Shown here piece by piece: positions 1 to 59,379 of a DNA stretch of 59,379 nucleotides. Where the stretch lies: assembly GCA_026418155.1 (NCBI GenBank), contig JAOABV010000005.1, positions 1-59,379 on the forward strand, given 5' to 3'. The notes beneath the pieces were generated by a model. It saw only the letters and a list, made by a program, of their open reading frames with translations. It made no database searches and was not told the origin of the DNA. Source of the DNA: a candidate division WOR-3 bacterium. GTDB lineage: Bacteria; Hydrothermota; Tepidihabitantia; Tepidihabitantales; CAIPLT01. Position numbers and translations under genes: made by a program. Each line of letters begins with the position of its first letter. Within the stretch, counting starts at the first letter, position 1.

Positions 1-298
1 GTCTAAAAAAGGATTAATTCTTCTATCAAAGTCAAGTTAAAAAGTGAGGAAAGTTTTAATGTCTAAAAAGGAATTACTTCTTCTATCAAAGTCAAGTTAA
101 AAAGTGAGGAAAGTTTTAATGTCTAAAAAAGAATTGCTTCTTCTATCAAAGACAAGTTAAAAAGTGAGGAAAGTTTTAATGTCTAAAAAGGAATTATTTC
201 TTCTATCAAAGACAAGTTAAAAAGTGAGGAAAGTTTTAATGTCTAAAAAGGAATTGCTTCTTCTATCAAAGTCAAGTTAAAAAGTGAGGAAAGTTTTA
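1..298 (+). repeat. Tandem array of five 60-bp units, each copying the ptsI RBS, start codon and first 8 codons; the array is cut by the window edge
   Basis: Units at 1-60, 61-120, 121-180, 181-240 and 241-300 are near-identical and in register with the real start at 299. Each holds GAGGAAAG, an ATG and a 13-codon ORF ending in TAA. Confidence 0.95.
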
Positions 299-2080
299 AT
301 GTCTAAAAAGGAATTAATTCTTCGTGGTATTCCGGTGTCTCCTGGTATCGCGATGGGAAGGGTATTTGTTTTTAAGCGGTTTGTTCCTAATTTTCGGGAA
401 CGCTTAATTCCTCATAATGAGGTTAGGAATGAAATTAGCCGTTTCCAAAAGGCGATTCGAGAGACAGAGCAAGAACTTAAGGTTTTGCAAGAAGAAATTC
501 GTCAAGAGATGGGCGCTGATTTGGCTGAACTTATTTCTTTACAGATTGCTTTGCTGAATGACCCTGAGTTAATTGATGGCACTATTAATTTCATTGTGAA
601 CGAAAAACGCAATGCGGAGTTTGCTTATTCTGAGATATTAAAAAAATATTTGATACCGTTAAACGATGCTAAGACTCCGTTCTTTAAAGAGCGTTTGGCC
701 GATGTTATTGATGTTTCCACTCGAGTGATGCGTAATCTTTCCGGTGAGGCTTTACCTTCGATTTATGAGGTTAGTCCTGGGTCAATTCTTGTTGCGCATG
801 ATTTGTTACCTTCAGAGGCTGCACTTTTAGACCGCGAACGCATTGCTGGTGTTGCGACTGAAGTTGGCGGTAAAACTTCTCATACCGCAATTATGACTAA
901 AGGTAAAGAAATTCCTGCAGTTGTTGGTGTTGAGCATTTGATGAAATCGGTCTCTTCGGTTTCTTCCCAAGTTGTGCTTGATGGCTCGCGTGGTCTTTTA
1001 ATTCTTGAGCCAACCGAAAAACGCATTAATTTTTATAAAAAAGAACTGGAAAGTATTCAAAGGCAACGCAGTTATCTGGCAACGCTTAAAGAATCGGAAT
1101 CGTCAACTTTAGATGGTAAGCATATTGATGTTTCAGCAAATATTGAATTTGTTGCCGAAACTTTAACCGCTTTAGAAAACGGTGCTCGGGGTATTGGTCT
1201 TTTTAGAACCGAATATCTCTATTTAGCCAAAAGAGGTCCGGTCTCAGAAGATGAACAGGCGATGATTTATGCTGATGTTGCGGATAAGATGAAGCCCTAT
1301 CCAGTTATCATCCGAACTTTTGATTTTGGTGGTGATAAGTTAATTCCAGGTTATTTTGAATCTAATCCGTTTTTAGGTTGGCGCGCTATCCGTTTGTGTT
1401 TTGATAATCTGGAACTTTTCTTAAATCAGATCAGAGCGATTTTACGCGCGGGCACGAAAGGTAATGTGAAGTTGATGCTACCAATGATTTCCAGTATCGA
1501 AGAACTAAGAAAGGCAAAATTGATTATTGAACAAGCCAAGAATGAGTTACGAAATAAAGGTGTGCAGTTTGACCCGAATCTCGAGGTCGGGATTATGGTG
1601 GAGACACCAGCCTGTGCTTTATTGGCAGACCAGTTTGCCCAAGAATGTAACTTTTTTTCGATTGGTTCTAATGATTTGACGCAATATACTTTAGCGGTCG
1701 ACCGAGATAATGACCGAGTAGCAAAACTTTATGACCATCTGCATCCGGCTGTGCTGAAATTGATTAAATCGACGATTGATTCGGCTCACAAGAATGGCAT
1801 CTGGGTCGGTTTGTGTGGTGAATTTGCCTCTGACCCGTTGGGCGTTATCGTCTTAGTGGGATTAGGAATTGACGAGTTATCAATGGTACCATTTGCGATA
1901 CCAATTGCCAAAAAGATTATTCGGAGCATTGATTTTAGTATTGTGAAAGAAATTGCCCAACAAATTCTGACTTTGTCAACACCGAAAGAAGTCAGTGATT
2001 TTATCCAAGAGAATATAAAAACCAAGTTTCCGGATTTAGCAAAGTTTTTAGCAACTGTACAGAGCGGTAATCAAGCCTAA
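299..2080 (+). CDS. ptsI: Phosphoenolpyruvate-protein phosphotransferase (PTS enzyme I)
   Basis: Full-length PEP-utilising enzyme architecture, with phospho-His loop GGKTSHTAIM and C-terminal SIGSNDLTQY. Start placed at ATG 299 (GAGGA 8 nt upstream) rather than the ORF-track GTG 284, which lies inside the repeat unit. Confidence 0.93.
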   Translation: MSKKELILRGIPVSPGIAMGRVFVFKRFVPNFRERLIPHNEVRNEISRFQKAIRETEQELKVLQEEIRQEMGADLAELISLQIALLNDPELIDGTINFIVNEKRNAEFAYSEILKKYLIPLNDAKTPFFKERLADVIDVSTRVMRNLSGEALPSIYEVSPGSILVAHDLLPSEAALLDRERIAGVATEVGGKTSHTAIMTKGKEIPAVVGVEHLMKSVSSVSSQVVLDGSRGLLILEPTEKRINFYKKELESIQRQRSYLATLKESESSTLDGKHIDVSANIEFVAETLTALENGARGIGLFRTEYLYLAKRGPVSEDEQAMIYADVADKMKPYPVIIRTFDFGGDKLIPGYFESNPFLGWRAIRLCFDNLELFLNQIRAILRAGTKGNVKLMLPMISSIEELRKAKLIIEQAKNELRNKGVQFDPNLEVGIMVETPACALLADQFAQECNFFSIGSNDLTQYTLAVDRDNDRVAKLYDHLHPAVLKLIKSTIDSAHKNGIWVGLCGEFASDPLGVIVLVGLGIDELSMVPFAIPIAKKIIRSIDFSIVKEIAQQILTLSTPKEVSDFIQENIKTKFPDLAKFLATVQSGNQA

Positions 2081-2252
2081 AATGGTATTAATGAAAAGAC
2101 GGAAAAAATCAATTCTTTTCCTTGAAGATATTGACTGCGCTGACTGTTTTTATGTGGCTTTTCCGATACAGATGCGGAACGCAAGTGTTTCCAAGGCGTA
2201 TTTAAGGTTTATCAAATTGTCGTGATTAGCAGTTTGTCTGCAAGGATTACTA

Positions 2253-3290
2253 ATGAATAAAATGTTTAATCTTATCTATAATTTGCCTGACCAGATTAAA
2301 GATGCTTACAATATCGCGCAAAGGTATAAATTCAGTTCTAAACTTTTATTTCAGCCAGCTAATATCGTTATTACTGGTATGGGTGGTTCAGGAATTGGTG
2401 GCGAAATTATCCGTAGTCTATTTTGGACAACTTTGGATATTCCCATTATTATCTCTAAAGATTATACTTTACCAGGATGCGCCAATAAACAGAGTTTGGT
2501 CTTTGCAGTGAGTTATTCGGGTAATACTGAGGAAACGCTTGAAAGTTTTAATCTTGCCCGTAAACGCCGTTGTCCGATAGTTGCGATTACCAGTGGAGGG
2601 AAATTATTAGAGTTATGTAAGAAATATCAAATAGATTGTATTCAAATTCCATCAGGTCTACCCCCGCGTTCAGCAATTGGATATTTATTTATTCCTCAGT
2701 TAATTACTTTGGAGAAAATCGGAATAATCAAAAAAACGACTCAAACGATTAATGAAACGATTAATACTCTTATAACTAATCGGCAAAAATATAATATTCA
2801 GGCCCGAAAATTGGCTCGTGAATTGTTAAATAGCCTTCCGATTATCTATACCACCAGCCATCTTTTTAATCCGGTTGGTCTTCGCTGGCAGGCACAGTTT
2901 AACGAAAATGGCAAAACTTTTTGTCATTGGAATGTATTTCCGGAATTAGACCATAATGAGATTGTGGCTTTAGCCGATTCTACCAGTCTTACACAACCTT
3001 ATTATTTTCTAATCCTAATTGACTCCAATACCCATCGCCGCAATTTGCTTCGAGTTGATTTAACTTTGAAAATTATAAAATCTAAGGTAAAAAATATAAA
3101 AATAAAATCTAAGGTAAAAAATATAAAATTCAAAAAGTTTTATGCTGATGGCAAAGCAGATTTAACTCGCATCTTCTCGTTAATAATGCAAGGCGATTTA
3201 ATCAGTTTTTATTTGGCATATCTGCAAAACATTGACCCAATGCCCGTTTTGGCTATTGATGAACTGAAAAAAATGCTGGCAAGGCGCTAA
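2253..3290 (+). CDS. Bifunctional phosphoglucose/phosphomannose isomerase family (SIS domain)
   Basis: SIS motifs GMGGSGIGG and SYSGNTEET. C-terminal RWQAQFNENGK...PELDHNE pattern typical of PGI/PMI. Confidence 0.8.
   Translation: MNKMFNLIYNLPDQIKDAYNIAQRYKFSSKLLFQPANIVITGMGGSGIGGEIIRSLFWTTLDIPIIISKDYTLPGCANKQSLVFAVSYSGNTEETLESFNLARKRRCPIVAITSGGKLLELCKKYQIDCIQIPSGLPPRSAIGYLFIPQLITLEKIGIIKKTTQTINETINTLITNRQKYNIQARKLARELLNSLPIIYTTSHLFNPVGLRWQAQFNENGKTFCHWNVFPELDHNEIVALADSTSLTQPYYFLILIDSNTHRRNLLRVDLTLKIIKSKVKNIKIKSKVKNIKFKKFYADGKADLTRIFSLIMQGDLISFYLAYLQNIDPMPVLAIDELKKMLARR
3076..3129 (+). repeat. Perfect in-frame 27-nt tandem duplication inside the PGI/PMI CDS
   Basis: ataaaatctaaggtaaaaaatataaaa occurs twice back to back, giving IKSKVKNIK-IKSKVKNIK in the protein. 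Confidence 0.9.
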
Positions 3291-3300
3291 GGCGCTAAAG

Positions 3301-3596
3301 ATGATAAGAGAAATTCAGAAGCAAAATTTAATTTACGCAGAGCAGTCTACAGTTAGTATCGGCAAAAAATAAGTTATGCTAATAGTGAATAATATCTTTG
3401 GAAAAGATAATATAGGTGTTTTCGATAATAAAGCAGAAAAGAACAGTGATGTTCAAAGTTATTATATTCTTTGAAAAAGGTAATATTTATGGTTTTACTA
3501 ATAAAGTAGGCAAGGAGCCGTTATGTTCAAGGTTGTTATATTCTTTGAAAAAGGTAATATTTATGGTTTTACTAATAAAGTAGGCAAGGAGCCGTT
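3301..3596 (+). repeat. Four tandem 73-75-bp copies of the 5' end of the downstream nucleotidyltransferase gene, more decayed with distance
   Basis: ATGs at 3301, 3376, 3449 and 3523 precede the true ATG at 3597. The two proximal copies are near-identical and include AAGGAG plus ATG. Peptides MFKV(V/I)IFFEKGN resemble the true MLKVIIPAAGEG. Confidence 0.85.
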
Positions 3597-4571
3597 ATGT
3601 TAAAAGTAATTATCCCTGCTGCTGGCGAAGGCAGACGCTTAAAACCGCATACCCAGACTACCCCAAAAGTTTTACTCAAAGTCGCTGGTAAACCAATTTT
3701 AGGTCATATTCTGGACCGAATAATTTCAATAAATCCTGACGAGATAATTGTTATTGTCGGCAGTCAAGGAAAACAGATTCAAGATTTTCTAACCAAAAAC
3801 TATCCGCAAAAATTCCAATTTGTCGAACAACAAAACCCAATGGGATTAGGTGACGCTATCTATCGTGTTAGCGACTATCTTCAGTCAGAACCGGTGTTGA
3901 TTCTTTTAGGTGATACCATTCTTGATTTAGATTTCTCGGCTTTTATTGGCAAGGAAAATTTAGTTGGCATCAAACCAGTTTCCACTCCTCAACGCTTTGG
4001 TATCGTGGAGACGCGTAGCGGATATGTCACCCGAATTACGGAAAAACCGCTTGAGCCCAAAAGTAATCTGGCTTTAGTCGGAATCTACTATTTTACAAAT
4101 GCCCAACCGCTTTTCGATAATCTCAGAAAAATTGTCCAAGAAGGCAGAAAGACTCGCGGGGAATATCAATTGTCTGATGCTCTGCAAGAAATGATTGAGC
4201 AGGGTATCAAAATCAAAACTTTTCCTGTAGAATATTGGCTGGATTGCGGAACGCCCGAAGCACTAATCACAACTAACCGTTATCTGCTTCAATCCAACCA
4301 CTATTTTACACCCAGAGAAAAAGTAGTAATTATTCCGCCAGTTTATATTGATGACTCGGCAATCATTGAAGAATCCGTTATCGGTCCGTTTGTTTCCATT
4401 TCAGAACAAGTTGAGATTCGAAATTCAATTATCCGGGACTCAATTATTAATCAGGATTCATATGTGGAAAATTGTTTACTTGAAGGCTCAATCTTAAGCG
4501 AAAATGCAGTCGTCCGAGAACGAGCCCGAAAACTTAACTTAGGCGCTTTTTCGGAAATGGAATTGGGATAA
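3597..4571 (+). CDS. Sugar-phosphate nucleotidyltransferase (NTP-transferase domain plus C-terminal hexapeptide-like region)
   Basis: N-terminal IIPAAGEGRRLKP nucleotide-binding loop and an LGD motif. The C-terminal I/V-rich region is periodic. AAGGAG lies 6 nt upstream of the ATG. Confidence 0.8.
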   Translation: MLKVIIPAAGEGRRLKPHTQTTPKVLLKVAGKPILGHILDRIISINPDEIIVIVGSQGKQIQDFLTKNYPQKFQFVEQQNPMGLGDAIYRVSDYLQSEPVLILLGDTILDLDFSAFIGKENLVGIKPVSTPQRFGIVETRSGYVTRITEKPLEPKSNLALVGIYYFTNAQPLFDNLRKIVQEGRKTRGEYQLSDALQEMIEQGIKIKTFPVEYWLDCGTPEALITTNRYLLQSNHYFTPREKVVIIPPVYIDDSAIIEESVIGPFVSISEQVEIRNSIIRDSIINQDSYVENCLLEGSILSENAVVRERARKLNLGAFSEMELG

Positions 4572-4655
4572 TTTTATTTTACCACAAAGTCCCAAAGGAA
4601 AATAAAGCATTCGCTCACCGCACTTCTTTATTTATGATAATTAGAAAGGATTCCT

Positions 4656-5960
<1,305 letters not shown>

Positions 5961-6019
5961 AAAATTTTTCAGATTACAGATTATTTTATTGATATAATAA
6001 GTGTTGTCTATTTGGTAAT

Positions 6020-6125
6020 GTATAATAAATATTTTGTGTAGATTTAGACTTGATGTGTTAAAAATAAAGGTGTATTCTCCTATGATGAACAATTTCAATA
6101 ATAATAAGAGAACGCACCTAATGGA
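6020..6125 (+). repeat. Copy A of a dispersed ~50-nt intergenic motif, with extended similarity to the copy at 39851-39955
   Basis: gtataataaatattttgtgtagatttagacttgatgtgttaaaaataaaggt aligns with copies at 34321, 39851, 53444(-) and 55516(-). Confidence 0.7.
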
Positions 6126-6559
6126 AGAAAGAAGAAATTACCCAAAATTCTTGACGCCGTCCTTTCAAGTTCCTTGTAGTATAAATTAATCCACCATAGA
6201 TATTCTTGTAAAGAATTAGGTTCAAGTAGATCGCTTCTTCATCAGAATGCAATCTGCTCTCAATTGCCATAATTCTCTTTCCAATATCAACTACGGCTTT
6301 GGCTAATTAGCCAAATGTTCAGCAGTAATTTATTGTAACTTTGCTGAGAGTTTTTGTTGGCAACAGTTGAGACAAAGAACAAAAATCATTGGATTGCGGT
6401 TTGAATCAAATCTATTCCATAATCGCTTTCCTGTTCTATTAACGATAGCAAACAAAAAGATATTGATAAAAGACAATCTCAGTATTAAAACGGAGCATCA
6501 TCATAACAATTTAGTATTTTGAGAGAAAGACGCTATCAGACATACAGCACAAAATCCTA

Positions 6560-6915
6560 AAGTTGTAACCAATAAGAGAATCATAAAACGATTGAAACTC
6601 AAGTTATCAAAGTCATTTGGGTTCTATGTGACTTTATCTAACCCGAGTTATCAGAATGTGGCTGTGAATTATGCGACCTCAGATGGCACCGCAACGATAG
6701 ATGATAATGACTATGCTTCAGCAAGTGGTCTTTTGACTTTTGCTTTTGGTGTAGTTTCGTAACGGATTGACGCCACCGTTAATGGTGATATTAAGTATGT
6801 GCCGAACGAGACCTTTAATGTTAATCTTTCAGATGTAGTTAATACCACGATTTCTGATAATCTTGGTGTGGTCACAATGAATTCATATAGTTTTTTTCGG
6901 TTCGCTGTATTATAA
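6560..6915 (+). pseudogene. Calx-beta-domain fragment with an in-frame stop
   Basis: Translation reads FYVTLSNPSYQNVAVNYATSDGTATIDDNDYASASGLLTFAFGVVS*RIDATVNGDIKYVPNETFNVNLSD, which follows the Calx-beta pattern. There is a stop at 6760-6762, no start and no signal peptide. Confidence 0.6.
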
Positions 6916-7240
6916 AATAATTAACTTATTGTCAATCTTCAGTTATAAGGATGGACGAGAAAAATTTATCGTGATAAAATTTGTAATATTCGTCTAATTG
7001 TAATGCCTTGATGGAGCATTTCTTACATTGTTTGTCACCACCCGGTAAATTTCCACTCGTGATTGCAATATAAAATCCGCTGTAGTTGTTCTACTCTTAT
7101 AGATAACAATTTTTCTAATTCTTGTATTTCGATACACATAATTAATAAAATATTGTCTTGCATTGTTCCTCCTAATGCGTTTTAATAAATTCTATTATTT
7201 TATCTTTTAAGTAAAAGCAAAATTTAAGACAATTCATAAC

Positions 7241-7415
7241 TTATTTGGGAACATCCGCGTCACTAAGTCGGGGAAAGAAGATAATCCGATAACCTGCTTT
7301 TGCTTTACGCTGTAAATCATCAAGAATTCCATCTGCGACTTTAGAGATATAATCAAATTGTGTGAAAAATTGGGAATAAGGTATTTTATAGGCATAACAA
7401 AAGAGAGATAATTAA
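7241..7415 (-). pseudogene. Orphan C-terminal gene fragment
   Basis: This frame reads ...FTQFDYISKVADGILDDLQRKAKAGYRIIFFPRLSDADVPK* with no start codon. A ~57-nt internal tandem duplication lies at its upstream edge. Confidence 0.4.
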
Positions 7416-7467
7416 ATTTCATAGAAAATTGGAATAAGGATTTAATGGCTATAATAAAAATGCCGGT

Positions 7468-7715
7468 ACTAATCAAAAGAGCCACAGGCCTGTTTGACCG
7501 AGAAGGCAAAAGATTAGGCGACTTTATCGGCTATCCTATTGATAATCCAGAGGTTAAATCGTTCGGTCACCTAAAGGACAATCTGAGTATCTGTAGGTTG
7601 GGCGGGCAGAAGGGTATGCCGGAGGGTTGCCGAGGGGTATGCCCCCCGGCTTGCCCCCTGGCTTGCCGACCGGCTTGCCTATTAGGTGACCGAAGGTGTC
7701 AGTTAAGCCGGTGGT
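7468..7715 (+). repeat. GC-rich ~240-nt element, copy 1 (possible structured RNA or MITE-like element)
   Basis: Aligns over its length with the reverse complement of 29028-29258. Contains GGGTATGCC x2 and GGCTTGCC x3. A perfect 13-bp stem, TTCGGTCACCTAA (7562-7574) with TTAGGTGACCGAA (7682-7694), encloses the GC-rich core. Confidence 0.8.
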
Positions 7716-7799
7716 TAAAACAAAAGTATGATTGAAATGGTTAAAGAGATTGTCAATTAATAAATACAGCCGGATGGAACATTAAAAAACCAGAGGGAA

Positions 7800-8215
7800 A
7801 AGAATATGCTTATCTTTAATTTATCAGAATTTCCCCAACATAGACAATTTCTCGTAAAGAAATCCGATGGTCTTTAGTCTATCAGAGTTTCCCCAAACAC
7901 AGATAACATTTCCAAATATTCGTAGGAATAATCGGATTCACTATCAGAGGGAAATTTAATCCAGTCGTGACATTTCGGACAGTAAATCGGTTTCCCGATT
8001 TGTTTTTCTTTAATTTAGAACGATAATTACAAGTATCCTGTATGCCTTTTAGGTTTTTCAACTTCTTTGAAATAAACTTTTAAATTCTCTCTTATCCAGT
8101 CATAAAAATCCAATTCTAGGAAACTCAAAAAATTCTTAAACTTATCTTTTTCCTCTTTAATTTCATGATTTTTTGTAAAGTTTTAAATTCGCTTTCAATT
8201 TCTTTTACATTTATA
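7800..8215 (-). pseudogene. Frameshifted remnant of a small Cys-containing protein gene downstream of the nuclease operon
   Basis: Minus-strand pieces read ...DFYDWIRENLKVYFKEVEKPKRHTGY and, in another frame, CNYRSKLKKNKSGKPIYCPKCHDWIKFPSDSESDYSYEYLEMLSVFGETLID*. The 3' end motif ctatcaga(g/a)tttcccc is repeated. Confidence 0.4.
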
Positions 8216-8222
8216 ATTTTAT

Positions 8223-9200
8223 TCACAATACTTCCTTCAGAATTATATCATTTGTTTGTTTATCTACATTATATTTTATTAACCTAACGGATTTTTCTTC
8301 AATTAATTTTCTCTTATTTATGTAATTAAGGACAGCGTCGTCAAAATCAAAGCCGACGAGAATGCTTTGAACCATTTCTGGATCCCCATTTGCCAATTTT
8401 CGCACTAACCAGTTTTCATATCCAATAATTTGTCTTAGATTTTCTTCAGTTACAATATCGGTTTTTAATTCGATGCAAGTAAATTTATGTAGAATTTCCA
8501 CGGAGTCAATCGTTGTAACGTGAGTTAAAAACAAATCCATTACTTTATTAAATGATGTCGGTACATAATTTAAAAAATCTTTGTAATCTCCAACTAAATT
8601 TTTCAACTTACTTTCACTGAAAGATTTCATAAACCATGCATTTAAAAATCCTTCATGTTTTATTTTCCCTTGTTCATCACATTCTAATGGTAACTGAATA
8701 TTTTGGGCTTTCGCAGGTTTGTAAGGATTTTTTATGCCCGTTACTGGTTCATATATAGGATTATTTCGTAAAAGAAGCCGAATTATTTCTTTTCCTTCTT
8801 CAGTTGTAATTGTATATTGATTTTTCCTTATGAACGCGCCCAAATCGAAAGTCCAAATTTTACCTTTATCTCTTAAATCTAGAATATCACTTAGTACAAC
8901 TGGTCTCATAAAATTTCTTACAATAGGTTCGAAACAAAATCGAAATGGATAAGTTTGATTATCGGCATTCCAAATATTCCTCTGTTCATAAAATGGATCG
9001 GTAGTTGCTCGCCATAACCCATAAATTCCCGTATTTTTAACATAAAAAAATATGAAGTCGTTAGGTTTAATAGCAAAAATACATGAAATTATTTCGGCAT
9101 TTGTCTTTATATTAGATGGCCATTCGGGGCTTCCGTAGACGCCTTTTTCGATGCAAGATTTAAAATTTTCTTTTCCAATTAAAAAAATATGATAACTCAT
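8223..9200 (-). CDS. Predicted PUA/EVE-like domain fused to a PD-(D/E)xK (NucS/RecB/Shedu-like) nuclease
   Basis: The N-terminal ~150 aa follow an EVE/PUA-like strand pattern (YHIFLIG..., IKPNDFIFFYVKNTGIYGLWRATTDPFYE, YPFRFCFEPI). The C-terminal part has E183, D222 (VMDLFL), E244-L-K246 (CIELK) and Q257-x3-Y261 (QIIGY). Confidence 0.5.
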   Translation of the reverse strand: MSYHIFLIGKENFKSCIEKGVYGSPEWPSNIKTNAEIISCIFAIKPNDFIFFYVKNTGIYGLWRATTDPFYEQRNIWNADNQTYPFRFCFEPIVRNFMRPVVLSDILDLRDKGKIWTFDLGAFIRKNQYTITTEEGKEIIRLLLRNNPIYEPVTGIKNPYKPAKAQNIQLPLECDEQGKIKHEGFLNAWFMKSFSESKLKNLVGDYKDFLNYVPTSFNKVMDLFLTHVTTIDSVEILHKFTCIELKTDIVTEENLRQIIGYENWLVRKLANGDPEMVQSILVGFDFDDAVLNYINKRKLIEEKSVRLIKYNVDKQTNDIILKEVL

Positions 9201-9225
9201 TTTATGTTAAAATTAATTCTTAATT

Positions 9226-9417
9226 TTAAGGTTTTTTGCTAAGATTGAATGCTCGCCAAGATTGTTCATGGTCTTTATTTTTTGTGGGATTTTTAAGCCA
9301 ATCCCGTTTATGCAATTCTTTTGCTTCTTGCAACAGTTCGGAAATATATTTATAAGTTTCTCCTCCAAATTTTTCTTTCTTTTTCTCGTATAGTGCTATC
9401 AAATCGGAGAAATTCAT
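9226..9417 (-). CDS. Hypothetical small protein (63 aa), middle gene of the nuclease operon
   Basis: ORF packed tightly between 9421-9642 and 8223-9200, with gaps of 3 and 25 nt. No recognisable motif. Confidence 0.5.
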   Translation of the reverse strand: MNFSDLIALYEKKKEKFGGETYKYISELLQEAKELHKRDWLKNPTKNKDHEQSWRAFNLSKKP

Positions 9418-9420
9418 TTG

Positions 9421-9642
9421 TTATCTTATAAATTGGGCTACACAATCTCTGCACACGGCATGAAGATTTTCGAGTTTTTCTGTTTTTGGAGTTTTCCAAT
9501 GGACAGATTTATCACGACCGAAACTATTGTAATAACTAAAACATTTTTGTAAAGTATCTTTTGATTTATAGTATTGTTTCTTGCCGTTTAATGGATAGGT
9601 ACAAACAATTACTAAATTATCAGTATTTGTTTTATTTGTCAT
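9421..9642 (-). CDS. Hypothetical small Cys/His-containing protein (73 aa), first gene of the nuclease operon
   Basis: Start moved to ATG 9642 (MTNKTNTDN...), because the ORF-track TTG 9666 lies upstream of the predicted -10 box. C...C...H...CRDC spacing hints at zinc binding. Confidence 0.5.
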   Translation of the reverse strand: MTNKTNTDNLVIVCTYPLNGKKQYYKSKDTLQKCFSYYNSFGRDKSVHWKTPKTEKLENLHAVCRDCVAQFIR

Positions 9643-9651
9643 CTTAAATGT

Positions 9652-9679
9652 ATTATAAATAACCAACTATTAATGTCAA
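9652..9679 (-). promoter_or_regulatory. Consensus sigma70-type promoter for the 9642-8223 operon
   Basis: On the minus strand: TTGACA (9679-9674), a 16-nt spacer and TATAAT (9657-9652). The ATG lies only 9 nt past the -10 box. Confidence 0.6.
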
Positions 9680-10088
9680 TGGAGAGTTAATTCGAAAATT
9701 AAGTTTCTAAACTAAAGTCAGATTGAAGCATAAGATTAGTCAAATAACAAATTTATTAAAAACATCAGATTGTATTGCCACCATCAAAAACTATTGCTTG
9801 CGACACGCGACCGTATTAGAGAATGCTCAGAAAAAAATAAGAAAAATATTCAATCAGTTCAATTTCTTCAATCGTAAGAATTGTCTTTTTCAGGCTTTTC
9901 GTTTTTAAGATTCCTGTGTTATTGTCTCTGCGGGATTGTTGGAATAAGGTCGGAAAAATTGAAAATAAAGTACTTTGCTTTGTGAGACATCTGTTTATAT
10001 TTTAGAGACTTTGTGAAAAAGGTGTATGGAGTTTAGAGAGACAATCTCTTTCAGTATAACAGACAAAAAATGGAAGGGGTGTATCGTA

Positions 10089-11438
10089 TTAGTCTTCGTA
10101 AGTAAGGTTGAGTTTATTCCAGAGCCATTTGACATCAAAATATGGTCTGCCTTGTTGTTTATTATATTCTTGCTGGTTTTCAAGTTGTTTTAGGAGTTCG
10201 ACAACTTCGATTTTACCTTTTTTCGTCTTTACGGACTGAAGAGGTGTTTTATTGTTGAGTGCGGGAATTGGTTGATGTAACCATTTTTCGTAATGTTCTC
10301 GCATTGCTTTGTTATACAATTCTTGTTCAATTTCTAACGGGATTTCGTTTTTCGGTTGGTATTTTGACATATCTTTAAGGGGTTTTAGTAATTCAATAGG
10401 TTCTTGAAATTCGTCCGATTGATGGCTGATGAAGTCACCAATTTTTTTGTTAAGTATTTCTTTGCCTTTATCTAATCGCTCTTTAGAATTAGTTTCAAAA
10501 ATCAACTTGTTACTTTGGATGGTGATTTTCCCAAAGATAACTTTTTCGCCATATTGGTTTAAGTCTTCCCAGATAAATTCCTCATCTTTAATGTTTTCAA
10601 ACTCAGTAATTGTTTTTAATCCGCTGAGCACTGCTGGGATGTCGCTAATGGTATATGTTGCTTTGGAAAATATCAGTGCTTCATTGGTTGTTGTTTGGAG
10701 AATTAATGGAGGCTGGTTGGCAATAGATGCGTACCAAATATCAATAAAAATGTGGCTATCTTTTTTGAGTAGTTCCTGCCAAGAACCATCTTTATTTTTT
10801 CTTAAATAATTTCGATAATATTTTTTAATATTTTTGACAATCAAACTCTTGTCCGTTATTGGGTATGGGTAATTACAACCACTGATGATATATTTCTTAT
10901 CAAGTGACAAAAGCCGAGTTGCGAAAATATTCCATTTTAGCATTGAGCGCGTGGCTAATTTTTCTTGGACTGTATATTCATTCTCTAAAAGAAGGTCTTT
11001 AAGTATCATTCCTTTTTCAGGAAATACTTCTTGAACTTCGTAAAGACTAATGTAGGTTTTCTTCATCATATCAAGGACTTTAAGATCTTCTGCAGTTAAT
11101 TTCGTTCCGCTTTCAATATATAAATCAATCAAAGTTTTTTTCGTTTTTGTATCAATTACCCAATCATAAACAACCCAATCCCAAAAATTTATATCAGCAA
11201 GTTGGAGAAACTCTGGAGTCATTTTTTCCGAAGTGGGCATTTGTTGGTGAAAAAAAAGCTTGGCTTTGTGGAGTTCAATATTATAATTGGCGTAGGCAAA
11301 TTTTAGAAGGTCTTGAACCAAGCGTCCTTTTACGAATTCTTCAAAACCAAATTCGGTATTGGTATTGACCAGACAGCACTTTTTGTATTTTTTACCACTA
11401 CCACAAGGACAAGGGTCGTTGCGACCAATCTGAGACAT
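10089..11438 (-). CDS. SEC-C motif domain protein (449 aa), function unknown
   Basis: N-terminal RNDPCPCGSGKKYKKCC zinc motif followed by a long uncharacterised body. The C-terminal helical segment reads ...IPALNNKTPLQSVKTKKGKIEVVELLKQLEN. Confidence 0.75.
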   Translation of the reverse strand: MSQIGRNDPCPCGSGKKYKKCCLVNTNTEFGFEEFVKGRLVQDLLKFAYANYNIELHKAKLFFHQQMPTSEKMTPEFLQLADINFWDWVVYDWVIDTKTKKTLIDLYIESGTKLTAEDLKVLDMMKKTYISLYEVQEVFPEKGMILKDLLLENEYTVQEKLATRSMLKWNIFATRLLSLDKKYIISGCNYPYPITDKSLIVKNIKKYYRNYLRKNKDGSWQELLKKDSHIFIDIWYASIANQPPLILQTTTNEALIFSKATYTISDIPAVLSGLKTITEFENIKDEEFIWEDLNQYGEKVIFGKITIQSNKLIFETNSKERLDKGKEILNKKIGDFISHQSDEFQEPIELLKPLKDMSKYQPKNEIPLEIEQELYNKAMREHYEKWLHQPIPALNNKTPLQSVKTKKGKIEVVELLKQLENQQEYNKQQGRPYFDVKWLWNKLNLTYED

Positions 11439-11734
11439 ACGATGCTTCCTTACATTATTATTTATATAATTTAATATTTATTTAATAAAAAAGTCTAATA
11501 ATGGAATGGCTCAATAAAATAAAGTCTAATAAAGATATTAACACAATAAAAAGATAACTTATTTAAGATTAAAAGTCAATTAATTTTTTTCTTTAATACA
11601 ACAACTTTAGAAGAAACAAAATTATTCGTTAATCTGGTATTAAGTGCAAAGAGAAATCCGCATCAAACTTTTTCCCTGAGCTTTTAGTTAATTTTTTGAA
11701 GTGCAGTTAGCAGATTAGAAAGACTTCCGAATTA

Positions 11735-11763
11735 TTGACAACTGGAAAAATATCAAGTAAAAT
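11735..11763 (+). promoter_or_regulatory. Sigma70-type promoter upstream of the sugar dehydrogenase gene
   Basis: TTGACA (11735-11740), a 17-nt spacer and TAAAAT (11758-11763). Confidence 0.5.
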
Positions 11764-11834
11764 TAAATTTTGTTATCTTATGTTAAAATTTGGTGTTGAA
11801 AATAGTCTAAAATTAAATTTGTCAGGAGGCTTTA

Positions 11835-13148
11835 ATGGCTTTACAAAATAAGATTATCAACCGAAGTGCTAAAGTTGGGATTGTTGGAATGGGTTATGTT
11901 GGATTACCTTTAGCCGTAGAAATTGCCAAAGCCGGTTATAAAGTTTTTGGCATTGATACTGATAAAAACAAGGTCCGATTAATTAATTTAGGAAAAAGTT
12001 ATGTTGAGGATGTTGCGGATAATGAATTATCGCCTTTAGTCTTAGATAAAAAGATTTGCGCTTATGATAACTATCGGGTTTGTAAAGATTGCGATATCAT
12101 TAATATCTGCGTGCCGACACCATTTACAAAATCGAAGGACCCAGATGTCTCATATATTATCGATGCCGGCAAGGAAATTGCTCAATACTTAAAATCTGAG
12201 CAACTAATTGTGCTACGCAGTACAACTTATCCGGAAACAACGGAAAAAGTGCTTTTACCGATTTTAGAGAAGACCGGCTTAAAAGTCGGCAAGGATTTCT
12301 ATCTTTCGTTTGCTCCGGAACGCATTGACCCTGGTAATAAGACCTTTACGACTAAAACAACCCCGGTGGTAGTAGGTGGGGTTACCAAAACTTGTACCAA
12401 GTTAACCGAACTCTTTTATAGCCAGTTTGTCGATAAGGTCGTGACGGTTTCAAATCCGCGGGTTGCAGAAATGTCAAAACTTTTAGAAAATATTTTCCGA
12501 AGTGTTAATATTGCGTTAGTTAATGAATTGGCTTTGATGTGCGAGCGAATGGGCAATATTGATGTTTGGGAAGTGATTGAAGCCGCGAAAAGCAAACCAT
12601 TCGGTTTTATGCCATTTTATCCCGGACCAGGTATTGGTGGCCATTGTATTCTTATTGACCCTTATTATCTGGCTTGGAAGGCACGCGAATATGATTTTCA
12701 TTCTAATTTTATTGAATTAGCCGCACAAGTAAATGAAAATATGCCTTTTAAGGTGGTTGACCGATTATTTGAGGTTTTAGGCGAAAACTGCATCTGTTCC
12801 AAAAATGCTTCGCTCTTTATTATTGGTGCAGCATTTAAGAAGAATGTCGGTGATACCCGTCATTCTCCGGCAATAAAAGTAATGGAACTCTTAACTGATA
12901 AAGTTAAAAAAATTGTCTATAATGACCCGTATGTGCCTATGTTAAAAATCAATCATAAAGTCTATAAGTCGGTCGAACTTACCGCCGAAAACTTAAAACG
13001 AGCCGATTGTGTATTGATTCTTACTGACCATAGTTGTTATGATGCGAATTTTATCCTCAAAAATAGCCGACTTATCTTAGATGCCAGGAACCTTATTAAA
13101 GTTCGGGGCTACAAAAAGGTCTATACCTTGGGACTGAAAATTGTTTAA
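11835..13148 (+). CDS. Nucleotide-sugar dehydrogenase (UDP-glucose/GDP-mannose dehydrogenase family, UDP-N-acetyl-hexosamine dehydrogenase-like)
   Basis: Rossmann motif VGIVGMGYVGLP and catalytic Cys motif GPGIGGHCILID. GGAGG lies upstream of the ATG. Confidence 0.85.
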   Translation: MALQNKIINRSAKVGIVGMGYVGLPLAVEIAKAGYKVFGIDTDKNKVRLINLGKSYVEDVADNELSPLVLDKKICAYDNYRVCKDCDIINICVPTPFTKSKDPDVSYIIDAGKEIAQYLKSEQLIVLRSTTYPETTEKVLLPILEKTGLKVGKDFYLSFAPERIDPGNKTFTTKTTPVVVGGVTKTCTKLTELFYSQFVDKVVTVSNPRVAEMSKLLENIFRSVNIALVNELALMCERMGNIDVWEVIEAAKSKPFGFMPFYPGPGIGGHCILIDPYYLAWKAREYDFHSNFIELAAQVNENMPFKVVDRLFEVLGENCICSKNASLFIIGAAFKKNVGDTRHSPAIKVMELLTDKVKKIVYNDPYVPMLKINHKVYKSVELTAENLKRADCVLILTDHSCYDANFILKNSRLILDARNLIKVRGYKKVYTLGLKIV

Positions 13149-13182
13149 TACTACTTTCTGATAATCAGTAACTTAGATTGTT

Positions 13183-16059
13183 ATGCCGCGAGTATGGGAA
13201 ATTGCGATTCAGAAAAAAGGCTTTAATCCGGAAGTCGAAACTTTAAAGAAAAGTATCCAAGATCTCGGCATTAAAGAAATAAAAGACTTAAGCATAATTT
13301 ATCTTTACTATTTATTTACTGATTTACCTTTGAAGGTTATAAAAAAAATTACCCGTGATTTTATTTGCGATACGGTTTCGGAGCGATTTACAGTTAAGGA
13401 GTTGTCAATTCGGTCTAATAAAAATTTGCGTCATACGATTGAAGTCGTATATAAACCTGGAGTAATGGACCCGGTAGCAGAAAATGTGATGGTCGGCTTA
13501 AAAGATTTGGGTTACCAAGATTGTCTTATCCGAACCAGCCAACGCTATGTCTTTCCCCCAAATCTTTCGGTAAACACTATCAAAAAAATTACGGAAAATT
13601 TGCTGTATAATCCTTTGGTGCAAGAGATTGTCAAGGATAGTGCCCAAATACTTGAGATTGGATATAGGCAAGGAGTTAAATCGGAATTTGCTGTTCAATA
13701 TGTTGAGATTCTTAATAAGACTAAGGCACAATTAAGAAAAATTTCTCGAGAACGGTTATTGGCATTAAATGACCAGGAGATGCTTACGATTCAAAGCTAT
13801 TATCGGAAACTGGGGCGAAATCCGACAGATGTTGAACTGGAGACATTTGCCCAAACCTGGTCCGAACATTGTAAGCATAAAACATTTTCGGCTCGGATTA
13901 TCTTTGATGATGGTAAACAAACTCAAATTATTAATGGTCTACTTAAATCGTATATCAAAAAAGTTACACAGAAACTGAATAAAAAGTGGTGTCTTTCAGT
14001 TTTTGAAGACAATTCAGGGGTAATTGAATTTGATAAACAGTATGGGATTTCTTTTAAGGTTGAGACGCATAATCATCCTTCAGCATTAGAACCTTATGGT
14101 GGTGCGGCAACAGGAATCGGTGGTGTGATTCGCGACTGTTTAGGTACTGGATTAGGCGCAAAACCGATCTTAAATACCGATGTTTTCTGCTTCGCTCCGC
14201 CAGATTTACCTCTTCAGAAAATTCCTGCTGGTGTTTTATCACCCAAAAGAATCATTAAGGGTGTAGTTAAAGGCGTTCGTGACTACGGAAATCGAATGGG
14301 CATTCCGACTGCATCCGGTTGTGTCTGTTTTCACGAGGGATTTGTTTGTAATCCTTTAGTCTATTGTGGAACTGTCGGTTTAATTCCGAAAAATAAGATA
14401 AAAAAGAAAATCGTGCCCGAAGATTTAATTGTTCTTATCGGTGGTAGAACTGGACGTGATGGTATTCACGGTGTAACTTTTGCCTCATTAGAATTAGATA
14501 ATACCACTCAACAAATTTCCTCCAGTGTTGTACAAATTGGCAATCCAATCGAAGAAAAAAAGATTACGGATTTGCTAATCTCAGCCCGAGACCAATCACT
14601 TTTTAATGCGATTACTGATTGCGGCGGTGGTGGGCTCTCTTCAGCAATTGGTGAATTGGCTAAATCTGGCGCCGAAGTTGATTTAGAAAAGGTTCCCTTA
14701 AAATATGCGGGATTATCTTATACCGAGATTTGGATTTCGGAATCGCAGGAACGAATGATTCTCTTTGTGCCCAGTAAAAACTTGTCAAAACTTCTTGATT
14801 TGTGTAAATTATACCAAGTGGAAGCAAGTGTAATTGGCAGAGTAACTGATACTGGTAAATTACATTTGCGCTATTGGGGAAGAGAAGTTGGTAATATCGA
14901 TTTAAATTTCTTGCACCAAGGACTACCACAAAAGACAATGGTCGCTAAGTTTCACAAACCAACTGAAACTTCTTTAAAACCCGAGCAGTTTCTAATAAAG
15001 AGAAGTCAAGATTATAATAGAATCGTCTTAGAAATGCTCAGTGATTATAATGTTGCCAGTAAAGAATGGATTGTTCGTCAGTATGATTTAGAGGTTCAAG
15101 GAAATACAATAATCAAACCTTTTGTCGGAAAATACAATGAAGGTCCTTCTGATGCTTGTGTGCTTCAACCGCGAAAACAATCAAAAAAAGGTGTGGTGAT
15201 TGGTTGTGGCATCGCATCGCAATATCAAAATCAAGACCCGTATTGGACTGCGGCTACTGCGATCGATGAGGCAATACGAAATATTGTTGCAGTTGGCGGC
15301 GACCCGGATAAAACTGCGTTGTTGGATAATTTTTGCTGGGGCAATCCCGAACGACCAGAAATTTTAGCCGGATTAGTTCGAGCCTGCCAAGCCTGTTATG
15401 ATATAGCACGGATTTACGGCACACCATTTATTTCGGGTAAAGACAGTCTATACAACGAATATAAATCAAGCAGGGGCAAAACGATTTCCATTCCAGCAAC
15501 ATTATTGATTTCTGCAGTGAGCATTATTCCGGATATAAATAAGACTGTAACAATGGATTTCAAACAAGCAGATGATTTAATCTATCTGATAGGAAAGACT
15601 TATCCTGAGTTTAATAGTTCTAAAGTTAATCCTAAATTAGGTATTAAGATTTTTCGTGCTTTATATAAAGCCATTCAATCTGGTTTAGTTTCTGCCTGTC
15701 ATGACTTATCTGAAGGTGGATTAGCAATTGCACTTGCGGAAATGTGTTTGGCAGGTAATGTCGGTGCGGAAATCTTTTTGAAAAACCTTAAGGTCTTTTG
15801 CCCATCAATTGCCGACAAAGATAATATATGCCTTTTTTCCCAATCTAATACTCGTTTTATCTGTGCGGTTTCGTCTAAAAATCAAAGACGGTTTGAAAAA
15901 ATTATGGGAGAACTGCCACACACATTGATTGGTAAAACCAATTCAACCGATAGATTAAAAGTATACGGCTCAGATAATCTGCTGATTATTAACCTTAAAA
16001 TTCAAACTATGAAATATACCTGGCAAACTACATTAAGCAAAGCATTGATTAGTAATTAG
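13183..16059 (+). CDS. purL: Phosphoribosylformylglycinamidine synthase subunit PurL with an N-terminal PurS-like extension
   Basis: PurL motifs WSEHCKHKTF and VETHNHPSALEPYGGAATG. About 190 extra N-terminal residues include the PurS-like segment VVYKPGVMDPVAENVMVGLKDLGY. Confidence 0.88.
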   Translation: MPRVWEIAIQKKGFNPEVETLKKSIQDLGIKEIKDLSIIYLYYLFTDLPLKVIKKITRDFICDTVSERFTVKELSIRSNKNLRHTIEVVYKPGVMDPVAENVMVGLKDLGYQDCLIRTSQRYVFPPNLSVNTIKKITENLLYNPLVQEIVKDSAQILEIGYRQGVKSEFAVQYVEILNKTKAQLRKISRERLLALNDQEMLTIQSYYRKLGRNPTDVELETFAQTWSEHCKHKTFSARIIFDDGKQTQIINGLLKSYIKKVTQKLNKKWCLSVFEDNSGVIEFDKQYGISFKVETHNHPSALEPYGGAATGIGGVIRDCLGTGLGAKPILNTDVFCFAPPDLPLQKIPAGVLSPKRIIKGVVKGVRDYGNRMGIPTASGCVCFHEGFVCNPLVYCGTVGLIPKNKIKKKIVPEDLIVLIGGRTGRDGIHGVTFASLELDNTTQQISSSVVQIGNPIEEKKITDLLISARDQSLFNAITDCGGGGLSSAIGELAKSGAEVDLEKVPLKYAGLSYTEIWISESQERMILFVPSKNLSKLLDLCKLYQVEASVIGRVTDTGKLHLRYWGREVGNIDLNFLHQGLPQKTMVAKFHKPTETSLKPEQFLIKRSQDYNRIVLEMLSDYNVASKEWIVRQYDLEVQGNTIIKPFVGKYNEGPSDACVLQPRKQSKKGVVIGCGIASQYQNQDPYWTAATAIDEAIRNIVAVGGDPDKTALLDNFCWGNPERPEILAGLVRACQACYDIARIYGTPFISGKDSLYNEYKSSRGKTISIPATLLISAVSIIPDINKTVTMDFKQADDLIYLIGKTYPEFNSSKVNPKLGIKIFRALYKAIQSGLVSACHDLSEGGLAIALAEMCLAGNVGAEIFLKNLKVFCPSIADKDNICLFSQSNTRFICAVSSKNQRRFEKIMGELPHTLIGKTNSTDRLKVYGSDNLLIINLKIQTMKYTWQTTLSKALISN

Positions 16060-16077
16060 CCCTTATTAGAAAATAAG

Positions 16078-16410
16078 ATTAGTGCTATCTGAATGAAATT
16101 TTATATTTAAGATTTTTGTAGTATAGTTTTACTTATCTAAAAATACTATCCCAATGTTAAAGGAAAGTAAGGTATAGTGCTATTTGAGTTGAAATTTTAT
16201 ATTTAGGATTTTCGTCGTATAGTTCTATCTATCTCTATCTAAAAATAATAGACCAATCTTTAAGGAAAGTAATATTTAGTATTATTAAAGTTAAAATTTT
16301 ATATTTATGATCTTTGTAGTGTAGATTTACTTATCTAAAAATAATAGATTAATCTTAAAGGGAAGCATTATTTAGTACTATTTTGAGTTAAATTTTGGAG
16401 TTGTGAGATA
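16078..16410 (+). repeat. About 3.5 degenerate ~95-100-bp tandem repeats just downstream of the purL stop
   Basis: Units start near 16078, 16173, 16275 and 16371. All share ...agtgctat(c/t)tga...gaaattttatattta(a/g)gat...ctaaaaata.... The unit junction resembles the purL stop region (aagcattgattagtaattag). Confidence 0.8.
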
Positions 16411-16528
16411 TTTCCATTAGGAAAAAGTAATTTTGGGAAATAATTTTTTCAGTTTTATTGGAGTGAAGAGTAATGTTTCTTACAGAACCGAGAGTCTATT
16501 AGACAAATTTAAAAACACAAAATATTTT

Positions 16529-16837
16529 TTATTTGAGTCGAAACTTAATATCCGTAATTGCCTTTTCACCGATTTGGACGTTTAATTTGTTAATTATCTT
16601 TGATTTGAGAAATATTAATTCATTGCGCCAAATCGGATTTGAGACCAAGACTATTAAGGTCTTACCTTTAATTTTAATTGGTCGGGCATTTTTGGCAATT
16701 TGCTCACCAACTGCTTTAGGCCATAATGAGATTACCTGTTCTTGAACAAGTTTTGGGGTAAGTCCTAATTTGTCAAAGACTCTGGGTAATAAATCAGCCA
16801 GGGGTTTCAATTTTTTAGGTTTTATTTGCTTTGACAT
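16529..16837 (-). CDS. DUF721 (DciA-like) protein downstream of recF
   Basis: The pattern WPKAVGEQIAKNARPIKIKGKTLIVLVSNPIWRNEL, and the position after recF, are typical of the DUF721 family. Confidence 0.75.
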   Translation of the reverse strand: MSKQIKPKKLKPLADLLPRVFDKLGLTPKLVQEQVISLWPKAVGEQIAKNARPIKIKGKTLIVLVSNPIWRNELIFLKSKIINKLNVQIGEKAITDIKFRLK

Positions 16838-16992
16838 ACGGTAAATTGCCTAATAGTTCATTCTTTTGATTTTATTGGTTTCGACATAAAATAAATTTCT
16901 AAAGGGTTCATTTTGTTGCTTTTCTCTTTACATAAAATAAATCACCTAATTGTTTTAAGTTTCTTGATTTTGTTGGTTAGCCAAAGAATAAA
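16838..16992 (-). repeat. Three degenerate ~46-50-bp tandem copies of the DUF721 gene start, filling the recF-DUF721 spacer
   Basis: Minus-strand units read ...atttattttATGtcgaaaccaataaaatcaaaag... (ATG 16887) and ...gatttattttATGtaaagag... (ATG 16933), plus a third abutting the recF stop. The true start reads atttaccgtATGtcaaagcaaataaaacctaaaaaa. Confidence 0.75.
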
Positions 16993-18108
16993 TCACGCAA
17001 GGTCTTCAACTTTTTTGATTTCGCCATTGTCGATATAAAATATTTTTCCTGGTTTACTATGGTCAGTTTTGTCTTTGAGTTCTTTAGCCGAGGCATAAAA
17101 AAATTGACCTTGCTCGGCAATTAAGGCTAAAAGTTTTTTAGTGTTATTATAATCAAGTTCAGCTGCGACTTCATCTAACAGAAAGAGCGGTGTGCAATAA
17201 TTGGTCTTTAAGAATTCGGCTTCAGCCATTTTTAAGGAAAGTGCGGTAAGTCGCATTTCGCCCTCAGAGGCGAATTTTTTTATCGGTAAGTTGGATTCTT
17301 TTATGACAATATCATCGCGATGCGGACCAATCGTGGTATATCCTAATTCCTGTTCTTTTACTCGATTTGCGGCAAGCATCTTTTGGATTTCTTTTTGACG
17401 ATGCATTTGCTCAAGAATTGTTGTTTGATACTCAAAATTAATATTGCGGTTAGGTAAAAATGTTCTTAAAAATTTTTGTGCCGAATTGAGTAGTTGAGGC
17501 AAAACTTGCTCTCGCACTTTGAGAATCAAATCGGCATATTTAGCCAAAGCCGATTCCCAAACTTCATAATGCAGAGAGTTTGCTTGCTCTTGTAATAATT
17601 TATTGCGTTGGGCTAAAACTCGACGATATTCAATTAAATGCTGTAAATAAGATTTATTCACTTTAGATATGGCCAAATCTAAAAAATTTCGTCTGAGATG
17701 AGGTGAACCAGCAACCAAATCAATATCCGATAAAAGGATTGTTACTACTGGTAGCCAACCTAAATAGGAAGAAAGTTTATCTTGTTTATGATTTTGACGA
17801 TAAGCAACTTTTCCTTGAGGACTGAATCGGATTTCTGCGGAAAAAGTCGCAGAGGAGTCGAATTGTGGGTCTTCAGGGCTAAGTCGGGCTAATCCGAAAA
17901 TCTTAAAATATTCGGCATTAAACTTTAATATTTCGCTATCCCGATAAGTGCGAAAAGACCTTCCGACTGCCAGATAATGGATTGATTCTAAAAGCGAAGT
18001 CTTACCTGCGCCATTAGCACCAAAAAGATAATTTGCATAAGGGCTGAAAACAAGTTCAGCATCCTTGAGATTTCTTATACCTTCGAAGCGAATCTGTTCC
18101 AGATACAT
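16993..18108 (-). CDS. recF: DNA replication and repair protein RecF
   Basis: Walker A GANGAGKTS and an SMC-like RecF layout, including the C-terminal LLLDEV-type motif (FLLDEVAAELD). Confidence 0.93.
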   Translation of the reverse strand: MYLEQIRFEGIRNLKDAELVFSPYANYLFGANGAGKTSLLESIHYLAVGRSFRTYRDSEILKFNAEYFKIFGLARLSPEDPQFDSSATFSAEIRFSPQGKVAYRQNHKQDKLSSYLGWLPVVTILLSDIDLVAGSPHLRRNFLDLAISKVNKSYLQHLIEYRRVLAQRNKLLQEQANSLHYEVWESALAKYADLILKVREQVLPQLLNSAQKFLRTFLPNRNINFEYQTTILEQMHRQKEIQKMLAANRVKEQELGYTTIGPHRDDIVIKESNLPIKKFASEGEMRLTALSLKMAEAEFLKTNYCTPLFLLDEVAAELDYNNTKKLLALIAEQGQFFYASAKELKDKTDHSKPGKIFYIDNGEIKKVEDLA

Positions 18109-18234
18109 TAATATATTAAAGATTAAATATCAAAAAAATAAAAATATAAAAGAGTGGGCTACTATTTTCACAAGGTTTTGTGTCTTCATAAAATTTGTTA
18201 TATAATAATTCTTCTTATAGTATATTTCAGTTTA

Positions 18235-19182
18235 TTACTTCAGGGCTGATTTTAATATTTCTAATACTAACTCATCATAACTAATTCCAATATGTTTTGC
18301 TTGGGCTGGCAAATCCGAAAGTTCGGTCATTCCTGGTAGGGTATTGATTTCTAAAAAATAAGGTTTCCCTTTTGATACAATTAAATCGATGCGCGAATAA
18401 CCTTTTGCGCCAATAACTTTGTGACCCAACAAGGCTAAATTTTGAATTTTTCTGTAGAGTGGTTTGGGAATACGAGCAGGAATAATGAATTCTGTTTCAC
18501 CTTTAGTATATTTTGCTTTATAATCATAGAATCGCTGATACTTAGGCACAAGTTCTAATATCGGTAATGCCCTATCTCCTAAAATGCCAACTGTGGCAAT
18601 CATTCCGGAAATAAACTTTTCTAAGAATATATCGCCAAATTTTTTTACACCTTCAATGCATTCATTTAGTAGCATTTTGGGGTTATCGATTATTACACAG
18701 CCAACACTTGAGCCTTCGGCTCGTGGTTTTAATATCATTGGAAAACCTAATTTTTTCTGAGCAGTTCTAATCGCCTCTTTTATTGTTGTTTGATGCGAAG
18801 AAATTAGCCAATAAGGTGGTGTCGGAATGCCGGCATATTCCCAAAGTCTTTTGGTGGTTATCTTATCCATACCAATGGCTGATGCCAAAACTCCAGAACC
18901 AGTATAAGGAATTCCGGATAATTCTAAAAAGCCTTGAATTGTGCCGTCTTCACCCGGCTTGCCATGCAAAGCAATAAAAGCAAGGTCAATTTTTGCATCT
19001 GTAATCTGTTGGGCAAAATTATAGTTAATATCAATTTTAACCGCATTAAATCCTTGTCGTTTTAATGATTGGTAGATATTTTCTCCAGAACGCAAAGAGA
19101 TTTCCCGCTCACTTGACCAACCACCCATAATGACACCAATCCGCATCTTTTTCAATTTTCTTAAATCGTTTGCAGAAACCAT
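18235..19182 (-). CDS. ddl: D-alanine--D-alanine ligase
   Basis: IGVIMGGWSSEREISL N-terminus and an ATP-grasp body. The real start may be the internal Met at 19146. Confidence 0.9.
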   Translation of the reverse strand: MVSANDLRKLKKMRIGVIMGGWSSEREISLRSGENIYQSLKRQGFNAVKIDINYNFAQQITDAKIDLAFIALHGKPGEDGTIQGFLELSGIPYTGSGVLASAIGMDKITTKRLWEYAGIPTPPYWLISSHQTTIKEAIRTAQKKLGFPMILKPRAEGSSVGCVIIDNPKMLLNECIEGVKKFGDIFLEKFISGMIATVGILGDRALPILELVPKYQRFYDYKAKYTKGETEFIIPARIPKPLYRKIQNLALLGHKVIGAKGYSRIDLIVSKGKPYFLEINTLPGMTELSDLPAQAKHIGISYDELVLEILKSALK

Positions 19183-19220
19183 ATTGTTCTTTTTAGATTT
19201 TATTTAAGTGCGAATTAGAC

Positions 19221-20633
19221 CTAAATCGACTTGGGGAAATTAGTTTTAACATATTCAAGTCCTTCTGCTTTAGTCGTAATTTTACCTTCTAATTGTAAAT
19301 CCTCCAATTCTTGAAGAATTGTCTTAAATATTGGACCGGGCTTATAACCTAAGGCAATTAAATCGTCACCATTGACCAATCGTTTTATCTTAGGCTTCGA
19401 CTCGTCGGTATGTTTCAATTGCATCATTCGAGTAATGGTTAGTTCTAAGTGTTGGGTCTTACGAGCAGTGGCATAACCATCAGCATATGTAAGCATCATT
19501 AAGCCTAAATACTCGTCACCTAAATCTCGAAAGAATCGTCGGATTGCCCGGTCACTTATAGTTGGTGCAGTTGCCAAAAGATGCAGACGCATATGATATG
19601 CAATTAAAGTCTTCAACATTATGGTTTGTTTTCGCGAAAGCCGGAGATTTTCTGAAGCAATTCTTTGGACAATTTTCGCGCCCAGATTATCGTGACCATA
19701 AAAATGGATATCGCCTTCTTCGGTCTCAAATTGAGTATGAGGTTTCGCCACATCATGAAAAAGTCCTGCCAGTTTCAGTAAAGCCCGACGAAAAGGCATT
19801 GCGGAAAAATAGGCGTTAAACTCTTTGCGATACTGAGAGAAGAAAGATGGTTTATGTAGAATCATCTCTAATTTCTGATAAGTCCGTAAGGAGTGTTGCA
19901 TTACAGCCACATCAGCAAAAAGTTTACTGGCTAAAGGAAAAAGTTGATTCATTAAACCTGTTTGATATAAAATTTTTATGTAAGGAAAAGATTTGGGTTG
20001 TTCGCAGATCCGTAATAGTTCGTAAGAGATGCGTTCGGGCGCAATTGCTGTTAGATTTAATTTTTTGGCGCCAGTTAAGATTTTCTTATTAACGGAAAAA
20101 TTTAGTTCTAAGGCTAAGCGGAATGCCCGTAAGATACGTAAAGGGTCATCGGCTAATGAAGTATTTGACACAGATACAATCTTTCTTTGCTTAAGATGTC
20201 GCAAGCCAGAAAACTTATCAATTATTCGTGTTGGTTGTCTTAAGTTTATTGCCAAGGCGTTAATTGTAAAATCCCGACGCCGTAGGTCATGGTCAATCGT
20301 GCTATTGCCAAAGCCATTAAAATCAAAAATAATCTGTGCTTCATCAGTTTGTTTGTGTCCTATCACTACTCGGGCTGAATCATCTTCATGAGAAAGTAAT
20401 ACAAAACTACCTTTAATCTTTTTAGAAAACTTTCGGGCAAATTCAATACCAGACCCAGAAACCGCAAAATCAAAATCGACCGGGGTGTGGTTTAAGAGCA
20501 CATCCCGAATTGCACCGCCAACTAAATAAATCTTTCGTGAATTGATAATATGAATAAGTTCTTTAAAAACCGAGCGTAATTTCTCATCGGCTAATAATTT
20601 TGCTAATACCAAATTTTTTTGCATAAATACCAC
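19221..20633 (-). CDS. cca: CCA-adding tRNA nucleotidyltransferase / poly(A) polymerase family with an HD domain
   Basis: Head-domain motif GGAIRD...DFDF and HD motif GLFHDVAKP. Confidence 0.8.
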   Translation of the reverse strand: MVFMQKNLVLAKLLADEKLRSVFKELIHIINSRKIYLVGGAIRDVLLNHTPVDFDFAVSGSGIEFARKFSKKIKGSFVLLSHEDDSARVVIGHKQTDEAQIIFDFNGFGNSTIDHDLRRRDFTINALAINLRQPTRIIDKFSGLRHLKQRKIVSVSNTSLADDPLRILRAFRLALELNFSVNKKILTGAKKLNLTAIAPERISYELLRICEQPKSFPYIKILYQTGLMNQLFPLASKLFADVAVMQHSLRTYQKLEMILHKPSFFSQYRKEFNAYFSAMPFRRALLKLAGLFHDVAKPHTQFETEEGDIHFYGHDNLGAKIVQRIASENLRLSRKQTIMLKTLIAYHMRLHLLATAPTISDRAIRRFFRDLGDEYLGLMMLTYADGYATARKTQHLELTITRMMQLKHTDESKPKIKRLVNGDDLIALGYKPGPIFKTILQELEDLQLEGKITTKAEGLEYVKTNFPKSI

Positions 20634-21775
20634 ATTTATTTATAAGCCACTGAATACAAAGAAAAATAAAATTTATTAGTCTCAGCGGCAATATCTAATC
20701 ATAATAAAATGCTTTGGAAAAGTCAAACTTTCTTTTAGCGAAGAGTTCAGCAAAAATTCTTTATGCTCCTAAAAGAGTCAACGCAGGACAAATATATCAA
20801 GTAGTTTTATTGAGGGTAGTAAAAATCCCTATCCGATAAAAGCGAAAGGCTAACTTGTTAATTATTGATTACAGACGCAAAAATCTTGAGGCTAACTTAT
20901 CCAGCAGATATATTTATGTCAGTATTTCTCTGACTAAAAACGCGTGTCTCCTATCAAAATAATAAAAAATAACAACGCTTTTCAGAACAATATTTTTCTC
21001 TTATTACCTTTTGCACTTAAACCATACTCTCAGAACACAACCGCTTATAAGCATTTAGGCTTTCTTTATCAAAAATTCCTATATTCTATTCACAGGCAAG
21101 CAATTTGACGCAAACGACAATACTATTTCTCTTTTTAATAATATGCCGACTAAACATAAAAAGATTATGTTTTATAGGCAAAATCCAAATTAAGTCAAAT
21201 TTTATTTAACCTTCTAAAAATCAATAACTAATCTTTAACAACTACTTGCAAGGGGTATAGTGGGGTAGGCTGGATTGCGAATTCGGAACCAATAAAAAAA
21301 GAACTTTCAAATTCACTCCTATTACAACACGCAAAATCGCAGATAAGATGGTTCATAAAAGAGCGGTTAAATAAATCCTTAAAAGATTACTTAATAATGA
21401 GTTTAAGATGTCGTTTATTAGGGATCAAAAGAGAAAGTCTTTCGGGTTATAGAAAACTGCGCTCATTATGTCATAAACTATCGCCTAAACTGGTTCACTC
21501 GGAAAAGACAAAATAAAGTTTCAACCATTGATTTCACAAGATTTATTTTAAAAACTGGGTATATCTGTTTTCATCCGTGGCTGTAGAATAATGGGCGGCG
21601 ATTCCTCGGCGCCTGATTTGTCATTCTACTCCAAACTCGTTTCAACAAAAGAATCTACTAATTGGTTATCAATAAATTTCTATCGAATTTCTATCAGTTT
21701 CTCTTTAGTTTTAATAAGTTTCTATCGTATTTCTATAAATTTTTACTAATTTCGTTCTGTTCTCGCTATTCACTC

Positions 21776-21880
21776 CTATCTGACAATTACCATCTTCTTC
21801 GTCGCCGAATACGCACCTGCTTCAAGACAATAAAAATAAATTCCGTTTAGAAGTTGAATTTCTTTTTTTCTGAAGTATTT
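21776..21880 (-). pseudogene. Orphan T9SS-type C-terminal sorting-domain remnant
   Basis: The minus strand reads ...LNGIYFYCLEAGAYSATKKMVIVR*, a typical T9SS CTD tail with no upstream gene body. Confidence 0.5.
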
Positions 21881-22839
21881 TGTATTGTGTAATCGCCTGT
21901 TCTATTTACCATATTCCCCTCTTGATTATTTCTGATTTTTTTCTATTATTGGTTGTGATTTATTTTGTCCAACAAATTATTAATGGGTTGCAATTAGGTT
22001 CAGTCTACGCACTCATCGCTTTGGGTTATACTATGGTCTATGGCATTATCCGTTTAATCAATTTTGCTCATGGCGATGTCTTTATGGTTGGTGCTTATTT
22101 GGGTTTTTATGCGATATTAAGATTCAACTTGCCATTTCCTCTTGCCTTGTTATGCGCCATGCTCGGTTGCGCAGTTTTAGGAATGGTAATTGAACGATTA
22201 GTCTATAAGCCATTGCGCCATGCGCCAAGAATTGCTTGTCTCATCACCGCACTGGGTGTTTCGCTGTTTTTAGAAAACTTCTGTAGTCTGAAATTTGTCT
22301 TTGGTCCAAACTATTTAGCCTATCCCAGACCATTTCCGATTGTCAATTTTAATCTTGGGCAGTTAACAATTTCTAATATCCAAATCATTGTCTTTGTTGT
22401 TGCAATCTGTCTAATGGTATTACTGGAACTTTTTGTTTCTAAAACTAAAACCGGTATGGCAATGCGGGCCGTAGCGTTTGACAAAAATACTGCTCAGTTA
22501 ATGGGAATTAATATTGATTTGATTATTTCCATAACATTCGGTATTGGCTCAGCATTAGCCGGCGCCGGTGGTGTGCTTTATGGTATTGCTTATCCCCAAA
22601 TCAATCCGTTTATGGGTATTATGCCGGGACTGAAAGCATTTGTTGCCGCGGTGCTCGGTGGAATTGGCATTATTCCTGGTGCAATGCTCGGTGCCGGAAT
22701 TATGGGAATGGTTGAAGTGTTAAGTTCGGCTTATATCTCATCAACAATGCGCGATGCAATTGCATTTTTAGTATTATTAATTGTGCTTTTAGTAAAACCT
22801 GCCGGACTATTAGGTAAAAGTGCTATTGAAAAAGTATGA
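21880..22839 (+). CDS. livH: Branched-chain amino acid ABC transporter permease LivH
   Basis: QQIINGLQLGSVYALIALGYTMVYG is the canonical LivH N-terminus. The start is uncertain; the first ~25 codons of the ORF are probably not translated. Confidence 0.85.
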   Translation: MYCVIACSIYHIPLLIISDFFLLLVVIYFVQQIINGLQLGSVYALIALGYTMVYGIIRLINFAHGDVFMVGAYLGFYAILRFNLPFPLALLCAMLGCAVLGMVIERLVYKPLRHAPRIACLITALGVSLFLENFCSLKFVFGPNYLAYPRPFPIVNFNLGQLTISNIQIIVFVVAICLMVLLELFVSKTKTGMAMRAVAFDKNTAQLMGINIDLIISITFGIGSALAGAGGVLYGIAYPQINPFMGIMPGLKAFVAAVLGGIGIIPGAMLGAGIMGMVEVLSSAYISSTMRDAIAFLVLLIVLLVKPAGLLGKSAIEKV

Positions 22840-23819
22840 AAGCAAAATCAAAAATCAAAAATCAAATATCAAAACTTCAAATCATCGCAATTGTTGTTAT
22901 AATTTATGTTACAATCCAAGTCTTAATGTCGAGACAAATAATTAATCCTTATTGGCAACAGATTATTTGTTATGCGGGCGTGATGACGATTTCGGCATTA
23001 GGGTTAAATTTAATCTATGGTTTTACGGGACAATTTTCATTAGGTCACGCGGCATTTTTTGGTATCGGCGCTTATACTTCGGCGTTTGTTATCCGTATGG
23101 CAAATTTTAATAATAGTTTTCTCTTAATCGTCGGACTTGTGGCTGGCGCATTATTAGCAGGAATTATTGCTTTTATCATCGGATTACCGATTCTTCGTCT
23201 ACGCAGTGATTATTTAGGGATTGCAACACTCGGTTTTGGAATTATTGTGAAAGTTTTATTTGATAATGCAGATGCGGTTTTCCCGGTGCTTGGTGGCTCC
23301 AGAGGTATGGTCGGCATTACCAAATTAACTAATTTTACTTGGGTCTTTTTACTTGTTATTTTTGCCGTGATAATTCTGCGGAATCTTATCAACTCGGCAC
23401 CCGGACGGGCTTTAATTTCAGTGCGCGAAGATGAGATTGCTGCAGAAGCAGTTGGTATCAATACGACCAAATATAAGACACTAGGCTTTGTAATTGGTTC
23501 AATCTATGCGGGTATTGCCGGTGGACTTTATGCTCATCTTTATTCATTTCTTCATCCGCAAAACTTTGATTTCTTAAAATCAATTGATGTTTTGCTCATT
23601 GTCGTCTTAGGTGGAATGGCGAGTATTTCCGGTACGATTATGGCTGCAGTGCTTTGGGTATTGATTTTAGAAGGATTAAGAGTTGTTTTACCTGAAGCAA
23701 TTTTAGATTGGCGCTTGGTAATCTATCCGATTCTTTTAATTCTAATTATGATATTCCGACCGAGTGGAATTTTTGGCGGTAAAGAGTTTAAGTTTTTACA
23801 ATATCAAGAAAAGCGATGA
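22836..23819 (+). CDS. livM: Branched-chain amino acid ABC transporter permease LivM
   Basis: LNLIYGFTGQFSLGHAAFFGIGAY motif. Overlaps the livH stop. Confidence 0.88.
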   Translation: MKAKSKIKNQISKLQIIAIVVIIYVTIQVLMSRQIINPYWQQIICYAGVMTISALGLNLIYGFTGQFSLGHAAFFGIGAYTSAFVIRMANFNNSFLLIVGLVAGALLAGIIAFIIGLPILRLRSDYLGIATLGFGIIVKVLFDNADAVFPVLGGSRGMVGITKLTNFTWVFLLVIFAVIILRNLINSAPGRALISVREDEIAAEAVGINTTKYKTLGFVIGSIYAGIAGGLYAHLYSFLHPQNFDFLKSIDVLLIVVLGGMASISGTIMAAVLWVLILEGLRVVLPEAILDWRLVIYPILLILIMIFRPSGIFGGKEFKFLQYQEKR

Positions 23820-23913
23820 ACCATGTCAATTAATCCTAATTATGAGATTTAAGACGAGCGAAATTTCGGACAATAAAGAATTTAAATTTTTATGATACTA
23901 AAAAAACGATGAA
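23742..23913 (+). repeat. Tandem ~93-bp duplication spanning the livM stop / livG start junction
   Basis: ctaattatgatattccgaccgag...aagcgATGAacc (copy 1) aligns with ctaattatgagatttaagacgag...aaacgATGAatcg (copy 2). The ATGA junctions lie at 23816 and 23909. Confidence 0.8.
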
Positions 23914-24697
23914 TCGAGCGTCTGTTTTAGAAATAACAAATCTTAGTCGCTATTTTGGCGGATTGAAAGCAGTGTCAAACTTTAATCTGACCATTGCTGA
24001 AAACGAATTGGTTGGATTAATTGGACCTAATGGTGCTGGTAAGACCACGGTTTTTAATCTTATTACTGGGATGTATGTGCCAAGTAGTGGCTCAATTAAA
24101 TTTTTCGGTGAAGATATTACTCAATTAAAACCGCATCAAATCGCGCAAAGAGGTATAACCCGAACTTTTCAAAACATCCGACTTTTCTCATCACTTTCCG
24201 TTTTAGATAATGTCCGTATTGCCTATAATCATAAAGTTGATTATGGACTTGGTCATAGCATTTTCCGTAGCCGAAAGTTTCTTAAAACAGAAAAGGAAAT
24301 TTACGAGAAGGCATTAAGTGTCTTAGAAACTTTTGGATTAGCAGATAGGGCGTATGAGGTTGCAAAAAATCTGCCGTACGGCGAACAACGAAAATTAGAA
24401 ATTGCCCGCGCTTTAGTCTCAGAACCAAAACTTTTGCTTTTAGATGAGCCGGCCGCAGGAATGAATCCTGCCGAAATCAAAAATCTGATGGAACTTATCC
24501 ATTTTATTAGAAATAAATTCAAATTAACGATATTATTAATCGAACACCAGATGCGAGTCGTAATGGGAATTTGTGAACGCGTGGTCGTTATGGATTTTGG
24601 CGAAATTATTAGCCAAGGTAAACCCGAAGAAATTCAAAATGACCCGAAAGTAATTGAAGCCTATTTAGGTAAATCCGTAGAATGTATTAATAGATAA
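23909..24697 (+). CDS. livG: Branched-chain amino acid ABC transporter ATP-binding protein LivG
   Basis: Walker A GPNGAGKTT, signature YGEQRKLEIARAL and Walker B LLLLDEP. Confidence 0.92.
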   Translation: MNRASVLEITNLSRYFGGLKAVSNFNLTIAENELVGLIGPNGAGKTTVFNLITGMYVPSSGSIKFFGEDITQLKPHQIAQRGITRTFQNIRLFSSLSVLDNVRIAYNHKVDYGLGHSIFRSRKFLKTEKEIYEKALSVLETFGLADRAYEVAKNLPYGEQRKLEIARALVSEPKLLLLDEPAAGMNPAEIKNLMELIHFIRNKFKLTILLIEHQMRVVMGICERVVVMDFGEIISQGKPEEIQNDPKVIEAYLGKSVECINR

Positions 24698-24698
24698 G

Positions 24699-25406
24699 AT
24701 GTGGTTACGCATTGAAAACTTGTCAGTTACTTATGGAATGATAAAGGCAATTAATAATATCTCGTTCGAACTAACTAAAGGTGAGATTGTAACTCTGATT
24801 GGTGCTAATGGCGCAGGTAAGACAACAATTCTCAACACGATTTCAGGAATAGTTAAATCTGCCAACGGTAAAATTGTCTTTAACGGACAAGAGATCACTA
24901 ATTTCCCGGCCTATAAAATTGCGCGGTTAGGCATTGCCCATGTGCCTGAAGGACGAAAACCATTTCCCAATTTGACTGTGTATGAGAATTTACGATTAGG
25001 TGCTTATAATACTAATGATAAAAATAAAATTGAGCAAGGACTAAACCGGGTCTTTAAGTCTTTTCCGCGCTTAAAGGAGCGGTTAAAACAACCAGCCGGA
25101 ACTTTATCCGGCGGCGAATTACAAATGCTGGCAATGGCACGTGGTCTTATGTCCCAACCAGAACTTTTAATGCTCGACGAACCATCAATGGGATTATCTC
25201 CCATTTTAGTTTCCGAAATTTTTTCCATCATTCAAGAAATTAATCAACAAGGAACAACAATTCTTTTAGTAGAACAGAATGCCAATATGGCATTAAATAC
25301 TGCGCATCGGGCATATGTTTTAGAAACTGGTAAAATAGTTTTGTCCGGCAAAGCCTGTGAATTAAGAGAAGACCCACGAGTTAAATCCGCTTACTTAGGC
25401 GAATAG
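24699..25406 (+). CDS. livF: Branched-chain amino acid ABC transporter ATP-binding protein LivF
   Basis: Walker A GANGAGKTT, signature LSGGELQMLAMARGL and Walker B LLMLDEP. Confidence 0.92.
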   Translation: MWLRIENLSVTYGMIKAINNISFELTKGEIVTLIGANGAGKTTILNTISGIVKSANGKIVFNGQEITNFPAYKIARLGIAHVPEGRKPFPNLTVYENLRLGAYNTNDKNKIEQGLNRVFKSFPRLKERLKQPAGTLSGGELQMLAMARGLMSQPELLMLDEPSMGLSPILVSEIFSIIQEINQQGTTILLVEQNANMALNTAHRAYVLETGKIVLSGKACELREDPRVKSAYLGE

Positions 25407-25714
25407 ATAACACTGCATCACAAATCTCGGATAAAAAAAATGATAAATGAATTATCTGAAGCAAATTGTCACTGCAATTTCATAATTAACAATCTAAAAA
25501 CAAATTGGGCAATTTGACTTATTTAAGTTCAACTATGAAAATACTTTTTCCCAGATTTCTTATTAGAGATTACCACACATAACTTATTGATTTACATTAT
25601 CGGAAATACCCTAAACAAAAAATTCAAAAAATTCTCAAAAGAAAAATTTTGATAAGGCTAAAAATGTATATTTTTCAAGCATCCGATGGAATATTAACTT
25701 CTTAAAAATTTTTC

Positions 25715-25743
25715 TTGACAATACAATATATTGATTCTATGAT
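25715..25743 (+). promoter_or_regulatory. Sigma70-type promoter of nrdR-nrdD with an embedded NrdR-box-like palindrome
   Basis: TTGACA (25715-25720), a 17-nt spacer and TATGAT (25738-25743). The palindrome CAATATATTG (25724-25733) sits in the spacer. Confidence 0.6.
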
Positions 25744-25757
25744 GCTATTCATACAAT

Positions 25758-26231
25758 ATGAAGTGTCCTTTTTGTGAGAAAGATAATGACCGAGTAATTG
25801 ATTCGCGGATTGTGCGAGAAGGGATTGCAGTGCGTCGCCGGCGCGAATGCCGGTCCTGCCATCGCCGATTTACAACTTATGAATATGTGGAACGGACACC
25901 GCTAATGATTATCAAAAGTGATGGCAGACGCGAACCTTACGACCGGGATAAACTTATTTCAGGTATTGCCCTGGCTTGTACTAAACGGCCAGTTAGTCGG
26001 GCAACAATTGAAAAGATTGTTTCAGAAATTGAAAACGAACTGGCGGATGAATATAAATTAGAAGTCGAATCTAAAGAATTAGGTGAAATGGTTTTAGCAA
26101 AATTAATTCATTTAGACCAAGTTGCCTATGTGCGATTTGCTTCAGTTTATCGCCGATTTCAAAACATCAATGAGTTCGCTCAAATTATGCAAAAAATGAA
26201 TTTGGCCAAAAGACCATCAAACTATAGGTAA
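25758..26231 (+). CDS. nrdR: Transcriptional repressor NrdR
   Basis: Zinc ribbon CPFC...CRSC followed by an ATP-cone. Confidence 0.95.
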   Translation: MKCPFCEKDNDRVIDSRIVREGIAVRRRRECRSCHRRFTTYEYVERTPLMIIKSDGRREPYDRDKLISGIALACTKRPVSRATIEKIVSEIENELADEYKLEVESKELGEMVLAKLIHLDQVAYVRFASVYRRFQNINEFAQIMQKMNLAKRPSNYR

Positions 26232-26285
26232 GATGCATATCTCAATAATATTAAAGGATTAATTAGTTAGGGAAAGGAGACACTA

Positions 26286-28775
26286 ATGACTGATAGTTTT
26301 AATAATGATTTACCGCTTGACAAAGAGGTATCACAGTCTAATGTCAAATCCGAAATGCGAGCGGTAAGTAAGGACAAAGAAGAAAATTATATTTTTCGTT
26401 ATGTTGCGAAACGTGACGGGAAAATACACGAATTTGATAAAGAGAAAATTACTAATGCCATTTTTAAGGCGGCACGGTCAGTTGGAGGTGAAGACCGTAA
26501 ATTAGCCTCAGAACTTGCAGATAAAGTAGTTTTGTATTTATATAATAAATATAAGAATGTCAAAAAAATTCCAGCAGTAGAAGAAATTCAAGATGCCATA
26601 GAAAAAGTCTTAATTGAAGAGGGACATGCCCAAACTGCCAAAGCATTTATCCTATATCGAGAAAAGAGGAGCCAATTAAGAAAAAAACGCGCCTTAGAAA
26701 AAGCCGTAAAACAACAGCCTTTAGAAGCCACTGATTATGCTTTATTTGTTAGAACTACGGATGATAGAATTTTACATTGGGACCGCTCGAGAATTGTTTC
26801 TGCATTAGTTCGAGAAGCCAATCTGGCAACCAGTTTAGCCGAAAAGATTGCGGAAGAAGTAGAAGATGTAATTTTAACTTCGGATGTTAATTTTATTACC
26901 TCAAGTTTAATTCGTGAAGTTGTAAATGCTAAGTTAATTGAACATGGTCTGGGTGAAACCAGAAAATGGCATGCTCGATTGGGCGTTCCCTTGTATGATG
27001 TGGAAAAAATTCTTCTCTATCGTAACAAAGAGAATGCCAATACGCCGCATAATCCTGAAGCCACGAATATGACTTTAGCCGAATCGATTAAGAAACAATA
27101 CGCGTTATCGGCAGTTTTTTCGGAAGATATTGCTGAAGCCCATCGAAAAGGCGATATCCATCTTCACGACTTAGGTTTTATTGACCGACCATATTGTTCT
27201 GGACAATCATTGGAATATGTCAAAAAGTTTGGGTTGAGTCTACCCAGTGCATTATCTATTGCTAAGCCGGCAAAACACCCGGAAACACTTTTGGCTCATA
27301 TGGTAAAATTTTCCGCTGCCTTGCAAGGACATTTTGCCGGCGCAATTGGCTGGGATGCGGTTAACCTTTATTTTGCACCATTTCTGGTGGGAATGAGTGA
27401 TAGAGAGATTCATCAATTAGCCCAAATGTTAATCTTTGAATACTCGCAACAAAATGTTGCTCGGGGTGGTCAAGCAATCTTTTCCGATTTAAATCTCTAT
27501 TGGGAAATTCCGAAACATTTTGAAAATACTCCAGCAATTGGTCCTGGTGGCGAATATACGGGCAAGAAGTATGCTGACTATTTACCTGAAGCCCAAAGAT
27601 TTGTCTGGGCAATCTTTGATGTCTATAAAGAGGGAGATGCCTCAGGAAGACCCTTCTTCTTTCCTAAACCCTTAGTCCATATTACGGAACGATTCTTCCA
27701 AACACCCGGCTGGCAGGATTTCTTATATCATATCTCTGAGGTTGCCAGTGAAAAAGGCAATACCTATTTTGTTTTAGACCGGGGCGAGACCGCAAAAGTA
27801 TCAGAATGCTGTCGGCTCTCATTTAAGTTAGAAAAATCCGATTTAGAAGATGCGGACCGGCCTTGGAAAATGAGATATTCTGCAATTCAGAATGTAACTC
27901 TTAATTTGCCTCGTGCCGCATATCAGGCAAATCATCAAGATGAAATGTTATGGGCAAATATTAAAAGACAACTGAACTTAGCGGCTGAAGGTCATTTACA
28001 GAAAAAAGCATTCTTGGAAAGACTTCTGTCATTAAAAAATGACGGCCCATTAGCATTATTAACAATGGACCGAGATGGTGAAAGTTATTTAAGAATGCAT
28101 CGCGCAACCTATCTTATTGGCATTTTGGGATTAAATGAAATGGTGCAGTATCATTTGGGCAAAGAATTACACGAGGATGACGATGTCTTCTTGTTTGGAT
28201 TAAGAACCATTGCCTTTATTCGCGACGAGACCAGAAAACTTTCAGAAAAATATGGTCTGCGATTTGTTTTAGAACAAACTCCGGCCGAGTCTACGGCTTA
28301 TCGATTTGCCAAACTGGATTTACAATATTATCCTGACTGCGCTAACAAAGTAGTAAAAGGTAGTATTCGCGATGGTGCGGTCTATTATACCAATTCTACA
28401 TATCTTAATGTTGGCCTACCCATTGACCCAATTGAACGAGTGATAAAAGAAGGAAAATTTCACGATATGATTGAAGCCGGAGCATTGACTCATATTTGGC
28501 TGGCAGATGCTAAACCACCTAAAGAAGCAATTGCTAATTTTGTGGAAAAGACCTTTAGAAACTCGCATAATGCCCAAATCGCCTTCTCACCAGAGTTTAC
28601 TACATGTAATAACTGCTTTAAGACCGCTCGTGGATTACGAGATACTTGTCCTTATTGTGAATCTTTGGATGTTGACCATATTACCAGAGTAACCGGTTAT
28701 TTTTCCCGAGTTTCTGGTTGGAATTTAGGCAAAAAAGCAGAACTAAGAGATAGATATAAGGGTGGTATTAGATAA
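26286..28775 (+). CDS. nrdD: Anaerobic (class III) ribonucleoside-triphosphate reductase
   Basis: N-terminal ATP-cone region. C-terminal zinc site CNNC...CPYC and glycyl-radical segment ITRVTGYFSRVSGWN. Confidence 0.92.
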   Translation: MTDSFNNDLPLDKEVSQSNVKSEMRAVSKDKEENYIFRYVAKRDGKIHEFDKEKITNAIFKAARSVGGEDRKLASELADKVVLYLYNKYKNVKKIPAVEEIQDAIEKVLIEEGHAQTAKAFILYREKRSQLRKKRALEKAVKQQPLEATDYALFVRTTDDRILHWDRSRIVSALVREANLATSLAEKIAEEVEDVILTSDVNFITSSLIREVVNAKLIEHGLGETRKWHARLGVPLYDVEKILLYRNKENANTPHNPEATNMTLAESIKKQYALSAVFSEDIAEAHRKGDIHLHDLGFIDRPYCSGQSLEYVKKFGLSLPSALSIAKPAKHPETLLAHMVKFSAALQGHFAGAIGWDAVNLYFAPFLVGMSDREIHQLAQMLIFEYSQQNVARGGQAIFSDLNLYWEIPKHFENTPAIGPGGEYTGKKYADYLPEAQRFVWAIFDVYKEGDASGRPFFFPKPLVHITERFFQTPGWQDFLYHISEVASEKGNTYFVLDRGETAKVSECCRLSFKLEKSDLEDADRPWKMRYSAIQNVTLNLPRAAYQANHQDEMLWANIKRQLNLAAEGHLQKKAFLERLLSLKNDGPLALLTMDRDGESYLRMHRATYLIGILGLNEMVQYHLGKELHEDDDVFLFGLRTIAFIRDETRKLSEKYGLRFVLEQTPAESTAYRFAKLDLQYYPDCANKVVKGSIRDGAVYYTNSTYLNVGLPIDPIERVIKEGKFHDMIEAGALTHIWLADAKPPKEAIANFVEKTFRNSHNAQIAFSPEFTTCNNCFKTARGLRDTCPYCESLDVDHITRVTGYFSRVSGWNLGKKAELRDRYKGGIR

Positions 28776-28800
28776 TACTTTAATATTAGATAATACTTTA

Positions 28801-28955
28801 AGACTGCACGTGGATTACGAGATACTTGTCCTTATTGTGAATCTTTAGATGTTGACCATATTACCAGAGTAACCGGTTATTTTCGCAAGTTTCTGGTTAG
28901 AATTTAGGCAAAAAAGCAGAACTAAGAGATAGATATAAGGGTGGATTTACTAAAG
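28801..28955 (+). pseudogene. Frameshifted tandem duplicate of the last ~150 nt of nrdD (period exactly 180 nt)
   Basis: 28801-28955 aligns with 28621-28775. It has a few substitutions and a 1-nt deletion (ttatttttcccgag versus ttattttcgcaag). Confidence 0.9.
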
Positions 28956-29027
28956 AATAATATTTTCCCCACCTTAAAAAGATAGAAAAAGTTAAGAGTT
29001 GGACATAACTGGAACTTAAACTTACCA

Positions 29028-29258
29028 GCCTGATCGGCATTATCGGTTGTCGTCTCGGTGAGCCGGTCGGCAAGCCAGGGGGCAGGCCGGGGGGCATACC
29101 CCTCGGCAACCCGCCTGCATACCCTTCTACCCGCCCAATCTACTGATATTTAGATTGTCCTTTAAGTGACCGAATGATTTAACCTCTAAATTATCAATGG
29201 GATAACACAGCAAGTTGTCTAATCTTCTGTCTATTAAGCCAAGCAGGCCTCTTAATAA
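29028..29258 (-). repeat. GC-rich ~240-nt element, copy 2, inverted relative to copy 1
   Basis: The reverse complement aligns with 7468-7715, including ...gataat(tt/cc)agaggttaaatc(a/g)ttcggtcac and ...ttgccgaggggtatgccccccggc(c/t)tgccccctggcttgccgaccggct. Confidence 0.8.
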
Positions 29259-29265
29259 AACATTT

Positions 29266-29286
29266 AGCAGGTCGGACCTGCTTTTT
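29266..29286. terminator. Hairpin plus T-run between convergent nrdD and comF
   Basis: AGCAGGT-CGG-ACCTGCT followed by TTTT on the plus strand. A near-identical hairpin occurs at 46084-46100. Confidence 0.5.
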
Positions 29287-29403
29287 ACTCATATATATAT
29301 TAATTTTTTATCTTTATTTATCTTTTCTTTTTCCCGTAAGGGGCGCTCATTTTTAGATTAAATATATCTTCTGGTATTGTGCTTTGATCGGAAAGACAAT
29401 AAG

Positions 29404-30150
29404 TTAAATTAGTTCTCTAACACGGGCTGTGGCTACGACCAGCCCATAAACTTCTTTTGCTCCATTTTGAAGTAGAATCCTGCTTGCTTCTGATAATGTT
29501 GCGCCTGTGGTAATTACATCGTCAATTAGAATCACTCTTTTATTTTCTAAAGAAACATTTAGGTCTTGTTTAAGACGATATGCCTCTCTGATATTTTCCG
29601 TTCTTGCCGTATAGTCAAGTTGAGTTTGGGATTTGGTATTTTTCTTGCGTTGCAAACAATCCAGTAAGGTTAACCCGGAATTAAAGGCGGTTTCTTGCGC
29701 AAGGAGTAGTGACTGATTATATCCGCGTTCTCTTAATCGAGCAGGATGTAATGGAATCGGCACAATAAAATCTGCCCGACTCAAAATCGGGTCTGAATTG
29801 ATAACATTACCTAATCCCAAACCTAAAACTTGAGCAATTTTTCTTTTGTTGTGATATTTGAAATTATGAACCAGTCCTTTATAAGGCATCTGATATTTAC
29901 CTAATGCTCGGATTCGGCTAAGGAATTGAGTTCTTACCCCGGACTTGAAATTGGGATGTTCACATTGCTCATCCCAATCTTTGGGCATTCCACAAACCGA
30001 ACAAATGCCCAAGACATTAGTCGTAACTTGAATAAAACATTTATCACAGATAAATCCTTGCTCAATATCTTTGTCACACCCATAACAGCGTGGTGGAAAT
30101 ATAAAATCTAACAAAGCACCTGAGAGATGTTTTAATATCTTTAGAATCAT
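29404..30150 (-). CDS. comFC: ComF family protein (phosphoribosyltransferase domain)
   Basis: N-terminal CxxC...CxxC pairs and the PRTase motif VILIDDVITTGATL. Confidence 0.85.
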   Translation of the reverse strand: MILKILKHLSGALLDFIFPPRCYGCDKDIEQGFICDKCFIQVTTNVLGICSVCGMPKDWDEQCEHPNFKSGVRTQFLSRIRALGKYQMPYKGLVHNFKYHNKRKIAQVLGLGLGNVINSDPILSRADFIVPIPLHPARLRERGYNQSLLLAQETAFNSGLTLLDCLQRKKNTKSQTQLDYTARTENIREAYRLKQDLNVSLENKRVILIDDVITTGATLSEASRILLQNGAKEVYGLVVATARVRELI

Positions 30151-30202
30151 ATTTGAATCTCTGCCAAATTATTTCTGCTGGAATTTAATACAATAATAAC
30201 TA

Positions 30203-30961
30203 TTACTTACTTCTTGTCCTAATAATTATAAAGATGATTGCAAATATCGCTAAACTTAACGCAACGATTTGATTAACCCAAAAATTGGTTGAGTTTTCAT
30301 AATATCTAACAAAATCTATCCCGAATCTAAATAATGAATAAAGTAAAAGGATAATGCCAAATAATATTCCTGGCTTAAGATGTTTCTTTTCTAATATTAA
30401 TGCTAAAATGAAAAGTAGCAGTCCGGCCAAGGATGAATAAAGTTGGGTCGGATGAACTGGACAATCAAAAGTATATCCTGCAGCCGAATGTTTAGGAAAT
30501 ACAACTCCTAATAACGAATTAGTCGGTTTGCCAAAACAACAGCCATTAAGAAAACAACCGATGCGGGTAAAGAATTCGCCGAGGACAACTGCTGGAGCAA
30601 TCGCATCAAGCATTTTTAATAAGGGCATCTTTTCTTTTTTAGCATAAAGGATACCAAACAACAAGCCAAAAAGAAATCCACCATAAAACATCAACCCACC
30701 TAATCCACCACGCCAAAATGCAATGATACCAATTAAATCATCAGCAAATTCTGACCAATGAAAAATGACATAAAACAATCTTGCTCCTACTATAACTGCT
30801 ACTAAAACGATTAGTGCCAAATTAGTAATTTTATCCGGATGGACACCAAATTTTTTTGCCCGAGATTCAACTATCTTGGTTCCAATCAGAAACGAGATAA
30901 ACAGAAACAAGCCATAAGAATAGATATTAAGATTACCAATTCTTAAGATTATAGGATGCAT
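30203..30961 (-). CDS. lgt: Prolipoprotein diacylglyceryl transferase
   Basis: Polytopic membrane protein with the RIGCFLNGCCFGKP and HPTQLY motifs. Confidence 0.9.
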   Translation of the reverse strand: MHPIILRIGNLNIYSYGLFLFISFLIGTKIVESRAKKFGVHPDKITNLALIVLVAVIVGARLFYVIFHWSEFADDLIGIIAFWRGGLGGLMFYGGFLFGLLFGILYAKKEKMPLLKMLDAIAPAVVLGEFFTRIGCFLNGCCFGKPTNSLLGVVFPKHSAAGYTFDCPVHPTQLYSSLAGLLLFILALILEKKHLKPGILFGIILLLYSLFRFGIDFVRYYENSTNFWVNQIVALSLAIFAIIFIIIRTRSK

Positions 30962-31031
30962 AGTTTTATATTCTCCTTATTTATGTCATTGAAAAAGAAT
31001 TTAGAGTAAATTAACAGGTTTCTTATCATAA

Positions 31032-31101
31032 GTGTAATAGGAATAAATATATAGTGAGTGTAATAGGAATAAATATATAGTGTAATAGGAATAAATATAT
31101 T
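31032..31101. repeat. Three tandem 22-26-bp AT-rich units between the M50 protease stop and the lgt start
   Basis: gtgtaataggaataaatatata begins at 31032, 31058 and 31080. Confidence 0.8.
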
Positions 31102-31114
31102 ATACTCATTTTGG

Positions 31115-32188
31115 CTATCTTATTGGAAACGGATTTGGTGTAAAAGAACAGAGCATAATAATAAGAGCAACAACCGCCAAAATTTTATCACTGGTTTTTA
31201 AGGGAGTAATTTCGTCTTGAGTTTGAGGATGTCTTAATCCTGTGATTAAAATTAACAAAATCCAAAAGAACCAACCTGGCCAAAGTATTCCTAATCCGGC
31301 CATTGTCGGAATGAGGAAAAATGTGAAAATTTTGCGGTATCTTCCCAATATCGCATACGCAATATGGCCACCGTCAAGTTGACCCGCAGGAATCAGATTT
31401 AATGCAGTAACAAATAATCCTAACCAACCCGCAAATGCCATTGGACTTAATACTAAATCATAGCCTTGAGGAATATTGCGATGGAAAAGAAAAGTAAAAA
31501 TGTTAAATAAAAGCGGAGCACCGAGTCGAATTTGATATTCGGCTTTAGTAATTTGAATAACTTGGGAATGGGCAATGCCAATAAGCGTTATGGGCAGGGC
31601 AATTAAAAATCCGATGATTGGACCGGCAACGCCAATTCTTAATAAAGCCCGTCGATTAGGAAGCATGGATTTAATTCTAATAAAAGCGCCCATTGTGCCA
31701 ACTAAAGGATGGGGAATTGGTAAAAAATAAGGTAGCGTCACGGAAACACCATAATGCCGAGAAGTGAAATAATGTCCAAGTTCATGACCGCCTAAGATTA
31801 GCAACAATGAGAACGAGAAAGGTATACCAAGCGCAAAATCCTTAATTTGAGAAAAAGGGTTACCTCCGCGATTAATCGCACCAATCAATAAAGTAGTGAA
31901 AACCGTAGCAACAAATAGTATTAGATTGACATAATTGGAACTTATCCAATTTTTCTGGATTGTCGATTTAGTTTCAGGTAATGTAATTAGATGAATCCGA
32001 TGAGGATACATTTTATTAGCAGACTTTTCGAATAACGGTTGATAACCCCGTTGAAGAAAGTACTCTTTTAGTTTTTTAATATTTCCTTCTAACGGCGGAA
32101 GAATCTTTCCTGAGATACCAGTTGCTTGGATTTCAGCAAGTTCAATGTATTGGGACAACTCTTTCTCGTCAATTAAATAGTCATTCAT
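31115..32188 (-). CDS. Site-2 protease family (M50) membrane metalloprotease
   Basis: HELGH zinc motif, multiple TM segments and the LIPAGQLDGGH motif. Confidence 0.85.
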   Translation of the reverse strand: MNDYLIDEKELSQYIELAEIQATGISGKILPPLEGNIKKLKEYFLQRGYQPLFEKSANKMYPHRIHLITLPETKSTIQKNWISSNYVNLILFVATVFTTLLIGAINRGGNPFSQIKDFALGIPFSFSLLLILGGHELGHYFTSRHYGVSVTLPYFLPIPHPLVGTMGAFIRIKSMLPNRRALLRIGVAGPIIGFLIALPITLIGIAHSQVIQITKAEYQIRLGAPLLFNIFTFLFHRNIPQGYDLVLSPMAFAGWLGLFVTALNLIPAGQLDGGHIAYAILGRYRKIFTFFLIPTMAGLGILWPGWFFWILLILITGLRHPQTQDEITPLKTSDKILAVVALIIMLCSFTPNPFPIR

Positions 32189-32227
32189 GGTTTAGGCGCA
32201 TGTTCGTCGCTTAAGAATCATATTTTT

Positions 32228-32596
32228 TTATTGGTTAGATTTCGAGGTTCCCATTCTTCTAATTCTTTGAATATACCGGCGTAAGATATCAAGACTTTCT
32301 AAAAGTGCAGTTGGTTGGATTATAATACGGTTTGCAACCGGCAAAACCTTTAGTCCGTAGGTGGTGCGTCCGGCTTCGCCAATTCGAAATCCGCCACTAT
32401 AAGCAATTGGATACTTTGAATACATTTTGCCAGTTGCCTGATTTAAGAATTTAATTAAATCAGAGACTACTAAGAGAATAACTTCATCAATATTAGCATC
32501 TGATTTTAAGGGCAAAATCACTATTTCGCCACCAAAACTGCGGTCATCTTTTATGGTAACACCTTCGGTATTTATAAATTTAATTAACTCAGACAT
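32228..32596 (-). CDS. Hypothetical protein (122 aa)
   Basis: Clean ORF lying between two co-oriented genes. No recognisable motif. Confidence 0.5.
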   Translation of the reverse strand: MSELIKFINTEGVTIKDDRSFGGEIVILPLKSDANIDEVILLVVSDLIKFLNQATGKMYSKYPIAYSGGFRIGEAGRTTYGLKVLPVANRIIIQPTALLESLDILRRYIQRIRRMGTSKSNQ

Positions 32597-32668
32597 ATTC
32601 TTTTACTATCGTTAAAGATAGATAAGTTGCACCATTTTTCTTTTATCACATTTTATCTAATTAGAAAA

Positions 32669-33943
32669 CTACGCTTCCATTCCAAATAGATAAGCATAGA
32701 CTTTAGCATCGCCAATCATATTTTCAATTATACAGTATTCGTTGGGTTGATGAGCAGTATTAGCAAATTTTCCCCAGACGACCGCAGGAAAACCTTGCTT
32801 TCGTAAAATTGCAGCCACAGTTCCACCGCCAATACCTCGCGGTTTAGCATTGACATTGTAGACTTTTTTTATTGCTTGTTTGAGTAATTTGACCACATCA
32901 GAATTAGATGGAGTCATTGGTGCGGACTGATTGCTTTGGAATGGTTCGACGACAATTTTTGCTGAAAACTTATTTTCAATCTTATTTAGTTCCTCACGAA
33001 TATCGGTCAAAATATTTTGGAGGTCATATTCTGGCAGAATCCGACAATCAAAATAAAACACATCTTCACCGGGAATCGTATTAATGTTAGGTACATTGCT
33101 CTCTTTTTTTGTCGGTTCAAAGGTTGAGGTCGGTGGCGAAAACAATCGGTTTTTAACTTTATATTTTTTCTTAAAATATTTATCTAAGTGACAAATTAAA
33201 TTAGCACCAATCCGATGGGCATTTATTCCGTGATGAGGTGCAGATGCATGACATTGTTTCCCATAAACAATAAATTTTAACCAGAGCATCGATTTTTCTG
33301 CAATCTCAAGTAAAGTGCCATCTTCATTACCAGCATCGGCGACAATGAATAAATCGTCTTTTTTGAATAGTTCGGGATGATTGTTAACTAAATATTGTGC
33401 GCCAAATTTACTGCCAGTCTCTTCATCAGCCACTAATAAGAGGGCTACATCATAATTTGGAGCTAAGCCTAACGATTTTAAGACCTTTACTGCGATAATT
33501 GAAGCCACCATTTCTTGTTGATTGTCTTCTGTGCCTCGGCCAAAAATTTTACCATCTTTTACTACGGCTTGGAATGGGTCGGTCTGCCATAAATCTTTAG
33601 GTCCAGGCGGCACAATATCAAGATGGGTCATAATCCAAATCGTTCGGTTACGATTAATTCCTTCTAAGCGTACAACAAGATTAGGTCGGTAACCTGAAGG
33701 CACTGAATCATCTGGGGCATTATATTCTTTAACATTAAGGGATAAATCGTTTAAGTATTTTAAGAGATAATTTGCCTTATCAACTTCGCCCTGACCACCA
33801 TTTTGGGGTCCAATGGCTGGCAGGGCAACAAGTTCAGATTGTAATTTAATCATTTCTGAACTCGCTTCGTCAATGGTTTCTCTAATCTTTTGCCAAACTT
33901 TATCTTTCCACATTTTGTTGCTCCTAATTAAGATTAATTTCAA
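32669..33943 (-). CDS. M20 family metallopeptidase (ArgE/DapE-like)
   Basis: Motifs THLDIVPPG, GRGTEDNQ and ADEETGS. The start may be the Met at 33913. Confidence 0.85.
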   Translation of the reverse strand: MKLILIRSNKMWKDKVWQKIRETIDEASSEMIKLQSELVALPAIGPQNGGQGEVDKANYLLKYLNDLSLNVKEYNAPDDSVPSGYRPNLVVRLEGINRNRTIWIMTHLDIVPPGPKDLWQTDPFQAVVKDGKIFGRGTEDNQQEMVASIIAVKVLKSLGLAPNYDVALLLVADEETGSKFGAQYLVNNHPELFKKDDLFIVADAGNEDGTLLEIAEKSMLWLKFIVYGKQCHASAPHHGINAHRIGANLICHLDKYFKKKYKVKNRLFSPPTSTFEPTKKESNVPNINTIPGEDVFYFDCRILPEYDLQNILTDIREELNKIENKFSAKIVVEPFQSNQSAPMTPSNSDVVKLLKQAIKKVYNVNAKPRGIGGGTVAAILRKQGFPAVVWGKFANTAHQPNEYCIIENMIGDAKVYAYLFGMEA

Positions 33944-34320
33944 TATAACACAATGTATAACACTATAAAATAATATATTACACTATACAAAAATAATTTT
34001 ATGTTGGCAAGAGTAAAAACGATGTTATTGAGCAAATGTTCAATCAATGATAATCTTTAATTCTAAAACAGTACCCCCAATTGTCTCAAGCATCAATTAT
34101 CTATTGAACCATACCCATAGGTTTCGACAAGATAGCAAAAACAGTATATCTGTTTTGGTAGAGTTTTCTCAAAGGAGACTTCTGAACAGATAAATTTTTG
34201 CTAAAAATATACTGAAATCATTGAATATTCTCAATCTTTTGGGTGTTCAAAACAATTTTCAGTGTTCTCTAAAATGATTTTCTACACATCGATACGATTT
34301 GATTTATTCCGAACTTTCTA

Positions 34321-34375
34321 AAAGGTAGTGGATAATATTTTGTATAAATTTAGAATTGATGTGTAAAAATAAATT
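34321..34375 (+). promoter_or_regulatory. Copy C of the dispersed ~50-nt upstream motif, abutting the rplM promoter
   Basis: aaaggtagtggataatattttgtataaatttagaattgatgtgtaaaaataaa is almost identical in layout to copy E upstream of the mutase gene. Confidence 0.65.
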
Positions 34376-34380
34376 AACAC

Positions 34381-34409
34381 TTGACATTTTGGGTTTTTTT
34401 CGATATAAA
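34381..34409 (+). promoter_or_regulatory. Sigma70-type promoter of the rplM-rpsI-rpsB-tsf block
   Basis: TTGACA (34381-34386), a 17-nt spacer and TATAAA (34404-34409). Confidence 0.65.
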
Positions 34410-34493
34410 TTATCTTTATACTACACCATCAGTCGTATAGATGAAATTAAACAATCAGTGCTGGCTGATGGCTATATGAATATAATTTATTTT

Positions 34494-34919
34494 ATGAAAA
34501 CATATATTGCTAAAAACAGTGATGTAGAGCGAAAGTGGTATTTATTTAATGCCGAGAATAAAACTCTCGGTCGTTTTGCATCACAGGTTGCACGCGTCTT
34601 GATTGGTAAGGATAAACCGACTTGGACACCGCATATTGATGCTGGTGATTTTGCAATTATTGTCAATGCGAAAAAGATTCGCGTCACGGGTAAGAAAATG
34701 ACAGATAAAATATATTATCATCATTCAGGTTATCCAGGCGGTCTTAAAAAAGTTACCTTAAAAGAGATGTTTGCGAAACATCCCGAGCGCATTCTCTATC
34801 TTGCCATAAAGCGGATGCTTCCCAAAAATCGGTTCCAAGCCAAAAGAATTAAGCGGCTTTTTATTTATTCCAATAGCAAACATCCCCATCAGGCGCAAAA
34901 ACCAATTGCTGTTGAGTGA
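34494..34919 (+). CDS. rplM: 50S ribosomal protein L13
   Basis: MKTYIAKNSDVERKWYLFNAENKTLGRFASQVA is the canonical L13 N-terminus. The ORF-track start at 34356 lies upstream of the predicted promoter. Confidence 0.93.
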   Translation: MKTYIAKNSDVERKWYLFNAENKTLGRFASQVARVLIGKDKPTWTPHIDAGDFAIIVNAKKIRVTGKKMTDKIYYHHSGYPGGLKKVTLKEMFAKHPERILYLAIKRMLPKNRFQAKRIKRLFIYSNSKHPHQAQKPIAVE

Positions 34920-34923
34920 AATT

Positions 34924-35319
34924 ATGAACTTAAAAAATGCTTTTTTCGCTGTCGGTTCAAGAAAAACCGCAACTGCCAAAGTCTGGGTGCTTCCAGGTAA
35001 CGGAGATATAAAAATAAACAACAAAGATGCCCAGAACTATTTAGGTCGCGATGACTTATATGAGGTAGTTCTGGCACCACTTAAAACTACCGGCCTAACG
35101 GGACAATTCCAAATAATTTGTCAAGTTGACGGTGGAGGCATTTCGGCTCAGGCTGATGCGGTCGCTTTAGGAACTGCCCGTGCCTTATGTAAGTATAATC
35201 CTGAATTACGGAAGACCCTAAAAAACGCCGGTCTATTAAAACGAGACCCTCGAGAAAAAGAACGAATGAAATATGGCTTAGCCAAAAGGAGAAAACGATT
35301 CCAATGGACCAAACGTTAA
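34924..35319 (+). CDS. rpsI: 30S ribosomal protein S9
   Basis: GSRKTATAKVWV...GGGISAQADAV...KYGLAKRRKRFQWTKR. Start taken at ATG 34924, after the rplM stop. Confidence 0.93.
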   Translation: MNLKNAFFAVGSRKTATAKVWVLPGNGDIKINNKDAQNYLGRDDLYEVVLAPLKTTGLTGQFQIICQVDGGGISAQADAVALGTARALCKYNPELRKTLKNAGLLKRDPREKERMKYGLAKRRKRFQWTKR

Positions 35320-36044
35320 CAACACAACACACTTCTTATCCTTTAGGTATTACCATTAAAGAATTACTTGAAGCCGGTGTTCATTTTGGCCATCGTTCGC
35401 ATCGCTGGAATCCAAAAATGAAACCGTTTATCTTCGGTAAAAAGAACGACATTTACATTATTGATTTGGAGAAAACCTTAGAACGAATAAAACTGGCTTA
35501 TGAAGCAGTTCGAAGAGTAGCGGAAACTGGACAGGATGTCATCTTTATTGGAACTAAACCGCAAGCCAAATTGATTATTGAAGAAGAAGCCAAACGATGT
35601 AATGCTTACTACATCACCGAACGCTGGGTTGGTGGACTTATTACAAATTTTGATGTTGTATCAACCCGCATTGCTCGGATGGTCGAATTAGAAAGAATTC
35701 TTCAAGAATCTAAACCTACTAATATGACGAAAAAGGAAATGTTATCTTTAGAACGCGAATATAATAAACTTAAAAAAATCTTCAATGGCGTGAGAGATAT
35801 GGACCGGCTACCTGGTATTGCATATGTGGTTGATGTGGCACGAGAAGCGACGCCTTTAGCAGAACTCAAGCGGGCAAAAATTCCAATTGTCGCAATGATC
35901 GATACTAATGGTGACCCAGAAGACATTGATTATCCGATTCCGAGTAATGATGATGCTTTAAGGTCAATAAAACTTGTAACCAGCACAATTGCTAATGCGG
36001 TATTAGAAGGACGAAAGGGGTTTGAAACCGAGGAGGCACAATGA
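35304..36044 (+). CDS. rpsB: 30S ribosomal protein S2
   Basis: ELLEAGVHFGHRSHRWNPKM motif. Confidence 0.93.
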   Translation: MDQTLTTQHTSYPLGITIKELLEAGVHFGHRSHRWNPKMKPFIFGKKNDIYIIDLEKTLERIKLAYEAVRRVAETGQDVIFIGTKPQAKLIIEEEAKRCNAYYITERWVGGLITNFDVVSTRIARMVELERILQESKPTNMTKKEMLSLEREYNKLKKIFNGVRDMDRLPGIAYVVDVAREATPLAELKRAKIPIVAMIDTNGDPEDIDYPIPSNDDALRSIKLVTSTIANAVLEGRKGFETEEAQ

Positions 36045-36637
36045 ACATTTCGATGGAACTTATTAAGGAATTAAGAGCACGAACCAACTCGGGTATTTTA
36101 GATTGTAAACAAGCCTTAGAAGAAACGCAGGGCGATATTAACAAAGCAATTGAACTGTTAAGACAAAAAGGAATTGCTTCGGCTGAGAAAAAACTGCAAC
36201 GGGCAACGGTTGAAGGTGTCATTGATGCTTATATCCACCCAGGTGAACGTTTAGGTGTAATTGTTGAAGTAAATTGTGAAACTGATTTTGTTGCGCGCAA
36301 TCAGGACTTTCGTCGTTTTGTCCACGAAATCGCAATGCAGATTGCCGCTACAGACCCAATGGCAATTTCTCGAGAAGACTTAAAACCAGAAATCGTTGAG
36401 CGCGAAAAAAAGATTTACGAGAGTCAATTAAAAGATTCTGGTAAACCACCACAAGTGATTGAAAAGATTATTCAAGGTAAACTGGAAAAATTTTATTCCG
36501 ATGTTTGTCTTTTAGAGCAACCGTTTGTAAAAATACCCGAGAAAAAAGTTGGCGATTATCTTAAAGAACAAATTGCCAAATACGGTGAGAACATCAAGAT
36601 TAAACGGTTCGTCCGATTTAAACTTGGTGAGGAATAG
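36041..36637 (+). CDS. tsf: Translation elongation factor Ts (short form)
   Basis: IKELRARTNSGILDCKQALEE UBA-like N-terminus. ATGA overlap with the rpsB stop. Confidence 0.93.
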   Translation: MNISMELIKELRARTNSGILDCKQALEETQGDINKAIELLRQKGIASAEKKLQRATVEGVIDAYIHPGERLGVIVEVNCETDFVARNQDFRRFVHEIAMQIAATDPMAISREDLKPEIVEREKKIYESQLKDSGKPPQVIEKIIQGKLEKFYSDVCLLEQPFVKIPEKKVGDYLKEQIAKYGENIKIKRFVRFKLGEE

Positions 36638-36810
36638 TCTTTGGTTGAAGACCCAGCACAAACCAAAGTAATTATAAAGTCTAACTTCGCTCCGATTTAA
36701 AAATTATTATAACAAGACAGCGCTCTTTTTATATTTAATTTATAATTGTTTCTTAAAAGAGAAGATAGTAAAACCAATCCCATCAGTGATACAAAAAATG
36801 GGAGGAACAC

Positions 36811-37368
36811 ATGCTTGAAGAAAAATACAAACAGATAAAAGAAAAGATGCAAAAGACCGTTGACCTTTTATCTTTAGAATTGTCCCGGATAAGAACCGCG
36901 CGGGCGAATCCCGCAATCTTAGATGATGTCAAAGTTGATTATTATGGAACTTTAACGCCCTTAAAACAACTATCTTCAATTTCTGTTCCGGAACCTCGAC
37001 AATTATTAATTCAACCTTGGGACCGCTCAGCGATTCCTGAGATTGAGAAAGCAATTCTTAAATCGGAACTGGGATTAAATCCAATTGTCGAGGCTAATCT
37101 GATACGGATTCCGATTCCTCCACTAACTGAAGAGCGAAGAAAAGAGTTAGTGAAGTTATGTCACAAGTTGTCTGAAGATGCTAAAATTGCGATTCGGAAT
37201 ATTCGCCGAGACGGAAATGAAGATATTAAGAAATTAGAAAAAGATAAAAAAATATCTGAGGACGATGCCCGTATTGCCCAAAAGAAAATTCAAGAGTTTA
37301 CCGATGAATTTATCAAGACCGTGGATAAACTATTTGCCCAAAAAGAAAAAGAGATAATGGAGCGATAG
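36811..37368 (+). CDS. frr: Ribosome recycling factor
   Basis: LSRIRTARANPAILDDVKVDYYG motif. Confidence 0.93.
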   Translation: MLEEKYKQIKEKMQKTVDLLSLELSRIRTARANPAILDDVKVDYYGTLTPLKQLSSISVPEPRQLLIQPWDRSAIPEIEKAILKSELGLNPIVEANLIRIPIPPLTEERRKELVKLCHKLSEDAKIAIRNIRRDGNEDIKKLEKDKKISEDDARIAQKKIQEFTDEFIKTVDKLFAQKEKEIMER

Positions 37369-37388
37369 ATTTTTACTAAATACCGTTA

Positions 37389-38108
37389 ATGAAAGATTCT
37401 TCGATTAAGATTCCAAGCCATATTGCAATTATTATGGATGGTAATGGTCGCTGGGCAAAAAAACGGGGTTTGCCTAGGTATTTCGGACACCGTAAAGGAG
37501 TTGAAGCTGTTCGCACGACAGTTAAAGCCTGTGCGGAATTTGGTATTAAATACCTTACTTTATATGTCTTCTCTTCAGAAAATTGGGAACGTCCCGCATC
37601 AGAAGTAAATAAATTAATGCAATTACTCCAAGAGTTATTAGTTAAAGAAGAACCAGAACTGAATAAAAATAATGTTAAAGTAAAAGCGATTGGTCAATTG
37701 GACCGATTACCAACTGAAGTTAGAAAAAATCTTGATTATCTAATAAATAAAACTCAGAACAACACGGGTTTAGTTTTAGTATTAGCGTTAAGTTATGGTT
37801 CAAGAGCGGAGATTGCAGATGCGATAAGAAAAATACCGGCTAATGAAATAAAAAATCTAACCAGCGATAATTTTCGCCAATATCTCTACGATACAGAACT
37901 ACCGGATCCGGATTTATTAATTCGCACCGGTGGCGAAAAACGGCTATCCAATTTCTTATTATGGCAAAGCGCTTATACAGAACTCTATTTTACTGATGTG
38001 CTCTGGCCAGACTTCAATAAAAAAGAACTTTGGAAAGCAATTGAAGATTTTAGTAAACGGAAACGACGGTTTGGTCGGATTTCAGAATATGAAACATCGG
38101 AAAAATGA
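37389..38108 (+). CDS. uppS: Isoprenyl transferase (undecaprenyl diphosphate synthase)
   Basis: IIMDGNGRWA and RTGGEKRLSNFLLWQ motifs. Confidence 0.93.
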   Translation: MKDSSIKIPSHIAIIMDGNGRWAKKRGLPRYFGHRKGVEAVRTTVKACAEFGIKYLTLYVFSSENWERPASEVNKLMQLLQELLVKEEPELNKNNVKVKAIGQLDRLPTEVRKNLDYLINKTQNNTGLVLVLALSYGSRAEIADAIRKIPANEIKNLTSDNFRQYLYDTELPDPDLLIRTGGEKRLSNFLLWQSAYTELYFTDVLWPDFNKKELWKAIEDFSKRKRRFGRISEYETSEK

Positions 38109-38186
38109 GATTTACTTCTCAGTAGAATTATCTTTAGGAAACCTAATATCGGTCATAGGGACTTAATTGTCTAAATTAAATATATT

Positions 38187-39011
38187 ATGAGCAATTTTAT
38201 AAAACGCTGTATTGTGGGCAGTCTTCTTGGTATTATTGTTATTATTGCTATTTTCGTTAATAATCCATTACTAATTCTTTTGTTAACATTAATCTGGGTT
38301 GGATTTGCCACTAACGAATTTCTTCATATTCTTTCATTAAAAAATATCCAACTTAGCCGGTTCTTAATTATATTGCTAAATCTTACTTTTCCTGTGCTCT
38401 TTTATTTCACCAAATCTTTTATCTTGTTTTTACTTTTACCGGTAGTTGTTTTTATTTACGCTTTGCTCAAAAATGAGCAATATTATCTTGTTGTTCCTTT
38501 TAGTGTTTTTACATTATTCTATTTAGGGTTCTTGGCATCTCATCTTTTGTTTCTAAAAATTTGGGCAATAGAACAAAATCTATCTTTTTGGATTGTTTTT
38601 TTCCCGGTGCTTTTTACTTGGGTTAATGATACTTTTGCCTATGCTGTTGGAACATTGTTTGTAAAAGTTATTAGATGGTCCCATAAATTAGCCGCGCAGA
38701 TTAGTCCCAATAAGACTATAGAAGGATTTTTAGGAGGGCTTATTGTGAGTGTTGTATTTTCAGTCTTTTTTCTCAAACACTTTTATCCCAACATCCATCT
38801 TCTGATAACCATTTTTTTGGGTTTGGTCCTTAGCGTTAGCGCTCAGGTAGCCGATTTAGTCGAATCGGGATTCAAACGAGCAGTAAACTTAAAAGACAGT
38901 TCTAATATCTTTCCAGGACACGGTGGCTTTTTAGACCGAATTGACAGTTTATTATTAACTGTTCCAGTGTTTTACTATTTTTTGAGATATATTATATCTA
39001 TATTTTATTAG
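38187..39011 (+). CDS. cdsA: Phosphatidate cytidylyltransferase
   Basis: Polytopic membrane protein with the C-terminal PGHGGFLDRIDS signature. Confidence 0.9.
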   Translation: MSNFIKRCIVGSLLGIIVIIAIFVNNPLLILLLTLIWVGFATNEFLHILSLKNIQLSRFLIILLNLTFPVLFYFTKSFILFLLLPVVVFIYALLKNEQYYLVVPFSVFTLFYLGFLASHLLFLKIWAIEQNLSFWIVFFPVLFTWVNDTFAYAVGTLFVKVIRWSHKLAAQISPNKTIEGFLGGLIVSVVFSVFFLKHFYPNIHLLITIFLGLVLSVSAQVADLVESGFKRAVNLKDSSNIFPGHGGFLDRIDSLLLTVPVFYYFLRYIISIFY

Positions 39012-39113
39012 TTTTAGTCTTTTTTAAAAATCATTTTCTGATAGCAGGGAGTTTACTTTTAGGACGTTCTCGTTCTGCGAATTTTTGGCCTACAGTCGAG
39101 GTATTTAGTATTA

Positions 39114-39401
39114 CTATTTTTTCAGATTATTGATAAATATATCAATGGGAATTGCGGCCAAGGTCATTACATGAATTGTTCCGCGGGAACCAAGTTCGAT
39201 AGAGATTTTAGAAATTGTCTCGTTGTCTTTGGCTTCAACAATATTAACGAAGTCATAGGGACCAAGTACGCTATATTGAGCCACAATTTTAGCTCCCATT
39301 GCTTCAACTTCTTTGTTAACTTCTTTTAATCGGTCAGGATTGCTCTTTAAGGTTTTTCTACCCTCATCAGTAAGGGTTGTAAGTAAGATATAGGTTGCCA
39401 T
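39114..39401 (-). CDS. GYD domain protein
   Basis: About 95 aa with the GPYDF core typical of the GYD family. AAGGAGG-like RBS and an upstream TTGACA-17-TATAAG promoter. Confidence 0.75.
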   Translation of the reverse strand: MATYILLTTLTDEGRKTLKSNPDRLKEVNKEVEAMGAKIVAQYSVLGPYDFVNIVEAKDNETISKISIELGSRGTIHVMTLAAIPIDIFINNLKK

Positions 39402-39850
39402 AAAGCCTCCTTGTTTAAGATTTATTGTGCATCACCACAACGAATCTTAATTTATAAATTTTACATAATCTTATACTATTAAAATTTTATGATGTCAAGC
39501 CATTATTTGAAAGGACCCTGAAAAAGTTAATGCTTATGAATAAATTGAACTGGCTGAATATTTTTCTTGTCTTTTTCTGTGGTTTTCCCAATACGAATGC
39601 GCACCGTAAGTGTTTTCGAAGTACTCATTTGATAAGTTTGTTCTGAATATTACTAATATCTTTATGTATTTTCTGACGATTGCGCATATCCCGATGCGGT
39701 TTTTAAAAATATTTTTTCAGAATGCTTATGTAGGATTGTTTGGTTAAAAGTCAATTTTTGCAATTATTCTAATTACAGCGATAAATTGGTTTGTTTCGGG
39801 GCGCAGGAATAGTCTTTCATCAAGACACTAAAGAAAACTTTTTAACGGCA

Positions 39851-39955
39851 GTGTATATTATGTAAATTTACACTTGATATGTTAAAAATAAAGGTATAAC
39901 CGCCTATGATAGATAATGATAATTTTAATAACAAGAAGAAGAGAACATACCTATG
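39851..39955 (+). repeat. Copy B of the dispersed upstream motif, containing the perfect palindrome TGTAAATTTACA
   Basis: gtgtatattatgtaaatttacacttgatatgttaaaaataaaggt, plus ~60 nt of further similarity to 6072-6125. Confidence 0.7.
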
Positions 39956-40004
39956 AAACAATATAACTTACATCTCAGTAAGAAAGAGTATAATAACACA
40001 ACTA

Positions 40005-40034
40005 TTGACAAATCTTATCTGATTGCCTTATAAT
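40005..40034 (+). promoter_or_regulatory. Near-consensus sigma70 promoter directly abutting the FmdB-like gene
   Basis: TTGACA (40005-40010), an 18-nt spacer and TATAAT (40029-40034). The ATG at 40040 lies only 5 nt after the -10 box. Confidence 0.6.
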
Positions 40035-40039
40035 TAATT

Positions 40040-40261
40040 ATGCCAATATATGAATATCAATGTGATAATTGCAAACATATTTTTGAAGAATTGATATTCA
40101 ATTCTCAAGACCGGGCGAAACCCAATATTTGTTGTCCTAAATGTCATAAGAAAAAAGTTAATTTGCTATACTCAACTTTTGGTTTGAAAGGTGTGGACAA
40201 AAAAGTTGCGCAATCTAACTGTTCCAGTTGTTCGGCCAAAAGTTGCAGTGGTTGCAAATAG
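40040..40261 (+). CDS. FmdB-family zinc-ribbon protein
   Basis: MPIYEYQCDNC...CPKC is the family signature. Confidence 0.8.
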   Translation: MPIYEYQCDNCKHIFEELIFNSQDRAKPNICCPKCHKKKVNLLYSTFGLKGVDKKVAQSNCSSCSAKSCSGCK

Positions 40262-40270
40262 GAGGTTGTA

Positions 40271-40564
40271 ATGACGCTTACTAAATATAAAATTGCTGAT
40301 AAAATTGCCAAGAAGTTTCAACCACGGATTACTCGAAGTGATGTTTTAAGAATTACCCAGGAATTCTTAAATGAAATCGAAAATGCATTATTAGCCGGTC
40401 ATCGCGTAGAATTTCGTGATTTTGGAGTTTTTAAGACCAAATTGCGTAAACCAAAACTTGCACGTAATCCCAAAACTAATGTTCCAGTGCCTTTACCCTC
40501 AAGGTTGGTTGTTGTTTTTAAGCCAGGGAAAAATTTGAAAATGAAAATTGCTAAAAAGGGTTAA
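40271..40564 (+). CDS. HU/IHF family DNA-binding protein
   Basis: FGVFKTKLRKPKLARNPKTNVPVPLPSRLVVVFKPGK matches the HU/IHF beta-arm pattern. Confidence 0.88.
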   Translation: MTLTKYKIADKIAKKFQPRITRSDVLRITQEFLNEIENALLAGHRVEFRDFGVFKTKLRKPKLARNPKTNVPVPLPSRLVVVFKPGKNLKMKIAKKG

Positions 40565-40654
40565 AAAAATATCTTGTGCTTGACTTGGGTTTGTTTTTAC
40601 ATTACTTTTTCAATATTAATCTATAAAAATTGCTAAAAAGGAGTGAAGTAATTT

Positions 40655-40750
40655 ATGCCATGCGGTCGCAAAAGAAAATTAAGAAAGATTAAACGACATA
40701 AGTTTAAGAAGCGTCGCAAAGCCAACCGCCATAAAAAGAAATTACGCTAA
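40655..40750 (+). CDS. 31-aa highly basic peptide, possible bS22-like (AURKAIP1/COX24-type) small ribosomal protein
   Basis: Not in the ORF track. Sequence MPCGRKRKLRKIKRHKFKKRRKANRHKKKLR, with AAGGAG 11 nt upstream. Resembles the KRRKRM.KHKHRKLL.R pattern of small basic ribosomal proteins. Confidence 0.45.
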   Translation: MPCGRKRKLRKIKRHKFKKRRKANRHKKKLR

Positions 40751-40822
40751 AAAGCATCGCTAATTAAGTGCTTTAGGTGGTGGCTGAGACAAGAAAAAGA
40801 ATTGTAAAATATTATTCTAATT

Positions 40823-40896
40823 GCGCCCGTAGCTCAGTTGGATAGAGCGGCGGATTCCGGATCCGCAGGTCGAGTGTTCAAATCACTTCGGGCGCT
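40823..40896 (+). tRNA. tRNA-Arg (anticodon CCG)
   Basis: Folded by hand. Acceptor stem GCGCCCG/CGGGCGC, D stem GCTC/GAGC, anticodon stem GCGGA/TCCGC with loop TTCCGGA, and T arm GAGTG-TTCAAAT-CACTT. No encoded CCA. Confidence 0.9.
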
Positions 40897-40925
40897 TTAT
40901 TTAAAAATATCAGGGGAATGATACT

Positions 40926-41441
40926 ATGGATTTCTATGATGTCATTAAAAACCGAAAAAGTGTCCGGGCTTATAAACCTGACCCAATTCCAGATGAGGTC
41001 TTAAATAGAATTCTTGAAGCCGGGAGATTAGCGCCGTCAGCGAAAAATATTCAGCCCTGGAAATTTATTGTTGTCAAAGACCATAATATTAAACAAGCAT
41101 TAGTCTCTGCTTGTCGCAATCAAGAATTTATTGGACAAGCACCAATTGTAATTTGCGCAGTAGCATTAGAAAAGATTGCTTGGGGTAGAATGGGTGGATA
41201 TTGGAGTTCTTATCCCGTTGATATCGCTATTGCTTTAGAACATATAATCCTTGCAGCAACTAATGAGGGTTTAGGTACTTGTTGGATTGGCGCTTATGAT
41301 GAAGCCGAAGTCAAAAAGATTTTACGAATACCTGATGATGTAAAAGTAATTGCTTTAACGCCACTCGGTTATCCGGCACAAGAGCCAGCACCAAAACCTC
41401 GCAAACCGCTTTCGGAAATCGTCTCATTCGATTCTTTTTAA
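40926..41441 (+). CDS. Nitroreductase family protein
   Basis: RKSVRAY and PSAKNIQPWKF motifs. Confidence 0.85.
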   Translation: MDFYDVIKNRKSVRAYKPDPIPDEVLNRILEAGRLAPSAKNIQPWKFIVVKDHNIKQALVSACRNQEFIGQAPIVICAVALEKIAWGRMGGYWSSYPVDIAIALEHIILAATNEGLGTCWIGAYDEAEVKKILRIPDDVKVIALTPLGYPAQEPAPKPRKPLSEIVSFDSF

Positions 41442-41533
41442 CAGGCCGGAAATTTCAGATAAAAGTCCACCCCAAATATGGAACTTTTTGGATGCTGATG
41501 ATTATTTTAGAAAGAAAGAATTAGATTTAACTC

Positions 41534-42253
41534 TTATTGCCACTGGATTCGGGGAAAAGAAAGTCCTAAAAAGCCATCCAGTCCTAAAACAATGGTTAAA
41601 CACTTGTTATCAACATTTACTGGATAAGATAATTCAACATATAAACCAGTGGGAAAACTGGTTAATAACTTCTGGTCCTTCCAACCTTCTTTTCTAAAGA
41701 TATGCATGCCAATAAATAACACAGTTCCCAAAACATCTTTTTTATGTTGAGGTGATTCTTGGACTATCATATTGGACCAGTGAAATACTTTAATTCCACC
41801 ATACATCGAAAAATTTCTGGTGATGTTTTGACCCGTCATTAGTGTGCCAAAAGGTGCGAGTAGCATCTCGTTCATAATATAATCAAACCCAACTAATGTT
41901 GCGACATATTCTATTGGTCGATATTTTAAGTTTATGCCAATTGAAGAATTAATAGAACTATTGCCGTGAAGGCCGACATCTAAATTATTTGTTACTCCAT
42001 ACTGGATATACCCGCCATAAGTCTGGAATTTAGTATGTGAATCGTAATAAAGTGCAGTATCGCGGGCTTGAGTTGTTAAATATATTGGCAAAGTTAAAAA
42101 TCCAGTATAGCCGACATTACCAGTGCCACGAGTTGAAATATCTTGGCTAATACCCCAAATACCGTAAGAGAATTCAAAATGCAAAATGCAAAATGCAAAA
42201 ATTAAGATAAACCGCAGTATGCGGTTAGCAAATCTCCGAGAGCGTATTCTCAT
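41534..42253 (-). CDS. Predicted outer-membrane beta-barrel-like protein with a signal peptide
   Basis: Hydrophobic N-terminus, alternating aromatic/polar pattern and a C-terminal aromatic residue. Overlaps the stop of the upstream gene by 4 nt. Confidence 0.5.
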   Translation of the reverse strand: MRIRSRRFANRILRFILIFAFCILHFEFSYGIWGISQDISTRGTGNVGYTGFLTLPIYLTTQARDTALYYDSHTKFQTYGGYIQYGVTNNLDVGLHGNSSINSSIGINLKYRPIEYVATLVGFDYIMNEMLLAPFGTLMTGQNITRNFSMYGGIKVFHWSNMIVQESPQHKKDVLGTVLFIGMHIFRKEGWKDQKLLTSFPTGLYVELSYPVNVDNKCLTIVLGLDGFLGLSFPRIQWQ

Positions 42254-43953
42254 AATTTTGTTCCAATGACAATAGGTTTCCGGACAAATTCTACTTTACC
42301 TTGAGGTGTAATACCTTTTAGATTTAGAATATAAATGCCGATAGGAACGGGTTCAAGATTTTGATTAGTGCCATCCCATCTTAATTCATAAAATCCGCCT
42401 GGTTGATTGGTCAGTAGTTTTTTAACTGACCGGCCTTCCATATCAAATATTTCCAAATATAATTTGTAATCCAAAGGTGAATTAATTCGAATGAGGCAGG
42501 ATTGTAAAAGTGGGTCATCTGCGCGTCGAGAAAAGGGGTTAGGAGAGATTGTGTCAATGCGTAATACTTCTGAAGGCGGCATGGAATTAGTCAGGTCAAC
42601 AATATCAGAATTAAATCGCGGCATAACTTGATAACCAGTATTAAATGGACTGGAGGTGGTATATTGTCCAACAATACCAACAATCTGAAAGTTTTTATTT
42701 TTCTGAAACTGATTAATCGGTATTCCGGTTGTATTTAGAACTCTTATCGTAATCCCTGGTGTTCCGTTCTTAATTGTAAAATTCTGACCAGCACCGGCCT
42801 GAGAAGGTTCTGTAATTATTGAACCTGAGACTTTGATTAATTTACTCTCCATTCCTTCGGTAATTGGTGTATTGAAAGGTAGTTCAATCGGTATTATAGG
42901 AATTTTAGTTTTATCTAACAACATAATTACACCATTGGCAATTTCAGTTAGACCATTATACTCGGTAACTTTTCCAATAACTTCCCATGCAGTGCCACAA
43001 CTATCAAGCCAAGCAGTTGCGGTATCAGCATATAGCGGAGCATAGACATTAATGCCATTAGTAGAATCTTGTATATATAAACTTTTCGAACTACCGCTGG
43101 TAAAGATATAAGATGGTCCGGTAATTCGTCCGCGAACTTTAACATATTGTCCTTCATATGCAGAAGAATAACCGTCTGGACCTGGTTGTTGAACTTCGGC
43201 AATGGTCATTAGTGGCACAGCATCGTTTAGATTTCGAGAAAAATCAGTTCGATAGCGGGGCAAAATTTGGTAGCCAGTATTTACTGGTGGAATGGTTTCA
43301 AAAGTATACTGTGATTTGATACCAATTAAAGTAAATGTATCTTGAACGACAATCAAACCTGGGATTTCTCCATCTCGGTCGATTCTCATTACGCAACTTC
43401 CTGAGTTATCAATTAAATTATAATTTTGGTCTCCAGCTAAAAGAAATGCGGTTGTAAAAACTCCGCTCAATTTTACTAAACTACCTTCATAAGGTTCGCG
43501 ATTTATCATTGCGCAGGTTAATGGTATTGGCTCTGGTAAAGGCCGATTATTGGCAACTACGGTGATACTGGCATTGTATATTTCGGTTTTGCCACGATAG
43601 AAGTAGACTCTGCCATAAACAATTACGGAATCACCTAATGCAACCGGGGTATAGGTGAAATTAAAAACATTTACACCTGCAGTATTATCTTGAACATAAA
43701 TGTCTGTTTGAGTGCGGGAAAAAACTCCAGAAGGTGCAGTTACAATGCCCGTAATTGTAACATATTGACCCCGACGGTCAGGAATACCGTTACTGTCAGC
43801 ATCAACAATGGCTTCCGCAATCGGTATTACTTGTGCCGAAGCCAAACTAAAGACTAAAAATAAAAGCCCAAAAACTGAATAGCATAGAGTATTTAATTTT
43901 GAGTTTTGGGTCTTGACCTTTATATATCCTATCTTTGATTTTGAGTGTTTCAT
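42250..43953 (-). CDS. Secreted multi-domain protein: three OB-fold-like repeats plus a FlgD-Ig/T9SS-like C-terminal domain
   Basis: Signal peptide ...FLVFSLASAQ. A pattern of the form I.EA...G..V.+.G+VT....QD.T.G+.V recurs three times. The C-terminus reads YELRWDGTNQNLEPVPIGIYILNL. Start taken at Met 43953. Confidence 0.6.
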   Translation of the reverse strand: MKHSKSKIGYIKVKTQNSKLNTLCYSVFGLLFLVFSLASAQVIPIAEAIVDADSNGIPDRRGQYVTITGIVTAPSGVFSRTQTDIYVQDNTAGVNVFNFTYTPVALGDSVIVYGRVYFYRGKTEIYNASITVVANNRPLPEPIPLTCAMINREPYEGSLVKLSGVFTTAFLLAGDQNYNLIDNSGSCVMRIDRDGEIPGLIVVQDTFTLIGIKSQYTFETIPPVNTGYQILPRYRTDFSRNLNDAVPLMTIAEVQQPGPDGYSSAYEGQYVKVRGRITGPSYIFTSGSSKSLYIQDSTNGINVYAPLYADTATAWLDSCGTAWEVIGKVTEYNGLTEIANGVIMLLDKTKIPIIPIELPFNTPITEGMESKLIKVSGSIITEPSQAGAGQNFTIKNGTPGITIRVLNTTGIPINQFQKNKNFQIVGIVGQYTTSSPFNTGYQVMPRFNSDIVDLTNSMPPSEVLRIDTISPNPFSRRADDPLLQSCLIRINSPLDYKLYLEIFDMEGRSVKKLLTNQPGGFYELRWDGTNQNLEPVPIGIYILNLKGITPQGKVEFVRKPIVIGTKL

Positions 43954-43964
43954 ATTTAATATCC

Positions 43965-45218
43965 TCATTGCCACTCCTTTTGCAACTTATATGCTGCATT
44001 ATCCAATGCTTTTTTCGGTGAAGTTTTAAGTCGTATTGCTTCCTCCATTGCTTCCCCCAGATATCGACGACCGGCAAACCATTCTTCACCTCGGGGCTCA
44101 AATGTAGCATAATTTAATTGCTCAATGCTTTCTTTTAATCCTTTAATTTCTTGTAAAAGTTTAGCATAGACGGGTTCTCGTAATGCTTGTTTACAGACTG
44201 GCACATAAAAAGTTTCACTTGCCCAACGGGCTTGTTGTTTGGGCCGGGTAAACCATTTAATAAAACGCCAAGCCGCCTCTTTTTGTTTTAAACTCGATTT
44301 ACGAAATAAAGCAATGTTTGTGCCATAAGCAAGCACGGCCGGTTTATCCCACGATGGCAATGGAGCAATGCCAATGGGAAATGTCATCTTATCTTTCATA
44401 AATGCCCACGAGACGATGGTACCAAAAATTAATGCTAACTTTCCTTGTAGAAAATCATTCTGCGGTTCATAGCCTGATATAAAATTAGTAGTAGAGTCTT
44501 TATAAATTAAGTCAATCATATATTGAAGTGCTTCTATTGCGGCCGGTGAATTGAATTCAACTTTCTTCTTAGTTTCATCAAGTAACTTACTTGATTTTTG
44601 ATACAGCATACAGCCGAAAAGCCACGAGTTAACACCACCGCCTGTGCCATAAATTTCAGGTTTGCCATCATTATTAAGATCTCGGGTTAATCTTTTTAAG
44701 GCAATTCTAAAATCGCTCCAAGTTTTAGGAAATTCTTTAATACCCGTTGAGTCAAACATCGCAATATTATAAAAATATACGGGCACACTTTTATTAAACG
44801 GAAAAGTAAGAAACTTACCATCCCACATATTATTTTCCACAAACACTGGATAAATATCAGCGAGTTCTTCGGAAGAAAGACCGCTCGGACTATGAACAAA
44901 AGAATCTAAAGGGAAAAGTTGATTTTGTTGATAGAATTGAGTTGTCCAAGATTCATAGACTTGGGCAATTGTTGGCGGATTATCTACTGCAATTGCACCC
45001 ATTAACTTTTGGGCTAATGCTGAATAATCACCCATACCGACAAGAGTAATCTTAATGTCTGGATTCTGTTTCTCAAAATCTCGCACCATTGATTCCAGGG
45101 TTTTCCCGAGCGGGCCACCCATTGCATGCCAAAAAGTTATTTCCGTCTTTGTAATTTGTTGGGAACAAGAGCAAAAAAACAGACAAATTATAAATAGCAA
45201 ATAATAATAATATCTCAT
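43965..45218 (-). CDS. ABC transporter substrate-binding protein (family-1 sugar-type), lipoprotein-like
   Basis: N-terminal LFFCSC lipobox-like signal and the ITFWHAMGG...extracellular solute-binding pattern. No permease or ATPase genes are adjacent. Confidence 0.75.
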   Translation of the reverse strand: MRYYYYLLFIICLFFCSCSQQITKTEITFWHAMGGPLGKTLESMVRDFEKQNPDIKITLVGMGDYSALAQKLMGAIAVDNPPTIAQVYESWTTQFYQQNQLFPLDSFVHSPSGLSSEELADIYPVFVENNMWDGKFLTFPFNKSVPVYFYNIAMFDSTGIKEFPKTWSDFRIALKRLTRDLNNDGKPEIYGTGGGVNSWLFGCMLYQKSSKLLDETKKKVEFNSPAAIEALQYMIDLIYKDSTTNFISGYEPQNDFLQGKLALIFGTIVSWAFMKDKMTFPIGIAPLPSWDKPAVLAYGTNIALFRKSSLKQKEAAWRFIKWFTRPKQQARWASETFYVPVCKQALREPVYAKLLQEIKGLKESIEQLNYATFEPRGEEWFAGRRYLGEAMEEAIRLKTSPKKALDNAAYKLQKEWQ

Positions 45219-45412
45219 AAGACAATTTTACTTGGTTTACTCACAATGTCAATAAATTTATACGAAGACTCCTGAATAATCTAATTTTTACTACTGAAAC
45301 TTTGCATATTCAAATCTTTACTAAATTCAACGGCACATTTTCAGAATTCTCTAAACTAACATATTGACAAATCCAAAATCAGATTTATCCTAAATTAGGT
45401 GAGGTATTTAAC

Positions 45413-45972
45413 ATGTTATTATTTGTTTTACCATTAGTCTATATACACTGCCTGATACCGTAGAACTAAAAAGCACACAGGATATTTCTTATCGTTTATT
45501 CACCCAAGATAGCACTTTATATTTTCAATTCAAAACAAACAAGAACTGGTCTGTGCCTTAAACAATTGTCGAAAAAGTATCAGAATATGTAATGACTGTT
45601 ACAAATGGTGATTACATTCATCTTGTCTGGGTTAAACAATGAAGAATTTATTATTAAGATAAATAAGATAAATAAGATAAAATAAGATAAATAAGATAAA
45701 TATGTATCCTGTTAATAAAGATTCGTTAAAAAATCAGAAACACCAAGATGGGAATGTAACATTGCTATATCAATTCCAGGTCTTAATGAACCTGCGTCAG
45801 ATATTTCTATGATATTTCAGGCAGATTAGTTAAAACTTTAGTTGATGAAGAAAAGGAACTTGGCAACTACTCATTAACTCTCAACACAAAAACACTTTGT
45901 TCAGGCGTATATTTTCTATCGCTCCAGACAAAAGATAAAAGAATAATTGAAAGATTAGTTATAATAAAATAA
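45413..45972 (+). pseudogene. Decayed gene for a T9SS-sorted protein
   Basis: A short signal-peptide-like ORF begins at 45413. The broken middle contains a 9-nt microsatellite (aagataaat, 45656-45703). An intact-looking CTD tail reads YDISGRLVKTLVDEEKELGNYSLTLNTKTLCSGVYFLSLQTKDKRIIERLVIIK*. Confidence 0.55.
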
Positions 45973-46705
45973 ATTAAAAACCAAATCTAGATCTGATGAG
46001 ATAGTAAGTTAGTAGGTTGCACTTCCGTAACTTCAAATGTCAGCAGATGTTAAATGTCCAAAAGTTCAATGTTAGATGATAATAGCAGGTCGGACTTGCT
46101 TAAATGTTGCTTTCAAAAGTCTCTACGTAAAAAGTTTATCATCCAACTTCTAACCTATTGTAGCCCAAAGCATTCTAATAAGATTGCTATCTGAAATGAT
46201 ATTAGATTTTCTGACGGATTGGGTTTTAAGTTATTTCCATAGCAGTCATATAAATAAGTAAGCACACATTTGGGTAAGCCGTAAAACAATATCTGTTTTT
46301 GACAGATAGAGATACAAACTTTAAGACATTTTACTACACGAATTAGGCTAACTGGTAGGCGACCCTGTATTCCGCTTATATGGTAAAATACTATATGCGA
46401 TGTGCTGGGAAATGGTCTGGCTTGGGCTAACCCCACCCTAGCCCCTTGCACATTTCAAATAGAACAGAGTACATCTGCCCAATTTTCAATGATTAATATT
46501 TTCATAATGCTTTTTATCTTGCTATTGAGAGCAAAAAATAGCAGATATCTCTATCTCCTTGGGTTTAAGATATTTTTAGATAGCCTCCAATAAATCAATA
46601 AGTTAAATAAAAATAAACCTTCTATTTTTGTTAAAGTGCTATTCTAATATGTATTTCTTCTACATTAATCTTATGATAATTTTTAACGATACAATCTATT
46701 TGCGT

Positions 46706-47608
46706 TTAGTCTTTATAATTTCGTAAGCCTAATTTTCGGGCATATTCAATAACTTCTTGGTATTCTTTAGCATTAATTCTTCTTGATAGTTCTGGGAATC
46801 TCTCGGCTTTATAACATGGATGGTATTGGTCCATTATATTCACATATGTGTTTTGCGAAATTTCTTCAGCAATAAATTTCAAAATTTCAAATGAACCCGC
46901 AAGCCGATTAGGCAAAACTAAATGCCGAACCAATAGTCCTCTTTGCGCAATTCCTTTTTCATTAACCATCAAATCACCTACTTGGCGATGCATCTCTTTT
47001 AGAACTGCTTTATTTATCTCAAAATAGTTTGGGACATTTGAATACTTCTCCCCTATTTCATTTGAGCCATATTTCGCATCAGGCATATAAATATCAATCA
47101 CTCCTTCAAGGATTCTTAAAGTTTCGATTGAATCATAACCACCAGAATTATAAACAATCGGCAGATTTAGTCCTTTATTTTTAGCGATTTGAAGTGCTTG
47201 TAAGATTTGTGGCACAATATGAGTTGGGCTTACTAAGTTAATATTATGGCATCCGATTTTTTGTAGTTTTAACATCATTTCTGACAATTCATTAGGAGTT
47301 ACAACTTCGCCATGACCCAATTGGCTAATATCATAATTCTGGCAGAATACACAATTGAGATTACAAAAGGTAAAGAAAATTGTTCCTGAACCATTTGTGC
47401 CGACTAATTCTGGTTCTTCGCCAAAATGTGGACCAAAAGATGAAACGATGGCATCTTTGCCTATTTGACAATGACCAAGTTCTCCTTTTAACCGATTAAC
47501 TCCACATTTTCTCGGACAGATTGTGCAATGTTCTAAAAGTTGCATTGCTTTTTGGCTTAACGATTCTAAATCAGTATTTAGATAGACTGGGAAGTTCTGT
47601 TCTAACAT
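46706..47608 (-). CDS. Radical SAM protein, PflX-like glycyl-radical-enzyme activase family
   Basis: CNLNCVFCQN (CxxxCxxC) cluster plus an N-terminal Cys-rich CTICPRKC segment. Confidence 0.75.
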   Translation of the reverse strand: MLEQNFPVYLNTDLESLSQKAMQLLEHCTICPRKCGVNRLKGELGHCQIGKDAIVSSFGPHFGEEPELVGTNGSGTIFFTFCNLNCVFCQNYDISQLGHGEVVTPNELSEMMLKLQKIGCHNINLVSPTHIVPQILQALQIAKNKGLNLPIVYNSGGYDSIETLRILEGVIDIYMPDAKYGSNEIGEKYSNVPNYFEINKAVLKEMHRQVGDLMVNEKGIAQRGLLVRHLVLPNRLAGSFEILKFIAEEISQNTYVNIMDQYHPCYKAERFPELSRRINAKEYQEVIEYARKLGLRNYKD

Positions 47609-47619
47609 TCTAAATAACC

Positions 47620-49707
47620 CTATACCATCGCTTCGCTTTCGAAGAAATCTTTAATCGTCTCAATTGAAAATGTTATTGGTAAATTTCGCGGTAAAGAGTT
47701 AAGAAATTGTTTACCATATTCTTTCGTGACAATTCTTTTGTCTAAAACGCAGACCACTCCCCGGTCTTGTTTATTACGAATCAATCGGCCGAATCCTTGT
47801 CGGAATCTTAAAACCGCATTGGGCAATTGATAGGTAGTAAATGGTTCAAGTTTATTGGCTCTTAATTTCTCACAAATTCCTTCTAAGCGCGGGTCATCAG
47901 GCACATCAAAGGGCAACCGCACAATTATCAGACAACTCAAGGCTTCACCAGGAACATCAATACCCTGCCAAAAAGATTGCGTCGCAAAAAGGACTGAGGC
48001 AACATCTTTTTTGAACTTTTCCAGCAGTTCCAGAGTTGATTCTTCGCCTTGAATTAAAAATGGGAATTCGCTCTTATCAATTAATTGAAAAGTCTTTTGT
48101 AAAGCATTATAACTAGTAAAAAGCACTAATGCCCTGCCTTTGGTCATTTTTAGGATTTTATCAATTACGAAGGCACAATCAATTAAGAATTTCTCTTCAT
48201 CTGTTGGCAAAGGAAGATTAGTTGGAATGACCAATAGTGCCTGTTGGTGATAGTTAAATGGCGAATCTAATTGTAGAGTTTCAACTTTATCCAACCCCAG
48301 TCGATTTTGAATAAAACCAAAATCTTTACTAACTGTTAAAGTTGCGGAAGTTAAAATCACACTTGAAATTCTTTCTAAAACTCTTTGACGAAATAAGTCA
48401 GCAATATCAATTAAGGCACTGATAAGACAAATATATGGACTTTTTTTACTGGTCAGATTTGTCGTTTCAATCCAATAGACTGAGTTTTTATCTTGGACTT
48501 GCAGAAAATCATTTACACCCATTCGATAACCTTCAATTCTTTTAAGAACATTCTTTAATTCTAATGCGATATCATCATCCATATCTTCGGATTCAATTTG
48601 TAATAGCCGATTACCAAGTATTGTAAAAATCTTATCTAATCTGTTTTCAATATTTAGCGGTCGTTTGATTCTTATTTTAGTTTCGGCGTGAGGTATTAAA
48701 TTCAAAAGATACTGGAACAGTTCCTTGCTCGCCGAGTTCGCATCATCGATAATTTGGCCAATTGTGCGTTTCTGTTCTTGGGAAATTTCTAAATGGGCAA
48801 TAAGTCCCGTATTATTTCTGGGGTTATAGATTGTATTTAACATTCGTTGGAGACCGAAATTAGAAATTTCAATGCCGAAAAATTGCGCGGCAACTTCTTC
48901 TAAGCGGTGTGCTTCATCAAAAATAACGGCATCAAACTTGGGTAAGATATAAAAATTGGCTTCAACATTAGCAAAGAAGAGTGCATGATTGGTGACTAAA
49001 ATATCCGCATTTAACCACTCTTTTCTGGCCCGGAAATAATAACAATCATTATAATATTCACATTTCTGAAACTTACAGATATCGCCCTCGCGACAAATTT
49101 TTTCTTGGGTTTTACCTAAAACTTCAGGATATTCTGGAATAATTCCCGAACCACCTTCATCCAGCCATCTTAGAAGTGTTTCTAATTCAGCATATTCATA
49201 AGGTGTATCAAACAGTCCATGATTAAATGCACTATTCAATCTTCGGAGACACACATAATTATCTTGACCAAAGATTACCGCATAATTTATCGAAGCATTA
49301 TTAAAACCATTTTGAAGGTGTTCTGTGTCCTTTGCCGAAGTTGTTTTCCGATAAAAATTGGGTTCATCTTGATATTGGTCCAAATTGTTTAATTGTTCAG
49401 AAATAGCAATACTTTTTTTAAGCAATGGAATATCTTTTTTAATAAGTTGATTTTGAAGGATTTTGGTATAAGTAGAAATAACAACTTTTTTCTTATGCAT
49501 TTTTGCCCATAATGAAGCAGGTAATAGATATGCCAAACTTTTTCCCACTCCGGTTCCGGCTTCAACCATTAAATGATATTTATGATTTAAGGCTTGATAG
49601 ACTGCTTTTGCCATTTCTTGTTGTTCAGTGCGTTCTTCAAAATTTTCCAGAGTTTTTGCTAAAGGACCTTTACGGCAGAAAAACTCATTAATTAAATGTT
49701 CGGACAT
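47620..49707 (-). CDS. dinG: DinG/XPD-like ATP-dependent DNA helicase with an Fe-S cluster domain
   Basis: Walker A EAGTGVGKS and DEAH box FDEAHRLEE. Four Cys lie between them (CLRR...CREGDICKFQKCEYYNDC). Confidence 0.85.
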   Translation of the reverse strand: MSEHLINEFFCRKGPLAKTLENFEERTEQQEMAKAVYQALNHKYHLMVEAGTGVGKSLAYLLPASLWAKMHKKKVVISTYTKILQNQLIKKDIPLLKKSIAISEQLNNLDQYQDEPNFYRKTTSAKDTEHLQNGFNNASINYAVIFGQDNYVCLRRLNSAFNHGLFDTPYEYAELETLLRWLDEGGSGIIPEYPEVLGKTQEKICREGDICKFQKCEYYNDCYYFRARKEWLNADILVTNHALFFANVEANFYILPKFDAVIFDEAHRLEEVAAQFFGIEISNFGLQRMLNTIYNPRNNTGLIAHLEISQEQKRTIGQIIDDANSASKELFQYLLNLIPHAETKIRIKRPLNIENRLDKIFTILGNRLLQIESEDMDDDIALELKNVLKRIEGYRMGVNDFLQVQDKNSVYWIETTNLTSKKSPYICLISALIDIADLFRQRVLERISSVILTSATLTVSKDFGFIQNRLGLDKVETLQLDSPFNYHQQALLVIPTNLPLPTDEEKFLIDCAFVIDKILKMTKGRALVLFTSYNALQKTFQLIDKSEFPFLIQGEESTLELLEKFKKDVASVLFATQSFWQGIDVPGEALSCLIIVRLPFDVPDDPRLEGICEKLRANKLEPFTTYQLPNAVLRFRQGFGRLIRNKQDRGVVCVLDKRIVTKEYGKQFLNSLPRNLPITFSIETIKDFFESEAMV

Positions 49708-49729
49708 TAATATTCTAAATCGTTTAATT

Positions 49730-50101
49730 TCACACTTTCTTTTCTATGTTTGTAAATTGATAATCTTGAACAAAGACCTCATTAAAATCAAACACATTAT
49801 GAAAATCTTCTTTTTTATCCTCTGCTGTTTTAGTCAGAATGCCGGCTTCAATAAGATTAAAGACAATTTCGCCAATATCATCCGTCGTCTTAATTCCCCA
49901 AAATTCAAGCACGGTTTTTGCCATAATACCAAATTCTTTTTGGGCTAAAACTTTAACGCCTTCTAATAATTCTAAAGCAGTAACATGTTTTGGTTTATTA
50001 GTAATTCGTCGCGCAAGTTCTAAACTTGCTAAGACAAAAGCATAAGATTGAAGTTTGTACCGATTATCTTTGCTTAAAATATCATTAATATTTGGTAACA
50101 T
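49730..50101 (-). CDS. Minf_1886-family protein
   Basis: The pattern HVTALELLEGVKVLAQKEFGIMAKTVLEFWGIKTTDDIGEIVFNLIEAGILTKTAEDKKEDF fits that family. Start taken at Met 50101. Confidence 0.6.
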   Translation of the reverse strand: MLPNINDILSKDNRYKLQSYAFVLASLELARRITNKPKHVTALELLEGVKVLAQKEFGIMAKTVLEFWGIKTTDDIGEIVFNLIEAGILTKTAEDKKEDFHNVFDFNEVFVQDYQFTNIEKKV

Positions 50102-50212
50102 CTTTAATAAAAATATCGAAAAATATCTTAAAGTCAATATTATTGGCATTAAATTACATTACTTGAATTTTAAGCAAATATTACTTATAATAATATATCG
50201 TTATTTATTTAT

Positions 50213-50310
50213 AATTTATTATTTATTTTTATTTTTAATTTATTATTTATTTTTATTTTTAATTTATTATTTATTTTTATTTTTAATTTATTATTTATTT
50301 TTGTATTTTT
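50213..50310. repeat. Four tandem 24-bp pure A/T units in a divergent promoter region
   Basis: aatttattatttatttttattttt begins at 50213, 50237, 50261 and 50285; the last copy is a variant. Confidence 0.9.
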
Positions 50311-50360
50311 AACAAAGAAGAAATAAATATTATAAATTTAGATTAGAAAGGAATAAAACT

Positions 50361-52067
50361 ATGGAATTAATCAATAAAACGATAGGTCAATTACTTGAAG
50401 AAAATGCTATAAAGTATCCGCATCATGAAGCGGTTGTCTATGTTGACGACAATCTTCGTTATACTTGGTCCGAGTTGAAAAATTTAGTGGACCAAACTGC
50501 CAAAGCGTTTATCCATCTGGGTGTCAAACGAGGTGAGAATATTGCAATCTGGGGCACAAATAAACTTGAATGGCTGTTAACTCAACTGGCATCGGCTCGG
50601 ATTGGTGCGGCATTAGTTACAGTTAATCCTGAATGGAAAGCATCGGAAGTCGCTTATGCTCTAAAACAATCAGACTCTAAAGTATTAGTGATGATAGAAG
50701 GATTTGAGAAAAGGAGCGGTGATAAAATTCATCGTTATGAATACTTAAAAATTCTTACTGATGCCTGTCCCGAACTAAATGAAGTGAAAAGCCCAGATTT
50801 AAATCTCAACCAATTTCCTGAATTAAAAAACATCGTTTTAATCACCAACAGTCCTCAACCACCGCCTTGGGTTTTAACTTGGCGCGATTTTATTATCCGT
50901 GGTGAGCGTATTTCGGAAAATGAATTTCAAAATATTGTTAAAGCAGTCGACCCTCACGATGTCTGTTTAATTCAATATACTTCGGGAACAACTGGTTTTC
51001 CTAAAGGTGCAATGTTAACGCACTATAATATTGTCAATAATGGTCGTGATTGCGCTCAAAATATGGAACTAACATATCAAGACCGGCTTTGTCTTCCTGT
51101 GCCTTATTATCATTGCTTTGGCACTGTCTTAAGCAATATGGTTTGTATTACCTGCGGCGCTACTATGGTTGTGCCGGCTGAACATTTCAATGCCCGTAAA
51201 ACTTTAATTGCTGTGGAAAAAGAAAAATGCACTGCTCTAAATGGTGTACCTTCGATGTTTATTAATGAACTTAACGACCCGGATTTTGCTAAATTTAATC
51301 TCTCCACTTTACGCACTGGTATTATGGCCGGGGCGCCTTGTCCCATTGAATTAATGGAAGATGTTGTTTATAAAATGGGTGCTAAGAAAATTACAATTGT
51401 TTATGGTCTTACAGAAGCAAGTCCTGCCACCCATCAAACTCGACCCGATGATTCGATTGAACGAAGAGTTTCGACAGTTGGTAGACCTTTAGATAATGTC
51501 CAGGCGAAAATTGTTGACCCGCAAACAGAAAAGGAACTCGGTGTCGGAGAAGTTGGTGAAATCTGGGTCAAAGGTTATAATATTATGAAAGGATATTACA
51601 AAAAGCCTGAAGAAACCGCAAAAGCAATTGTCAAAGATGGTTGGCTTCGCACTGGTGATTTAGGCACTCGAGATAAGGACAATTATTATAAGATTGTCGG
51701 TCGATACAAAGATATGGTAATTGTCGGTGGTCATAATGTCTATCCGGCTGAAGTGGAACAAACTCTATTGTCTTTATTTGAAGATGAAATTATGGAAATT
51801 CATGTTGTCGGCGTGCCCCATAAAGTTTTACAAGAAGTGGTTGCTGCGGTGATTAAGTTAAAACCTGGTAAAACCTTAACCTTAGAAGAGATTAAAGCCC
51901 GCTGTGATGGCAAAGTTGAATGGTCGAAAATTCCCCGCTATGTTAAATTCGTTGATAACTTCTCAATGGCAATGACTGTGACTGGAAAAATTCAAAAGTT
52001 TAAACTTAAGGAAATGTTAATTAAGGAACTCGGTTTAGAAGATTTGGCTAAAATCAAAACCGCTTAA
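50361..52067 (+). CDS. AMP-binding acyl-CoA synthetase / fatty-acid--CoA ligase
   Basis: YTSGTTGFPKGA, VYGLTEAS and LRTGDLG motifs. Confidence 0.9.
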   Translation: MELINKTIGQLLEENAIKYPHHEAVVYVDDNLRYTWSELKNLVDQTAKAFIHLGVKRGENIAIWGTNKLEWLLTQLASARIGAALVTVNPEWKASEVAYALKQSDSKVLVMIEGFEKRSGDKIHRYEYLKILTDACPELNEVKSPDLNLNQFPELKNIVLITNSPQPPPWVLTWRDFIIRGERISENEFQNIVKAVDPHDVCLIQYTSGTTGFPKGAMLTHYNIVNNGRDCAQNMELTYQDRLCLPVPYYHCFGTVLSNMVCITCGATMVVPAEHFNARKTLIAVEKEKCTALNGVPSMFINELNDPDFAKFNLSTLRTGIMAGAPCPIELMEDVVYKMGAKKITIVYGLTEASPATHQTRPDDSIERRVSTVGRPLDNVQAKIVDPQTEKELGVGEVGEIWVKGYNIMKGYYKKPEETAKAIVKDGWLRTGDLGTRDKDNYYKIVGRYKDMVIVGGHNVYPAEVEQTLLSLFEDEIMEIHVVGVPHKVLQEVVAAVIKLKPGKTLTLEEIKARCDGKVEWSKIPRYVKFVDNFSMAMTVTGKIQKFKLKEMLIKELGLEDLAKIKTA

Positions 52068-52086
52068 AACCAAAATTTTCTTAAAA

Positions 52087-52118
52087 AGGGAGCATGGCAA
52101 ATTTGCGCTATGCTCCCT
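52087..52118. terminator. Bidirectional intrinsic terminator between convergent genes
   Basis: Perfect 9-bp stem AGGGAGCAT/ATGCTCCCT, flanked by AAAAA on the left (a T-run for the minus strand) and TAACTTTT on the right. Confidence 0.6.
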
Positions 52119-52137
52119 TAACTTTTATCCTAACAAT

Positions 52138-53340
52138 TTATGATTTATCTAATGCTTGTCTTAAATCATCAATAATATCCTGATAGTATTCAATACCGAC
52201 TGAAAGTCGCACCAAACCCTCGGAAATACCTGATTCTATTAATGCCTGTTTCGAATAACTTGAGTGAGTCATTGATGCTGGATGTTCAATTAGGGTTGCG
52301 CAGTCACCTAAACTTACTGCACAAACACACAGTTTTACATTGTTCATTAATTTTCTACCTGCATTTCTACCGCCTTTTAGTTCAAAGGCAATCATTGAAC
52401 TAAAACCGCTCATCTGTTTTTGAGCAATTTCAGATTGAGGATGTGATGCTAATCCCGGATATTTTACCCAGGCAACTTTGGGATGAGTTTCTAAAAATTT
52501 TGCCACTGCCATTCCATTTTGATTATGGGTCTGCATTCTCACTGCCATTGTTCTCAATCCGCGTAAAAGAAGCCAGGCATTAAACGGACTGATAATTCCT
52601 CCTAAATCCCGGATAATATAATCCTTCATATAGGCAATAAAATCTTTTTTTCCGATGACAACACCGCCGACCGTATCACCGTGTCCACTAATATATTTAG
52701 TGGCACTATATACTACAATGTCAGCACCAAGATTTAGTGGTTTTTGATTGTAAAACGAAGCAAAAGTATTATCCACTGCTAACAATATTTTGTGTTGCTG
52801 GGCAATTTTAGCTGTCTCTTTAATATCAACGATATCAATGGTCGGGTTAACTGGTGTTTCAATAAGGATTATCTTTGTCTTAGAGGATATTTGCTTTTTA
52901 AGGTTATTTAGAAAATTATCTGCTTTTGCCCATTTTACTTTTATTTCCCATTTAGGTAGAACATCAACTAACAGCGAATAGGTGCAACCATAAATTGGAT
53001 AAACTGCAATCACTTCATCACCTTTATTACATATTGATAATATAGTTCCCGAAATTGCTGCCATTCCCGAAGCAAATGCACAAGCCGATTCACCTTCTTC
53101 TAAATATGCCATCTTTTCTTCAAAGGCTTCAATTGTCGGATTACCTAATCGGGTATAAAAATATCCTTTTTTCTCTTTAGCAAAAATTTGGGCACCGGAT
53201 TCAGCACTCTCAAAAGTAAAGACTGCGCTTTGATAAATCGGCACTGAAAGCGCTCGAGTATTAGGGTCTCCTAAAATTTGTTTGCCATGAACAACTTCAG
53301 TTGCAATATTTCTTCGCATTTTGGGTCTTTGCTTTTTCAT
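52138..53340 (-). CDS. Cys/Met-metabolism PLP-dependent enzyme (methionine gamma-lyase / cystathionine gamma-synthase family)
   Basis: YSATKYISGHGD PLP-lysine motif and YTRLGNPT. Confidence 0.85.
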   Translation of the reverse strand: MKKQRPKMRRNIATEVVHGKQILGDPNTRALSVPIYQSAVFTFESAESGAQIFAKEKKGYFYTRLGNPTIEAFEEKMAYLEEGESACAFASGMAAISGTILSICNKGDEVIAVYPIYGCTYSLLVDVLPKWEIKVKWAKADNFLNNLKKQISSKTKIILIETPVNPTIDIVDIKETAKIAQQHKILLAVDNTFASFYNQKPLNLGADIVVYSATKYISGHGDTVGGVVIGKKDFIAYMKDYIIRDLGGIISPFNAWLLLRGLRTMAVRMQTHNQNGMAVAKFLETHPKVAWVKYPGLASHPQSEIAQKQMSGFSSMIAFELKGGRNAGRKLMNNVKLCVCAVSLGDCATLIEHPASMTHSSYSKQALIESGISEGLVRLSVGIEYYQDIIDDLRQALDKS

Positions 53341-53443
53341 CTTCGAATCCTTTCTATAATATTATCTATAACTTATATTAGTAGCGTCAAGAAATTTGTA
53401 TAATTTCTTTTCTTGACAGGCTTATTTTCCCTTTATCTGTTTT

Positions 53444-53486
53444 CTTTAACATATCAAACTAAAATTTACACAAAATATTAATACAC
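53444..53486 (-). promoter_or_regulatory. Copy D of the dispersed upstream motif
   Basis: The minus strand reads gtgtattaatattttgtgtaaattttagtttgatatgttaaag. It lies upstream of a TTGACG-18-GATAAT promoter (53390-53361) for the PLP enzyme gene. Confidence 0.55.
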
Positions 53487-53498
53487 GATCCTTATATT

Positions 53499-53903
53499 TT
53501 ATTCATGACTTTCTGCTAACTCAATTAAAACACCGTCAATGCTTTTGGGCGAAACAAAGGCAATCTTATTGCCCATTGCACCAATGCGAGGCTTTTCATC
53601 AATTAACAACACTCCTTTGGCTTTTAGTATTGCTAATTTCTCTTCAATATTATCAACATTAAAACAGAGATGATGAATACCTGGACCTCGTTTCTCTAAA
53701 AATTTAGCAATGGTAGTATCAGGACTTAAAGGTTCAATTAATTCAATATTATAATTCTGCAATTTGAATATTGCGACTCGTAATTTCATCTCTTTTAACT
53801 CAACAATTTTAGGTTCACCTAAACCTAAAATGTCTTGATATATCTTTATGGAATCATTAAGTGAATTGACGGCAATGCCAATATGGTTAAGACTTTTTAA
53901 CAT
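53499..53903 (-). CDS. Methylmalonyl-CoA epimerase (VOC family)
   Basis: LNHIGIAV, GPGIHHLCF and FVSPKSIDGVLIEL motifs. Confidence 0.85.
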   Translation of the reverse strand: MLKSLNHIGIAVNSLNDSIKIYQDILGLGEPKIVELKEMKLRVAIFKLQNYNIELIEPLSPDTTIAKFLEKRGPGIHHLCFNVDNIEEKLAILKAKGVLLIDEKPRIGAMGNKIAFVSPKSIDGVLIELAESHE

Positions 53904-53933
53904 TATAACTCCTCAACCTTACTTAAAAAGATA

Positions 53934-55487
53934 CTATAACTTCTTAGCATCATATTCACCGAAAATATTTCTTAAGACATCACAGATTTCTTGCAAAGTT
54001 GCATTATTTGCACAACAATCAATAATTGCAGGCATTAAATTTTTATTACTGTTGGCTGTATCAGATAGTTTATTCAAACTTTCTTTTACTTTTATGACCT
54101 TTCGTTTTTTTCTAAAGGTAATAAGTTCTCTTTTTCTTTGAGCAGTTAGTTTTGCTGAAACTTTAAGAGTTTTTACTGTCGTTTTTTCTTTTGTATCACT
54201 ATGAAAAACATTAACGCCAACAATCTTTTTCTCTTTATCTTCAATTGCTTTCTGATAGCGAAATGCGGAGTCTTCAATTCTTTTTTGGATAAATCCAGAC
54301 TCAATGCATTTTACTGCACCACCTTTATCTTCAATATCTTTTAACAATGCTAATACTTGCTCTTCAATCTCATTAGTCAATTTCTCTAAATAGTATGAAC
54401 CACCTAATGGGTCAGCAACTTCAGGAATTGATGACTCATAACCAATCACTTGTTGAGTTCTTAAGGCAATCTTTACTGCTTGTTCACTGGGAAGAGATAA
54501 TGCTTCATCATAAGAATTCGTATGCAAACTTTGAGTGCCACCGAATACTGCGGCTAATGCTTGGAGGGTAACTCGGATAATGTTATTTTCAGGCTCTTGA
54601 GCAGTTAAACTTGAGCCACAGGTTTGGGTATGGAATCGCAACATCCAAGATTTTGGGTCTTGAGCATTAAACCGTTCCTTCATTATTCTTGCCCAAATTC
54701 GTCGGCCAGCACGAAACTTTGCGACTTCTTCTAATAAATTATTATGTGCGCCAAAAAAGAAAGAAAGTCGTGGTCCGAAATCGTCTACTTTTAATCCGCG
54801 CTCAAGTGCTGATTCAATATAGGCAATGCCATTAGCAAAAGTGAATGCCAATTCTTCAACTGCAGTTGCCCCGGCTTCGCGAATATGATAACCCGAAATG
54901 GAAACAAAATACCAGCGAGGAATATATTTTGAGCAATATTCCCATAAGTCAATTGCCAACCGCATTGACGGTTTAACCGGAAAGATATAATTCCCGCGAG
55001 CAATATACTCTTTTAAGATATCGTTTTGAACTGTGCCGGAAAGTTGTTCCGGTGACACTTGATTGTTCTGGGCAACAATTAGATACATTGCTAAAATCAT
55101 TGGCGCGGTCGCATTAATTGTCATTGAAGTTGAGACTTTGTCTAAAGGAATGTTTTTGAAAAGTAATTCCATATCGGTAATATTGCTAATTGCAACTCCG
55201 ACTTTACCCACCTCACCAATTGCCCTTGGATTATCAGAATCATAACCAAGTTGGGTTGGTAAATCAAAGGCAACAGAAAGTCCGGTTTGTCCTTGTTTTA
55301 ACAGATATTGAAACCGCTCATTAGTCTTTTGCGCATCGCCAAAACCAGCATATTGGCGCATAGTCCAAAGTCTACCTTTATACATATTGGGATAGATTCC
55401 ACGAGTAAATGGATATTTGCCGGGGTCAGCAAGATGTATTTGGTAATTAAAATCTCTTAAATCTTCTGGAGTATAAAAATCTTTCAC
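53934..55487 (-). CDS. Methylmalonyl-CoA mutase family, catalytic (large) subunit without a B12-binding domain
   Basis: PFTRGIYPNMY, WTMRQYAGFG and HTQTCGSSLTAQEP motifs. Apparent GTG start. Confidence 0.88.
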   Translation of the reverse strand: MKDFYTPEDLRDFNYQIHLADPGKYPFTRGIYPNMYKGRLWTMRQYAGFGDAQKTNERFQYLLKQGQTGLSVAFDLPTQLGYDSDNPRAIGEVGKVGVAISNITDMELLFKNIPLDKVSTSMTINATAPMILAMYLIVAQNNQVSPEQLSGTVQNDILKEYIARGNYIFPVKPSMRLAIDLWEYCSKYIPRWYFVSISGYHIREAGATAVEELAFTFANGIAYIESALERGLKVDDFGPRLSFFFGAHNNLLEEVAKFRAGRRIWARIMKERFNAQDPKSWMLRFHTQTCGSSLTAQEPENNIIRVTLQALAAVFGGTQSLHTNSYDEALSLPSEQAVKIALRTQQVIGYESSIPEVADPLGGSYYLEKLTNEIEEQVLALLKDIEDKGGAVKCIESGFIQKRIEDSAFRYQKAIEDKEKKIVGVNVFHSDTKEKTTVKTLKVSAKLTAQRKRELITFRKKRKVIKVKESLNKLSDTANSNKNLMPAIIDCCANNATLQEICDVLRNIFGEYDAKKL

Positions 55488-55515
55488 TCAATAATACTAA
55501 TAAAATTTGAACCTA

Positions 55516-55579
55516 AGTCAAGATAGATTTTATTTTTAATATCAAGTCTAAATTTACACCAATATTATACACTACCTTT
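55516..55579 (-). promoter_or_regulatory. Copy E of the dispersed upstream motif, fused to a -35-like TTGACT
   Basis: The minus strand reads aaaggtagtgtataatattggtgtaaatttagacttgatattaaaaataaaatctatcTTGACT. It parallels copy C nearly base for base. Confidence 0.6.
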
Positions 55580-55687
55580 ATGGAAGAAAAAAGAATTACA
55601 CAAAATTCCTAATGCAACCTTTTTCCGATAATTGTAAAAATTAAATTTCGCTTGACCAACGGATAATCTTAAATATAATATTTTACT

Positions 55688-56506
55688 ATGCACAAGACAT
55701 TAGTTGTTACCCTAATTATCAGTCTAATATTACCTATAGTCAGTCAAGCCCAAAATATTCTTTTGAACTCCAGTTTTGAAATCTGGCTCGATTCCTTGGG
55801 AATCCAGATGCCTTTCGCATGGTTCACATCTGAAGCCACTGACTCGGGTTCAGCCACAAGAACAACTAATGCCCATTCTGGTTTATTTGCAATTAAATTA
55901 ACTGGTAGTGATACATCGGCTTTTGCCACGACAATTTCAATTGTTAGCCCTCAAACTTATTATTACTTTTCTGGTTGGTGTAAAACCCAATCTTTTGCTG
56001 CTGGTGCTTTTATCATCACCTGGCTTAAACTATCCCAACAACCGGCAGGCACGCCGACAATTATTCCAATTTATTATTCTAATACTTATCGTAACTATAA
56101 TGCAGTATTACAAGCACCAGATAGTGCCATCTTTGTCAATGTAACAGTAGGAACTTTACCATATTTAACAATTTATGTTGATGATGTGACTTTAAGTGAT
56201 ACTGCTTTAACTGGTATTGAAGAGCAACCTGAAATCAAAAACAAAGAGATGATAGGCCTAAACATCTCTCCCACTCCCTGCCAAAATTATACCTTTATTA
56301 GATATAATACTTCTGAACTTTCACAAATTAGCCTTAGTTTATATGATATTAGAGGAAGACTAATAAAAGAACTAATTTCAAAAATCAAGCATCCGCAGAA
56401 TGGAATCTATCTACTTGATACTAAAAACTTAAAATCTGGCATATATTTTGTTCAACTAAAAACGAAACATAAAACAATCAATAAAAAACTCATAATCCAG
56501 AAATAA
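55688..56506 (+). CDS. Secreted protein with a CBM-like beta-sandwich and a T9SS C-terminal sorting domain
   Basis: Signal peptide ...PIVSQAQ. N-terminal NILLNSSFE... pattern and C-terminal LKSGIYFVQLKTKHKTINKKLIIQK. Confidence 0.7.
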   Translation: MHKTLVVTLIISLILPIVSQAQNILLNSSFEIWLDSLGIQMPFAWFTSEATDSGSATRTTNAHSGLFAIKLTGSDTSAFATTISIVSPQTYYYFSGWCKTQSFAAGAFIITWLKLSQQPAGTPTIIPIYYSNTYRNYNAVLQAPDSAIFVNVTVGTLPYLTIYVDDVTLSDTALTGIEEQPEIKNKEMIGLNISPTPCQNYTFIRYNTSELSQISLSLYDIRGRLIKELISKIKHPQNGIYLLDTKNLKSGIYFVQLKTKHKTINKKLIIQK

Positions 56507-56645
56507 ACCAGAATAGTTTTACCCCCTCTTAAAAAATTGACTTTGATTCCGAAAAATAAAATTTTATAAAAACACATAATTCTAAATACTTGACATTTAA
56601 TATATTACAACAATCAGGGACAAAAATTTTAATTTAAGAAAACAC

Positions 56646-56674
56646 TTGACATAATTTTATATATTTCGTATAAT
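56646..56674 (+). promoter_or_regulatory. Perfect-consensus sigma70 promoter about 240 nt upstream of the C25 protease gene
   Basis: TTGACA (56646-56651), a 17-nt spacer and TATAAT (56669-56674). Confidence 0.6.
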
Positions 56675-56911
56675 TTTATATCTGTGGATAATAATTGTAA
56701 GAAGAACATTTTGTATTAGAAATAACATATACTTCGAGGTTCCAGAGTAAAAATCATAATATTAATAAATAATTAGATTTTTGTTCTATGCTGAATTCAT
56801 TGTTTTCTAAATTAAGAAGCAGGTGTCTTAACATGCTCAATTATTTGGGGGATACCTTTAAATATTTTTACAATATATTCAGTTTTAAAATCTATGTAAT
56901 AAGGAGGCTGT

Positions 56912-59379
56912 ATGCAAGTAAAAAATATCATTGTCCTGCTTGTCGTCATTCTAATTTTGTTTGGCGACGCACAAGCACGAAACGGTAGCATTATTAAGGA
57001 AATTACTTTTCCTGCCTATACTCTGAAAATTGAAAATATTAATAACTACGACTTAATTAGGATAAAAGGTTGCGATTTAACAATACAAGAACCTGGAAAA
57101 CCAGTTATTCCTGTTGCTAATCTTAATGTTCTGATTCCACCATCTGCTGAAATTACTAGTATTGAAATACTTGATGCAAAACAAATTGAAATTCCTGGTA
57201 AATATATTCTTTATCCTGGTCAAAATCCTTATCCTTTATCTTATCAAGGAGAAAAACCATTTGTTGCTCCTGATGCTGAAACTTATCAATTAACAACTGC
57301 CTATCCTGGATATTTAACCCAGATTATTCCCAGTGGCAATAAATCTGGTTTTAGGATTGGTGGTTTCTTTTTATATCCTTTGCAATATATTCCCAGTGAA
57401 GGAAAACTTATTCTCAATGAACGGATGACTGTGAAAATTAATTATGAAGAGAACCGATATGAAGTCTGGTCTTTAACTCAATCCCAGAAAAATCTGTTCC
57501 AATCCGATGTTAAAGATTTAGTAATCAATCCGGAAGATATTGAGAAATTCTCGCCACTGATTAAAGCCTCAGACCCAACAAATATTGATTATGTTATTTT
57601 GACATCTTCAAGTCTGGAATCAAGATTTACGCCATTAGTCAATTGGTTAAAGAAGACCGGCTATAAAACAGAAACCCGTAATGTTACTTGGGTAAATTCT
57701 AATTATCCTGGTCGTGACTTACAAGAAAAGATTCGAAATTTTATTCGTGACTATTTTACTAATTATGGTATGAAATATATCTTATTGGCTGGCGACCATT
57801 CGATTATCCCCTCGCGACAAGCCCGAGCTGTGGTTGGCAGTAATGTCGGAAATATCCCTTGTGACTTATACTATCTTGATTTGCAGTGGTCTTGGGATGG
57901 TAATAACAACAATATATTTGGTGAAGCAACTTATGATACTGTGGATTTGTATTATGACTTATATGGCGGAAGATGGCCAGTAGAAACAACGGCTGAACTT
58001 GATACTTTAATCAGAAAATTCTTTACTTATGTTAAGAATCCCAATATCGGTTATCAGAAACGAATGATGTTACCTGCTGCATATCTCTGGACCGGCTATG
58101 ACCACACAACATCGCAAAATATGATCGCAGGTTATAGTCCTGCAGATTGGACTGACCGGGTAATTGATATGGGACAAAATGATGCTTGGCGATGGGCAGT
58201 GCGCGATTCTTTAAATACTGGCTTTGGATTTCTCCATATGGTTGGTCATGGTAATGACTACGGCGTATATATCAGCGGTCCAATGTACTACTATTCTGAC
58301 CCAGCAACTCAAACCAATTACGATAAATTGACTATTGCCAACTCAATTGCTTGTTATCCCGGCAATTTTGAAACTAATGACTGTCTGGCAGAGATGATGG
58401 TATTAGCAAGAGGTAGTGCAATTGCTACAATAATGAATTCAAGATACGGTTGGGGATATACAAACCAGATTGGACCTTCAGAATTGCTGGATGTCCGTTT
58501 TTATAATTATTTCTTTTCGTATGACTCTATTCGCATTGCTAATTGTCATCAGTCATCTAAAGAATTTTATCGTAACACTGCAATGAGTCAGCAAGTCTGG
58601 CGCTGGTGCTATTATGAATTGAATCTTTTTGGTGAACCGCAGATGATGATGTGGAAAGATAATCCGCAAACAATGAGCGCCAGTTTTGCTAATCCCATTT
58701 ATACTGGTCCACAATCTTTTACTGTCACAGTTACTTCTGGAGGCTCACCAGTTGCCTCCGCAATCGTTGCGTTATGGAAAGGGACTGAAGTCTTTACCAA
58801 AGGCACGACTAATGCCAGTGGTCAAGTAACTTTATCAATCAATCCCAGTTCTACGGGTTATATGTATATTACTGTAACTGCCAAGAATAAACTACCGATT
58901 GAAGATAGCACTCAAGTTGTTGCTGCTAATCAGTTTGATGTTGGTGTAACAACCCTTCTTCAGCCCAGTGGCACAATCTCACAGAACACAGTTGTCACAC
59001 CTGCTTGTTCAGTTTATAACTATGGCAATACTAATGTCAGTTTCTTAGTAAGAATGAAGATCGGTAATTTCTATAATCAGACCGCATCAGTCTCAAACCT
59101 TGCTCCTGGTACAAAGCAATATGTGACCTTTACCAATTGGACCGCAACCCAACTGGGCACACATCCTGTTAGTTGCTCCACTGAACTTACTGGTGATATG
59201 AATCCTGCTAATGACAAACAGACCGGTTCTGTGACTGTGATTTATACGGATGTTGGTGTAACAACCCTTCTTCAGCCCAGTGGCACAATCTCACAGAACA
59301 CAGTTGTCACACCTGCTTGTTCAGTTTATAACTATGGCAATACTAATGTCAGTTTCTTAGTAAGAATGAAGATCGGTAA
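56912..59379 (+). CDS. Gingipain-like peptidase C25 with C-terminal CARDB-like repeats (3' partial, runs off the window)
   Basis: Not in the ORF track because it is open-ended. AAGGAGG RBS, a signal peptide, YILLAGDHSIIP, catalytic-type HMVGHGN and SIACYPGNF. Two 104-aa repeats follow. Confidence 0.8.
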   Translation, partial: MQVKNIIVLLVVILILFGDAQARNGSIIKEITFPAYTLKIENINNYDLIRIKGCDLTIQEPGKPVIPVANLNVLIPPSAEITSIEILDAKQIEIPGKYILYPGQNPYPLSYQGEKPFVAPDAETYQLTTAYPGYLTQIIPSGNKSGFRIGGFFLYPLQYIPSEGKLILNERMTVKINYEENRYEVWSLTQSQKNLFQSDVKDLVINPEDIEKFSPLIKASDPTNIDYVILTSSSLESRFTPLVNWLKKTGYKTETRNVTWVNSNYPGRDLQEKIRNFIRDYFTNYGMKYILLAGDHSIIPSRQARAVVGSNVGNIPCDLYYLDLQWSWDGNNNNIFGEATYDTVDLYYDLYGGRWPVETTAELDTLIRKFFTYVKNPNIGYQKRMMLPAAYLWTGYDHTTSQNMIAGYSPADWTDRVIDMGQNDAWRWAVRDSLNTGFGFLHMVGHGNDYGVYISGPMYYYSDPATQTNYDKLTIANSIACYPGNFETNDCLAEMMVLARGSAIATIMNSRYGWGYTNQIGPSELLDVRFYNYFFSYDSIRIANCHQSSKEFYRNTAMSQQVWRWCYYELNLFGEPQMMMWKDNPQTMSASFANPIYTGPQSFTVTVTSGGSPVASAIVALWKGTEVFTKGTTNASGQVTLSINPSSTGYMYITVTAKNKLPIEDSTQVVAANQFDVGVTTLLQPSGTISQNTVVTPACSVYNYGNTNVSFLVRMKIGNFYNQTASVSNLAPGTKQYVTFTNWTATQLGTHPVSCSTELTGDMNPANDKQTGSVTVIYTDVGVTTLLQPSGTISQNTVVTPACSVYNYGNTNVSFLVRMKIG
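58937..59379 (+). repeat. 312-nt-period repeat within the C25 gene; the last 131 nt of the window exactly match 58937-59067
   Basis: gatgttggtgtaacaacccttcttcagcccagtggc...aagatcggtaa is identical at 58937 and 59249. Confidence 0.9.

What the first reader, a model, noticed from the sequence alone, without database searches (positions are those of the whole stretch)
1..59379. Window-wide pattern: short tandem duplications sit precisely on gene starts, stops and gene-gene junctions
At least ten independent cases occur in 59 kb. Gene starts: ptsI (60 bp x5+), the nucleotidyltransferase gene (74 bp x4), tgt (91-98 bp x2) and the DUF721 gene (46-50 bp x3). Junction and stops: livM/livG (93 bp x2), nrdD (180 bp x2, plus 18 bp x2 over the stop), purL (about 100 bp x3.5), tsf (about 78 bp), the HU gene (82 bp) and the PGI/PMI stop (aggcgctaa x2). 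In each case exactly one intact copy of the gene end survives, and extra copies decay with distance. One reading is a high intrinsic rate of 50-200-bp tandem duplication filtered by selection, since only boundary-spanning events are tolerated. The other is selection for stacked start sites, because many copies keep an RBS, an ATG and an open frame. I do not recognise this as a described genome feature.
Basis: partly seen in the sequence, partly recalled or inferred. Interest (0 to 1): 0.78.

Follow-up and report, generated by a model that had tools for sequence, protein, structure and literature searches.

The report
Clade-specific burst of short tandem duplications
This contig from an uncultured WOR-3 bacterium, like its two closest sister genomes, carries about 27 times more 20-200-bp tandem duplications than related genomes; they survive mainly at gene ends and between genes, where they break nothing, and they have roughly quadrupled the spacers between genes, which is unusual because bacteria normally delete useless DNA.

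Summary
The pattern is real. Eight cases are robust: ptsI, the NTP-transferase gene, tgt, livM/livG, nrdD (180 bp and 18 bp), the PGI stop (8 bp) and the "purL" array. That last array is actually built from copies of the dciA 3' end. The dciA-start/recF-stop and HU cases are moderate, and tsf is not significant.

Block-shuffled sequence gives essentially no local repeats. The window and its two sister genomes (nrdD at least 92% identical) carry 16 non-coding arrays in 104 kb. Seventy-seven other WOR-3-like loci carry 7 in 1.23 Mb, about 27-fold fewer. Median spacers are 148 bp against 36 bp.

Sister genomes have duplications at different junctions, and three independent assemblies give identical arrays, so this is not an artefact.

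About half of the arrays contain a gene end, which matches a simple "only non-disruptive duplications survive" model. No targeting is needed. Extra start copies decay (ATG and SD are lost), so selection for stacked starts is not general. One exception is the copy just upstream of tgt. It is conserved above neutral expectation and ends in an ATGA overlap with tgt in two lineages.

Best reading: a lineage-specific, ongoing, largely homology-independent tandem-duplication bias filtered by selection. The cause is unknown. The closest analogue is Portiera from Bemisia.

The parts
1..323 (+). At least 5.4 tandem copies of a 60-bp unit. Each carries the SD (GTGAGGAAAG), the ATG and the first 8 codons of ptsI, followed by a 13-codon mini-ORF. 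The real ptsI ATG is at 299. The array is cut by the contig start, so the true copy number is unknown.
3075..3128 (+). Perfect 27-bp x2.00 in-frame duplication (9 aa) inside the PGI/PMI gene, with no flanking microhomology.
3281..3298 (+). 8-bp unit AAGGCGCT x2.25 across the PGI/PMI stop codon (3288-3290). The protein is unchanged.
3364..3613 (+). 73/74-bp x3.4 array. The unit runs from about -57 to +17 of the NTP-transferase start at 3597. The two proximal copies are 92% identical. The distal copy is 68% identical and has lost the SD.
4643..4939 (+). Three copies (91 and 98 bp) of the tgt 5' end, from about -4/-13 to +85, with mini-ORFs at 4656-4757 and 4747-4848. The second mini-ORF ends in an ATGA overlap with the tgt ATG at 4845. 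The original SD (AAAGGA) now sits in front of copy 1. The proximal copy is conserved in L091.
7343..7459 (.). 59-bp x2 (77%) in a 2.2-kb stretch without long ORFs. No gene end is recognisable.
7798..7906 (.). 58-bp x2 (76-83%), in the same ORF-free stretch.
16069..16553 (-). 94-102-bp x3.5 array (16069-16396) whose units copy the 3' end of dciA. The real dciA stop is at 16529, on the minus strand. The array lies between the convergent genes purL and dciA. L003 has an equivalent 107-bp array.
16788..17048 (-). Three or four degenerate units of about 50 bp resembling the dciA start, in the recF-dciA spacer. Support is moderate.
23736..23913 (+). 94-bp x2 (74%) across the livM/livG junction, giving the order: livM 3' end, pseudo-livG start, pseudo-livM 3' end, real livG. 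L003, L006 and L007 keep the ancestral ATGA overlap; in L004 and L005 the two genes simply abut.
28616..28944 (+). 180-bp x2 (95%) at the nrdD 3' end. The downstream copy is a pseudo-fragment (1-nt deletion, TGG>TAG) that keeps the ancestral-like C-terminus. A nested perfect 18-bp x2 duplication at 28766-28801 spans the stop at 28773-28775.
31024..31100 (.). 22-26-bp x3 array, with perfect sub-duplications, in the lgt-M50 spacer.
40541..40652 (+). The last 24-26 nt of the HU gene (ATGAAAATTGCTAAAAAGGGTTAA) recur 82 bp downstream, where they supply the AAGGAG in front of a 31-codon basic ORF (40655-40750). Support is moderate.
50204..50312 (.). 24-bp AT-rich unit x4.5 in a divergent intergenic region. 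No gene end is included.
58937..59379 (+). A different category: a 312-bp in-frame repeat inside a C25-peptidase/T9SS surface protein gene. The contig ends inside it.

Best explanation
The window is a complete contig of a candidate division WOR-3 bacterium. It belongs to a small clade (nrdD at least 92% identical) in which head-to-tail duplication of 8-200-bp segments arises or persists far more often than in related lineages.

Duplications appear to strike anywhere. Those lying wholly inside a gene are removed unless they are in-frame and harmless. Those that span or abut a gene start, a stop or a gene-gene junction leave one intact gene plus a truncated pseudo-copy, so they are tolerated. 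Those confined to spacers are also tolerated.

The surviving extra copies then decay neutrally into anonymous spacer DNA. Arrays can grow by re-duplication or be lost by recombination between copies. The net effect is insertion-biased growth of intergenic DNA: spacers are about 4 times longer and coding density is 73-82% instead of about 90%. Proteins remain under strong purifying selection.

Shown: the excess, its restriction to the clade, its turnover between sister genomes, the in-frame versus any-frame contrast, and the fit of positions to a survivorship model.

Inferred: that the cause is mutational, meaning a change in replication or repair. The youngest events lack flanking microhomology, which hints at a homology-independent route such as fill-in and rejoining of staggered breaks or mis-ligated flaps, rather than classical slippage between direct repeats.

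Occasionally a retained copy is co-opted. The copy upstream of tgt now acts as a conserved leader or uORF.
For: Reality and excess:
- Searches show the arrays; shuffles give about 0.
- Non-coding arrays number 16 in 104 kb in the window, L003 and L004, against 7 in 1.23 Mb in 77 other loci. The arrays in those other loci are almost all in-frame protein repeats.
- Loci L093 and L095, from other parts of the same sister MAGs, have their own arrays.
- Perfect duplications of 16 bp or more number 7 in 142 kb against 2 in 1.3 Mb.

Not an artefact:
- L001, L002 and L003 (two NCBI MAGs and a Logan assembly) are 100% identical, arrays included.
- Copies are 60-95% identical and carry frameshifts and stop codons.

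Turnover between sister genomes:
- The livM/livG duplication occurs only in the window.
- livG/livF is duplicated in L003 (116 bp) and L004 (634-bp spacer), while the window keeps TAAgATG.
- The nrdD 3' duplication occurs only in the window.
- The purL start is duplicated only in L004 (136 bp).
- A Cys/Met-lyase gene stop is duplicated only in L093 (154 bp).

Selection filter:
- Boundary and intergenic periods are 60, 74, 91, 98, 94, 180, 107, 116, 121, 136, 154 and so on, with no bias towards multiples of 3.
- Intragenic periods are 9, 12, 27 and 312.
- The survivorship simulation predicts 44-70% boundary-spanning events for 95-120-bp units, close to what is observed.

Spacer growth: median 148 bp against 36 bp, p=3e-8; coding density.

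Proteins are still constrained: dN/dS is 0.04-0.06 at dS of about 1.05-1.3 within the clade, the same as the control pair at 0.042.

Microhomology: m=0 for the perfect 27-, 18-, 26- and 22-bp duplications, and m=2 for the 19- and 8-bp ones.
Against: - I could examine only about 142 kb of the clade, not whole genomes.
- No repair or replication gene inventory was possible, so the cause is unidentified.
- The microhomology sample is tiny (4-6 events, two of them in one array), and older junctions are too decayed to read.
- Random placement of arrays on today's gene map gives only P=0.05 for boundary overlap. The boundary association is therefore explained by, rather than proof of, the filter.
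- Recurrent duplication at the same livG/livF junction in L003 and L004 (plus a 227-bp perfect one in L007) could mean hotspots or shared ancestry rather than uniform input.
- The conserved tgt leader copy shows that not all retained copies are neutral.
Confidence: 0.7

Rival explanations
1. The arrays are kept because they are useful. Stacked RBS and ATG sites or short upstream ORFs load ribosomes or couple translation, or duplicated leaders and promoters tune expression and uncouple overlapping operon genes.
For: - The proximal tgt copy is conserved at 76.5% between the window and L091, against 51% at 4-fold sites (binomial p=2e-7); upstream DNA is unalignable (z=0.2).
- It stays open across a 3-nt in-frame indel and ends in an ATGA overlap with tgt in both genomes.
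- The native SD was displaced to copy 1.

- The NTP-transferase uORF also terminates just inside the real start.
- The ptsI copies all keep the SD and ATG.
Against: - The ptsI and proximal NTP copies are young (92-100% identical), so their intact starts say nothing about selection.
- Older copies lose the SD or ATG.
- Half of the arrays involve stops or pure spacer and contain no start.
- The dciA-stop array is not alignable between the window and L003.
- No sigma-70-like promoter enrichment was found in the arrays.
- Most genes here lack an SD anyway.
- Gene conversion from tgt could mimic conservation of the tgt copy.
Confidence: 0.12
2. There is no special mutational input. The clade simply has weak selection or a small effective population and a weakened deletion bias, so ordinary rare duplications and other junk accumulate.
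For: - Low coding density, long spacers and pseudogene remnants, for example a T9SS-protein fragment at 45454-45960.
- Dispersed small repeats are also present.
Against: - dN/dS of conserved genes is as low as in a control pair (0.04-0.06 against 0.042).
- Young perfect duplications are themselves about 30-fold enriched. That points to input rate, not only to retention.
Confidence: 0.13
3. The duplications are footprints of an enzyme that makes staggered cuts. Candidates are a transposase or integrase whose element later excised, or a nicking or defence nuclease. Under this model they are target-site-duplication-like events rather than replication errors.
For: - Young duplications are exactly 2.00 copies with no flanking microhomology, as expected from fill-in of staggered ends.
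Against: - Unit lengths range continuously from 8 to about 180 bp rather than taking one or a few fixed sizes.
- No element remnants or terminal repeats lie between copies.
- No transposase is present in the window.
- There is no common motif at the array ends, and the units are unrelated between loci.
Confidence: 0.08
4. The arrays are assembly artefacts: strain variants or k-mer loops falsely laid out in tandem.
For: - Both contig ends lie in repeats.
- Copy number of the 94-100% identical ptsI array is uncertain.
- 227-bp, near-100%-identical duplications in two unrelated MAGs (L007, L010) look artefactual.
Against: - Most copies are 60-90% identical, decayed, frameshifted and ordered exactly as a junction duplication predicts.
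- Identical arrays appear in three independent assemblies.
- The nrdD pseudo-copy is closer to its own gene than to either sister species.
Confidence: 0.03

Closest known systems
Portiera aleyrodidarum of Bemisia tabaci: lineage-specific genomic instability (Sloan & Moran 2013, PMC3673631)
   Same: One lineage, but not its sister, shows low coding density (69% against 96%), greatly lengthened intergenic regions, proliferation of tandem repeats concentrated in spacers, and an indel spectrum without the usual deletion excess.
   Different: - Portiera's repeats are mostly 7-bp microsatellites, not 60-180-bp copies of adjacent gene ends.
- Portiera is an ancient obligate endosymbiont with an accelerated substitution rate and documented loss of dnaQ and other repair genes.
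- Here the organism is an environmental WOR-3 bacterium, dN/dS is not elevated, and gene loss could not be examined.
Mycobacterial interspersed repetitive units (MIRUs)
   Same: Both are tandem units of 40-100 bp sitting at start codons within operons, with a unit-internal ORF coupled to the downstream gene at -4 spacing (review PMC12548453). The tgt and NTP-transferase arrays look like this.
   Different: MIRUs are one dispersed, apparently mobile family sharing a consensus. Here every array is made from its own locus's gene end, and arrays share no similarity with one another.
Tandem duplication-random loss in animal mitochondrial genomes
   Same: Tandem duplications span gene boundaries in a compact genome, one functional copy is kept, and decaying pseudo-fragments become intergenic spacers (from my own knowledge; mitogenome papers dominated the search).
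   Different: The mitochondrial events usually duplicate whole genes and lead to gene-order change. Here only tens to hundreds of bases at gene ends are duplicated and gene order is unchanged.
Close direct repeats and slipped-strand tandem duplication in bacteria; duplication mutators such as yeast rad27/FEN1 or E. coli polA 5'-nuclease mutants (recalled from memory: Achaz et al. 2002; Lovett 2004; Tishkoff et al. 1997)
   Same: Both are locus-derived head-to-tail duplications of 5-100+ bp, and a single defect in flap processing or replication can raise their rate strongly.
   Different: Classical events are flanked by 3-12-bp direct repeats. The few young events here show 0-2 bp. No genome has been described, to my knowledge, in which such events reach roughly one array per 6-7 kb.

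Membership tests
Locus-derived tandem duplication (illegitimate recombination / replication slippage) | Head-to-tail copies with nothing inserted between them | tested here: met
   Sequence reading of all major arrays. One exception is the L004 livG-livF spacer, which also carries an insert of about 150 nt.
Locus-derived tandem duplication (illegitimate recombination / replication slippage) | Unit is a copy of the adjacent local sequence and is unrelated to units at other loci | tested here: met
   Self-blastn finds no cross-locus similarity between arrays. The units align to the neighbouring gene ends.
Locus-derived tandem duplication (illegitimate recombination / replication slippage) | Short direct repeats (microhomology of about 3 bp or more) at the duplication endpoints | tested here: inconclusive
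   Perfect young duplications show m=0 (27, 18, 26 and 22 bp) or m=2 (19 and 8 bp). The sample is small and older junctions are unreadable.
MIRU-like dispersed intergenic tandem repeat family | Units at different loci share a family consensus | tested here: not met
   No similarity between arrays.
MIRU-like dispersed intergenic tandem repeat family | Unit ORF overlaps the downstream start codon (-4 coupling) | tested here: met
   Met for tgt in the window and in L091. Near-overlap for the NTP-transferase gene. Not met for ptsI (18-nt gap) or for the stop-side arrays.
Portiera-BT-type lineage-specific intergenic expansion | Coding density and spacer length differ sharply from related lineages | tested here: met
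   Coding density 73-82% against a median of 90%. Median spacer 148 bp against 36 bp, p=3e-8.
Portiera-BT-type lineage-specific intergenic expansion | Tandem repeats proliferate in spacers | tested here: met
   About 27-fold excess of non-coding arrays. Unit sizes differ from Portiera's 7-mers.
Portiera-BT-type lineage-specific intergenic expansion | Accelerated protein evolution or relaxed selection | tested here: not met
   dN/dS is 0.04-0.06, equal to the control pair at 0.042 (five conserved genes only).
Portiera-BT-type lineage-specific intergenic expansion | Loss of replication, recombination or repair genes (e.g. dnaQ) | not testable with these tools
   Whole MAGs could not be queried. 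The window itself encodes recF, dciA and a DinG-like helicase.
Transposon target-site duplication / excision footprint | Characteristic fixed duplication length and element remnants | tested here: not met
   Lengths run from 8 to 180 bp without modes. No inverted-repeat remnants or transposase are present.
Assembly false duplication | Near-identical copies that are not reproducible across assemblies | tested here: not met
   Copies are mostly 60-95% identical and carry disabling mutations. L001, L002 and L003 are identical across three assemblies.

The most novel reading that the evidence does not exclude
A free-living bacterial clade has an insertion-biased indel spectrum dominated by homology-independent tandem duplication of tens to hundreds of bases. 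The cause would be a specific heritable change in replication or repair, such as flap processing or fill-in and rejoining of staggered breaks. This bias is steadily inflating its intergenic DNA and occasionally creating new leaders or uORFs, despite efficient selection on proteins. That would be a natural counter-example to the universal deletional bias of bacterial genomes.
Probability: 0.3. Interest if true: 0.75.

Novelty: new variant of a known kind. Interest (0 to 1): 0.58.

Why it matters
Bacterial genomes are thought to stay compact because deletions outnumber insertions. A clade whose spacers have quadrupled through short tandem duplications, while its proteins stay tightly constrained, would be a natural experiment on what sets that bias, and it would point to a definable repair or replication defect.

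It also shows directly how overlapping operon genes become separated. It shows how genes acquire new 3' ends (nrdD) and new leaders or uORFs (tgt).

There are practical consequences too. These arrays break short-read assemblies: the tgt gene of relatives sits on 1.3-1.7-kb contigs, and this contig ends in repeats. They also mislead gene callers.

Tried and rejected
- Random placement of arrays on today's gene map is only marginal (5 of 9 contain a boundary, P=0.05). I therefore dropped 'targeting of boundaries' and used a survivorship model instead.
- Microhomology could not be read at old junctions (livM/livG, nrdD). The 'CTTTAA' match I first saw at the nrdD junction dissolved once the true breakpoints were mapped against the sister genomes.
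- An oriC or DnaA-box reading of the dciA-side array was rejected. There is no dnaA or dnaN nearby and no skew minimum.
- Rfam and tRNA scans found nothing in the arrays.
- The sigma-70 promoter scan showed no enrichment.
- An exact-protein look-up for the window's tgt found nothing.
- The metagenome scan with tgt returned only 8 loci.
- TRF with default penalties misses the 70-75% identical arrays of L003, so a softer self-blastn was used.
- The DinG 36-aa insertion is not a recognisable duplication.
- Literature searches for this pattern in WOR-3 or as a general bacterial feature found nothing direct.
Full report
WHAT THE WINDOW IS
The 59,379-base window is an entire metagenomic contig; its own DinG-like helicase is on record with a contig length of 59,379. 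GC content is about 35%. The best nrdD hits are MAGs of candidate division WOR-3, up to 95% amino-acid identity. Both contig ends lie inside repeats: the ptsI array, and a 312-bp in-frame repeat in a C25-peptidase/T9SS surface protein gene.

CHECKING THE OBSERVATION
TRF, the repeat finder and a self-blastn limited to offsets of 400 bp or less agree on these arrays:
- 1-323: 60 bp x5.4.
- 3364-3613: 73/74 bp x3.4.
- 4643-4939: 91/98 bp x3.
- 16069-16396: 94-102 bp x3.5.
- 23736-23913: 94 bp x2.
- 28616-28944: 180 bp x2, with a nested perfect 18-bp x2 duplication.
- 3281-3298: 8 bp x2.25 over the PGI stop.

Smaller arrays lie at 7343-7459, 7798-7906, 31024-31100 and 50204-50312. Forty block-shuffles of the window gave essentially no local repeats (0.05 HSPs at 34 bits or more, against 16 observed).

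Reading the sequences shows the anatomy expected of junction-spanning tandem duplications.
- Each ptsI unit carries the SD, the ATG and 8 codons.
- The NTP-transferase unit runs from about -57 to +17.
- The tgt unit runs from just upstream of the ATG to about +85.
- The livM/livG region reads: livM end, pseudo-livG start, pseudo-livM end, real livG.
- The nrdD downstream copy is a frameshifted 3' fragment.

A targeted test compared the terminal 110 nt of each gene with the adjacent spacer.
- Strong: nrdD, tgt, livM and ptsI (z = 11-62).
- Moderate: recF stop, HU stop, M50 stop and dciA start (z = 4-5).
- Not significant: tsf (z = 2.0) and purL (z = 1.3).

The 'purL' array is real but is built from copies of the 3' end of the convergent dciA gene. 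In the sister locus L003 an upstream unit matches the real dciA end over 22 exact bases.

IS IT SPECIAL? COMPARISON WITH 80 RELATED LOCI
A scan of species-representative genomes with nrdD returned 80 loci of up to 22 kb. I applied the same repeat detection to all of them. The window, L003 (nrdD 95%) and L004 (92%) hold 16 arrays that are not inside a long ORF, in 104 kb. The other 77 loci (nrdD 65-83%, many equally AT-rich) hold 7 in 1.23 Mb, a difference of about 27-fold. Nearly all arrays in those other loci are in-frame domain repeats inside long ORFs.

Perfect duplications of 16 bp or more number 7 in 142 kb in the clade against 2 in 1.3 Mb elsewhere. Two further loci from the same sister MAGs, around dinG, have their own arrays (L093: 154 bp across a Cys/Met-lyase gene stop; L095: 101 bp, and 100 bp x6). 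Clade spacers have a median of 148 bp against 36 bp (39 bp in low-GC relatives; p = 3e-8). Crude coding density is 73-82% against a median of 90%.

TURNOVER BETWEEN SISTER GENOMES
Orthologous junctions differ between genomes.
- livM/livG is duplicated only in the window. L003, L006 and L007 keep the ATGA overlap, and in L004 and L005 the two genes simply abut.
- livG/livF is duplicated in L003 (116 bp) and L004 (634-bp spacer with nested units), while the window keeps TAAgATG.
- The nrdD 3' duplication is window-only.
- The purL start is duplicated only in L004 (136 bp).
- The tgt duplication is shared with L091 (tgt 92%) but absent from more distant relatives.

The clade members are far apart at synonymous sites (dS about 1.05-1.3). 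Recognisable copies must therefore be younger than or about as old as these splits, and older ones will have decayed into anonymous spacer.

NOT AN ARTEFACT
L001, L002 and L003 come from two NCBI assemblies and a Logan assembly. They are 100% identical over 8.6-22 kb, arrays included. Most copies are 60-95% identical and carry disabling changes. The nrdD pseudo-copy resembles its own gene, not a sister species. High-identity arrays do break assemblies: the tgt gene of close relatives sits on 1.3-1.7-kb contigs, and L096 ends at the start of the L095 array. Only the ptsI copy number is genuinely uncertain.

WHY AT GENE ENDS?
About half to two-thirds of the arrays contain a gene end; the rest are purely intergenic. 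I simulated random segments of 95-120 bp and kept only those not wholly inside a gene. The simulation predicts 62-70% boundary-spanning events on compact outgroup maps and 44-51% on the clade's present maps. Boundary and intergenic periods show no preference for multiples of three. Repeats inside genes are 9, 12, 27 or 312 bp, apart from two 7-bp tracts close to annotated gene starts. No targeting is needed; purifying selection on a roughly uniform input explains the positions. The nrdD case shows the filter is soft: the breakpoint lies inside the last codons, and the working gene acquired a new end (GGIR*) while the pseudo-copy keeps the ancestral-like one.

ARE THE EXTRA STARTS SELECTED?
Generally not. 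Older copies lose the SD or ATG. Only 16 of 45 genes have an SD-like motif. No sigma-70-like promoters are enriched in the arrays. The dciA-side array is unalignable between the window and L003.

There is one exception. The copy directly upstream of tgt is 76.5% identical between the window and L091, although 4-fold sites of tgt are only 51% identical (p = 2e-7) and the DNA further upstream is indistinguishable from random (z = 0.2). It shares derived states with its L091 counterpart, stays open across a 3-nt indel, and ends in an ATGA overlap with the tgt start in both genomes. The original SD has been displaced in front of copy 1. This looks like co-option as a leader or uORF, although gene conversion is not excluded.

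MECHANISM
Shown: a clade-specific, ongoing excess of tandem duplications and spacer growth, with normal protein-level constraint (dN/dS 0.04-0.06 against 0.042 in a control pair).

Inferred: a mutational bias, meaning higher formation and/or lower loss of duplications, rather than general drift.

The youngest events are exact 2.00-copy duplications without flanking microhomology (27, 18, 26 and 22 bp; m = 2 for 19 and 8 bp). This fits fill-in and rejoining of staggered breaks, or flap mis-ligation, better than slippage between direct repeats. The sample is very small, however. The apparent 60-180-bp size range probably reflects detection limits at the short end and faster recombinational loss at the long end (inference).

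COMPARISON WITH KNOWN SYSTEMS
The closest described case is Portiera of Bemisia tabaci: one lineage with 69% coding density, inflated spacers full of tandem repeats, no deletion bias and lost repair genes (PMC3673631). Its repeats are 7-mers, it is an endosymbiont, and its substitution rate is accelerated.

MIRUs resemble the tgt-type arrays in position and -4 coupling (PMC12548453), but they are a dispersed family, which these arrays are not. Mitochondrial tandem-duplication-random-loss and flap-nuclease duplication mutators are conceptual relatives (from my own knowledge). I found no report of this pattern in WOR-3.

VERDICT
This is a new variant of a known kind of genome behaviour. It is interesting mainly as a natural exception to bacterial deletional bias, and its cause is still unknown.

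Noticed in passing
window 7486-7675 and 29061-29250 (inverted): Two copies (85% identical, about 190-220 nt) of a dispersed element with a strikingly GC-rich core (GGGTTGCCGAGGGGTATGCCCCCCGGC...) in a 35% GC genome. There is no Rfam hit and no copy in the 96 fetched loci. It could be a MITE, an RNA or a gene fragment.
   Followed up: partly
window 6014-6120, 34321-34373, 39843-39953, 55529-55580: Four intergenic copies of a 55-100-nt motif (GGTAGTGTATAATATTTTGTGTAAATTTAGACTTGATGTGTTAAAAATAAAG). One lies directly upstream of rplM. It may be a shared promoter/leader or a small mobile element.
   Followed up: partly
window 40655-40750 (+): A 31-codon, very basic ORF (MPCGRKRKLRKIKRHKFKKRRKANRHKKKLR) with a good SD, between HU and tRNA-Arg. 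It has no Pfam or NCBIfam hit. From memory it resembles small ribosome-associated peptides of the bS22 type.
   Followed up: partly
window 49288-49414 (DinG-like helicase, residues ~100-138): The window's helicase carries a 36-aa in-frame insertion that is absent from the 656-aa orthologues of both sister MAGs. It is not recognisably a duplication.
   Followed up: partly
window 22844-22874 and 42171-42200: Out-of-frame-capable 7-bp repeats (AAAATCA x4.4 just after the livM ATG; AATGCAA x4.3 near the start of the 41534-42253 gene). These could be slippage-prone tracts or signs of mis-called starts.
   Followed up: no
window 8223-11438: A low-GC (29-32%) stretch flanked by long ORF-free DNA. It encodes a 325-aa protein with a weak N-terminal EVE-domain match and a 449-aa SEC-C-motif protein with an Xre/ParS-antitoxin-like C-terminus. 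This may be a mobile or defence islet.
   Followed up: partly
window 45454-45960: Fragments matching only the N-terminal and C-terminal (T9SS sorting domain) parts of secreted proteins of relatives. This is probably the remnant of an internally deleted gene.
   Followed up: partly
window 16993-17048 (recF 3' end): The last ~50 nt of recF resemble the repeated dciA-start unit, as they also do in L003. recF's C-terminus may have been captured from a duplicated dciA 5' copy, or the match may reflect A-rich low complexity.
   Followed up: no
L004 7270-7420 and 7520-7670: The expanded livG-livF spacer of L004 contains a twice-repeated insert of about 150 nt and unknown origin (gacggggtgtcaagtgaaaaaaattacgtcacagtcg...), in addition to the gene-end copies.
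   Followed up: no
L007 8024-8380 and L010 19478-19725: Two unrelated MAGs each show a near-perfect (HSPs up to 100% identical) 227-bp tandem duplication at a gene end. The equal length suggests an assembler artefact rather than biology.
   Followed up: no
L083 1640-1736: A more distant relative (tgt 83%) has its own 66-bp, 97% identical duplication upstream of tgt. The tendency may therefore extend, more weakly, beyond the core clade.
   Followed up: partly

Follow-up and report, generated by a model that had tools for sequence, protein, structure and literature searches.

A 60-bp tandem array ahead of ptsI in a WOR-3 bacterium, most likely a near-neutral duplication of a gene junction

The ptsI gene of a candidate division WOR-3 bacterium is preceded by a row of short open reading frames, each of which repeats the beginning of the gene itself, and the question raised by this locus is whether the row is a purpose-built device for controlling enzyme I or the by-product of a mutational process. 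The window (the whole stretch of DNA analysed, 59,379 nucleotides) is an entire contig, and it opens directly within the repeats. Tandem Repeats Finder places them at positions 1–323, with a period of 60, 5.4 copies, 94% matches, no indels, and a score of 576, and a repeat search of the window returned the same 60-nt spacing between copies that are 94–95% identical, which confirms the tandem mini-ORF array described ahead of ptsI by a first-pass annotation. Since the window is the entire contig and the array lies at its end, the copy number of at least five is a lower bound, as the contact of the array with the window edge had already suggested. The features of the region, all on the + strand, are as follows.

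1–323, + strand: 60-bp tandem array, five full copies and a 23-nt partial copy, left side cut by the contig end
1–40, + strand: decoy mini-ORF (M)SKKGLILLSKSS and stop, edge-cut, the window starting at the G of its ATG
59–100, + strand: decoy mini-ORF MSKKELLLLSKSS and stop, made of PtsI codons 1–8 followed by five codons read out of frame in the upstream segment and by TAA
119–160, + strand: decoy mini-ORF MSKKELLLLSKTS and stop
179–220, + strand: decoy mini-ORF MSKKELFLLSKTS and stop
239–280, + strand: decoy mini-ORF MSKKELLLLSKSS and stop, the stop 18 nt ahead of the true ptsI ATG
265–306, + strand: putative 3′ tail of ptsH (HPr) in a second frame, IKVKLKSEESFNV and stop, with copies at 25–66, 85–126, 145–186, and 205–246
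286–289, + strand: SD-like GAGG core for the true ptsI start, with identical copies at 46–49, 106–109, 166–169, and 226–229
299–2080, + strand: ptsI, intact, PTS enzyme I of 593 aa with all three PtsI domains (Pfam PF05524, PF00391, and PF02896)

The ATGs of the array are in register (59, 119, 179, 239, and 299), and the first four each open a 13-codon ORF closed by TAA. The array had been credited with at least five decoy starts; four are complete in the window, but the fifth is truncated by its edge. GTGAGGAAAG is found ahead of every array ATG, with its GAGG core 9 nt ahead of the first base of that codon, and each decoy stop is separated from the next ATG by +18 nt, with an SD-like site in front of that ATG. 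The decoy starts had also been called strong, and each copy does possess an SD-like site of its own; however, the site is an ordinary 4-nt GAGG and SD-like motifs of any kind are found in 15 of the 42 genes of this contig, so that the strength of these starts is not established.

The repeated unit is local sequence, composed of the first 25 nt of ptsI and the 35 nt upstream, and the 23-nt partial copy, the last of the array, is the native ptsI 5′ end. The copies vary at five unit positions (10, 12, 16, 17, and 32), none of which lies in the SD-to-ATG stretch; two of these sites are synonymous (AAA/AAG and TTA/TTG) and three nonsynonymous (E/G, I/L/F, and S/T), in agreement with the earlier remark that the copies are not identical and that some of their changes are silent. 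The variants fail the four-gamete test at three site pairs, as expected if repeat copies recombine. In the window, the 20-mer AAGTGAGGAAAGTTTTAATG occurs five times, compared with 0.02 expected by chance, and solely within the array.

The upstream part of the unit points to the gene that would precede ptsI. In all six of the relatives' loci examined, ptsH lies immediately upstream of ptsI, and in two of them (L003 and L008) its stop codon overlaps the ptsI start. An overlap of this kind is kept in the window (ATGNCTAA): the TAA of the upstream frame (304–306) overlaps ptsI codons 2–3, giving a stop/start overlap of −8 nt (ATGTCTAA). Because of this synteny and the retained overlap, the 35-nt upstream part of the unit most likely represents the 3′ end of ptsH; as the upstream gene lies beyond the contig end, the assignment is based on synteny together with a weak sequence similarity. 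The frame-0 translation of the tail was compared with ATGACTAA in L003 and ATGAGTAA in L008, and the DNA similarity is modest (p ~0.01 against random 35-mers, 0.09 against shuffles, and not significant against L001). The blastn homology of the ptsI region with L001 begins 10 nt before the ATG, and the PtsI N-terminus MSKKELILRGIPVSPG aligns with MTKKELILRGIPVSPG of relatives.

Comparison with relatives' ptsI loci, which had been proposed as a check, indicates that the array is absent in both sister species (L001/L002 and L003–L006), each of which carries one junction copy, at a ptsI identity of 79.7% in DNA (L001) and 84–85% in protein. At the ptsH–ptsI junction, L001 has a 17-bp tandem duplication of its own, and a mini-ORF leader is absent in the relatives L001, L003, and L007–L010. 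It had further been considered that the unit might be a dispersed repeat, occurring at many unrelated loci; no copy was found outside the array, either in the rest of the window or in 90 further loci, and an exact scan of genome_contigs and metagenome_contigs with the 34-nt unit core gave 0 matches. Exact-product look-ups with PtsI (ATG and GTG starts) and PGI found no second assembly of the species, and a PtsI-based scan of metagenome_contigs found no confirmed relative. The paired assemblies within L001/L002 and L003–L006 are 100% identical and are therefore uninformative on gain or loss of units between strains.

The array is accompanied by further local duplications on the same contig, three of which are listed below.

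3365–3613, + strand: ~74-bp unit in three copies, 68–92% identity, covering the RBS, ATG, and initial codons of an NTP-transferase gene (start 3597)
4643–4924, + strand: 91–98-bp unit in three copies, 60–78% identity, spanning the tgt start (4845)
28616–28949, + strand: 3′ end of nrdD, its last ~160 nt duplicated at 180-bp spacing, 93–97% identity, with a nested exact 18-bp duplication (two copies)

The duplication at the tgt start likewise creates decoy ORFs, MKFKLTKTLTDCKAR... and MKFEIAKILMDCKAR..., the second of which ends in the ATGA of the true start. The periods of these two start-spanning duplications (74 and 91–98) are not multiples of 3. The closest relative, L011, lacks the nrdD 3′-end duplication at a NrdD identity of 95%, and pgi, on the same contig, contains an exact in-frame 27-bp duplication inside the gene. 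Start-region duplications are found at three of four consecutive gene starts of one operon, a proportion that survivorship bias may explain. Duplications are also found in relatives: L001 has duplicates at the pgi 5′ end, the tgt 3′ end, and the PTS-IIB 3′ end as well as a 96-bp array of five copies, and L012 has a 50-bp array of at least seven copies. One and the same spacer holds different arrays in the window, L011, and L012, indicating turnover between species. At the right end of the contig lies a 312-bp repeat, which, like repeats in L013 and L021, is an in-frame protein-domain repeat and was set apart as belonging to a separate class.

In a comparison that covers two genomic neighbourhoods and about three species, the clade carries 26 local duplications in 171.6 kb and other WOR-3 loci carry 21 in 1279 kb (p = 8e-13), which corresponds to 1.5 versus 0.16 per 10 kb, or a density ~9-fold higher than in ~80 other WOR-3 loci; the enrichment is also seen against 24 low-GC outgroup loci (p = 2e-9). 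By crude ORF calls, coding density is 0.80 in the clade versus 0.92, and the median gap is 120 versus 12 nt (Mann–Whitney p = 3e-5 against low-GC outgroups). Literature searches found no related paper on WOR-3 tandem repeats and mostly mitochondrial papers on start-codon tandem duplications. Tandem-repeat genome plasticity in Ehrlichia ruminantium has reportedly been treated by Collins et al. in 2005 and Frutos et al. in 2006. In this bacterium, as summarised in a review (PMC10710844), tandem repeats from tens to hundreds of bp long are numerous in non-coding DNA or at gene edges, intergenic spacers are long, coding density is low, and repeats actively expand and contract; the clade resembles it in duplication density, coding density, and gap length. 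In contrast to E. ruminantium, an obligate intracellular alphaproteobacterium, the genomes considered here are free-living or hot-spring WOR-3 MAGs of another phylum.

These observations are best explained, with a probability of about 0.7, by an in-situ tandem duplication of the minisatellite or VNTR type, in which a 60-bp segment across the junction of ptsI and its upstream gene, most likely ptsH, was multiplied. The array has the properties of a VNTR-type array, namely a constant period, high identity, a terminal copy continuous with ptsI, and a single copy in relatives. We infer the way in which the array arose, its near-neutrality, the translation of its decoys, and ptsH as the partner gene along the following lines. 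Replication slippage or unequal recombination probably gave rise to an initial duplication, and the segment taken up would have comprised the last ~13 codons and stop of the upstream gene, ptsI codons 1–8 including the ATG, and the SD-like site ahead of them; later amplification would have raised the number to at least five copies, with variants exchanged among them. In the first copy the upstream gene would still run to its end and in the last copy ptsI still has its start, leaving both proteins unchanged. The mini-ORFs would be an automatic by-product, which reads PtsI residues 1–8 and then the upstream segment out of frame until it is closed by a TAA that chances to lie inside AAG-TTA-AAA. 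Ribosomes leaving ptsH would probably be relayed by termination–reinitiation, load anew at each copy, or both, so that ptsI expression would be only modestly altered. The array would be tolerated because both flanking genes remain intact and the mini-ORFs hold ribosomes within coupling range. The array would thus represent one case of a clade-wide build-up of 50–300-bp tandem duplications, which would survive mainly across gene edges or between genes. It is most likely a near-neutral by-product rather than a purpose-built control device; of the possibilities raised by the first-pass annotation, that of a neutral relic is favoured, since the unit copies the local junction, is absent in sister species, and has comparable duplications on the contig and in relatives. 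Less easily accommodated by neutrality are a period divisible by 3, the intact SD-like site, ATG, and in-frame stop of every copy, and the start-region duplications at three of four consecutive gene starts.

Coupled translation through the array has precedents. A −8 nt overlap is one of three enriched coupling spacings, and +18 nt with an SD falls in the range over which coupling persists (PMC12548453); both spacings occur here (ATGNNTAA for the overlap, and +18 nt with an SD-like site), where coupling would be by termination–reinitiation. Known coupling links a pair of real genes or a single uORF with a gene, whereas the present locus would form a relay of at least five uORFs in identical context. 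The suggestion of a reinitiation device is therefore plausible as a consequence of the array, the +18 nt stop-to-ATG spacing being inside the coupling range (PMC12548453), but nothing indicates a purpose.

A purpose is what is claimed if the chain of SD-bearing, ATG-initiated mini-ORFs is an adaptive translational tuner, kept because it sets the PtsI:HPr ratio, with decoys that attenuate coupling from ptsH or add ribosome-loading sites and with copy number as a rheostat; we consider this unlikely. Each copy keeps the GAGG, the ATG, and an in-frame stop placed 18 nt ahead of the following ATG, the copies are 5–6% diverged, so the array is not brand-new, and coupling is spacing-dependent (PMC12548453). 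The SD-to-ATG part is identical in all copies, and the position of the variable sites outside it could hint at constraint, but the probability of such a gap is ~0.09 by our own estimate for five random sites, which is not significant. The decoy peptides vary nonsynonymously, sister species do not share the array, and equivalent duplications with out-of-frame periods or at 3′ ends, nearby and in relatives, make a special explanation unnecessary. It is similarly improbable that a shorter real duplication of one or two copies, or strain variants, were unrolled by assembly into a pseudo-array, although the array lies exactly at the contig end, the opposite end likewise stops in a repeat, and in a relative (L002) a contig assembled independently from short reads ends 57 nt inside a 96-bp array. 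All six copies have distinct variant combinations, which would be unusual for collapsed or looped graph paths, and arrays whose copies are ~95% alike are fully spanned inside contigs, both here and in assemblies made independently (window positions 28616–28949, the five 96-bp copies of L001, and the 50-bp array of at least seven copies in L012).

Regulation by a leader peptide, in which ribosomes stalled at four consecutive Leu codons would control downstream transcription or translation, is highly improbable. The decoys do read ELLLLSK and resemble leu or trp leaders in being short ORFs, preceded by an SD and located ahead of a gene that shares their strand; unlike those leaders, they show no terminator or antiterminator, conservation, or regulatory logic, and they copy the gene's own start. 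The Leu run results from the duplication junction and an I-to-L change and is missing from the real gene, and ptsI is unconnected to leucine supply. Positions 1–2300 contain 0 intrinsic terminator-like sites versus 2.0 expected, and 6 promoter-like sites versus 5.3 expected, of which a single minus-strand one falls in the array; the array RNA folds no better than shuffles (z = +1.15) and forms no alternative-hairpin structure, and an Rfam search of the array matched no family. A regulatory role of the array is not supported, and neither is the leader-peptide device proposed earlier. Also rejected were a promoter array (the unit has no + strand promoter-like site), a riboswitch or known RNA (no Rfam match), a CRISPR-like array (the units abut directly, without spacers), and phase variation by frameshift (the last copy supplies ptsI with a start of its own, and with a period of 60 a change in copy number never shifts the frame). 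Insertion of a dispersed or mobile repeat of the MIRU, REP, or MITE kind at the ptsI start has very little probability. MIRUs insert at start codons with a coupled ORF and a similar outcome, forming tandem 40–100-bp units between operon genes (MIRU-VNTR) whose small ORF is coupled to its neighbours, a coupling thought to render the insertion harmless for downstream expression (PMC12548453). The present unit would, by its spacing, also couple an internal ORF to its flanks, at −8 and +18 nt compared with −4 in MIRU; however, MIRU is a single dispersed, apparently mobile family at many loci, whereas this unit is confined to one locus and derives from the flanking genes' own ends (the ptsI 5′ end and adjoining local sequence), and the other arrays of the window are each built from a unit specific to their locus.

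For ptsI itself the array is of little consequence, as the gene is intact and the duplication is probably near-neutral. Such arrays break short-read assemblies and misguide start-codon calling in these MAGs, and the series at the same junction, with a 17-bp duplication in two copies in one species and at least five 60-bp copies in another, is suited to testing how far coupling tolerates inserted coupled mini-ORFs. A bolder proposal, which we regard as doubtful, is that the array is a copy-number-variable relay of coupled mini-ORFs setting the ratio of enzyme I to HPr, and that a lineage-specific duplication process in the clade systematically separates overlapping operon junctions to yield new intergenic space, uORFs, and independent starts. 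Gene-edge duplications naturally supply uORFs and decoy starts, and in this WOR-3 clade of genus rank the PTS–pgi–tgt operon, whose ancestral form was compact and overlapping, seems to be loosened by repeated short tandem duplications of this kind, which would be a free-living parallel to E. ruminantium.

The array upstream of ptsI is a 60-bp tandem repeat at window 1-323, in which Tandem Repeats Finder detects 5.4 copies with 94% matches and no indels, and a repeat search of the window places the copies exactly 60 nt apart at 94-95% identity. Every unit carries GTGAGGAAAG, and its GAGG core is followed after 9 nt by an ATG that opens a 13-codon ORF. The tandem 13-codon mini-ORFs mimicking the ptsI start, described in the first-pass annotation, are thus borne out by the period, the copy number, and the in-register frames; of the five decoy starts it counted, four are complete and the fifth is truncated by the window edge.

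Complete decoy ORFs of the array (start, strand, product)
59, + strand, MSKKELLLLSKSS, stop
119, + strand, ending KTS, stop
179, + strand, MSKKELFLLSKTS, stop
239, + strand, ending KSS, stop

The ptsI gene is a 593-aa ORF from the ATG at 299 that carries all three PtsI domains, with an N-terminus of MSKKELILRG versus MTKKELILRG in relatives; the closest PtsI proteins share 85% and 84% identity, and the lineage falls in candidate division WOR-3. The window spans the entire 59,379-base contig on which its PtsI is recorded; the array thus lies at a contig end, and the copy number is a lower bound. At the right end (58937-59379) the contig breaks off within a 312-bp in-frame repeat (104 codons) encoding a surface-protein domain, with 131 nt at 100% identity, so that both contig ends break in repeats. 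Five positions vary within the unit, and the changes between copies, previously described as partly synonymous, are synonymous at two of these and non-synonymous at three. Dispersal of the unit at unrelated loci is not seen: the core 20-mer occurs five times in the window against 0.02 expected, always within the array, and exact searches of public genome and metagenome contig collections gave no match to the unit.

The gene order ptsH-ptsI-pgi-NTP transferase-tgt is found in six of six relatives' loci, with ptsH abutting or overlapping ptsI. The overlap of the ptsH stop and the ptsI start reads ATGACTAA in the sister-species locus L003 and ATGAGTAA in the more distant L008, and is retained in the window's unit as ATGTCTAA. 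A second frame of the array ends in IKVKLKSEESFNV and a stop once in each unit, comparable to the HPr tails of relatives, which end in ALKELKKILEGVND and a stop. DNA similarity between the 35 nt 5' of the ATG and the ptsH tail is modest (p of about 0.01 against random 35-mers and 0.09 against shuffles), and is not significant against the ptsH tail of L001, a second sister-species locus. From synteny and the conserved overlap, we infer that the non-ptsI part of the unit is the ptsH tail. The unit would then join the 3'-terminal ~13 codons of ptsH, with the stop codon, to the first 25 nt of ptsI, and the SD-like GAGG would lie in the coding part of ptsH; the array's first copy would supply the end of ptsH and its last copy the start of ptsI, and each mini-ORF would encode PtsI residues 1-8 followed by the out-of-frame ptsH tail, ending at the TAA inside AAG-TTA-AAA. 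In L001, a 17-bp tandem duplication (9970-10004) lies exactly at the ptsH-stop/ptsI-start overlap, un-overlapping the genes with both protein ends kept; it is an independent event at the same junction. In the distant WOR-3 loci L007-L010 the gene cluster is compact, the first three junctions overlapping or leaving gaps of at most 15 nt and the NTP transferase-tgt gap measuring 24-123 nt; spacers 3' of ptsI in the clade of the window, L001, and L003 measure 50-550 nt.

The array is read here as an in-situ minisatellite made from a gene junction and, with a probability of about 0.7, as a near-neutral by-product. The leader-peptide device proposed earlier is not borne out, and a leader attenuator is rejected: no terminator-like site was found in window 1-2300, the fold of RNA 1-360 does not surpass those of its shuffles (z = +1.15), and no Rfam family approaches threshold. 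Promoter-like sites over 1-2300 stand at chance level (6 versus 5.3 expected), with none on the + strand within the array. The decoy starts, formerly called strong, have an ordinary GAGG as their SD-like site, and an SD-like motif precedes only 15 of the 42 genes on the contig. The SD-to-ATG stretch contains none of the five variable sites, and by our estimate five random sites leave a gap that large with a probability of ~0.09; a tuning role for the array is judged unlikely. Slightly less probable still is an assembly artefact. Three site pairs among the copies fail the four-gamete test, which fits recombination or recurrent change.

Of the other two readings offered earlier, neutral relic or reinitiation device, the near-neutral by-product is preferred, and spacings in the reinitiation range do exist: each decoy stop lies 18 nt before the next ATG, and there is an 8-nt overlap between the stop of the upstream frame and the first ATG. 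According to a 2025 review of translational coupling (PMC12548453), -8 is one of three enriched overlap spacings, coupling is maintained to ~+25 nt and less efficiently to ~+40 nt, and MIRUs at start codons are thought to be tolerated because the internal ORF keeps its coupling with the gene that follows. The duplicated junction would, by analogy, bring its own coupling signals, so a 300-nt insertion need not break ptsH-ptsI coupling; such signals would account for the tolerance of the array, not for a purpose. The array resembles MIRU-VNTRs in its end result, coupled small ORFs between operon genes, but a MIRU-type element is rejected, the unit being confined to this one locus. Among the closest parallels is Ehrlichia ruminantium, in which tandem repeats drive genome plasticity and intergenic regions are long (PMC10710844).

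Start-region duplication is not special to ptsI, as the other duplications on the contig illustrate.

Other local duplications on the contig
3075-3128, 27-bp (9-codon) stretch of pgi duplicated exactly, in tandem and in frame, IKSKVKNIK twice
3365-3613, 74-bp unit, three copies, 68-92% identity, covering the NTP-transferase gene's RBS, ATG, and initial codons
4643-4924, 91-98-bp unit, three copies, over the tgt start
16096-16396, 96-bp unit, three copies, 64-79% identity, spacer flanked by the convergent purL-like and 16529-16837 (- strand) genes
28616-28949, 180-bp tandem duplication of the 3' end of nrdD, within which an exact 18-bp unit is nested twice at 28766-28801
31031-31100, 22-26 nt, three copies, AT-rich, intergenic, upstream of a gene
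45655-45702, 9 nt, 5.2 copies, likewise
50204-50312, 24 nt, 4.5 copies, likewise

The NTP-transferase array generates decoy ORFs beginning MFKV(I/V)IFFEKG, and at tgt the second decoy ORF has its stop within the true start's ATGA (-4 spacing). Neither period, 74 or 98, is divisible by 3, and decoy ORFs arise in these arrays all the same, ending -11 to +14 nt from the next start because of the geometry of start-region duplication. The pgi duplication looks recent, and tolerated because it is in frame.

Two dispersed repeats were also observed. An element at ~7470-7700 (+) and ~29040-29230 (-), in opposite orientations, recurs in the relative L011 (~12880-12960), where it is kept downstream of nrdD; it has a GC-rich core with 12-nt periodicity (GGCTTGCC-type), the genome being AT-rich, and its flanks are conserved (…YPIDN.EVKSFGHLKDNL… on translation). 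Both a small paralogous gene and a non-coding element are possible readings. A 78-nt direct repeat of 78% identity (6030-6107 and 39854-39931) ends in an RBS-like AAAGGTG and ATGATG, and may be a promoter or 5' leader that two paralogous genes share.

Relatives carry duplications different from these. In L001, the pgi 5' end and the 3' ends of tgt and PTS-IIB have decayed duplicates, and the locus also contains an intergenic 96-bp array of five copies (20732-21215), 57 nt into which the identical Logan contig L002 stops. L003 has an intergenic 124-bp array of 2.2 copies (8350-8618). The nrdD duplication is absent from L011, the closest relative (95% NrdD identity), which has a different repeat downstream, and L012 has an intergenic 50-bp array of at least seven copies at the nrdD-downstream site (12828-13327). 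By one criterion for all loci (self-BLAST hits on the same strand, offset 15-700, length 30 nt or more, identity 70% or more), and across the two genomic neighbourhoods sampled, local duplications number 26 over the 171.6 kb of the window and its close relatives (1.5 per 10 kb), versus 21 over the 1279 kb of the other ~80 WOR-3 loci (0.16 per 10 kb; p = 8e-13) and 0.15 per 10 kb (p = 2e-9) in the 24 outgroup loci whose GC is under 0.42. Since L013 and L021 owe their repeats to domains reiterated in frame within giant genes, gene-edge and intergenic duplications are limited to the window, L001, L003, L011, and L012 (~three species). By crude ORF calls, coding density is 0.80 in this group versus 0.92 in the others, and the median intergenic gap is 120 nt versus 12 nt. 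The clade-wide duplication pattern is a more interesting result than the ptsI array itself.

Follow-up and report, generated by a model that had tools for sequence, protein, structure and literature searches.

Tandem duplications are reported to be mostly neutral, with purifying selection depleting them from coding regions (PMC13167724). The microhomology-mediated or slipped-strand tandem duplications (MTDs) described by Wei et al. (PNAS 2026, PMC13167724; bioRxiv 10.64898/2026.02.28.708716), which expand into tandem repeats, are among the closest counterparts of the repeat array reported here. The array shares with them a head-to-tail arrangement, confinement to one locus, a unit of tens of bases and absence from relatives, as well as a genome-wide depletion from coding sequence in which the intragenic survivors stay in frame, and a first duplication followed by expansion to a multi-copy array. 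It differs from the MTDs in that any microhomology at the founding junction has become unrecoverable through decay of the oldest copies and in that the density of arrays in the genus, ~10 times that of family relatives, is unexplained by the general model alone. Tandem repeats of variable copy number have also been described genome-wide in Ehrlichia ruminantium (Collins et al. 2005; Frutos et al. 2006, summarised in PMC10710844), and the summary depicts them as actively expanding and contracting. As portrayed there, that species resembles the present one in having a small genome with many locus-specific, non-coding tandem repeats that lengthen spacers. E. ruminantium is, however, an intracellular pathogen with a reported coding fraction of ~64%, whereas the organism studied here is a free-living uncultured WOR-3 bacterium in which ~82% of the genome is coding (long ORFs).

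Bacterial upstream ORFs and leader peptides provide another comparison. Like them, the locus contains a short ORF that has its own Shine-Dalgarno site and a stop codon overlapping the start region of the gene. Unlike upstream ORFs and attenuation leaders, it has a leader that is not conserved and that lacks alternative RNA structure, a terminator and regulatory codon logic, and its ORF is a by-product of duplicated sequence.

The window analyzed in this study is a 59,379-nt stretch of a candidate division WOR-3 genome (GCA_026418155.1, JAOABV010000005.1:1–59379), and all positions are counted from its first base. An original prediction, made from the sequence alone, had noted a graded series of four copies of a gene start upstream of a sugar nucleotidyltransferase gene. 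We characterized this series by unit alignment, by comparison with related genomes and by a genome-wide survey of tandem arrays. At a probability of roughly 80%, we consider the array to be a near-neutral, minisatellite-like local tandem duplication, tolerated as a by-product of a genus-wide tendency toward short tandem duplications, and not a control device.

Organization of the locus

The array lies between an isomerase-like gene and the nucleotidyltransferase gene (Table 1). The isomerase-like protein matched the Pfam families bact-PGI_C (5e-41) and SIS (2e-08), and the nucleotidyltransferase matched NTP_transferase (8e-33) together with LbH/hexapeptide families. Orthologues of the nucleotidyltransferase were found in 41 of 41 relatives. 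Its N-terminus, MLKVIIPAAGEGRRL, is kept in relatives, among which the conserved start is MLKVIIPAAGEG or MFKVIIP; since the start is conserved, position 3597 is the true start of the gene. The spacer between the two genes measures 306 nt in this genome (G000).

Table 1. Features of the isomerase–nucleotidyltransferase locus, with positions in the window
Feature	Position	Strand	Basis or remark
SIS-type bifunctional phosphoglucose/phosphomannose isomerase-like gene, 345 aa	2253–3290	+	ORF; stop TAA 3288–3290
S0, residual first spacer, includes ATG 3301	3291–3375	+	No demonstrable copy of the unit
U1, old decayed copy: 17 nt of gene start plus ~56 nt of leader	3376–3448	+	
U2, young copy of the unit	3449–3522	+	TRF; 72/74 to U3
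U3, young copy, functional leader of the real gene	3523–3596	+	TRF, unit alignment
Decoy mini-ORF, 26 aa, MFKVVIFFEKGNIYGFTNKVGKEPLC	3523–3603	+	ORF list; strong Shine-Dalgarno site
The gene's own first 17 nt, final partial (0.2) array copy	3597–3613	+	TRF end, alignment
Sugar-phosphate nucleotidyltransferase gene, 324 aa, C-terminal left-handed beta-helix domain	3597–4571	+	

Structure of the repeat unit

TRF detected an array at 3449–3613 with a period of 74, 2.2 copies, 93% matches and a score of 302. The region was divided into units by the phase of its ATGs, and the similarity of each pair was judged against shuffled sequences. U2 and U3 were identical at 72 of 74 bases, in agreement with the prediction that the two proximal copies are nearly identical. 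U1 was 69% identical to U2 (z 7.2 against shuffles) and 67% identical to U3 (z 6.3), which marks it as a genuine copy that has decayed; its spacer part by itself matched at 39 of 57 positions (z 6.7). The units stand head to tail at a period of 73–74 nt with nothing between them, as three full units and a 17-nt partial one, and the layout of the region is S0-(G'S)x3-gene. In the last copy, Shine-Dalgarno site, start codon and gene are all preserved. The copies upstream of it are redundant; one is decayed and two are young.

The units had been taken for copies of the gene start, which applies to a minor part of each. The gene-derived portion comprises the first 17 nt (5–6 codons) only, on which the TRF end at 3613 and the alignment agree, and the other 57 nt of the unit are leader, which includes the Shine-Dalgarno site and ends in GGCAAGGAGCCGTT. 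Because 57 of the 74 nt are leader, most of each "peptide" is translated spacer. A gene-derived peptide was accordingly rejected, the similarity between unit and gene ending after 17 nt.

The start codons at 3376, 3449, 3523 and 3597 follow from the period of the array. The predicted spacing series also included ATG 3301 as the head of a fourth upstream copy, and this part did not hold: three decoy units are present. The segment 3301–3375 resembled every unit as shuffled sequence does (z 0.8–1.2, p 0.14–0.24), and spacer parts alone gave p values of 0.16–0.29 against dinucleotide shuffles. Any tandem array running into the gene has to open with a spacer part, and just 10 nt separate the upstream stop (3288–3290) from ATG 3301, so that a complete fourth unit cannot fit. 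The fourth copy was thus rejected by both shuffle statistics and array topology. The concern that the distal units might be no closer to the gene start than shuffled AT-rich sequence applies to 3301–3375 and not to U1, which stands above shuffles (z 6–7). By a rough estimate, an ATG would fall within 1 nt of phase by chance in ~5% of cases at the local composition, and ATG 3301 is best read as a coincidence. The 3' part of S0 (3312–3375) has only a weak resemblance to the 50-nt spacer found in a relative in the same genus (G001; 39/65, z 2.1, p 0.02).

In blastn searches of the 1.74-Mb assembly with U1, U3 and S0, the unit was found nowhere else; the matches elsewhere were chance words of 12–20 nt only (12–17 nt for U3). 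Having no other genomic copies, the unit is not a dispersed element, and a dispersed intergenic repeat of the REP/MITE-like kind was rejected. Duplication of an integration (att) site was also rejected, as the units in G000 abut with no insert.

Decoy reading frames

The AAGGAG at 3512–3517 serves ATG 3523 and that at 3586–3591 serves the real ATG 3597, each lying 5 nt before its start codon. An AAGGAG had been expected ahead of both proximal decoy ATGs, but ATG 3449 is preceded only by the Shine-Dalgarno site of U1, decayed to GAAAAGAA. The ORF that opens at ATG 3449 is 44 aa long, ending at TAG 3581–3583, and not 26 aa as in the proximal decoy. The stop of the latter, TAA 3601–3603, falls within codons 2–3 of the real gene (ATGTTAA), precisely as predicted. 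The 26-aa peptide had no Pfam match, and the mini-ORF was absent from all relatives examined. Judging from the sequence, decoy ATG 3523 is probably translated into a 26-aa peptide without a function of its own. The position of the decoy stop over the true start would probably allow re-initiation, keeping the cost low. For annotation, the repeated mini-ORFs should not be recorded as genes, and ATG 3301, the first in phase, should be taken as a coincidence.

The locus in related genomes and the ages of the copies

Throughout the family and order, the isomerase and nucleotidyltransferase genes stay paired and are separated by a short spacer. The spacer is 50 nt in G001, where TRF found no long-period repeat and one weak 12-nt two-copy repeat, ~36 nt in G006, ~15–25 nt in G003, G004 and G005, and ~60–80 nt in G009 and G011. 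Given that the spacers of G001, G003, G004, G005, G006 and G011 measure ~15–80 nt and that G001 has no long-period repeat, the array is young and not conserved, and from the spacers compared we regard it as specific to this species. No second assembly of the species was found by exact-protein look-up, and a metagenome scan gave only the G002 species.

G002, the third species of the genus, has a spacer of 506 nt. The Shine-Dalgarno region and start of the G002 gene are matched within this spacer by 'TTTTGATAAAAGATAA...ATGTTAAAAGTAATTATT', located 83 nt beyond the isomerase stop, with a local score of 36 (shuffles 18.8 ± 2.6, maximum 32). This relic of a Shine-Dalgarno site and start codon lies 422 nt upstream of the real start, and the ~400 nt of filler that follow it contained no tRNA, Rfam match, integrase-sized ORF or G000 copy. 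A weak similarity links the relic's tail to that of U1 and to that of U2 (p ~0.03 in each case, with z ≤ 0 for control segments), and a junction motif, ATTAT-T-CTTT...AAAAA, is common to the relic and the units and missing from the real genes. The first decoy ATG after the upstream stop is at 83 nt in G002 and at 85 nt in G000. Taken together, these sequences suggest one founding duplication in the ancestor of the genus, which G001 would later have lost. The relic implies either that the boundary was hit twice or that it was hit once in a common ancestor; two independent hits would be somewhat unexpected, ~2% of starts carrying arrays. Related genomes had been named as a place to look for different copy numbers at this locus; G001 and the others lack the repeat, and G002 retains a decayed relic of the start.

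U2 and U3 differ by 2.7% (JC 0.03), and U1 differs from them by 31–33% (JC 0.39–0.44; U1/U2, 31%, JC 0.39). At the gene's four-fold degenerate sites, G000 differs from G001 by 57% (JC 1.06) and from G002 by 53% (JC 0.93), and the three nucleotidyltransferase proteins of the genus are 87–90% identical to one another. On this scale, the duplications would date to roughly 40% and roughly 3% of the species divergence. The two age classes of units require two or more duplications that were widely separated in time. The predicted age gradient is thus real in that the copies differ in age and arose in more than one event. A process specific to the boundary, which the gradient had been thought to imply, is not needed, because an existing repeat is itself a substrate for further slippage and because arrays over starts are matched by arrays over stops, as shown below.

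Tandem arrays across the genome

TRF was applied to the whole 1.74-Mb assembly at periods of ≥30, and the arrays were compared with long-ORF gene calls and with random placement. Among the 114 distinct arrays, 10 were intragenic (74.5 expected), and the periods of all 10 were multiples of 3. Purely intergenic arrays numbered 55 (10.4 expected), arrays over a start 20 (10.3 expected), arrays over a stop 22 (9.9 expected) and arrays over both 7 (8.9 expected). Starts equal stops, and only frame-breaking positions are empty, which fits a position-blind duplication process filtered by selection.

Where arrays over gene starts had ≥3 units, the proximal pair was the closer match in 5 arrays and the poorer match in 4, and a general proximal-youngest rule was rejected; stop arrays with ≥3 units likewise showed no such trend. 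Regional clustering was also rejected, as it was not significant (P 0.09 and 0.25). In the window's first 5 kb, start arrays occur at three genes out of four in a row. The overhangs of other young arrays ranged from 0 to 47 nt. Contig ends were touched by 12 of the 114 arrays, and the present contig begins within an array at ptsI.

Array density among genera and repair genes

Array density was 6.5 per 100 kb in this genome (whole assembly), 6.8 in G001 (220 kb) and 3.2 in G002 (341 kb), three species of one genus. Within the same family, it was 0.4 in G003 (260 kb), 0 in G004 (140 kb, GC 34%) and 0 in G006 (116 kb), and in G014, of the same order, it was 0.8 (260 kb, with long in-frame protein repeats). 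High array density is a genus trait that base composition does not explain. The difference between 3–7 arrays per 100 kb in the genus and ~0–0.4 in sister genera of similar GC merits a comparative study of replication and repair genes, and this genus-wide excess is a more interesting question than this array by itself.

Genes for the Pol I 5' nuclease, RecJ, MutS, MutL, a UvrD/AddA-type helicase and RNase HII were present in 10 of 10 genomes, and Ku was absent from all 10. The ExoVII large subunit and RNase_T/DnaQ-type exonucleases were absent across the family and order, except for xseA in G014. Loss of a repair gene was rejected as the cause, since none of the nine functions checked tracks the genus-specific trait. 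An apparent UvrD-family helicase pseudogene in G000 and G001 was also dismissed, its in-frame TAA being the stop of a preceding addB-like gene in the same frame.

We tentatively raise the possibility that the genus is a natural "tandem duplicator", in which 30–250-bp tandem duplications would arise or be retained approximately ten times more often owing to a heritable change in replication or repair; with the same reserve, we place the change outside the nine functions checked. If so, loci with copies at ~3%, ~40% and perhaps ≥100% of the species divergence would form a dated record of duplication, and the genus would have a steady source of new Shine-Dalgarno/ATG mini-ORFs and N-terminal variants.

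Origin of the array and alternative explanations

In the reading that we favor, a 74-nt segment that began in the isomerase/nucleotidyltransferase spacer and extended 17 nt into the nucleotidyltransferase gene was duplicated in tandem, the copies probably arising by replication slippage or microhomology-mediated duplication. For the later expansion, the repeat itself probably served as template. On either side of the young U2/U3 event lie 17-nt gene-start arms that match at 15 of 17 positions, enclose the 57-nt leader and are products of the older duplication. The genus makes or keeps such duplications ~10 times more often than its family relatives, and the locus is one of the ~114 arrays in this genome. 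One gene is left complete by a duplication across a start, while the same event within a gene would break the frame, and this is why the array persists. Its effect on translation is most likely incidental at most, although the decoy Shine-Dalgarno site and ATG may exert a modest regulatory effect on the real gene.

A selected device for translational control is an improbable alternative. The mini-ORFs would then be upstream ORFs: by capturing ribosomes they would tune the nucleotidyltransferase relative to the isomerase, ribosomes being delivered to or withheld from the true start via the ATGTTAA stop/start overlap. Such a role would suit the strong AAGGAG that lies 5 nt ahead of the decoy start at 3523, and likewise the overlap of the decoy stop with the real start, although an out-of-frame stop within the first few codons is common at 35% GC. 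Within the same 5 kb, similar decoy arrays also stand upstream of ptsI and of tgt, but genome-wide, arrays are as frequent at stops as at starts. Conservation is lacking, with a plain short spacer in G001 and five other relatives, and U1 has lost its Shine-Dalgarno site and decays at a rate comparable to that of four-fold sites. We found no sigma-70-like promoter or intrinsic-terminator-like site in 3291–3596 and no antiterminator; at E ≤ 1, no Rfam family matched the array (one chance miRNA match fell elsewhere in the locus), and the fold of 350 nt of RNA was no better than that of shuffles (z +0.5). A structured RNA, riboswitch or attenuator was rejected on these results. In a regulatory leader, the leader ORF and RNA structure would be conserved, and they were not in the relatives examined.

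We judge it quite improbable that a mutational process repeatedly creates duplications exactly at translation starts, for example through breaks or stalled forks at sites of transcription or translation initiation. The two or more rounds at this start, the G002 relic at the same start and the run of start arrays among the four genes at the beginning of the window speak for targeting. Against it, a repeat, once present, drives its own further expansion, arrays are not significantly clustered, and there is no proximal-youngest trend. Starts and stops each at ~2 times the random expectation (20 and 22) and intergenic arrays at 5 times expectation, with all intragenic ones in frame, are the signature of a selection filter and not of targeting. 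It is very improbable indeed that the array or its copy number is an artefact of a short-read metagenome bin: the contact of arrays with contig ends, including the ptsI array in which this contig starts, does indicate assembler trouble with repeats, which might have led to a miscount of near-identical units, but the units differ (two substitutions between U2 and U3, 31% between U1 and U2), assemblers do not invent diverged copies, and sister genomes, assembled independently, have similar arrays at other loci.

As a tolerated duplication before a housekeeping sugar-activation gene, the array alone is ordinary. It serves as a worked example of how spacers in this lineage grow from ~50 to ~300 nt, of the birth and decay of decoy translation starts, and of why such duplications seem to "sit on" gene starts.

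Two smaller duplications were observed within 600 nt of the array. The SIS gene contains a perfect in-frame 27-nt x2 duplication at 3075–3128, which gives the isomerase nine extra residues that G001 does not have, and an 8-nt x2.2 duplication runs across the isomerase stop codon at 3281–3298. Both are of tolerated kinds.

Other tandem duplications in the window

The arrays over the starts of ptsI and tgt are of the same kind as the 74-nt array preceding the sugar nucleotidyltransferase gene, and the tgt-start array is absent from both same-genus genomes compared (G001 and G002). Two shorter duplications lie inside and across the end of the upstream SIS isomerase gene. The longer one has added to the isomerase nine residues (KIKSKVKNI-type) that the G001 orthologue does not have. 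The shorter one spans the stop codon and thereby places a second copy of the stop after the first.

Tandem duplications and arrays in the window
Feature	Position	Unit and copies	Remark
Array over ptsI start	1-323	60 nt x5.4	contig begins inside array
Duplication in SIS isomerase gene	3075-3128	27 nt x2	perfect, in-frame
Duplication across isomerase stop	3281-3298	8 nt (AAGGCGCT) x2.2	
Array over tgt start	4651-4910	98 nt x2.7	
Intergenic array	16096-16396	96 nt x3.1	77% matches

Exonuclease content and the helicase genes

Certain single-strand exonucleases stabilise tandem repeats in E. coli. Searches of the whole genomes of ten WOR-3 bacteria (G000–G014) detected no DEDDh exonuclease of the RNase_T/DnaQ type (PF00929) in any of them and no ExoVII large subunit (PF02601) in nine, and RecJ was the sole detectable member of this E. 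coli set. Because the pattern is order-wide, it does not account for the genus-specific excess of arrays.

An apparent stop inside a helicase gene in G000 and G001 proved to be the single stop codon separating addB-like and addA-like genes that share one reading frame (C92:2970-8168 in G000; the same arrangement in G001). In G002, the two genes overlap in different frames.

Start-site relic in G002

The G002 locus (L003, 1078-1500) holds a relic, now decayed, of the Shine-Dalgarno site and start of the nucleotidyltransferase gene, and approximately 400 nt of filler come after it. Searches of this filler returned no tRNA, no Rfam match and no copy in G000. It contains a GC-richer stretch at about 1390-1430 with a T-run at its end, and a sequence identical to the relic and filler region is carried by the metagenome contig FMJZ01018079.1 (L021).

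Follow-up and report, generated by a model that had tools for sequence, protein, structure and literature searches.

A candidate modification-dependent EVE-nuclease on a promoterless cassette that has probably overwritten a BsaWI-type restriction-modification operon in a WOR-3 bacterium

The window analysed here, a stretch of 59,379 nucleotides from a candidate division WOR-3 bacterium, encodes a 325-aa protein in which an EVE domain is fused to a NucS/RecB-like PD-(D/E)xK nuclease and which is probably a methylation-dependent restriction enzyme. We judge it likely that the protein is a stand-alone modification-dependent (type IV) endonuclease, and that its gene lies on a promoterless cassette that has overwritten a BsaWI-type type II restriction-modification (R-M) operon. 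This reading is built on the folds of the two domains, the invariance of the catalytic residues, the comparison of the occupied site with its empty counterpart, and the recurrence of the cassette between remnants of endonuclease (R) and methyltransferase (M) genes. The features of the locus are:

9652..9679, minus strand: perfect sigma-70 consensus promoter, TTGACA-16-TATAAT (12/12 match)
9421..9642, minus strand: Cys/His-rich ORF of 73 aa (81 aa when counted from the TTG at 9666)
9226..9417, minus strand: 63-aa ORF, codons 1-58 of a ~234-aa BsaWI-family type II endonuclease
8035..9244, minus strand: replacing or inserted cassette of 1210 bp, the EVE-nuclease gene plus a small downstream gene (blastn against the contig L148)
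8223..9200, minus strand: intact EVE-PD-(D/E)xK nuclease gene, 325 aa, predicted modification-dependent (type IV) restriction endonuclease
8751..9200, minus strand: EVE (PUA-like) sensor domain, residues 1 to ~150 (Pfam, NCBIfam, PDB profile, Foldseek, hhalign)
8226..8708, minus strand: PD-(D/E)xK nuclease domain, residues ~165-325, motif E183, D222, E244-x-K246, Q257-xxx-Y261
8027..8226, minus strand: frameshifted small acidic gene of "family B" (tblastn to the downstream ORF of locus L001, 58% identity, E 4e-10)
7749..8034, no strand assigned: right flank shared with the R-M-bearing WOR-3 contig L148 (95.8% identity to L148 1906-2192)

The 325-aa protein has 539 homologues at E<=0.001, the best of those listed aligning over its full length, which puts the ORF beyond what chance gives. 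The 30 homologues that were aligned are 60-76% identical to it from end to end. For a defence gene, the subfamily is thus slow-evolving across phyla and domains, an observation that speaks against a restriction role; slow-evolving EVE proteins have been associated with housekeeping roles (Bell et al., PMC7641849). The first-pass annotation had assigned an EVE/PUA-like fold to the N-terminal half, and the following searches agreed. The Pfam EVE profile matched 30 of 30 family members (best E 2.5e-8; window copy E 0.007), PRK00809 of NCBIfam matched the same half at 6e-5, and a PDB profile search returned PH1033 at 5.7e-4. With Foldseek this half found 1wmm (PH1033) at 1.3e-8, MJECL36 at 4.9e-8, VcaM4I at 1.5e-5 and YTHDF2 at ~1e-4, and hhalign paired it with the DCD domain of an R-M methyltransferase at a probability of 95.5%. 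Its aromatic residues Y22, Y53, W63, F70 and W77 are invariant or almost so in the 30-sequence alignment.

In the C-terminal half, the residues E183, D222, E244, K246, Q257 and Y261, all noted previously, are invariant in the 30 homologues. The AF2 model (mean pLDDT 87.8, pTM 0.87) places D222 on strand 220-231, E244 where strand 234-245 ends and K246 directly behind it, while helix 252-268 bears both Q257 and Y261; the spacings from K to Q (11) and from Q to Y (4) presumably match those of P. abyssi NucS. Foldseek with the full model found EndoMS/NucS (5gke/2vld) at ~1.5e-3, and with the nuclease domain alone 5gkj (1.2e-3), 5gke (6e-3) and 2vld (9e-3), each at a probability of ~1.0; as a fold match this is moderate (E 1e-3 to 1e-2, TM ~0.4). 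The Pfam profile NucS_C matched neither the window protein nor the A1 members, its only match being a distant relative, P0196 (0.0039). The earlier description of this half as a NucS/RecB/Shedu-type nuclease is probably right in its NucS/RecB-like part. Its Shedu part found no support: DUF4263 was not found by Pfam in the window protein or its 30 relatives, no Shedu structure was among the PDB matches of Foldseek, and PADLOC gave nothing above noise for the 325-aa protein (best PDC-S02, E 0.029). PHROGs likewise gave no match to the protein, nor did a PDB sequence search, only the profile and fold searches being informative. A derivation of the nuclease domain from the displaced R gene was considered and rejected, the C-terminus reaching a probability of only 0.1% against the R profile in hhalign. 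When divergent relatives were fetched with the nuclease domain alone, their N-termini were again EVE or DCD domains, which points to the sensor-plus-nuclease modularity typical of modification-dependent enzymes.

Fusions of EVE-type readers to nucleases had been cited as an established theme in type IV restriction, and correctly: EVE-PD(D/E)XK proteins are recognised as one class of predicted type IV restriction endonucleases (Bell, Wolf and Koonin 2020, BMC Biol 18:159, Fig. 7; PMC7641849). The architecture is already known, and the EVE-nuclease described here would add one predicted subfamily. It shares with that class the N-terminal EVE reader, the C-terminal PD-(D/E)xK nuclease and the absence of a cognate methyltransferase. 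However, the class is defined by architecture only and has been described as fast-evolving, whereas the present subfamily is unusually conserved, has an EVE domain nearest to the archaeal UPF0310/PH1033 type and a NucS-like nuclease with QxxxY, and carries a variable small downstream ORF. VcaM4I and TspA15I, 5hmC/5mC-dependent endonucleases of EVE-HNH type (PDB 6YEX; PMC7897488, PMC6765204), likewise combine an EVE sensor and a nuclease in a single chain of ~300 aa (Foldseek E 1.5e-5 to VcaM4I), but their catalytic domain is HNH and the identity is only ~16%. In MspJI and AspBHI (PDB 4F0P, 4OC8) a PUA-superfamily sensor is also followed by a C-terminal PD-(D/E)xK nuclease; there the sensor is SRA-like, the nuclease is Mrr-like and lacks the RecB QxxxY helix, and the chain is ~450 aa. 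The Foldseek matches to these two are weak (E 7e-4 with rmsd >20 Å for the whole chain; 0.08-0.6 for the domain). NucS/EndoMS (PDB 2VLD, 5GKE) is the best structural match for residues ~165-325 and has the same D...ExK...QxxxY arrangement, but it has its own N-terminal DNA-binding/dimerisation domain where the EVE domain stands here, and it acts on mismatches or branched DNA in repair. That the substrate is DNA, that cleavage depends on modification and which modified base is recognised are inferences. The EVE domain would recognise a modified base by flipping it out, and the NucS/RecB-like domain (D222, E244 and K246, with E183 and Q257/Y261) would cut the DNA.

The site before replacement is represented by L148, a near-identical WOR-3 contig on which this site is occupied by the 73-aa ORF, an intact gene for a BsaWI-family endonuclease of 233 aa, and an N4/N6 methyltransferase gene. 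By blastn, window 9245-9602 is 98.9% identical to L148 1-358, and the right flank, 7749-8034, corresponds to the DNA downstream of the methyltransferase gene in L148. Since these two matches flank it, window 8035-9244 replaces L148 359-1905, with breakpoints at 9244/9245 and 8034/8035. What the replacement removed is R from codon 58 onwards and the complete M gene, and the 63-aa ORF is therefore what is left of R, its first 58 codons. In agreement with this, an HMM of R matches the ORF over R[1-58] at E 3e-27. Homologues of the ORF run to 94-106 aa, and the full-length genes to 220-245 aa. The full-length relatives match PF18643 RE_BsaWI at E 1.9e-36 over residues 97-201, and this catalytic domain (residues ~97-201) is missing from the 63-aa ORF, which is a remnant and not a member of the BsaWI family. 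The assignment of R to the BsaWI family is made from Pfam; BsaWI was not among the matches when the L148 R protein was compared with the PDB by phmmer. BsaWI itself cuts W/CCGGW (PMC4652773), and its family is PF18643. In CPR versions of the BsaWI-type system, the partner M has an N-terminal DCD (EVE-like) domain. The window thus shares with BsaWI-family R-M systems the first 58 residues of R, together with the promoter and 73-aa ORF of such an operon, but here the system is dead, the R catalytic domain and all of M being gone.

The cassette carries hardly any non-coding DNA at its margins and lacks a promoter. Its ends, 8035 and 9244, show neither direct nor inverted terminal repeats beyond AT-rich chance matches, and it contains no recombinase ORF; we rejected a transposon or insertion sequence on the lack of terminal repeats and of a transposase or integrase gene. 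The region is AT-rich, with a GC content of 0.29 against ~0.36 for the window. As the cassette holds only the nuclease gene and the small ORF, the nuclease unit has no cognate methyltransferase, and no methyltransferase of the displaced family was found in the whole 59-kb window. The enzyme is most likely to act alone, and its gene would travel together with a single small ORF downstream of it, the two forming a promoterless cassette of ~1.2 kb. At the left junction, the alignment shows donor-type diverged R sequence from ~9244 to ~9210. The left crossover would thus lie within the R gene and apparently used an R remnant on the incoming DNA as a "homology arm". The cassette would have replaced the 3' three-quarters of R and the entire M, and the promoter, the 73-aa first gene and R codons 1-58 would have stayed behind, presumably to drive the nuclease now.

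The arrangement recurs. In ~20 of ~55 loci the cassette has an R remnant on one side and an M remnant on the other, and both gene orders occur. As located with HMMs for the two genes, the truncated copies abut the cassette either as R[1-65], cassette, M[~303-409] or as M[3-127], cassette, R[130..186-229]. Among 80 loci with an intact R, there was no EVE-nuclease gene within 4 kb of R. A second pair of loci, L072 and L059, shows the same exchange of R-M system and cassette downstream of trmD in CPR genomes, and in a third (L094 and L004) the R-M system and an EVE-nuclease island alternate between grpE and hsp20-dnaK. Type II R-M or type IV systems also alternate at one chromosomal site among related genomes in the immigration control region of E. 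coli, a variable defence hot spot (PMC12707154), but that region lies between conserved housekeeping genes, whereas the exchange described here took place inside an R-M operon and is flanked by R and M stumps. A pattern-based scan of 185,579 species representatives gave 52 loci, with nuclease identities of 51-73%, in Chloroflexota, CPR, WOR-3, Zixibacteria, Ignavibacteria, Brocadiia, Thermoplasmata and Methanoperedens. In all hosts the GC content of the nuclease gene is ~10 points below that of its flanks, and this deficit, together with the spread over distant lineages, indicates a foreign origin of the gene.

The position of the cassette invites a more specific proposal, which we regard as unlikely but worth stating: that the cassette acts as an "R-M displacer". 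The EVE domain would sense the m4C or m6A made by the BsaWI-type M, and the cassette would persist only where it has knocked out M and, with M, the now-lethal R. This would explain why the cassette lies exactly across the R/M junction, whichever of the two genes comes first. As portable homology arms, the stumps of R and M would enable the promoterless cassette to overwrite intact copies of this widespread R-M family in new hosts, and the small protein would aid the takeover; if acidic (a zinc-ribbon or family B protein), it might damp the nuclease, or block residual type II enzyme while methylation is diluted. If the proposal were true, it would be a case of direct genomic warfare between type IV and type II restriction. 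A point against the type IV reading as a whole is that, if the methylation of the displaced M were the target, entry into a fully methylated cell should kill that cell.

Under the preferred reading, a stand-alone type IV enzyme, the recurrent partner of the EVE-nuclease is the small downstream ORF, which comes from one of three unrelated families, A, B or C. It is translationally coupled (-23 to +30 nt) in ~37 of 50 loci, and in ~21 loci the ORF that immediately follows the nuclease gene belongs to family B. In the window, the GTG of family B (8226-8224) overlaps the nuclease stop codon TGA (8225-8223), but its frame breaks between ~8175 and ~8145, where there is an A6 run (8169-8174), and the conserved C-terminus FLSFLELDFYDWIRENLKVYFKE sits in another frame. 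As the window is probably a contig from a MAG, a homopolymer error may account for the frameshift. With the truncated gene upstream, this frameshifted gene just downstream of the 325-aa ORF bears out the earlier remark on decay in the region. PADLOC and PHROGs gave nothing above noise for families A, B and C. The idea that these small ORFs are parts of R-M systems was discarded, as they are absent from the 80 intact R-M loci. A "CPKC" peptide at ~7930-7990 on the minus strand resembled what might be left of a family A zinc ribbon, but two proteins of that family had no tblastn match in the window, and the peptide is treated as a chance occurrence.

Any role given to the small protein is putative. 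One that we find unlikely is that of an antitoxin or inhibitor, the EVE-nuclease being the toxin of an addiction or abortive-infection element. Translational coupling would suit such a pair, as would the acidity of families A and B (pI ~4.6-5.0, net charge -6 to -8.5), which resembles that of many nuclease inhibitors and DNA mimics. Furthermore, locus L002 lies within a HEPN/MNT/ParE toxin-antitoxin island, and EVE domains have been described in toxin-antitoxin contexts by Bell et al. (PMC7641849). However, an obligatory linked antidote is not what the loci show: ~13 of 50 have an intact nuclease gene and no A, B or C partner, and the window itself combines an intact nuclease gene with a frameshifted partner. 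The three families are mutually unrelated and have been exchanged between sister lineages, and the proteins of family C, with a mean pI of 8.15 (range 5.5-9.2), are near-neutral to basic.

A role in housekeeping or repair, in which a NucS/EndoMS-like endonuclease would use its EVE domain to read a damaged or naturally modified base in host DNA, appears decidedly unlikely. It would fit with NucS/EndoMS, a mismatch/repair endonuclease, being the nearest solved nuclease fold, and with a subfamily as conserved as SecA (mean identity over 11 Dehalococcoidia loci, 70.4% for the nuclease against 64.8% for the adjacent SecA). It would also fit with the synteny of the gene downstream of secA in 15 Dehalococcoidia loci, ~12 of which have polX downstream, a conservation that in itself sits uneasily with restriction. 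Nevertheless, the identities of SecA and nuclease show little correlation (r = 0.19), a point against vertical descent, and M remnants are present even at the Dehalococcoidia loci L011 and L028. The distribution is patchy, with only the 52 loci of the scan, the gene is always AT-richer than its host, and it is found amid R-M wreckage, in toxin-antitoxin islands and beside other EVE-nuclease or R-M genes.

We consider it very improbable that the enzyme is directed at RNA, the EVE domain reading a modified tRNA or rRNA base and the nuclease cleaving the RNA. EVE, PUA and YTH domains classically bind RNA (PMC6765204, PMC7641849), which weighs against restriction as such, and YTH domains are among the Foldseek matches. 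A canonical tRNA-guanine transglycosylase gene (4845-5960; E 5e-155) lies 2.3 kb away, but tgt is not conserved near the gene at other loci, and we rejected a functional link to it. The recurrent context is DNA restriction-modification, and those RecB/NucS-type PD-(D/E)xK domains with QxxxY that we know of are DNases.

The first-pass annotation had combined the three ORFs into a three-gene operon. Its ORFs of 325, 63 and 73 aa are all where it placed them on the minus strand, and its promoter is present at 9679-9652, but the unit it proposed does not hold. Perfect-consensus promoter sites number three in the window against 0.03 expected from shuffles, and the region of this one is 79% identical to the DNA upstream of a second BsaWI-like R gene in the WOR-3 MAG L067. 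The promoter is an inheritance from the R-M operon that was displaced, and the entire chimeric transcript presumably now starts from it. The sole database homologue of the 73-aa ORF is a partial protein, 98% identical, in a WOR-3 MAG, where it sits 3 nt upstream of the intact RE_BsaWI gene (L148). In L084 a 48%-identical homologue lies upstream of an intact R. The two small ORFs, which had been described as matching no known system, are thus both relics of a BsaWI-type R-M operon. The 73-aa ORF is the first small gene of that ancestral operon and not a partner of the nuclease; it is possibly a regulator or leader. Its match to the Pfam HNH profile is weak and below the cutoff (E 0.0034, 18 bits, 21 residues), and a minimal HNH nuclease is at best a tentative reading of the ORF.

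A defence system with the 73-aa, 63-aa and 325-aa proteins as its three components, whether of Shedu type or a type IV enzyme of several subunits, is hardly credible and already largely refuted. In its favour, the ORFs follow one another closely on the same strand under a single strong promoter, and the closest relatives (L001, L006/L058, L059-62 and L029) also have the 63-aa ORF upstream of their nuclease gene. However, the 63-aa ORF is the N-terminal quarter of an endonuclease without its catalytic domain, the 73-aa ORF accompanies intact R-M operons and is absent from the other 57 EVE-nuclease loci, so that the trio shows no conserved co-occurrence, neither ORF is found at most EVE-nuclease loci, and there is no DUF4263/Shedu signal. 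Since the replacement left stumps of the R-M operon behind, the apparent partners are relics and not subunits. For annotation, the lesson is that a strong promoter followed by tightly spaced small ORFs can mark what is left of a displaced operon.

If the enzyme is modification-dependent, it would add to the type IV enzymes an uncharacterised subfamily that is compact (325 aa), very conserved and widespread in uncultivated anaerobes, namely Chloroflexota, CPR, WOR-3 and several archaea. To our knowledge, restriction has hardly been studied by experiment in these uncultivated lineages. An enzyme of this kind that reads m4C or m6A may also be of use as a reagent. The pairs of sites seen before and after replacement show one restriction system overwriting another and inheriting its promoter, and so provide a concrete instance of the turnover of defence loci.

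The minus strand carries, behind a promoter of perfect consensus, a tandem run of three ORFs, each present in the sequence where the first-pass annotation had placed it as part of a candidate three-gene defence operon of the type IV or Shedu-like kind. The features of this locus, and the two perfect promoters of the window beyond it, are as follows.

9679-9652, minus strand: promoter TTGACA-16-TATAAT, perfect consensus
9421-9642, minus strand: 73-aa ORF (81 aa if the TTG at 9666 is the start)
9226-9417, minus strand: 63-aa ORF
8223-9200, minus strand: 325-aa ORF, the EVE-nuclease gene
8226-8224, minus strand: GTG start of a small downstream gene (family B), overlapping the nuclease stop
40005-40034 and 56646-56674, plus strand: two perfect TTGACA-N17/18-TATAAT promoters

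Since three perfect TTGACA/TATAAT sites were observed in the window against 0.03 expected, the organism uses promoters of this kind, and its lineage evidently employs textbook sigma-70 promoters. The GC content is 0.29 in the 8-10 kb segment and about 0.36 in the whole window.

The two upstream ORFs are relics of a restriction-modification (R-M) operon. Ten relatives of the 63-aa ORF were found in the database; those of greater length (94-106 aa) have conserved sequence past its end, and two are named at source as 'type II restriction enzyme' and 'DNA modification methylase, partial'. When metagenome contigs were scanned, 80 loci with a complete endonuclease gene (R, 220-245 aa) emerged. Since the full-length protein matches Pfam RE_BsaWI (E 1.9e-36) at residues 97-201, the 63-aa ORF is an R N-terminus: it covers residues 1-58 of a type II endonuclease of the BsaWI family and lacks the catalytic domain. 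Only one relative of the 73-aa ORF was found, 98% identical, on contig L148 of a candidate division WOR-3 metagenome-assembled genome (MAG). There the ORF ends 3 nt ahead of an intact RE_BsaWI gene (233 aa), and a gene for a 278-aa N6_N4 methyltransferase (M) comes next, overlapping R. At locus L084 a different intact R gene has a 48%-identical copy ahead of it. The three ORFs form a chimeric 'operon', in which an incoming cassette is joined to what is left of a dead R-M operon. The MAG of L148 also carries, on contig L067 (1392-1904), the promoter, the 73-aa-ORF region and R a second time, 70-79% identical and preceded by a 313-aa HTH_3 protein, and so has two paralogous BsaWI-like operons. 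Elsewhere, a further small zinc-ribbon ORF (68-73 aa, CNECG...CRECE) lies upstream of the R stump at three EVE-nuclease loci (L001:5401-5622, L058:5640-5846, L044:787-948) and a 57-aa ORF (L001 5635-5808) recurs in L052 and L034; neither is found in the window.

L148 represents the empty site. Its positions 1-358 correspond to 9602-9245 of the window (98.9% DNA identity) and 1906-2192 to 8034-7749 (95.8%). Between these flanks L148 has 1547 bp, comprising R from codon 58 to its end, the whole of M and about 205 nt beyond, whereas the window has 1210 bp (8035-9244) made up of the cassette: the EVE-nuclease gene with the small gene that follows. Since the flanks are shared and the contents differ, the window lineage has exchanged most of the R-M operon for the cassette, keeping the promoter, the first small gene and the R stump; we regard this replacement as highly probable. 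In the junction alignment, identity to L148 ends at '...GCATTCAA', and the next ~30 nt resemble a diverged, frameshifted continuation of R, like the stump upstream of the nuclease gene in the closest relatives (L001, L058, L059 and L029). This would fit a left crossover in which the resident R gene recombined homologously with an R stump on the incoming DNA. The cassette ends (8035, 9244) carry no terminal repeats. Hardly any non-coding DNA precedes the nuclease ATG, so the cassette lacks its own promoter.

Immediately upstream of the relic promoter lies a gene (10089-11438, minus strand) for a 449-aa protein; its N-terminus has a SEC-C zinc motif and its C-terminus an Xre/MbcA/ParS antitoxin toxin-binding domain (E 1e-6), and the gene has no evident neighbouring ORF for a RES or MbcT-type toxin. 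The ~2 kb between tgt and the cassette (5960-8034) contain no ORF longer than 100 aa; they hold short fragments, including a Calx-beta-like peptide 'VNYATSDGTATIDDNDYASASGLLTF' at 6592-6762, and look like decayed genes. The tgt product (4845-5960, plus strand) is a canonical bacterial tRNA-guanine (queuine) transglycosylase (PF01702, E 5e-155) encoded 2.3 kb from the EVE-nuclease gene. This arrangement is not conserved in the other loci, and the proximity to a gene for a modified-base reader is probably a coincidence.

A scan of one genome per GTDB species gave 52 nuclease loci (51-73% identity) in Dehalococcoidia and other Chloroflexota, WOR-3, Zixibacteria, Ignavibacteria, Brocadiia, Hydrothermota, a Hyphomicrobiales MAG, Thermoplasmata and Methanoperedens; all compared sequences are MAGs or metagenomes. 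With HMMs made from intact R genes and their partner M genes, truncated remnants were found directly abutting the cassette in about 20 loci, either as R[1-65], nuclease, small ORF, M[~303-409] or as M[3-127], nuclease, small ORF, R[130..186-229], which mirror both gene orders of intact R-M systems. None of the 80 loci with intact R has a nuclease gene within 4 kb. Furthermore, two additional before/after pairs were identified: trmD with an intact R-M (L072) against trmD, R stump, nuclease, zinc-ribbon ORF and M stump (L059), and grpE, R-M, hsp20-dnaK (L094) against grpE, GHKL ATPase, 81-aa ORF, nuclease, zinc-ribbon ORF, hsp20-dnaK (L004, from a related genome). In L004 this region lies at 3178-6189; its GHKL ATPase (HATPase_c_3, 492 aa) has PADLOC matches to 'REase_II' models, and this heat-shock operon seems to be a defence-gene hot spot. 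In every host the GC content of the nuclease gene averages 10 points below its flanks and yet tracks that of the host (r = 0.82), the signature of a horizontally moving, partly ameliorated gene. These comparisons indicate that BsaWI-type R-M systems have been overwritten repeatedly, across the R/M junction, by a promoterless EVE-nuclease cassette; at least two gene orders are involved, and three site pairs document the exchange independently.

Several loci have further peculiarities. In CPR/groundwater loci the M partner of the BsaWI-like R is a fusion of DCD with an N6_N4 methyltransferase (L127:2733-3983 and other L068-L147 loci). This DCD domain (PF10539, E 8e-21), an EVE-like modified-base reader, shares homology with the nuclease's EVE domain (hhalign probability 95.5%); it is unusual for a type II methyltransferase to carry a reader. 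Nealsonbacteria-like loci encode a second, divergent EVE-fusion protein convergent to the cassette (L059:7189-8223, minus strand; L061:7140-8675; 344 aa, Pfam EVE E 0.002, D...ELK motif). In one variant an MjaI-type R-M adjoins it, and the whole makes up a small restriction island on the downstream side of trmD. One nuclease gene, in a Zixibacteria MAG (L033:3520-4500), is split into two 163-aa halves and is the sole clearly broken copy among ~53 complete loci; the others keep 320-330 aa.

As a single sequence the 325-aa protein gives weak matches (Pfam EVE, E 0.007; NCBIfam PRK00809, 6e-5). It has 539 homologues at E<=0.001 in CPR bacteria, Chloroflexota and other groups, those aligned being 60-76% identical along their full length. 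Pfam EVE was matched by 30 of 30 aligned members (best E 2.5e-8), and the family profile retrieved the archaeal EVE proteins PH1033 and MJECL36 from the PDB. In an AlphaFold2 model built from the family alignment (mean pLDDT 87.8, pTM 0.87), the N-terminal half matched PH1033 (1.3e-8), MJECL36 (4.9e-8), the EVE-HNH 5hmC-dependent endonuclease VcaM4I (1.5e-5) and many YTH domains by Foldseek against the PDB, and the C-terminal half matched EndoMS/NucS (5gke, 2vld; ~1.5e-3). When residues 160-325 were modelled separately (pLDDT 78.8), EndoMS/NucS again came top (1.2e-3 to 1e-2, probability ~1.0), followed by weaker matches to the PD-(D/E)xK enzymes MspJI, AspBHI, Mus81, Can2 and HamA; no Shedu structure was among the matches. 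In the model, D222 lies in a beta strand and E244 closes the strand that follows, K246 coming directly after; the helix beyond them bears Q257 and Y261, and the domain's first helix E183. All six residues, named by the first-pass annotation, are present and invariant in the family alignment, and their modelled layout corresponds to a RecB/NucS-type PD-(D/E)xK active site. The nuclease-fold match is moderate.

Searched by phmmer against 1.84 billion representatives, the isolated nuclease domain returned just 109 clusters, mostly 320-410-aa proteins with this domain C-terminal. An EVE or DCD N-terminus was found in five of ten relatives scanned with Pfam; one of the ten also weakly matches NucS_C and another PDDEXK_3. 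For the 325-aa protein PADLOC gave a noise match only (E 0.029) and PHROGs none. Given the family-wide EVE matches, the fold matches and the invariant catalytic residues, the earlier assignment of an EVE/PUA-like reader joined to a PD-(D/E)xK nuclease is correct, and we hold this architecture to be highly probable. 'EVE-PD(D/E)XK' is among the predicted type IV enzymes of Bell, Wolf and Koonin (PMC7641849). The protein adds an uncharacterised member to this known, predicted class.

We propose that the protein may carry out modification-dependent DNA restriction, a function that we consider moderately likely. The EVE domain would bind DNA and, as demonstrated for VcaM4I (PMC7897488), take a flipped-out modified base into its pocket, and the NucS-like domain would then cleave using D222/E244/K246 and a divalent metal, probably as an oligomer, as NucS and MspJI do. 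The host would be spared by lacking the modification, and in the window genome expression would come from the captured R-M promoter.

A same-strand small ORF begins -23 to +30 nt from the nuclease stop in about 37 of 50 loci. These ORFs belong to three unrelated families.

Family A: 72-82 aa, zinc ribbon (M..Y.C..CGY ... CP.C), 13 loci; mean pI 5.0, net charge -6
Family B: 58-91 aa, acidic, conserved DDYYEWLKDNF-like motif, about 21 loci; mean pI 4.6, net charge -8.5
Family C: about 155-166 aa, Dehalococcoidia only, 9 loci; mean pI 8.15

The families are interleaved on the nuclease tree, where sister sequences can differ in partner, and were never found in intact R-M loci. An acidic, coupled downstream partner would suit a toxin-immunity pair, but about 13 loci have an intact nuclease gene without any such partner, which argues that the partner is accessory and not an obligatory antidote. 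In the window itself the family B frame is broken between ~8175 and 8145, around an A6 run, with the conserved C-terminus in another frame, reflecting either recent inactivation or a homopolymer assembly error. Since neither observation fits, a toxin-immunity pair is unlikely.

A repair or housekeeping enzyme is slightly less likely still. The subfamily is unusually conserved for a defence gene, averaging 70.4% identity in 11 Dehalococcoidia loci against 64.8% for the adjacent SecA; it lies downstream of secA in 15 Dehalococcoidia loci, some 12 with polX downstream, and its nuclease domain has a NucS-like fold. However, its distribution is patchy, its composition is foreign in every host, M remnants occur even at secA loci (L011, L028), and SecA and nuclease identities are poorly correlated (r = 0.19). 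That RNA is the target seems very improbable. A three-gene or Shedu-like system is essentially refuted by the R stump, the intact R genes behind the 73-aa ORF and the Foldseek and PADLOC results.

The repeated location of the cassette across the R/M junction of one R-M family suggests that the mark read by the putative restriction enzyme may be the m4C or m6A made by the methyltransferase of the family that it displaced. The repeated overwriting of R-M systems is, in our view, of more interest than the protein itself.
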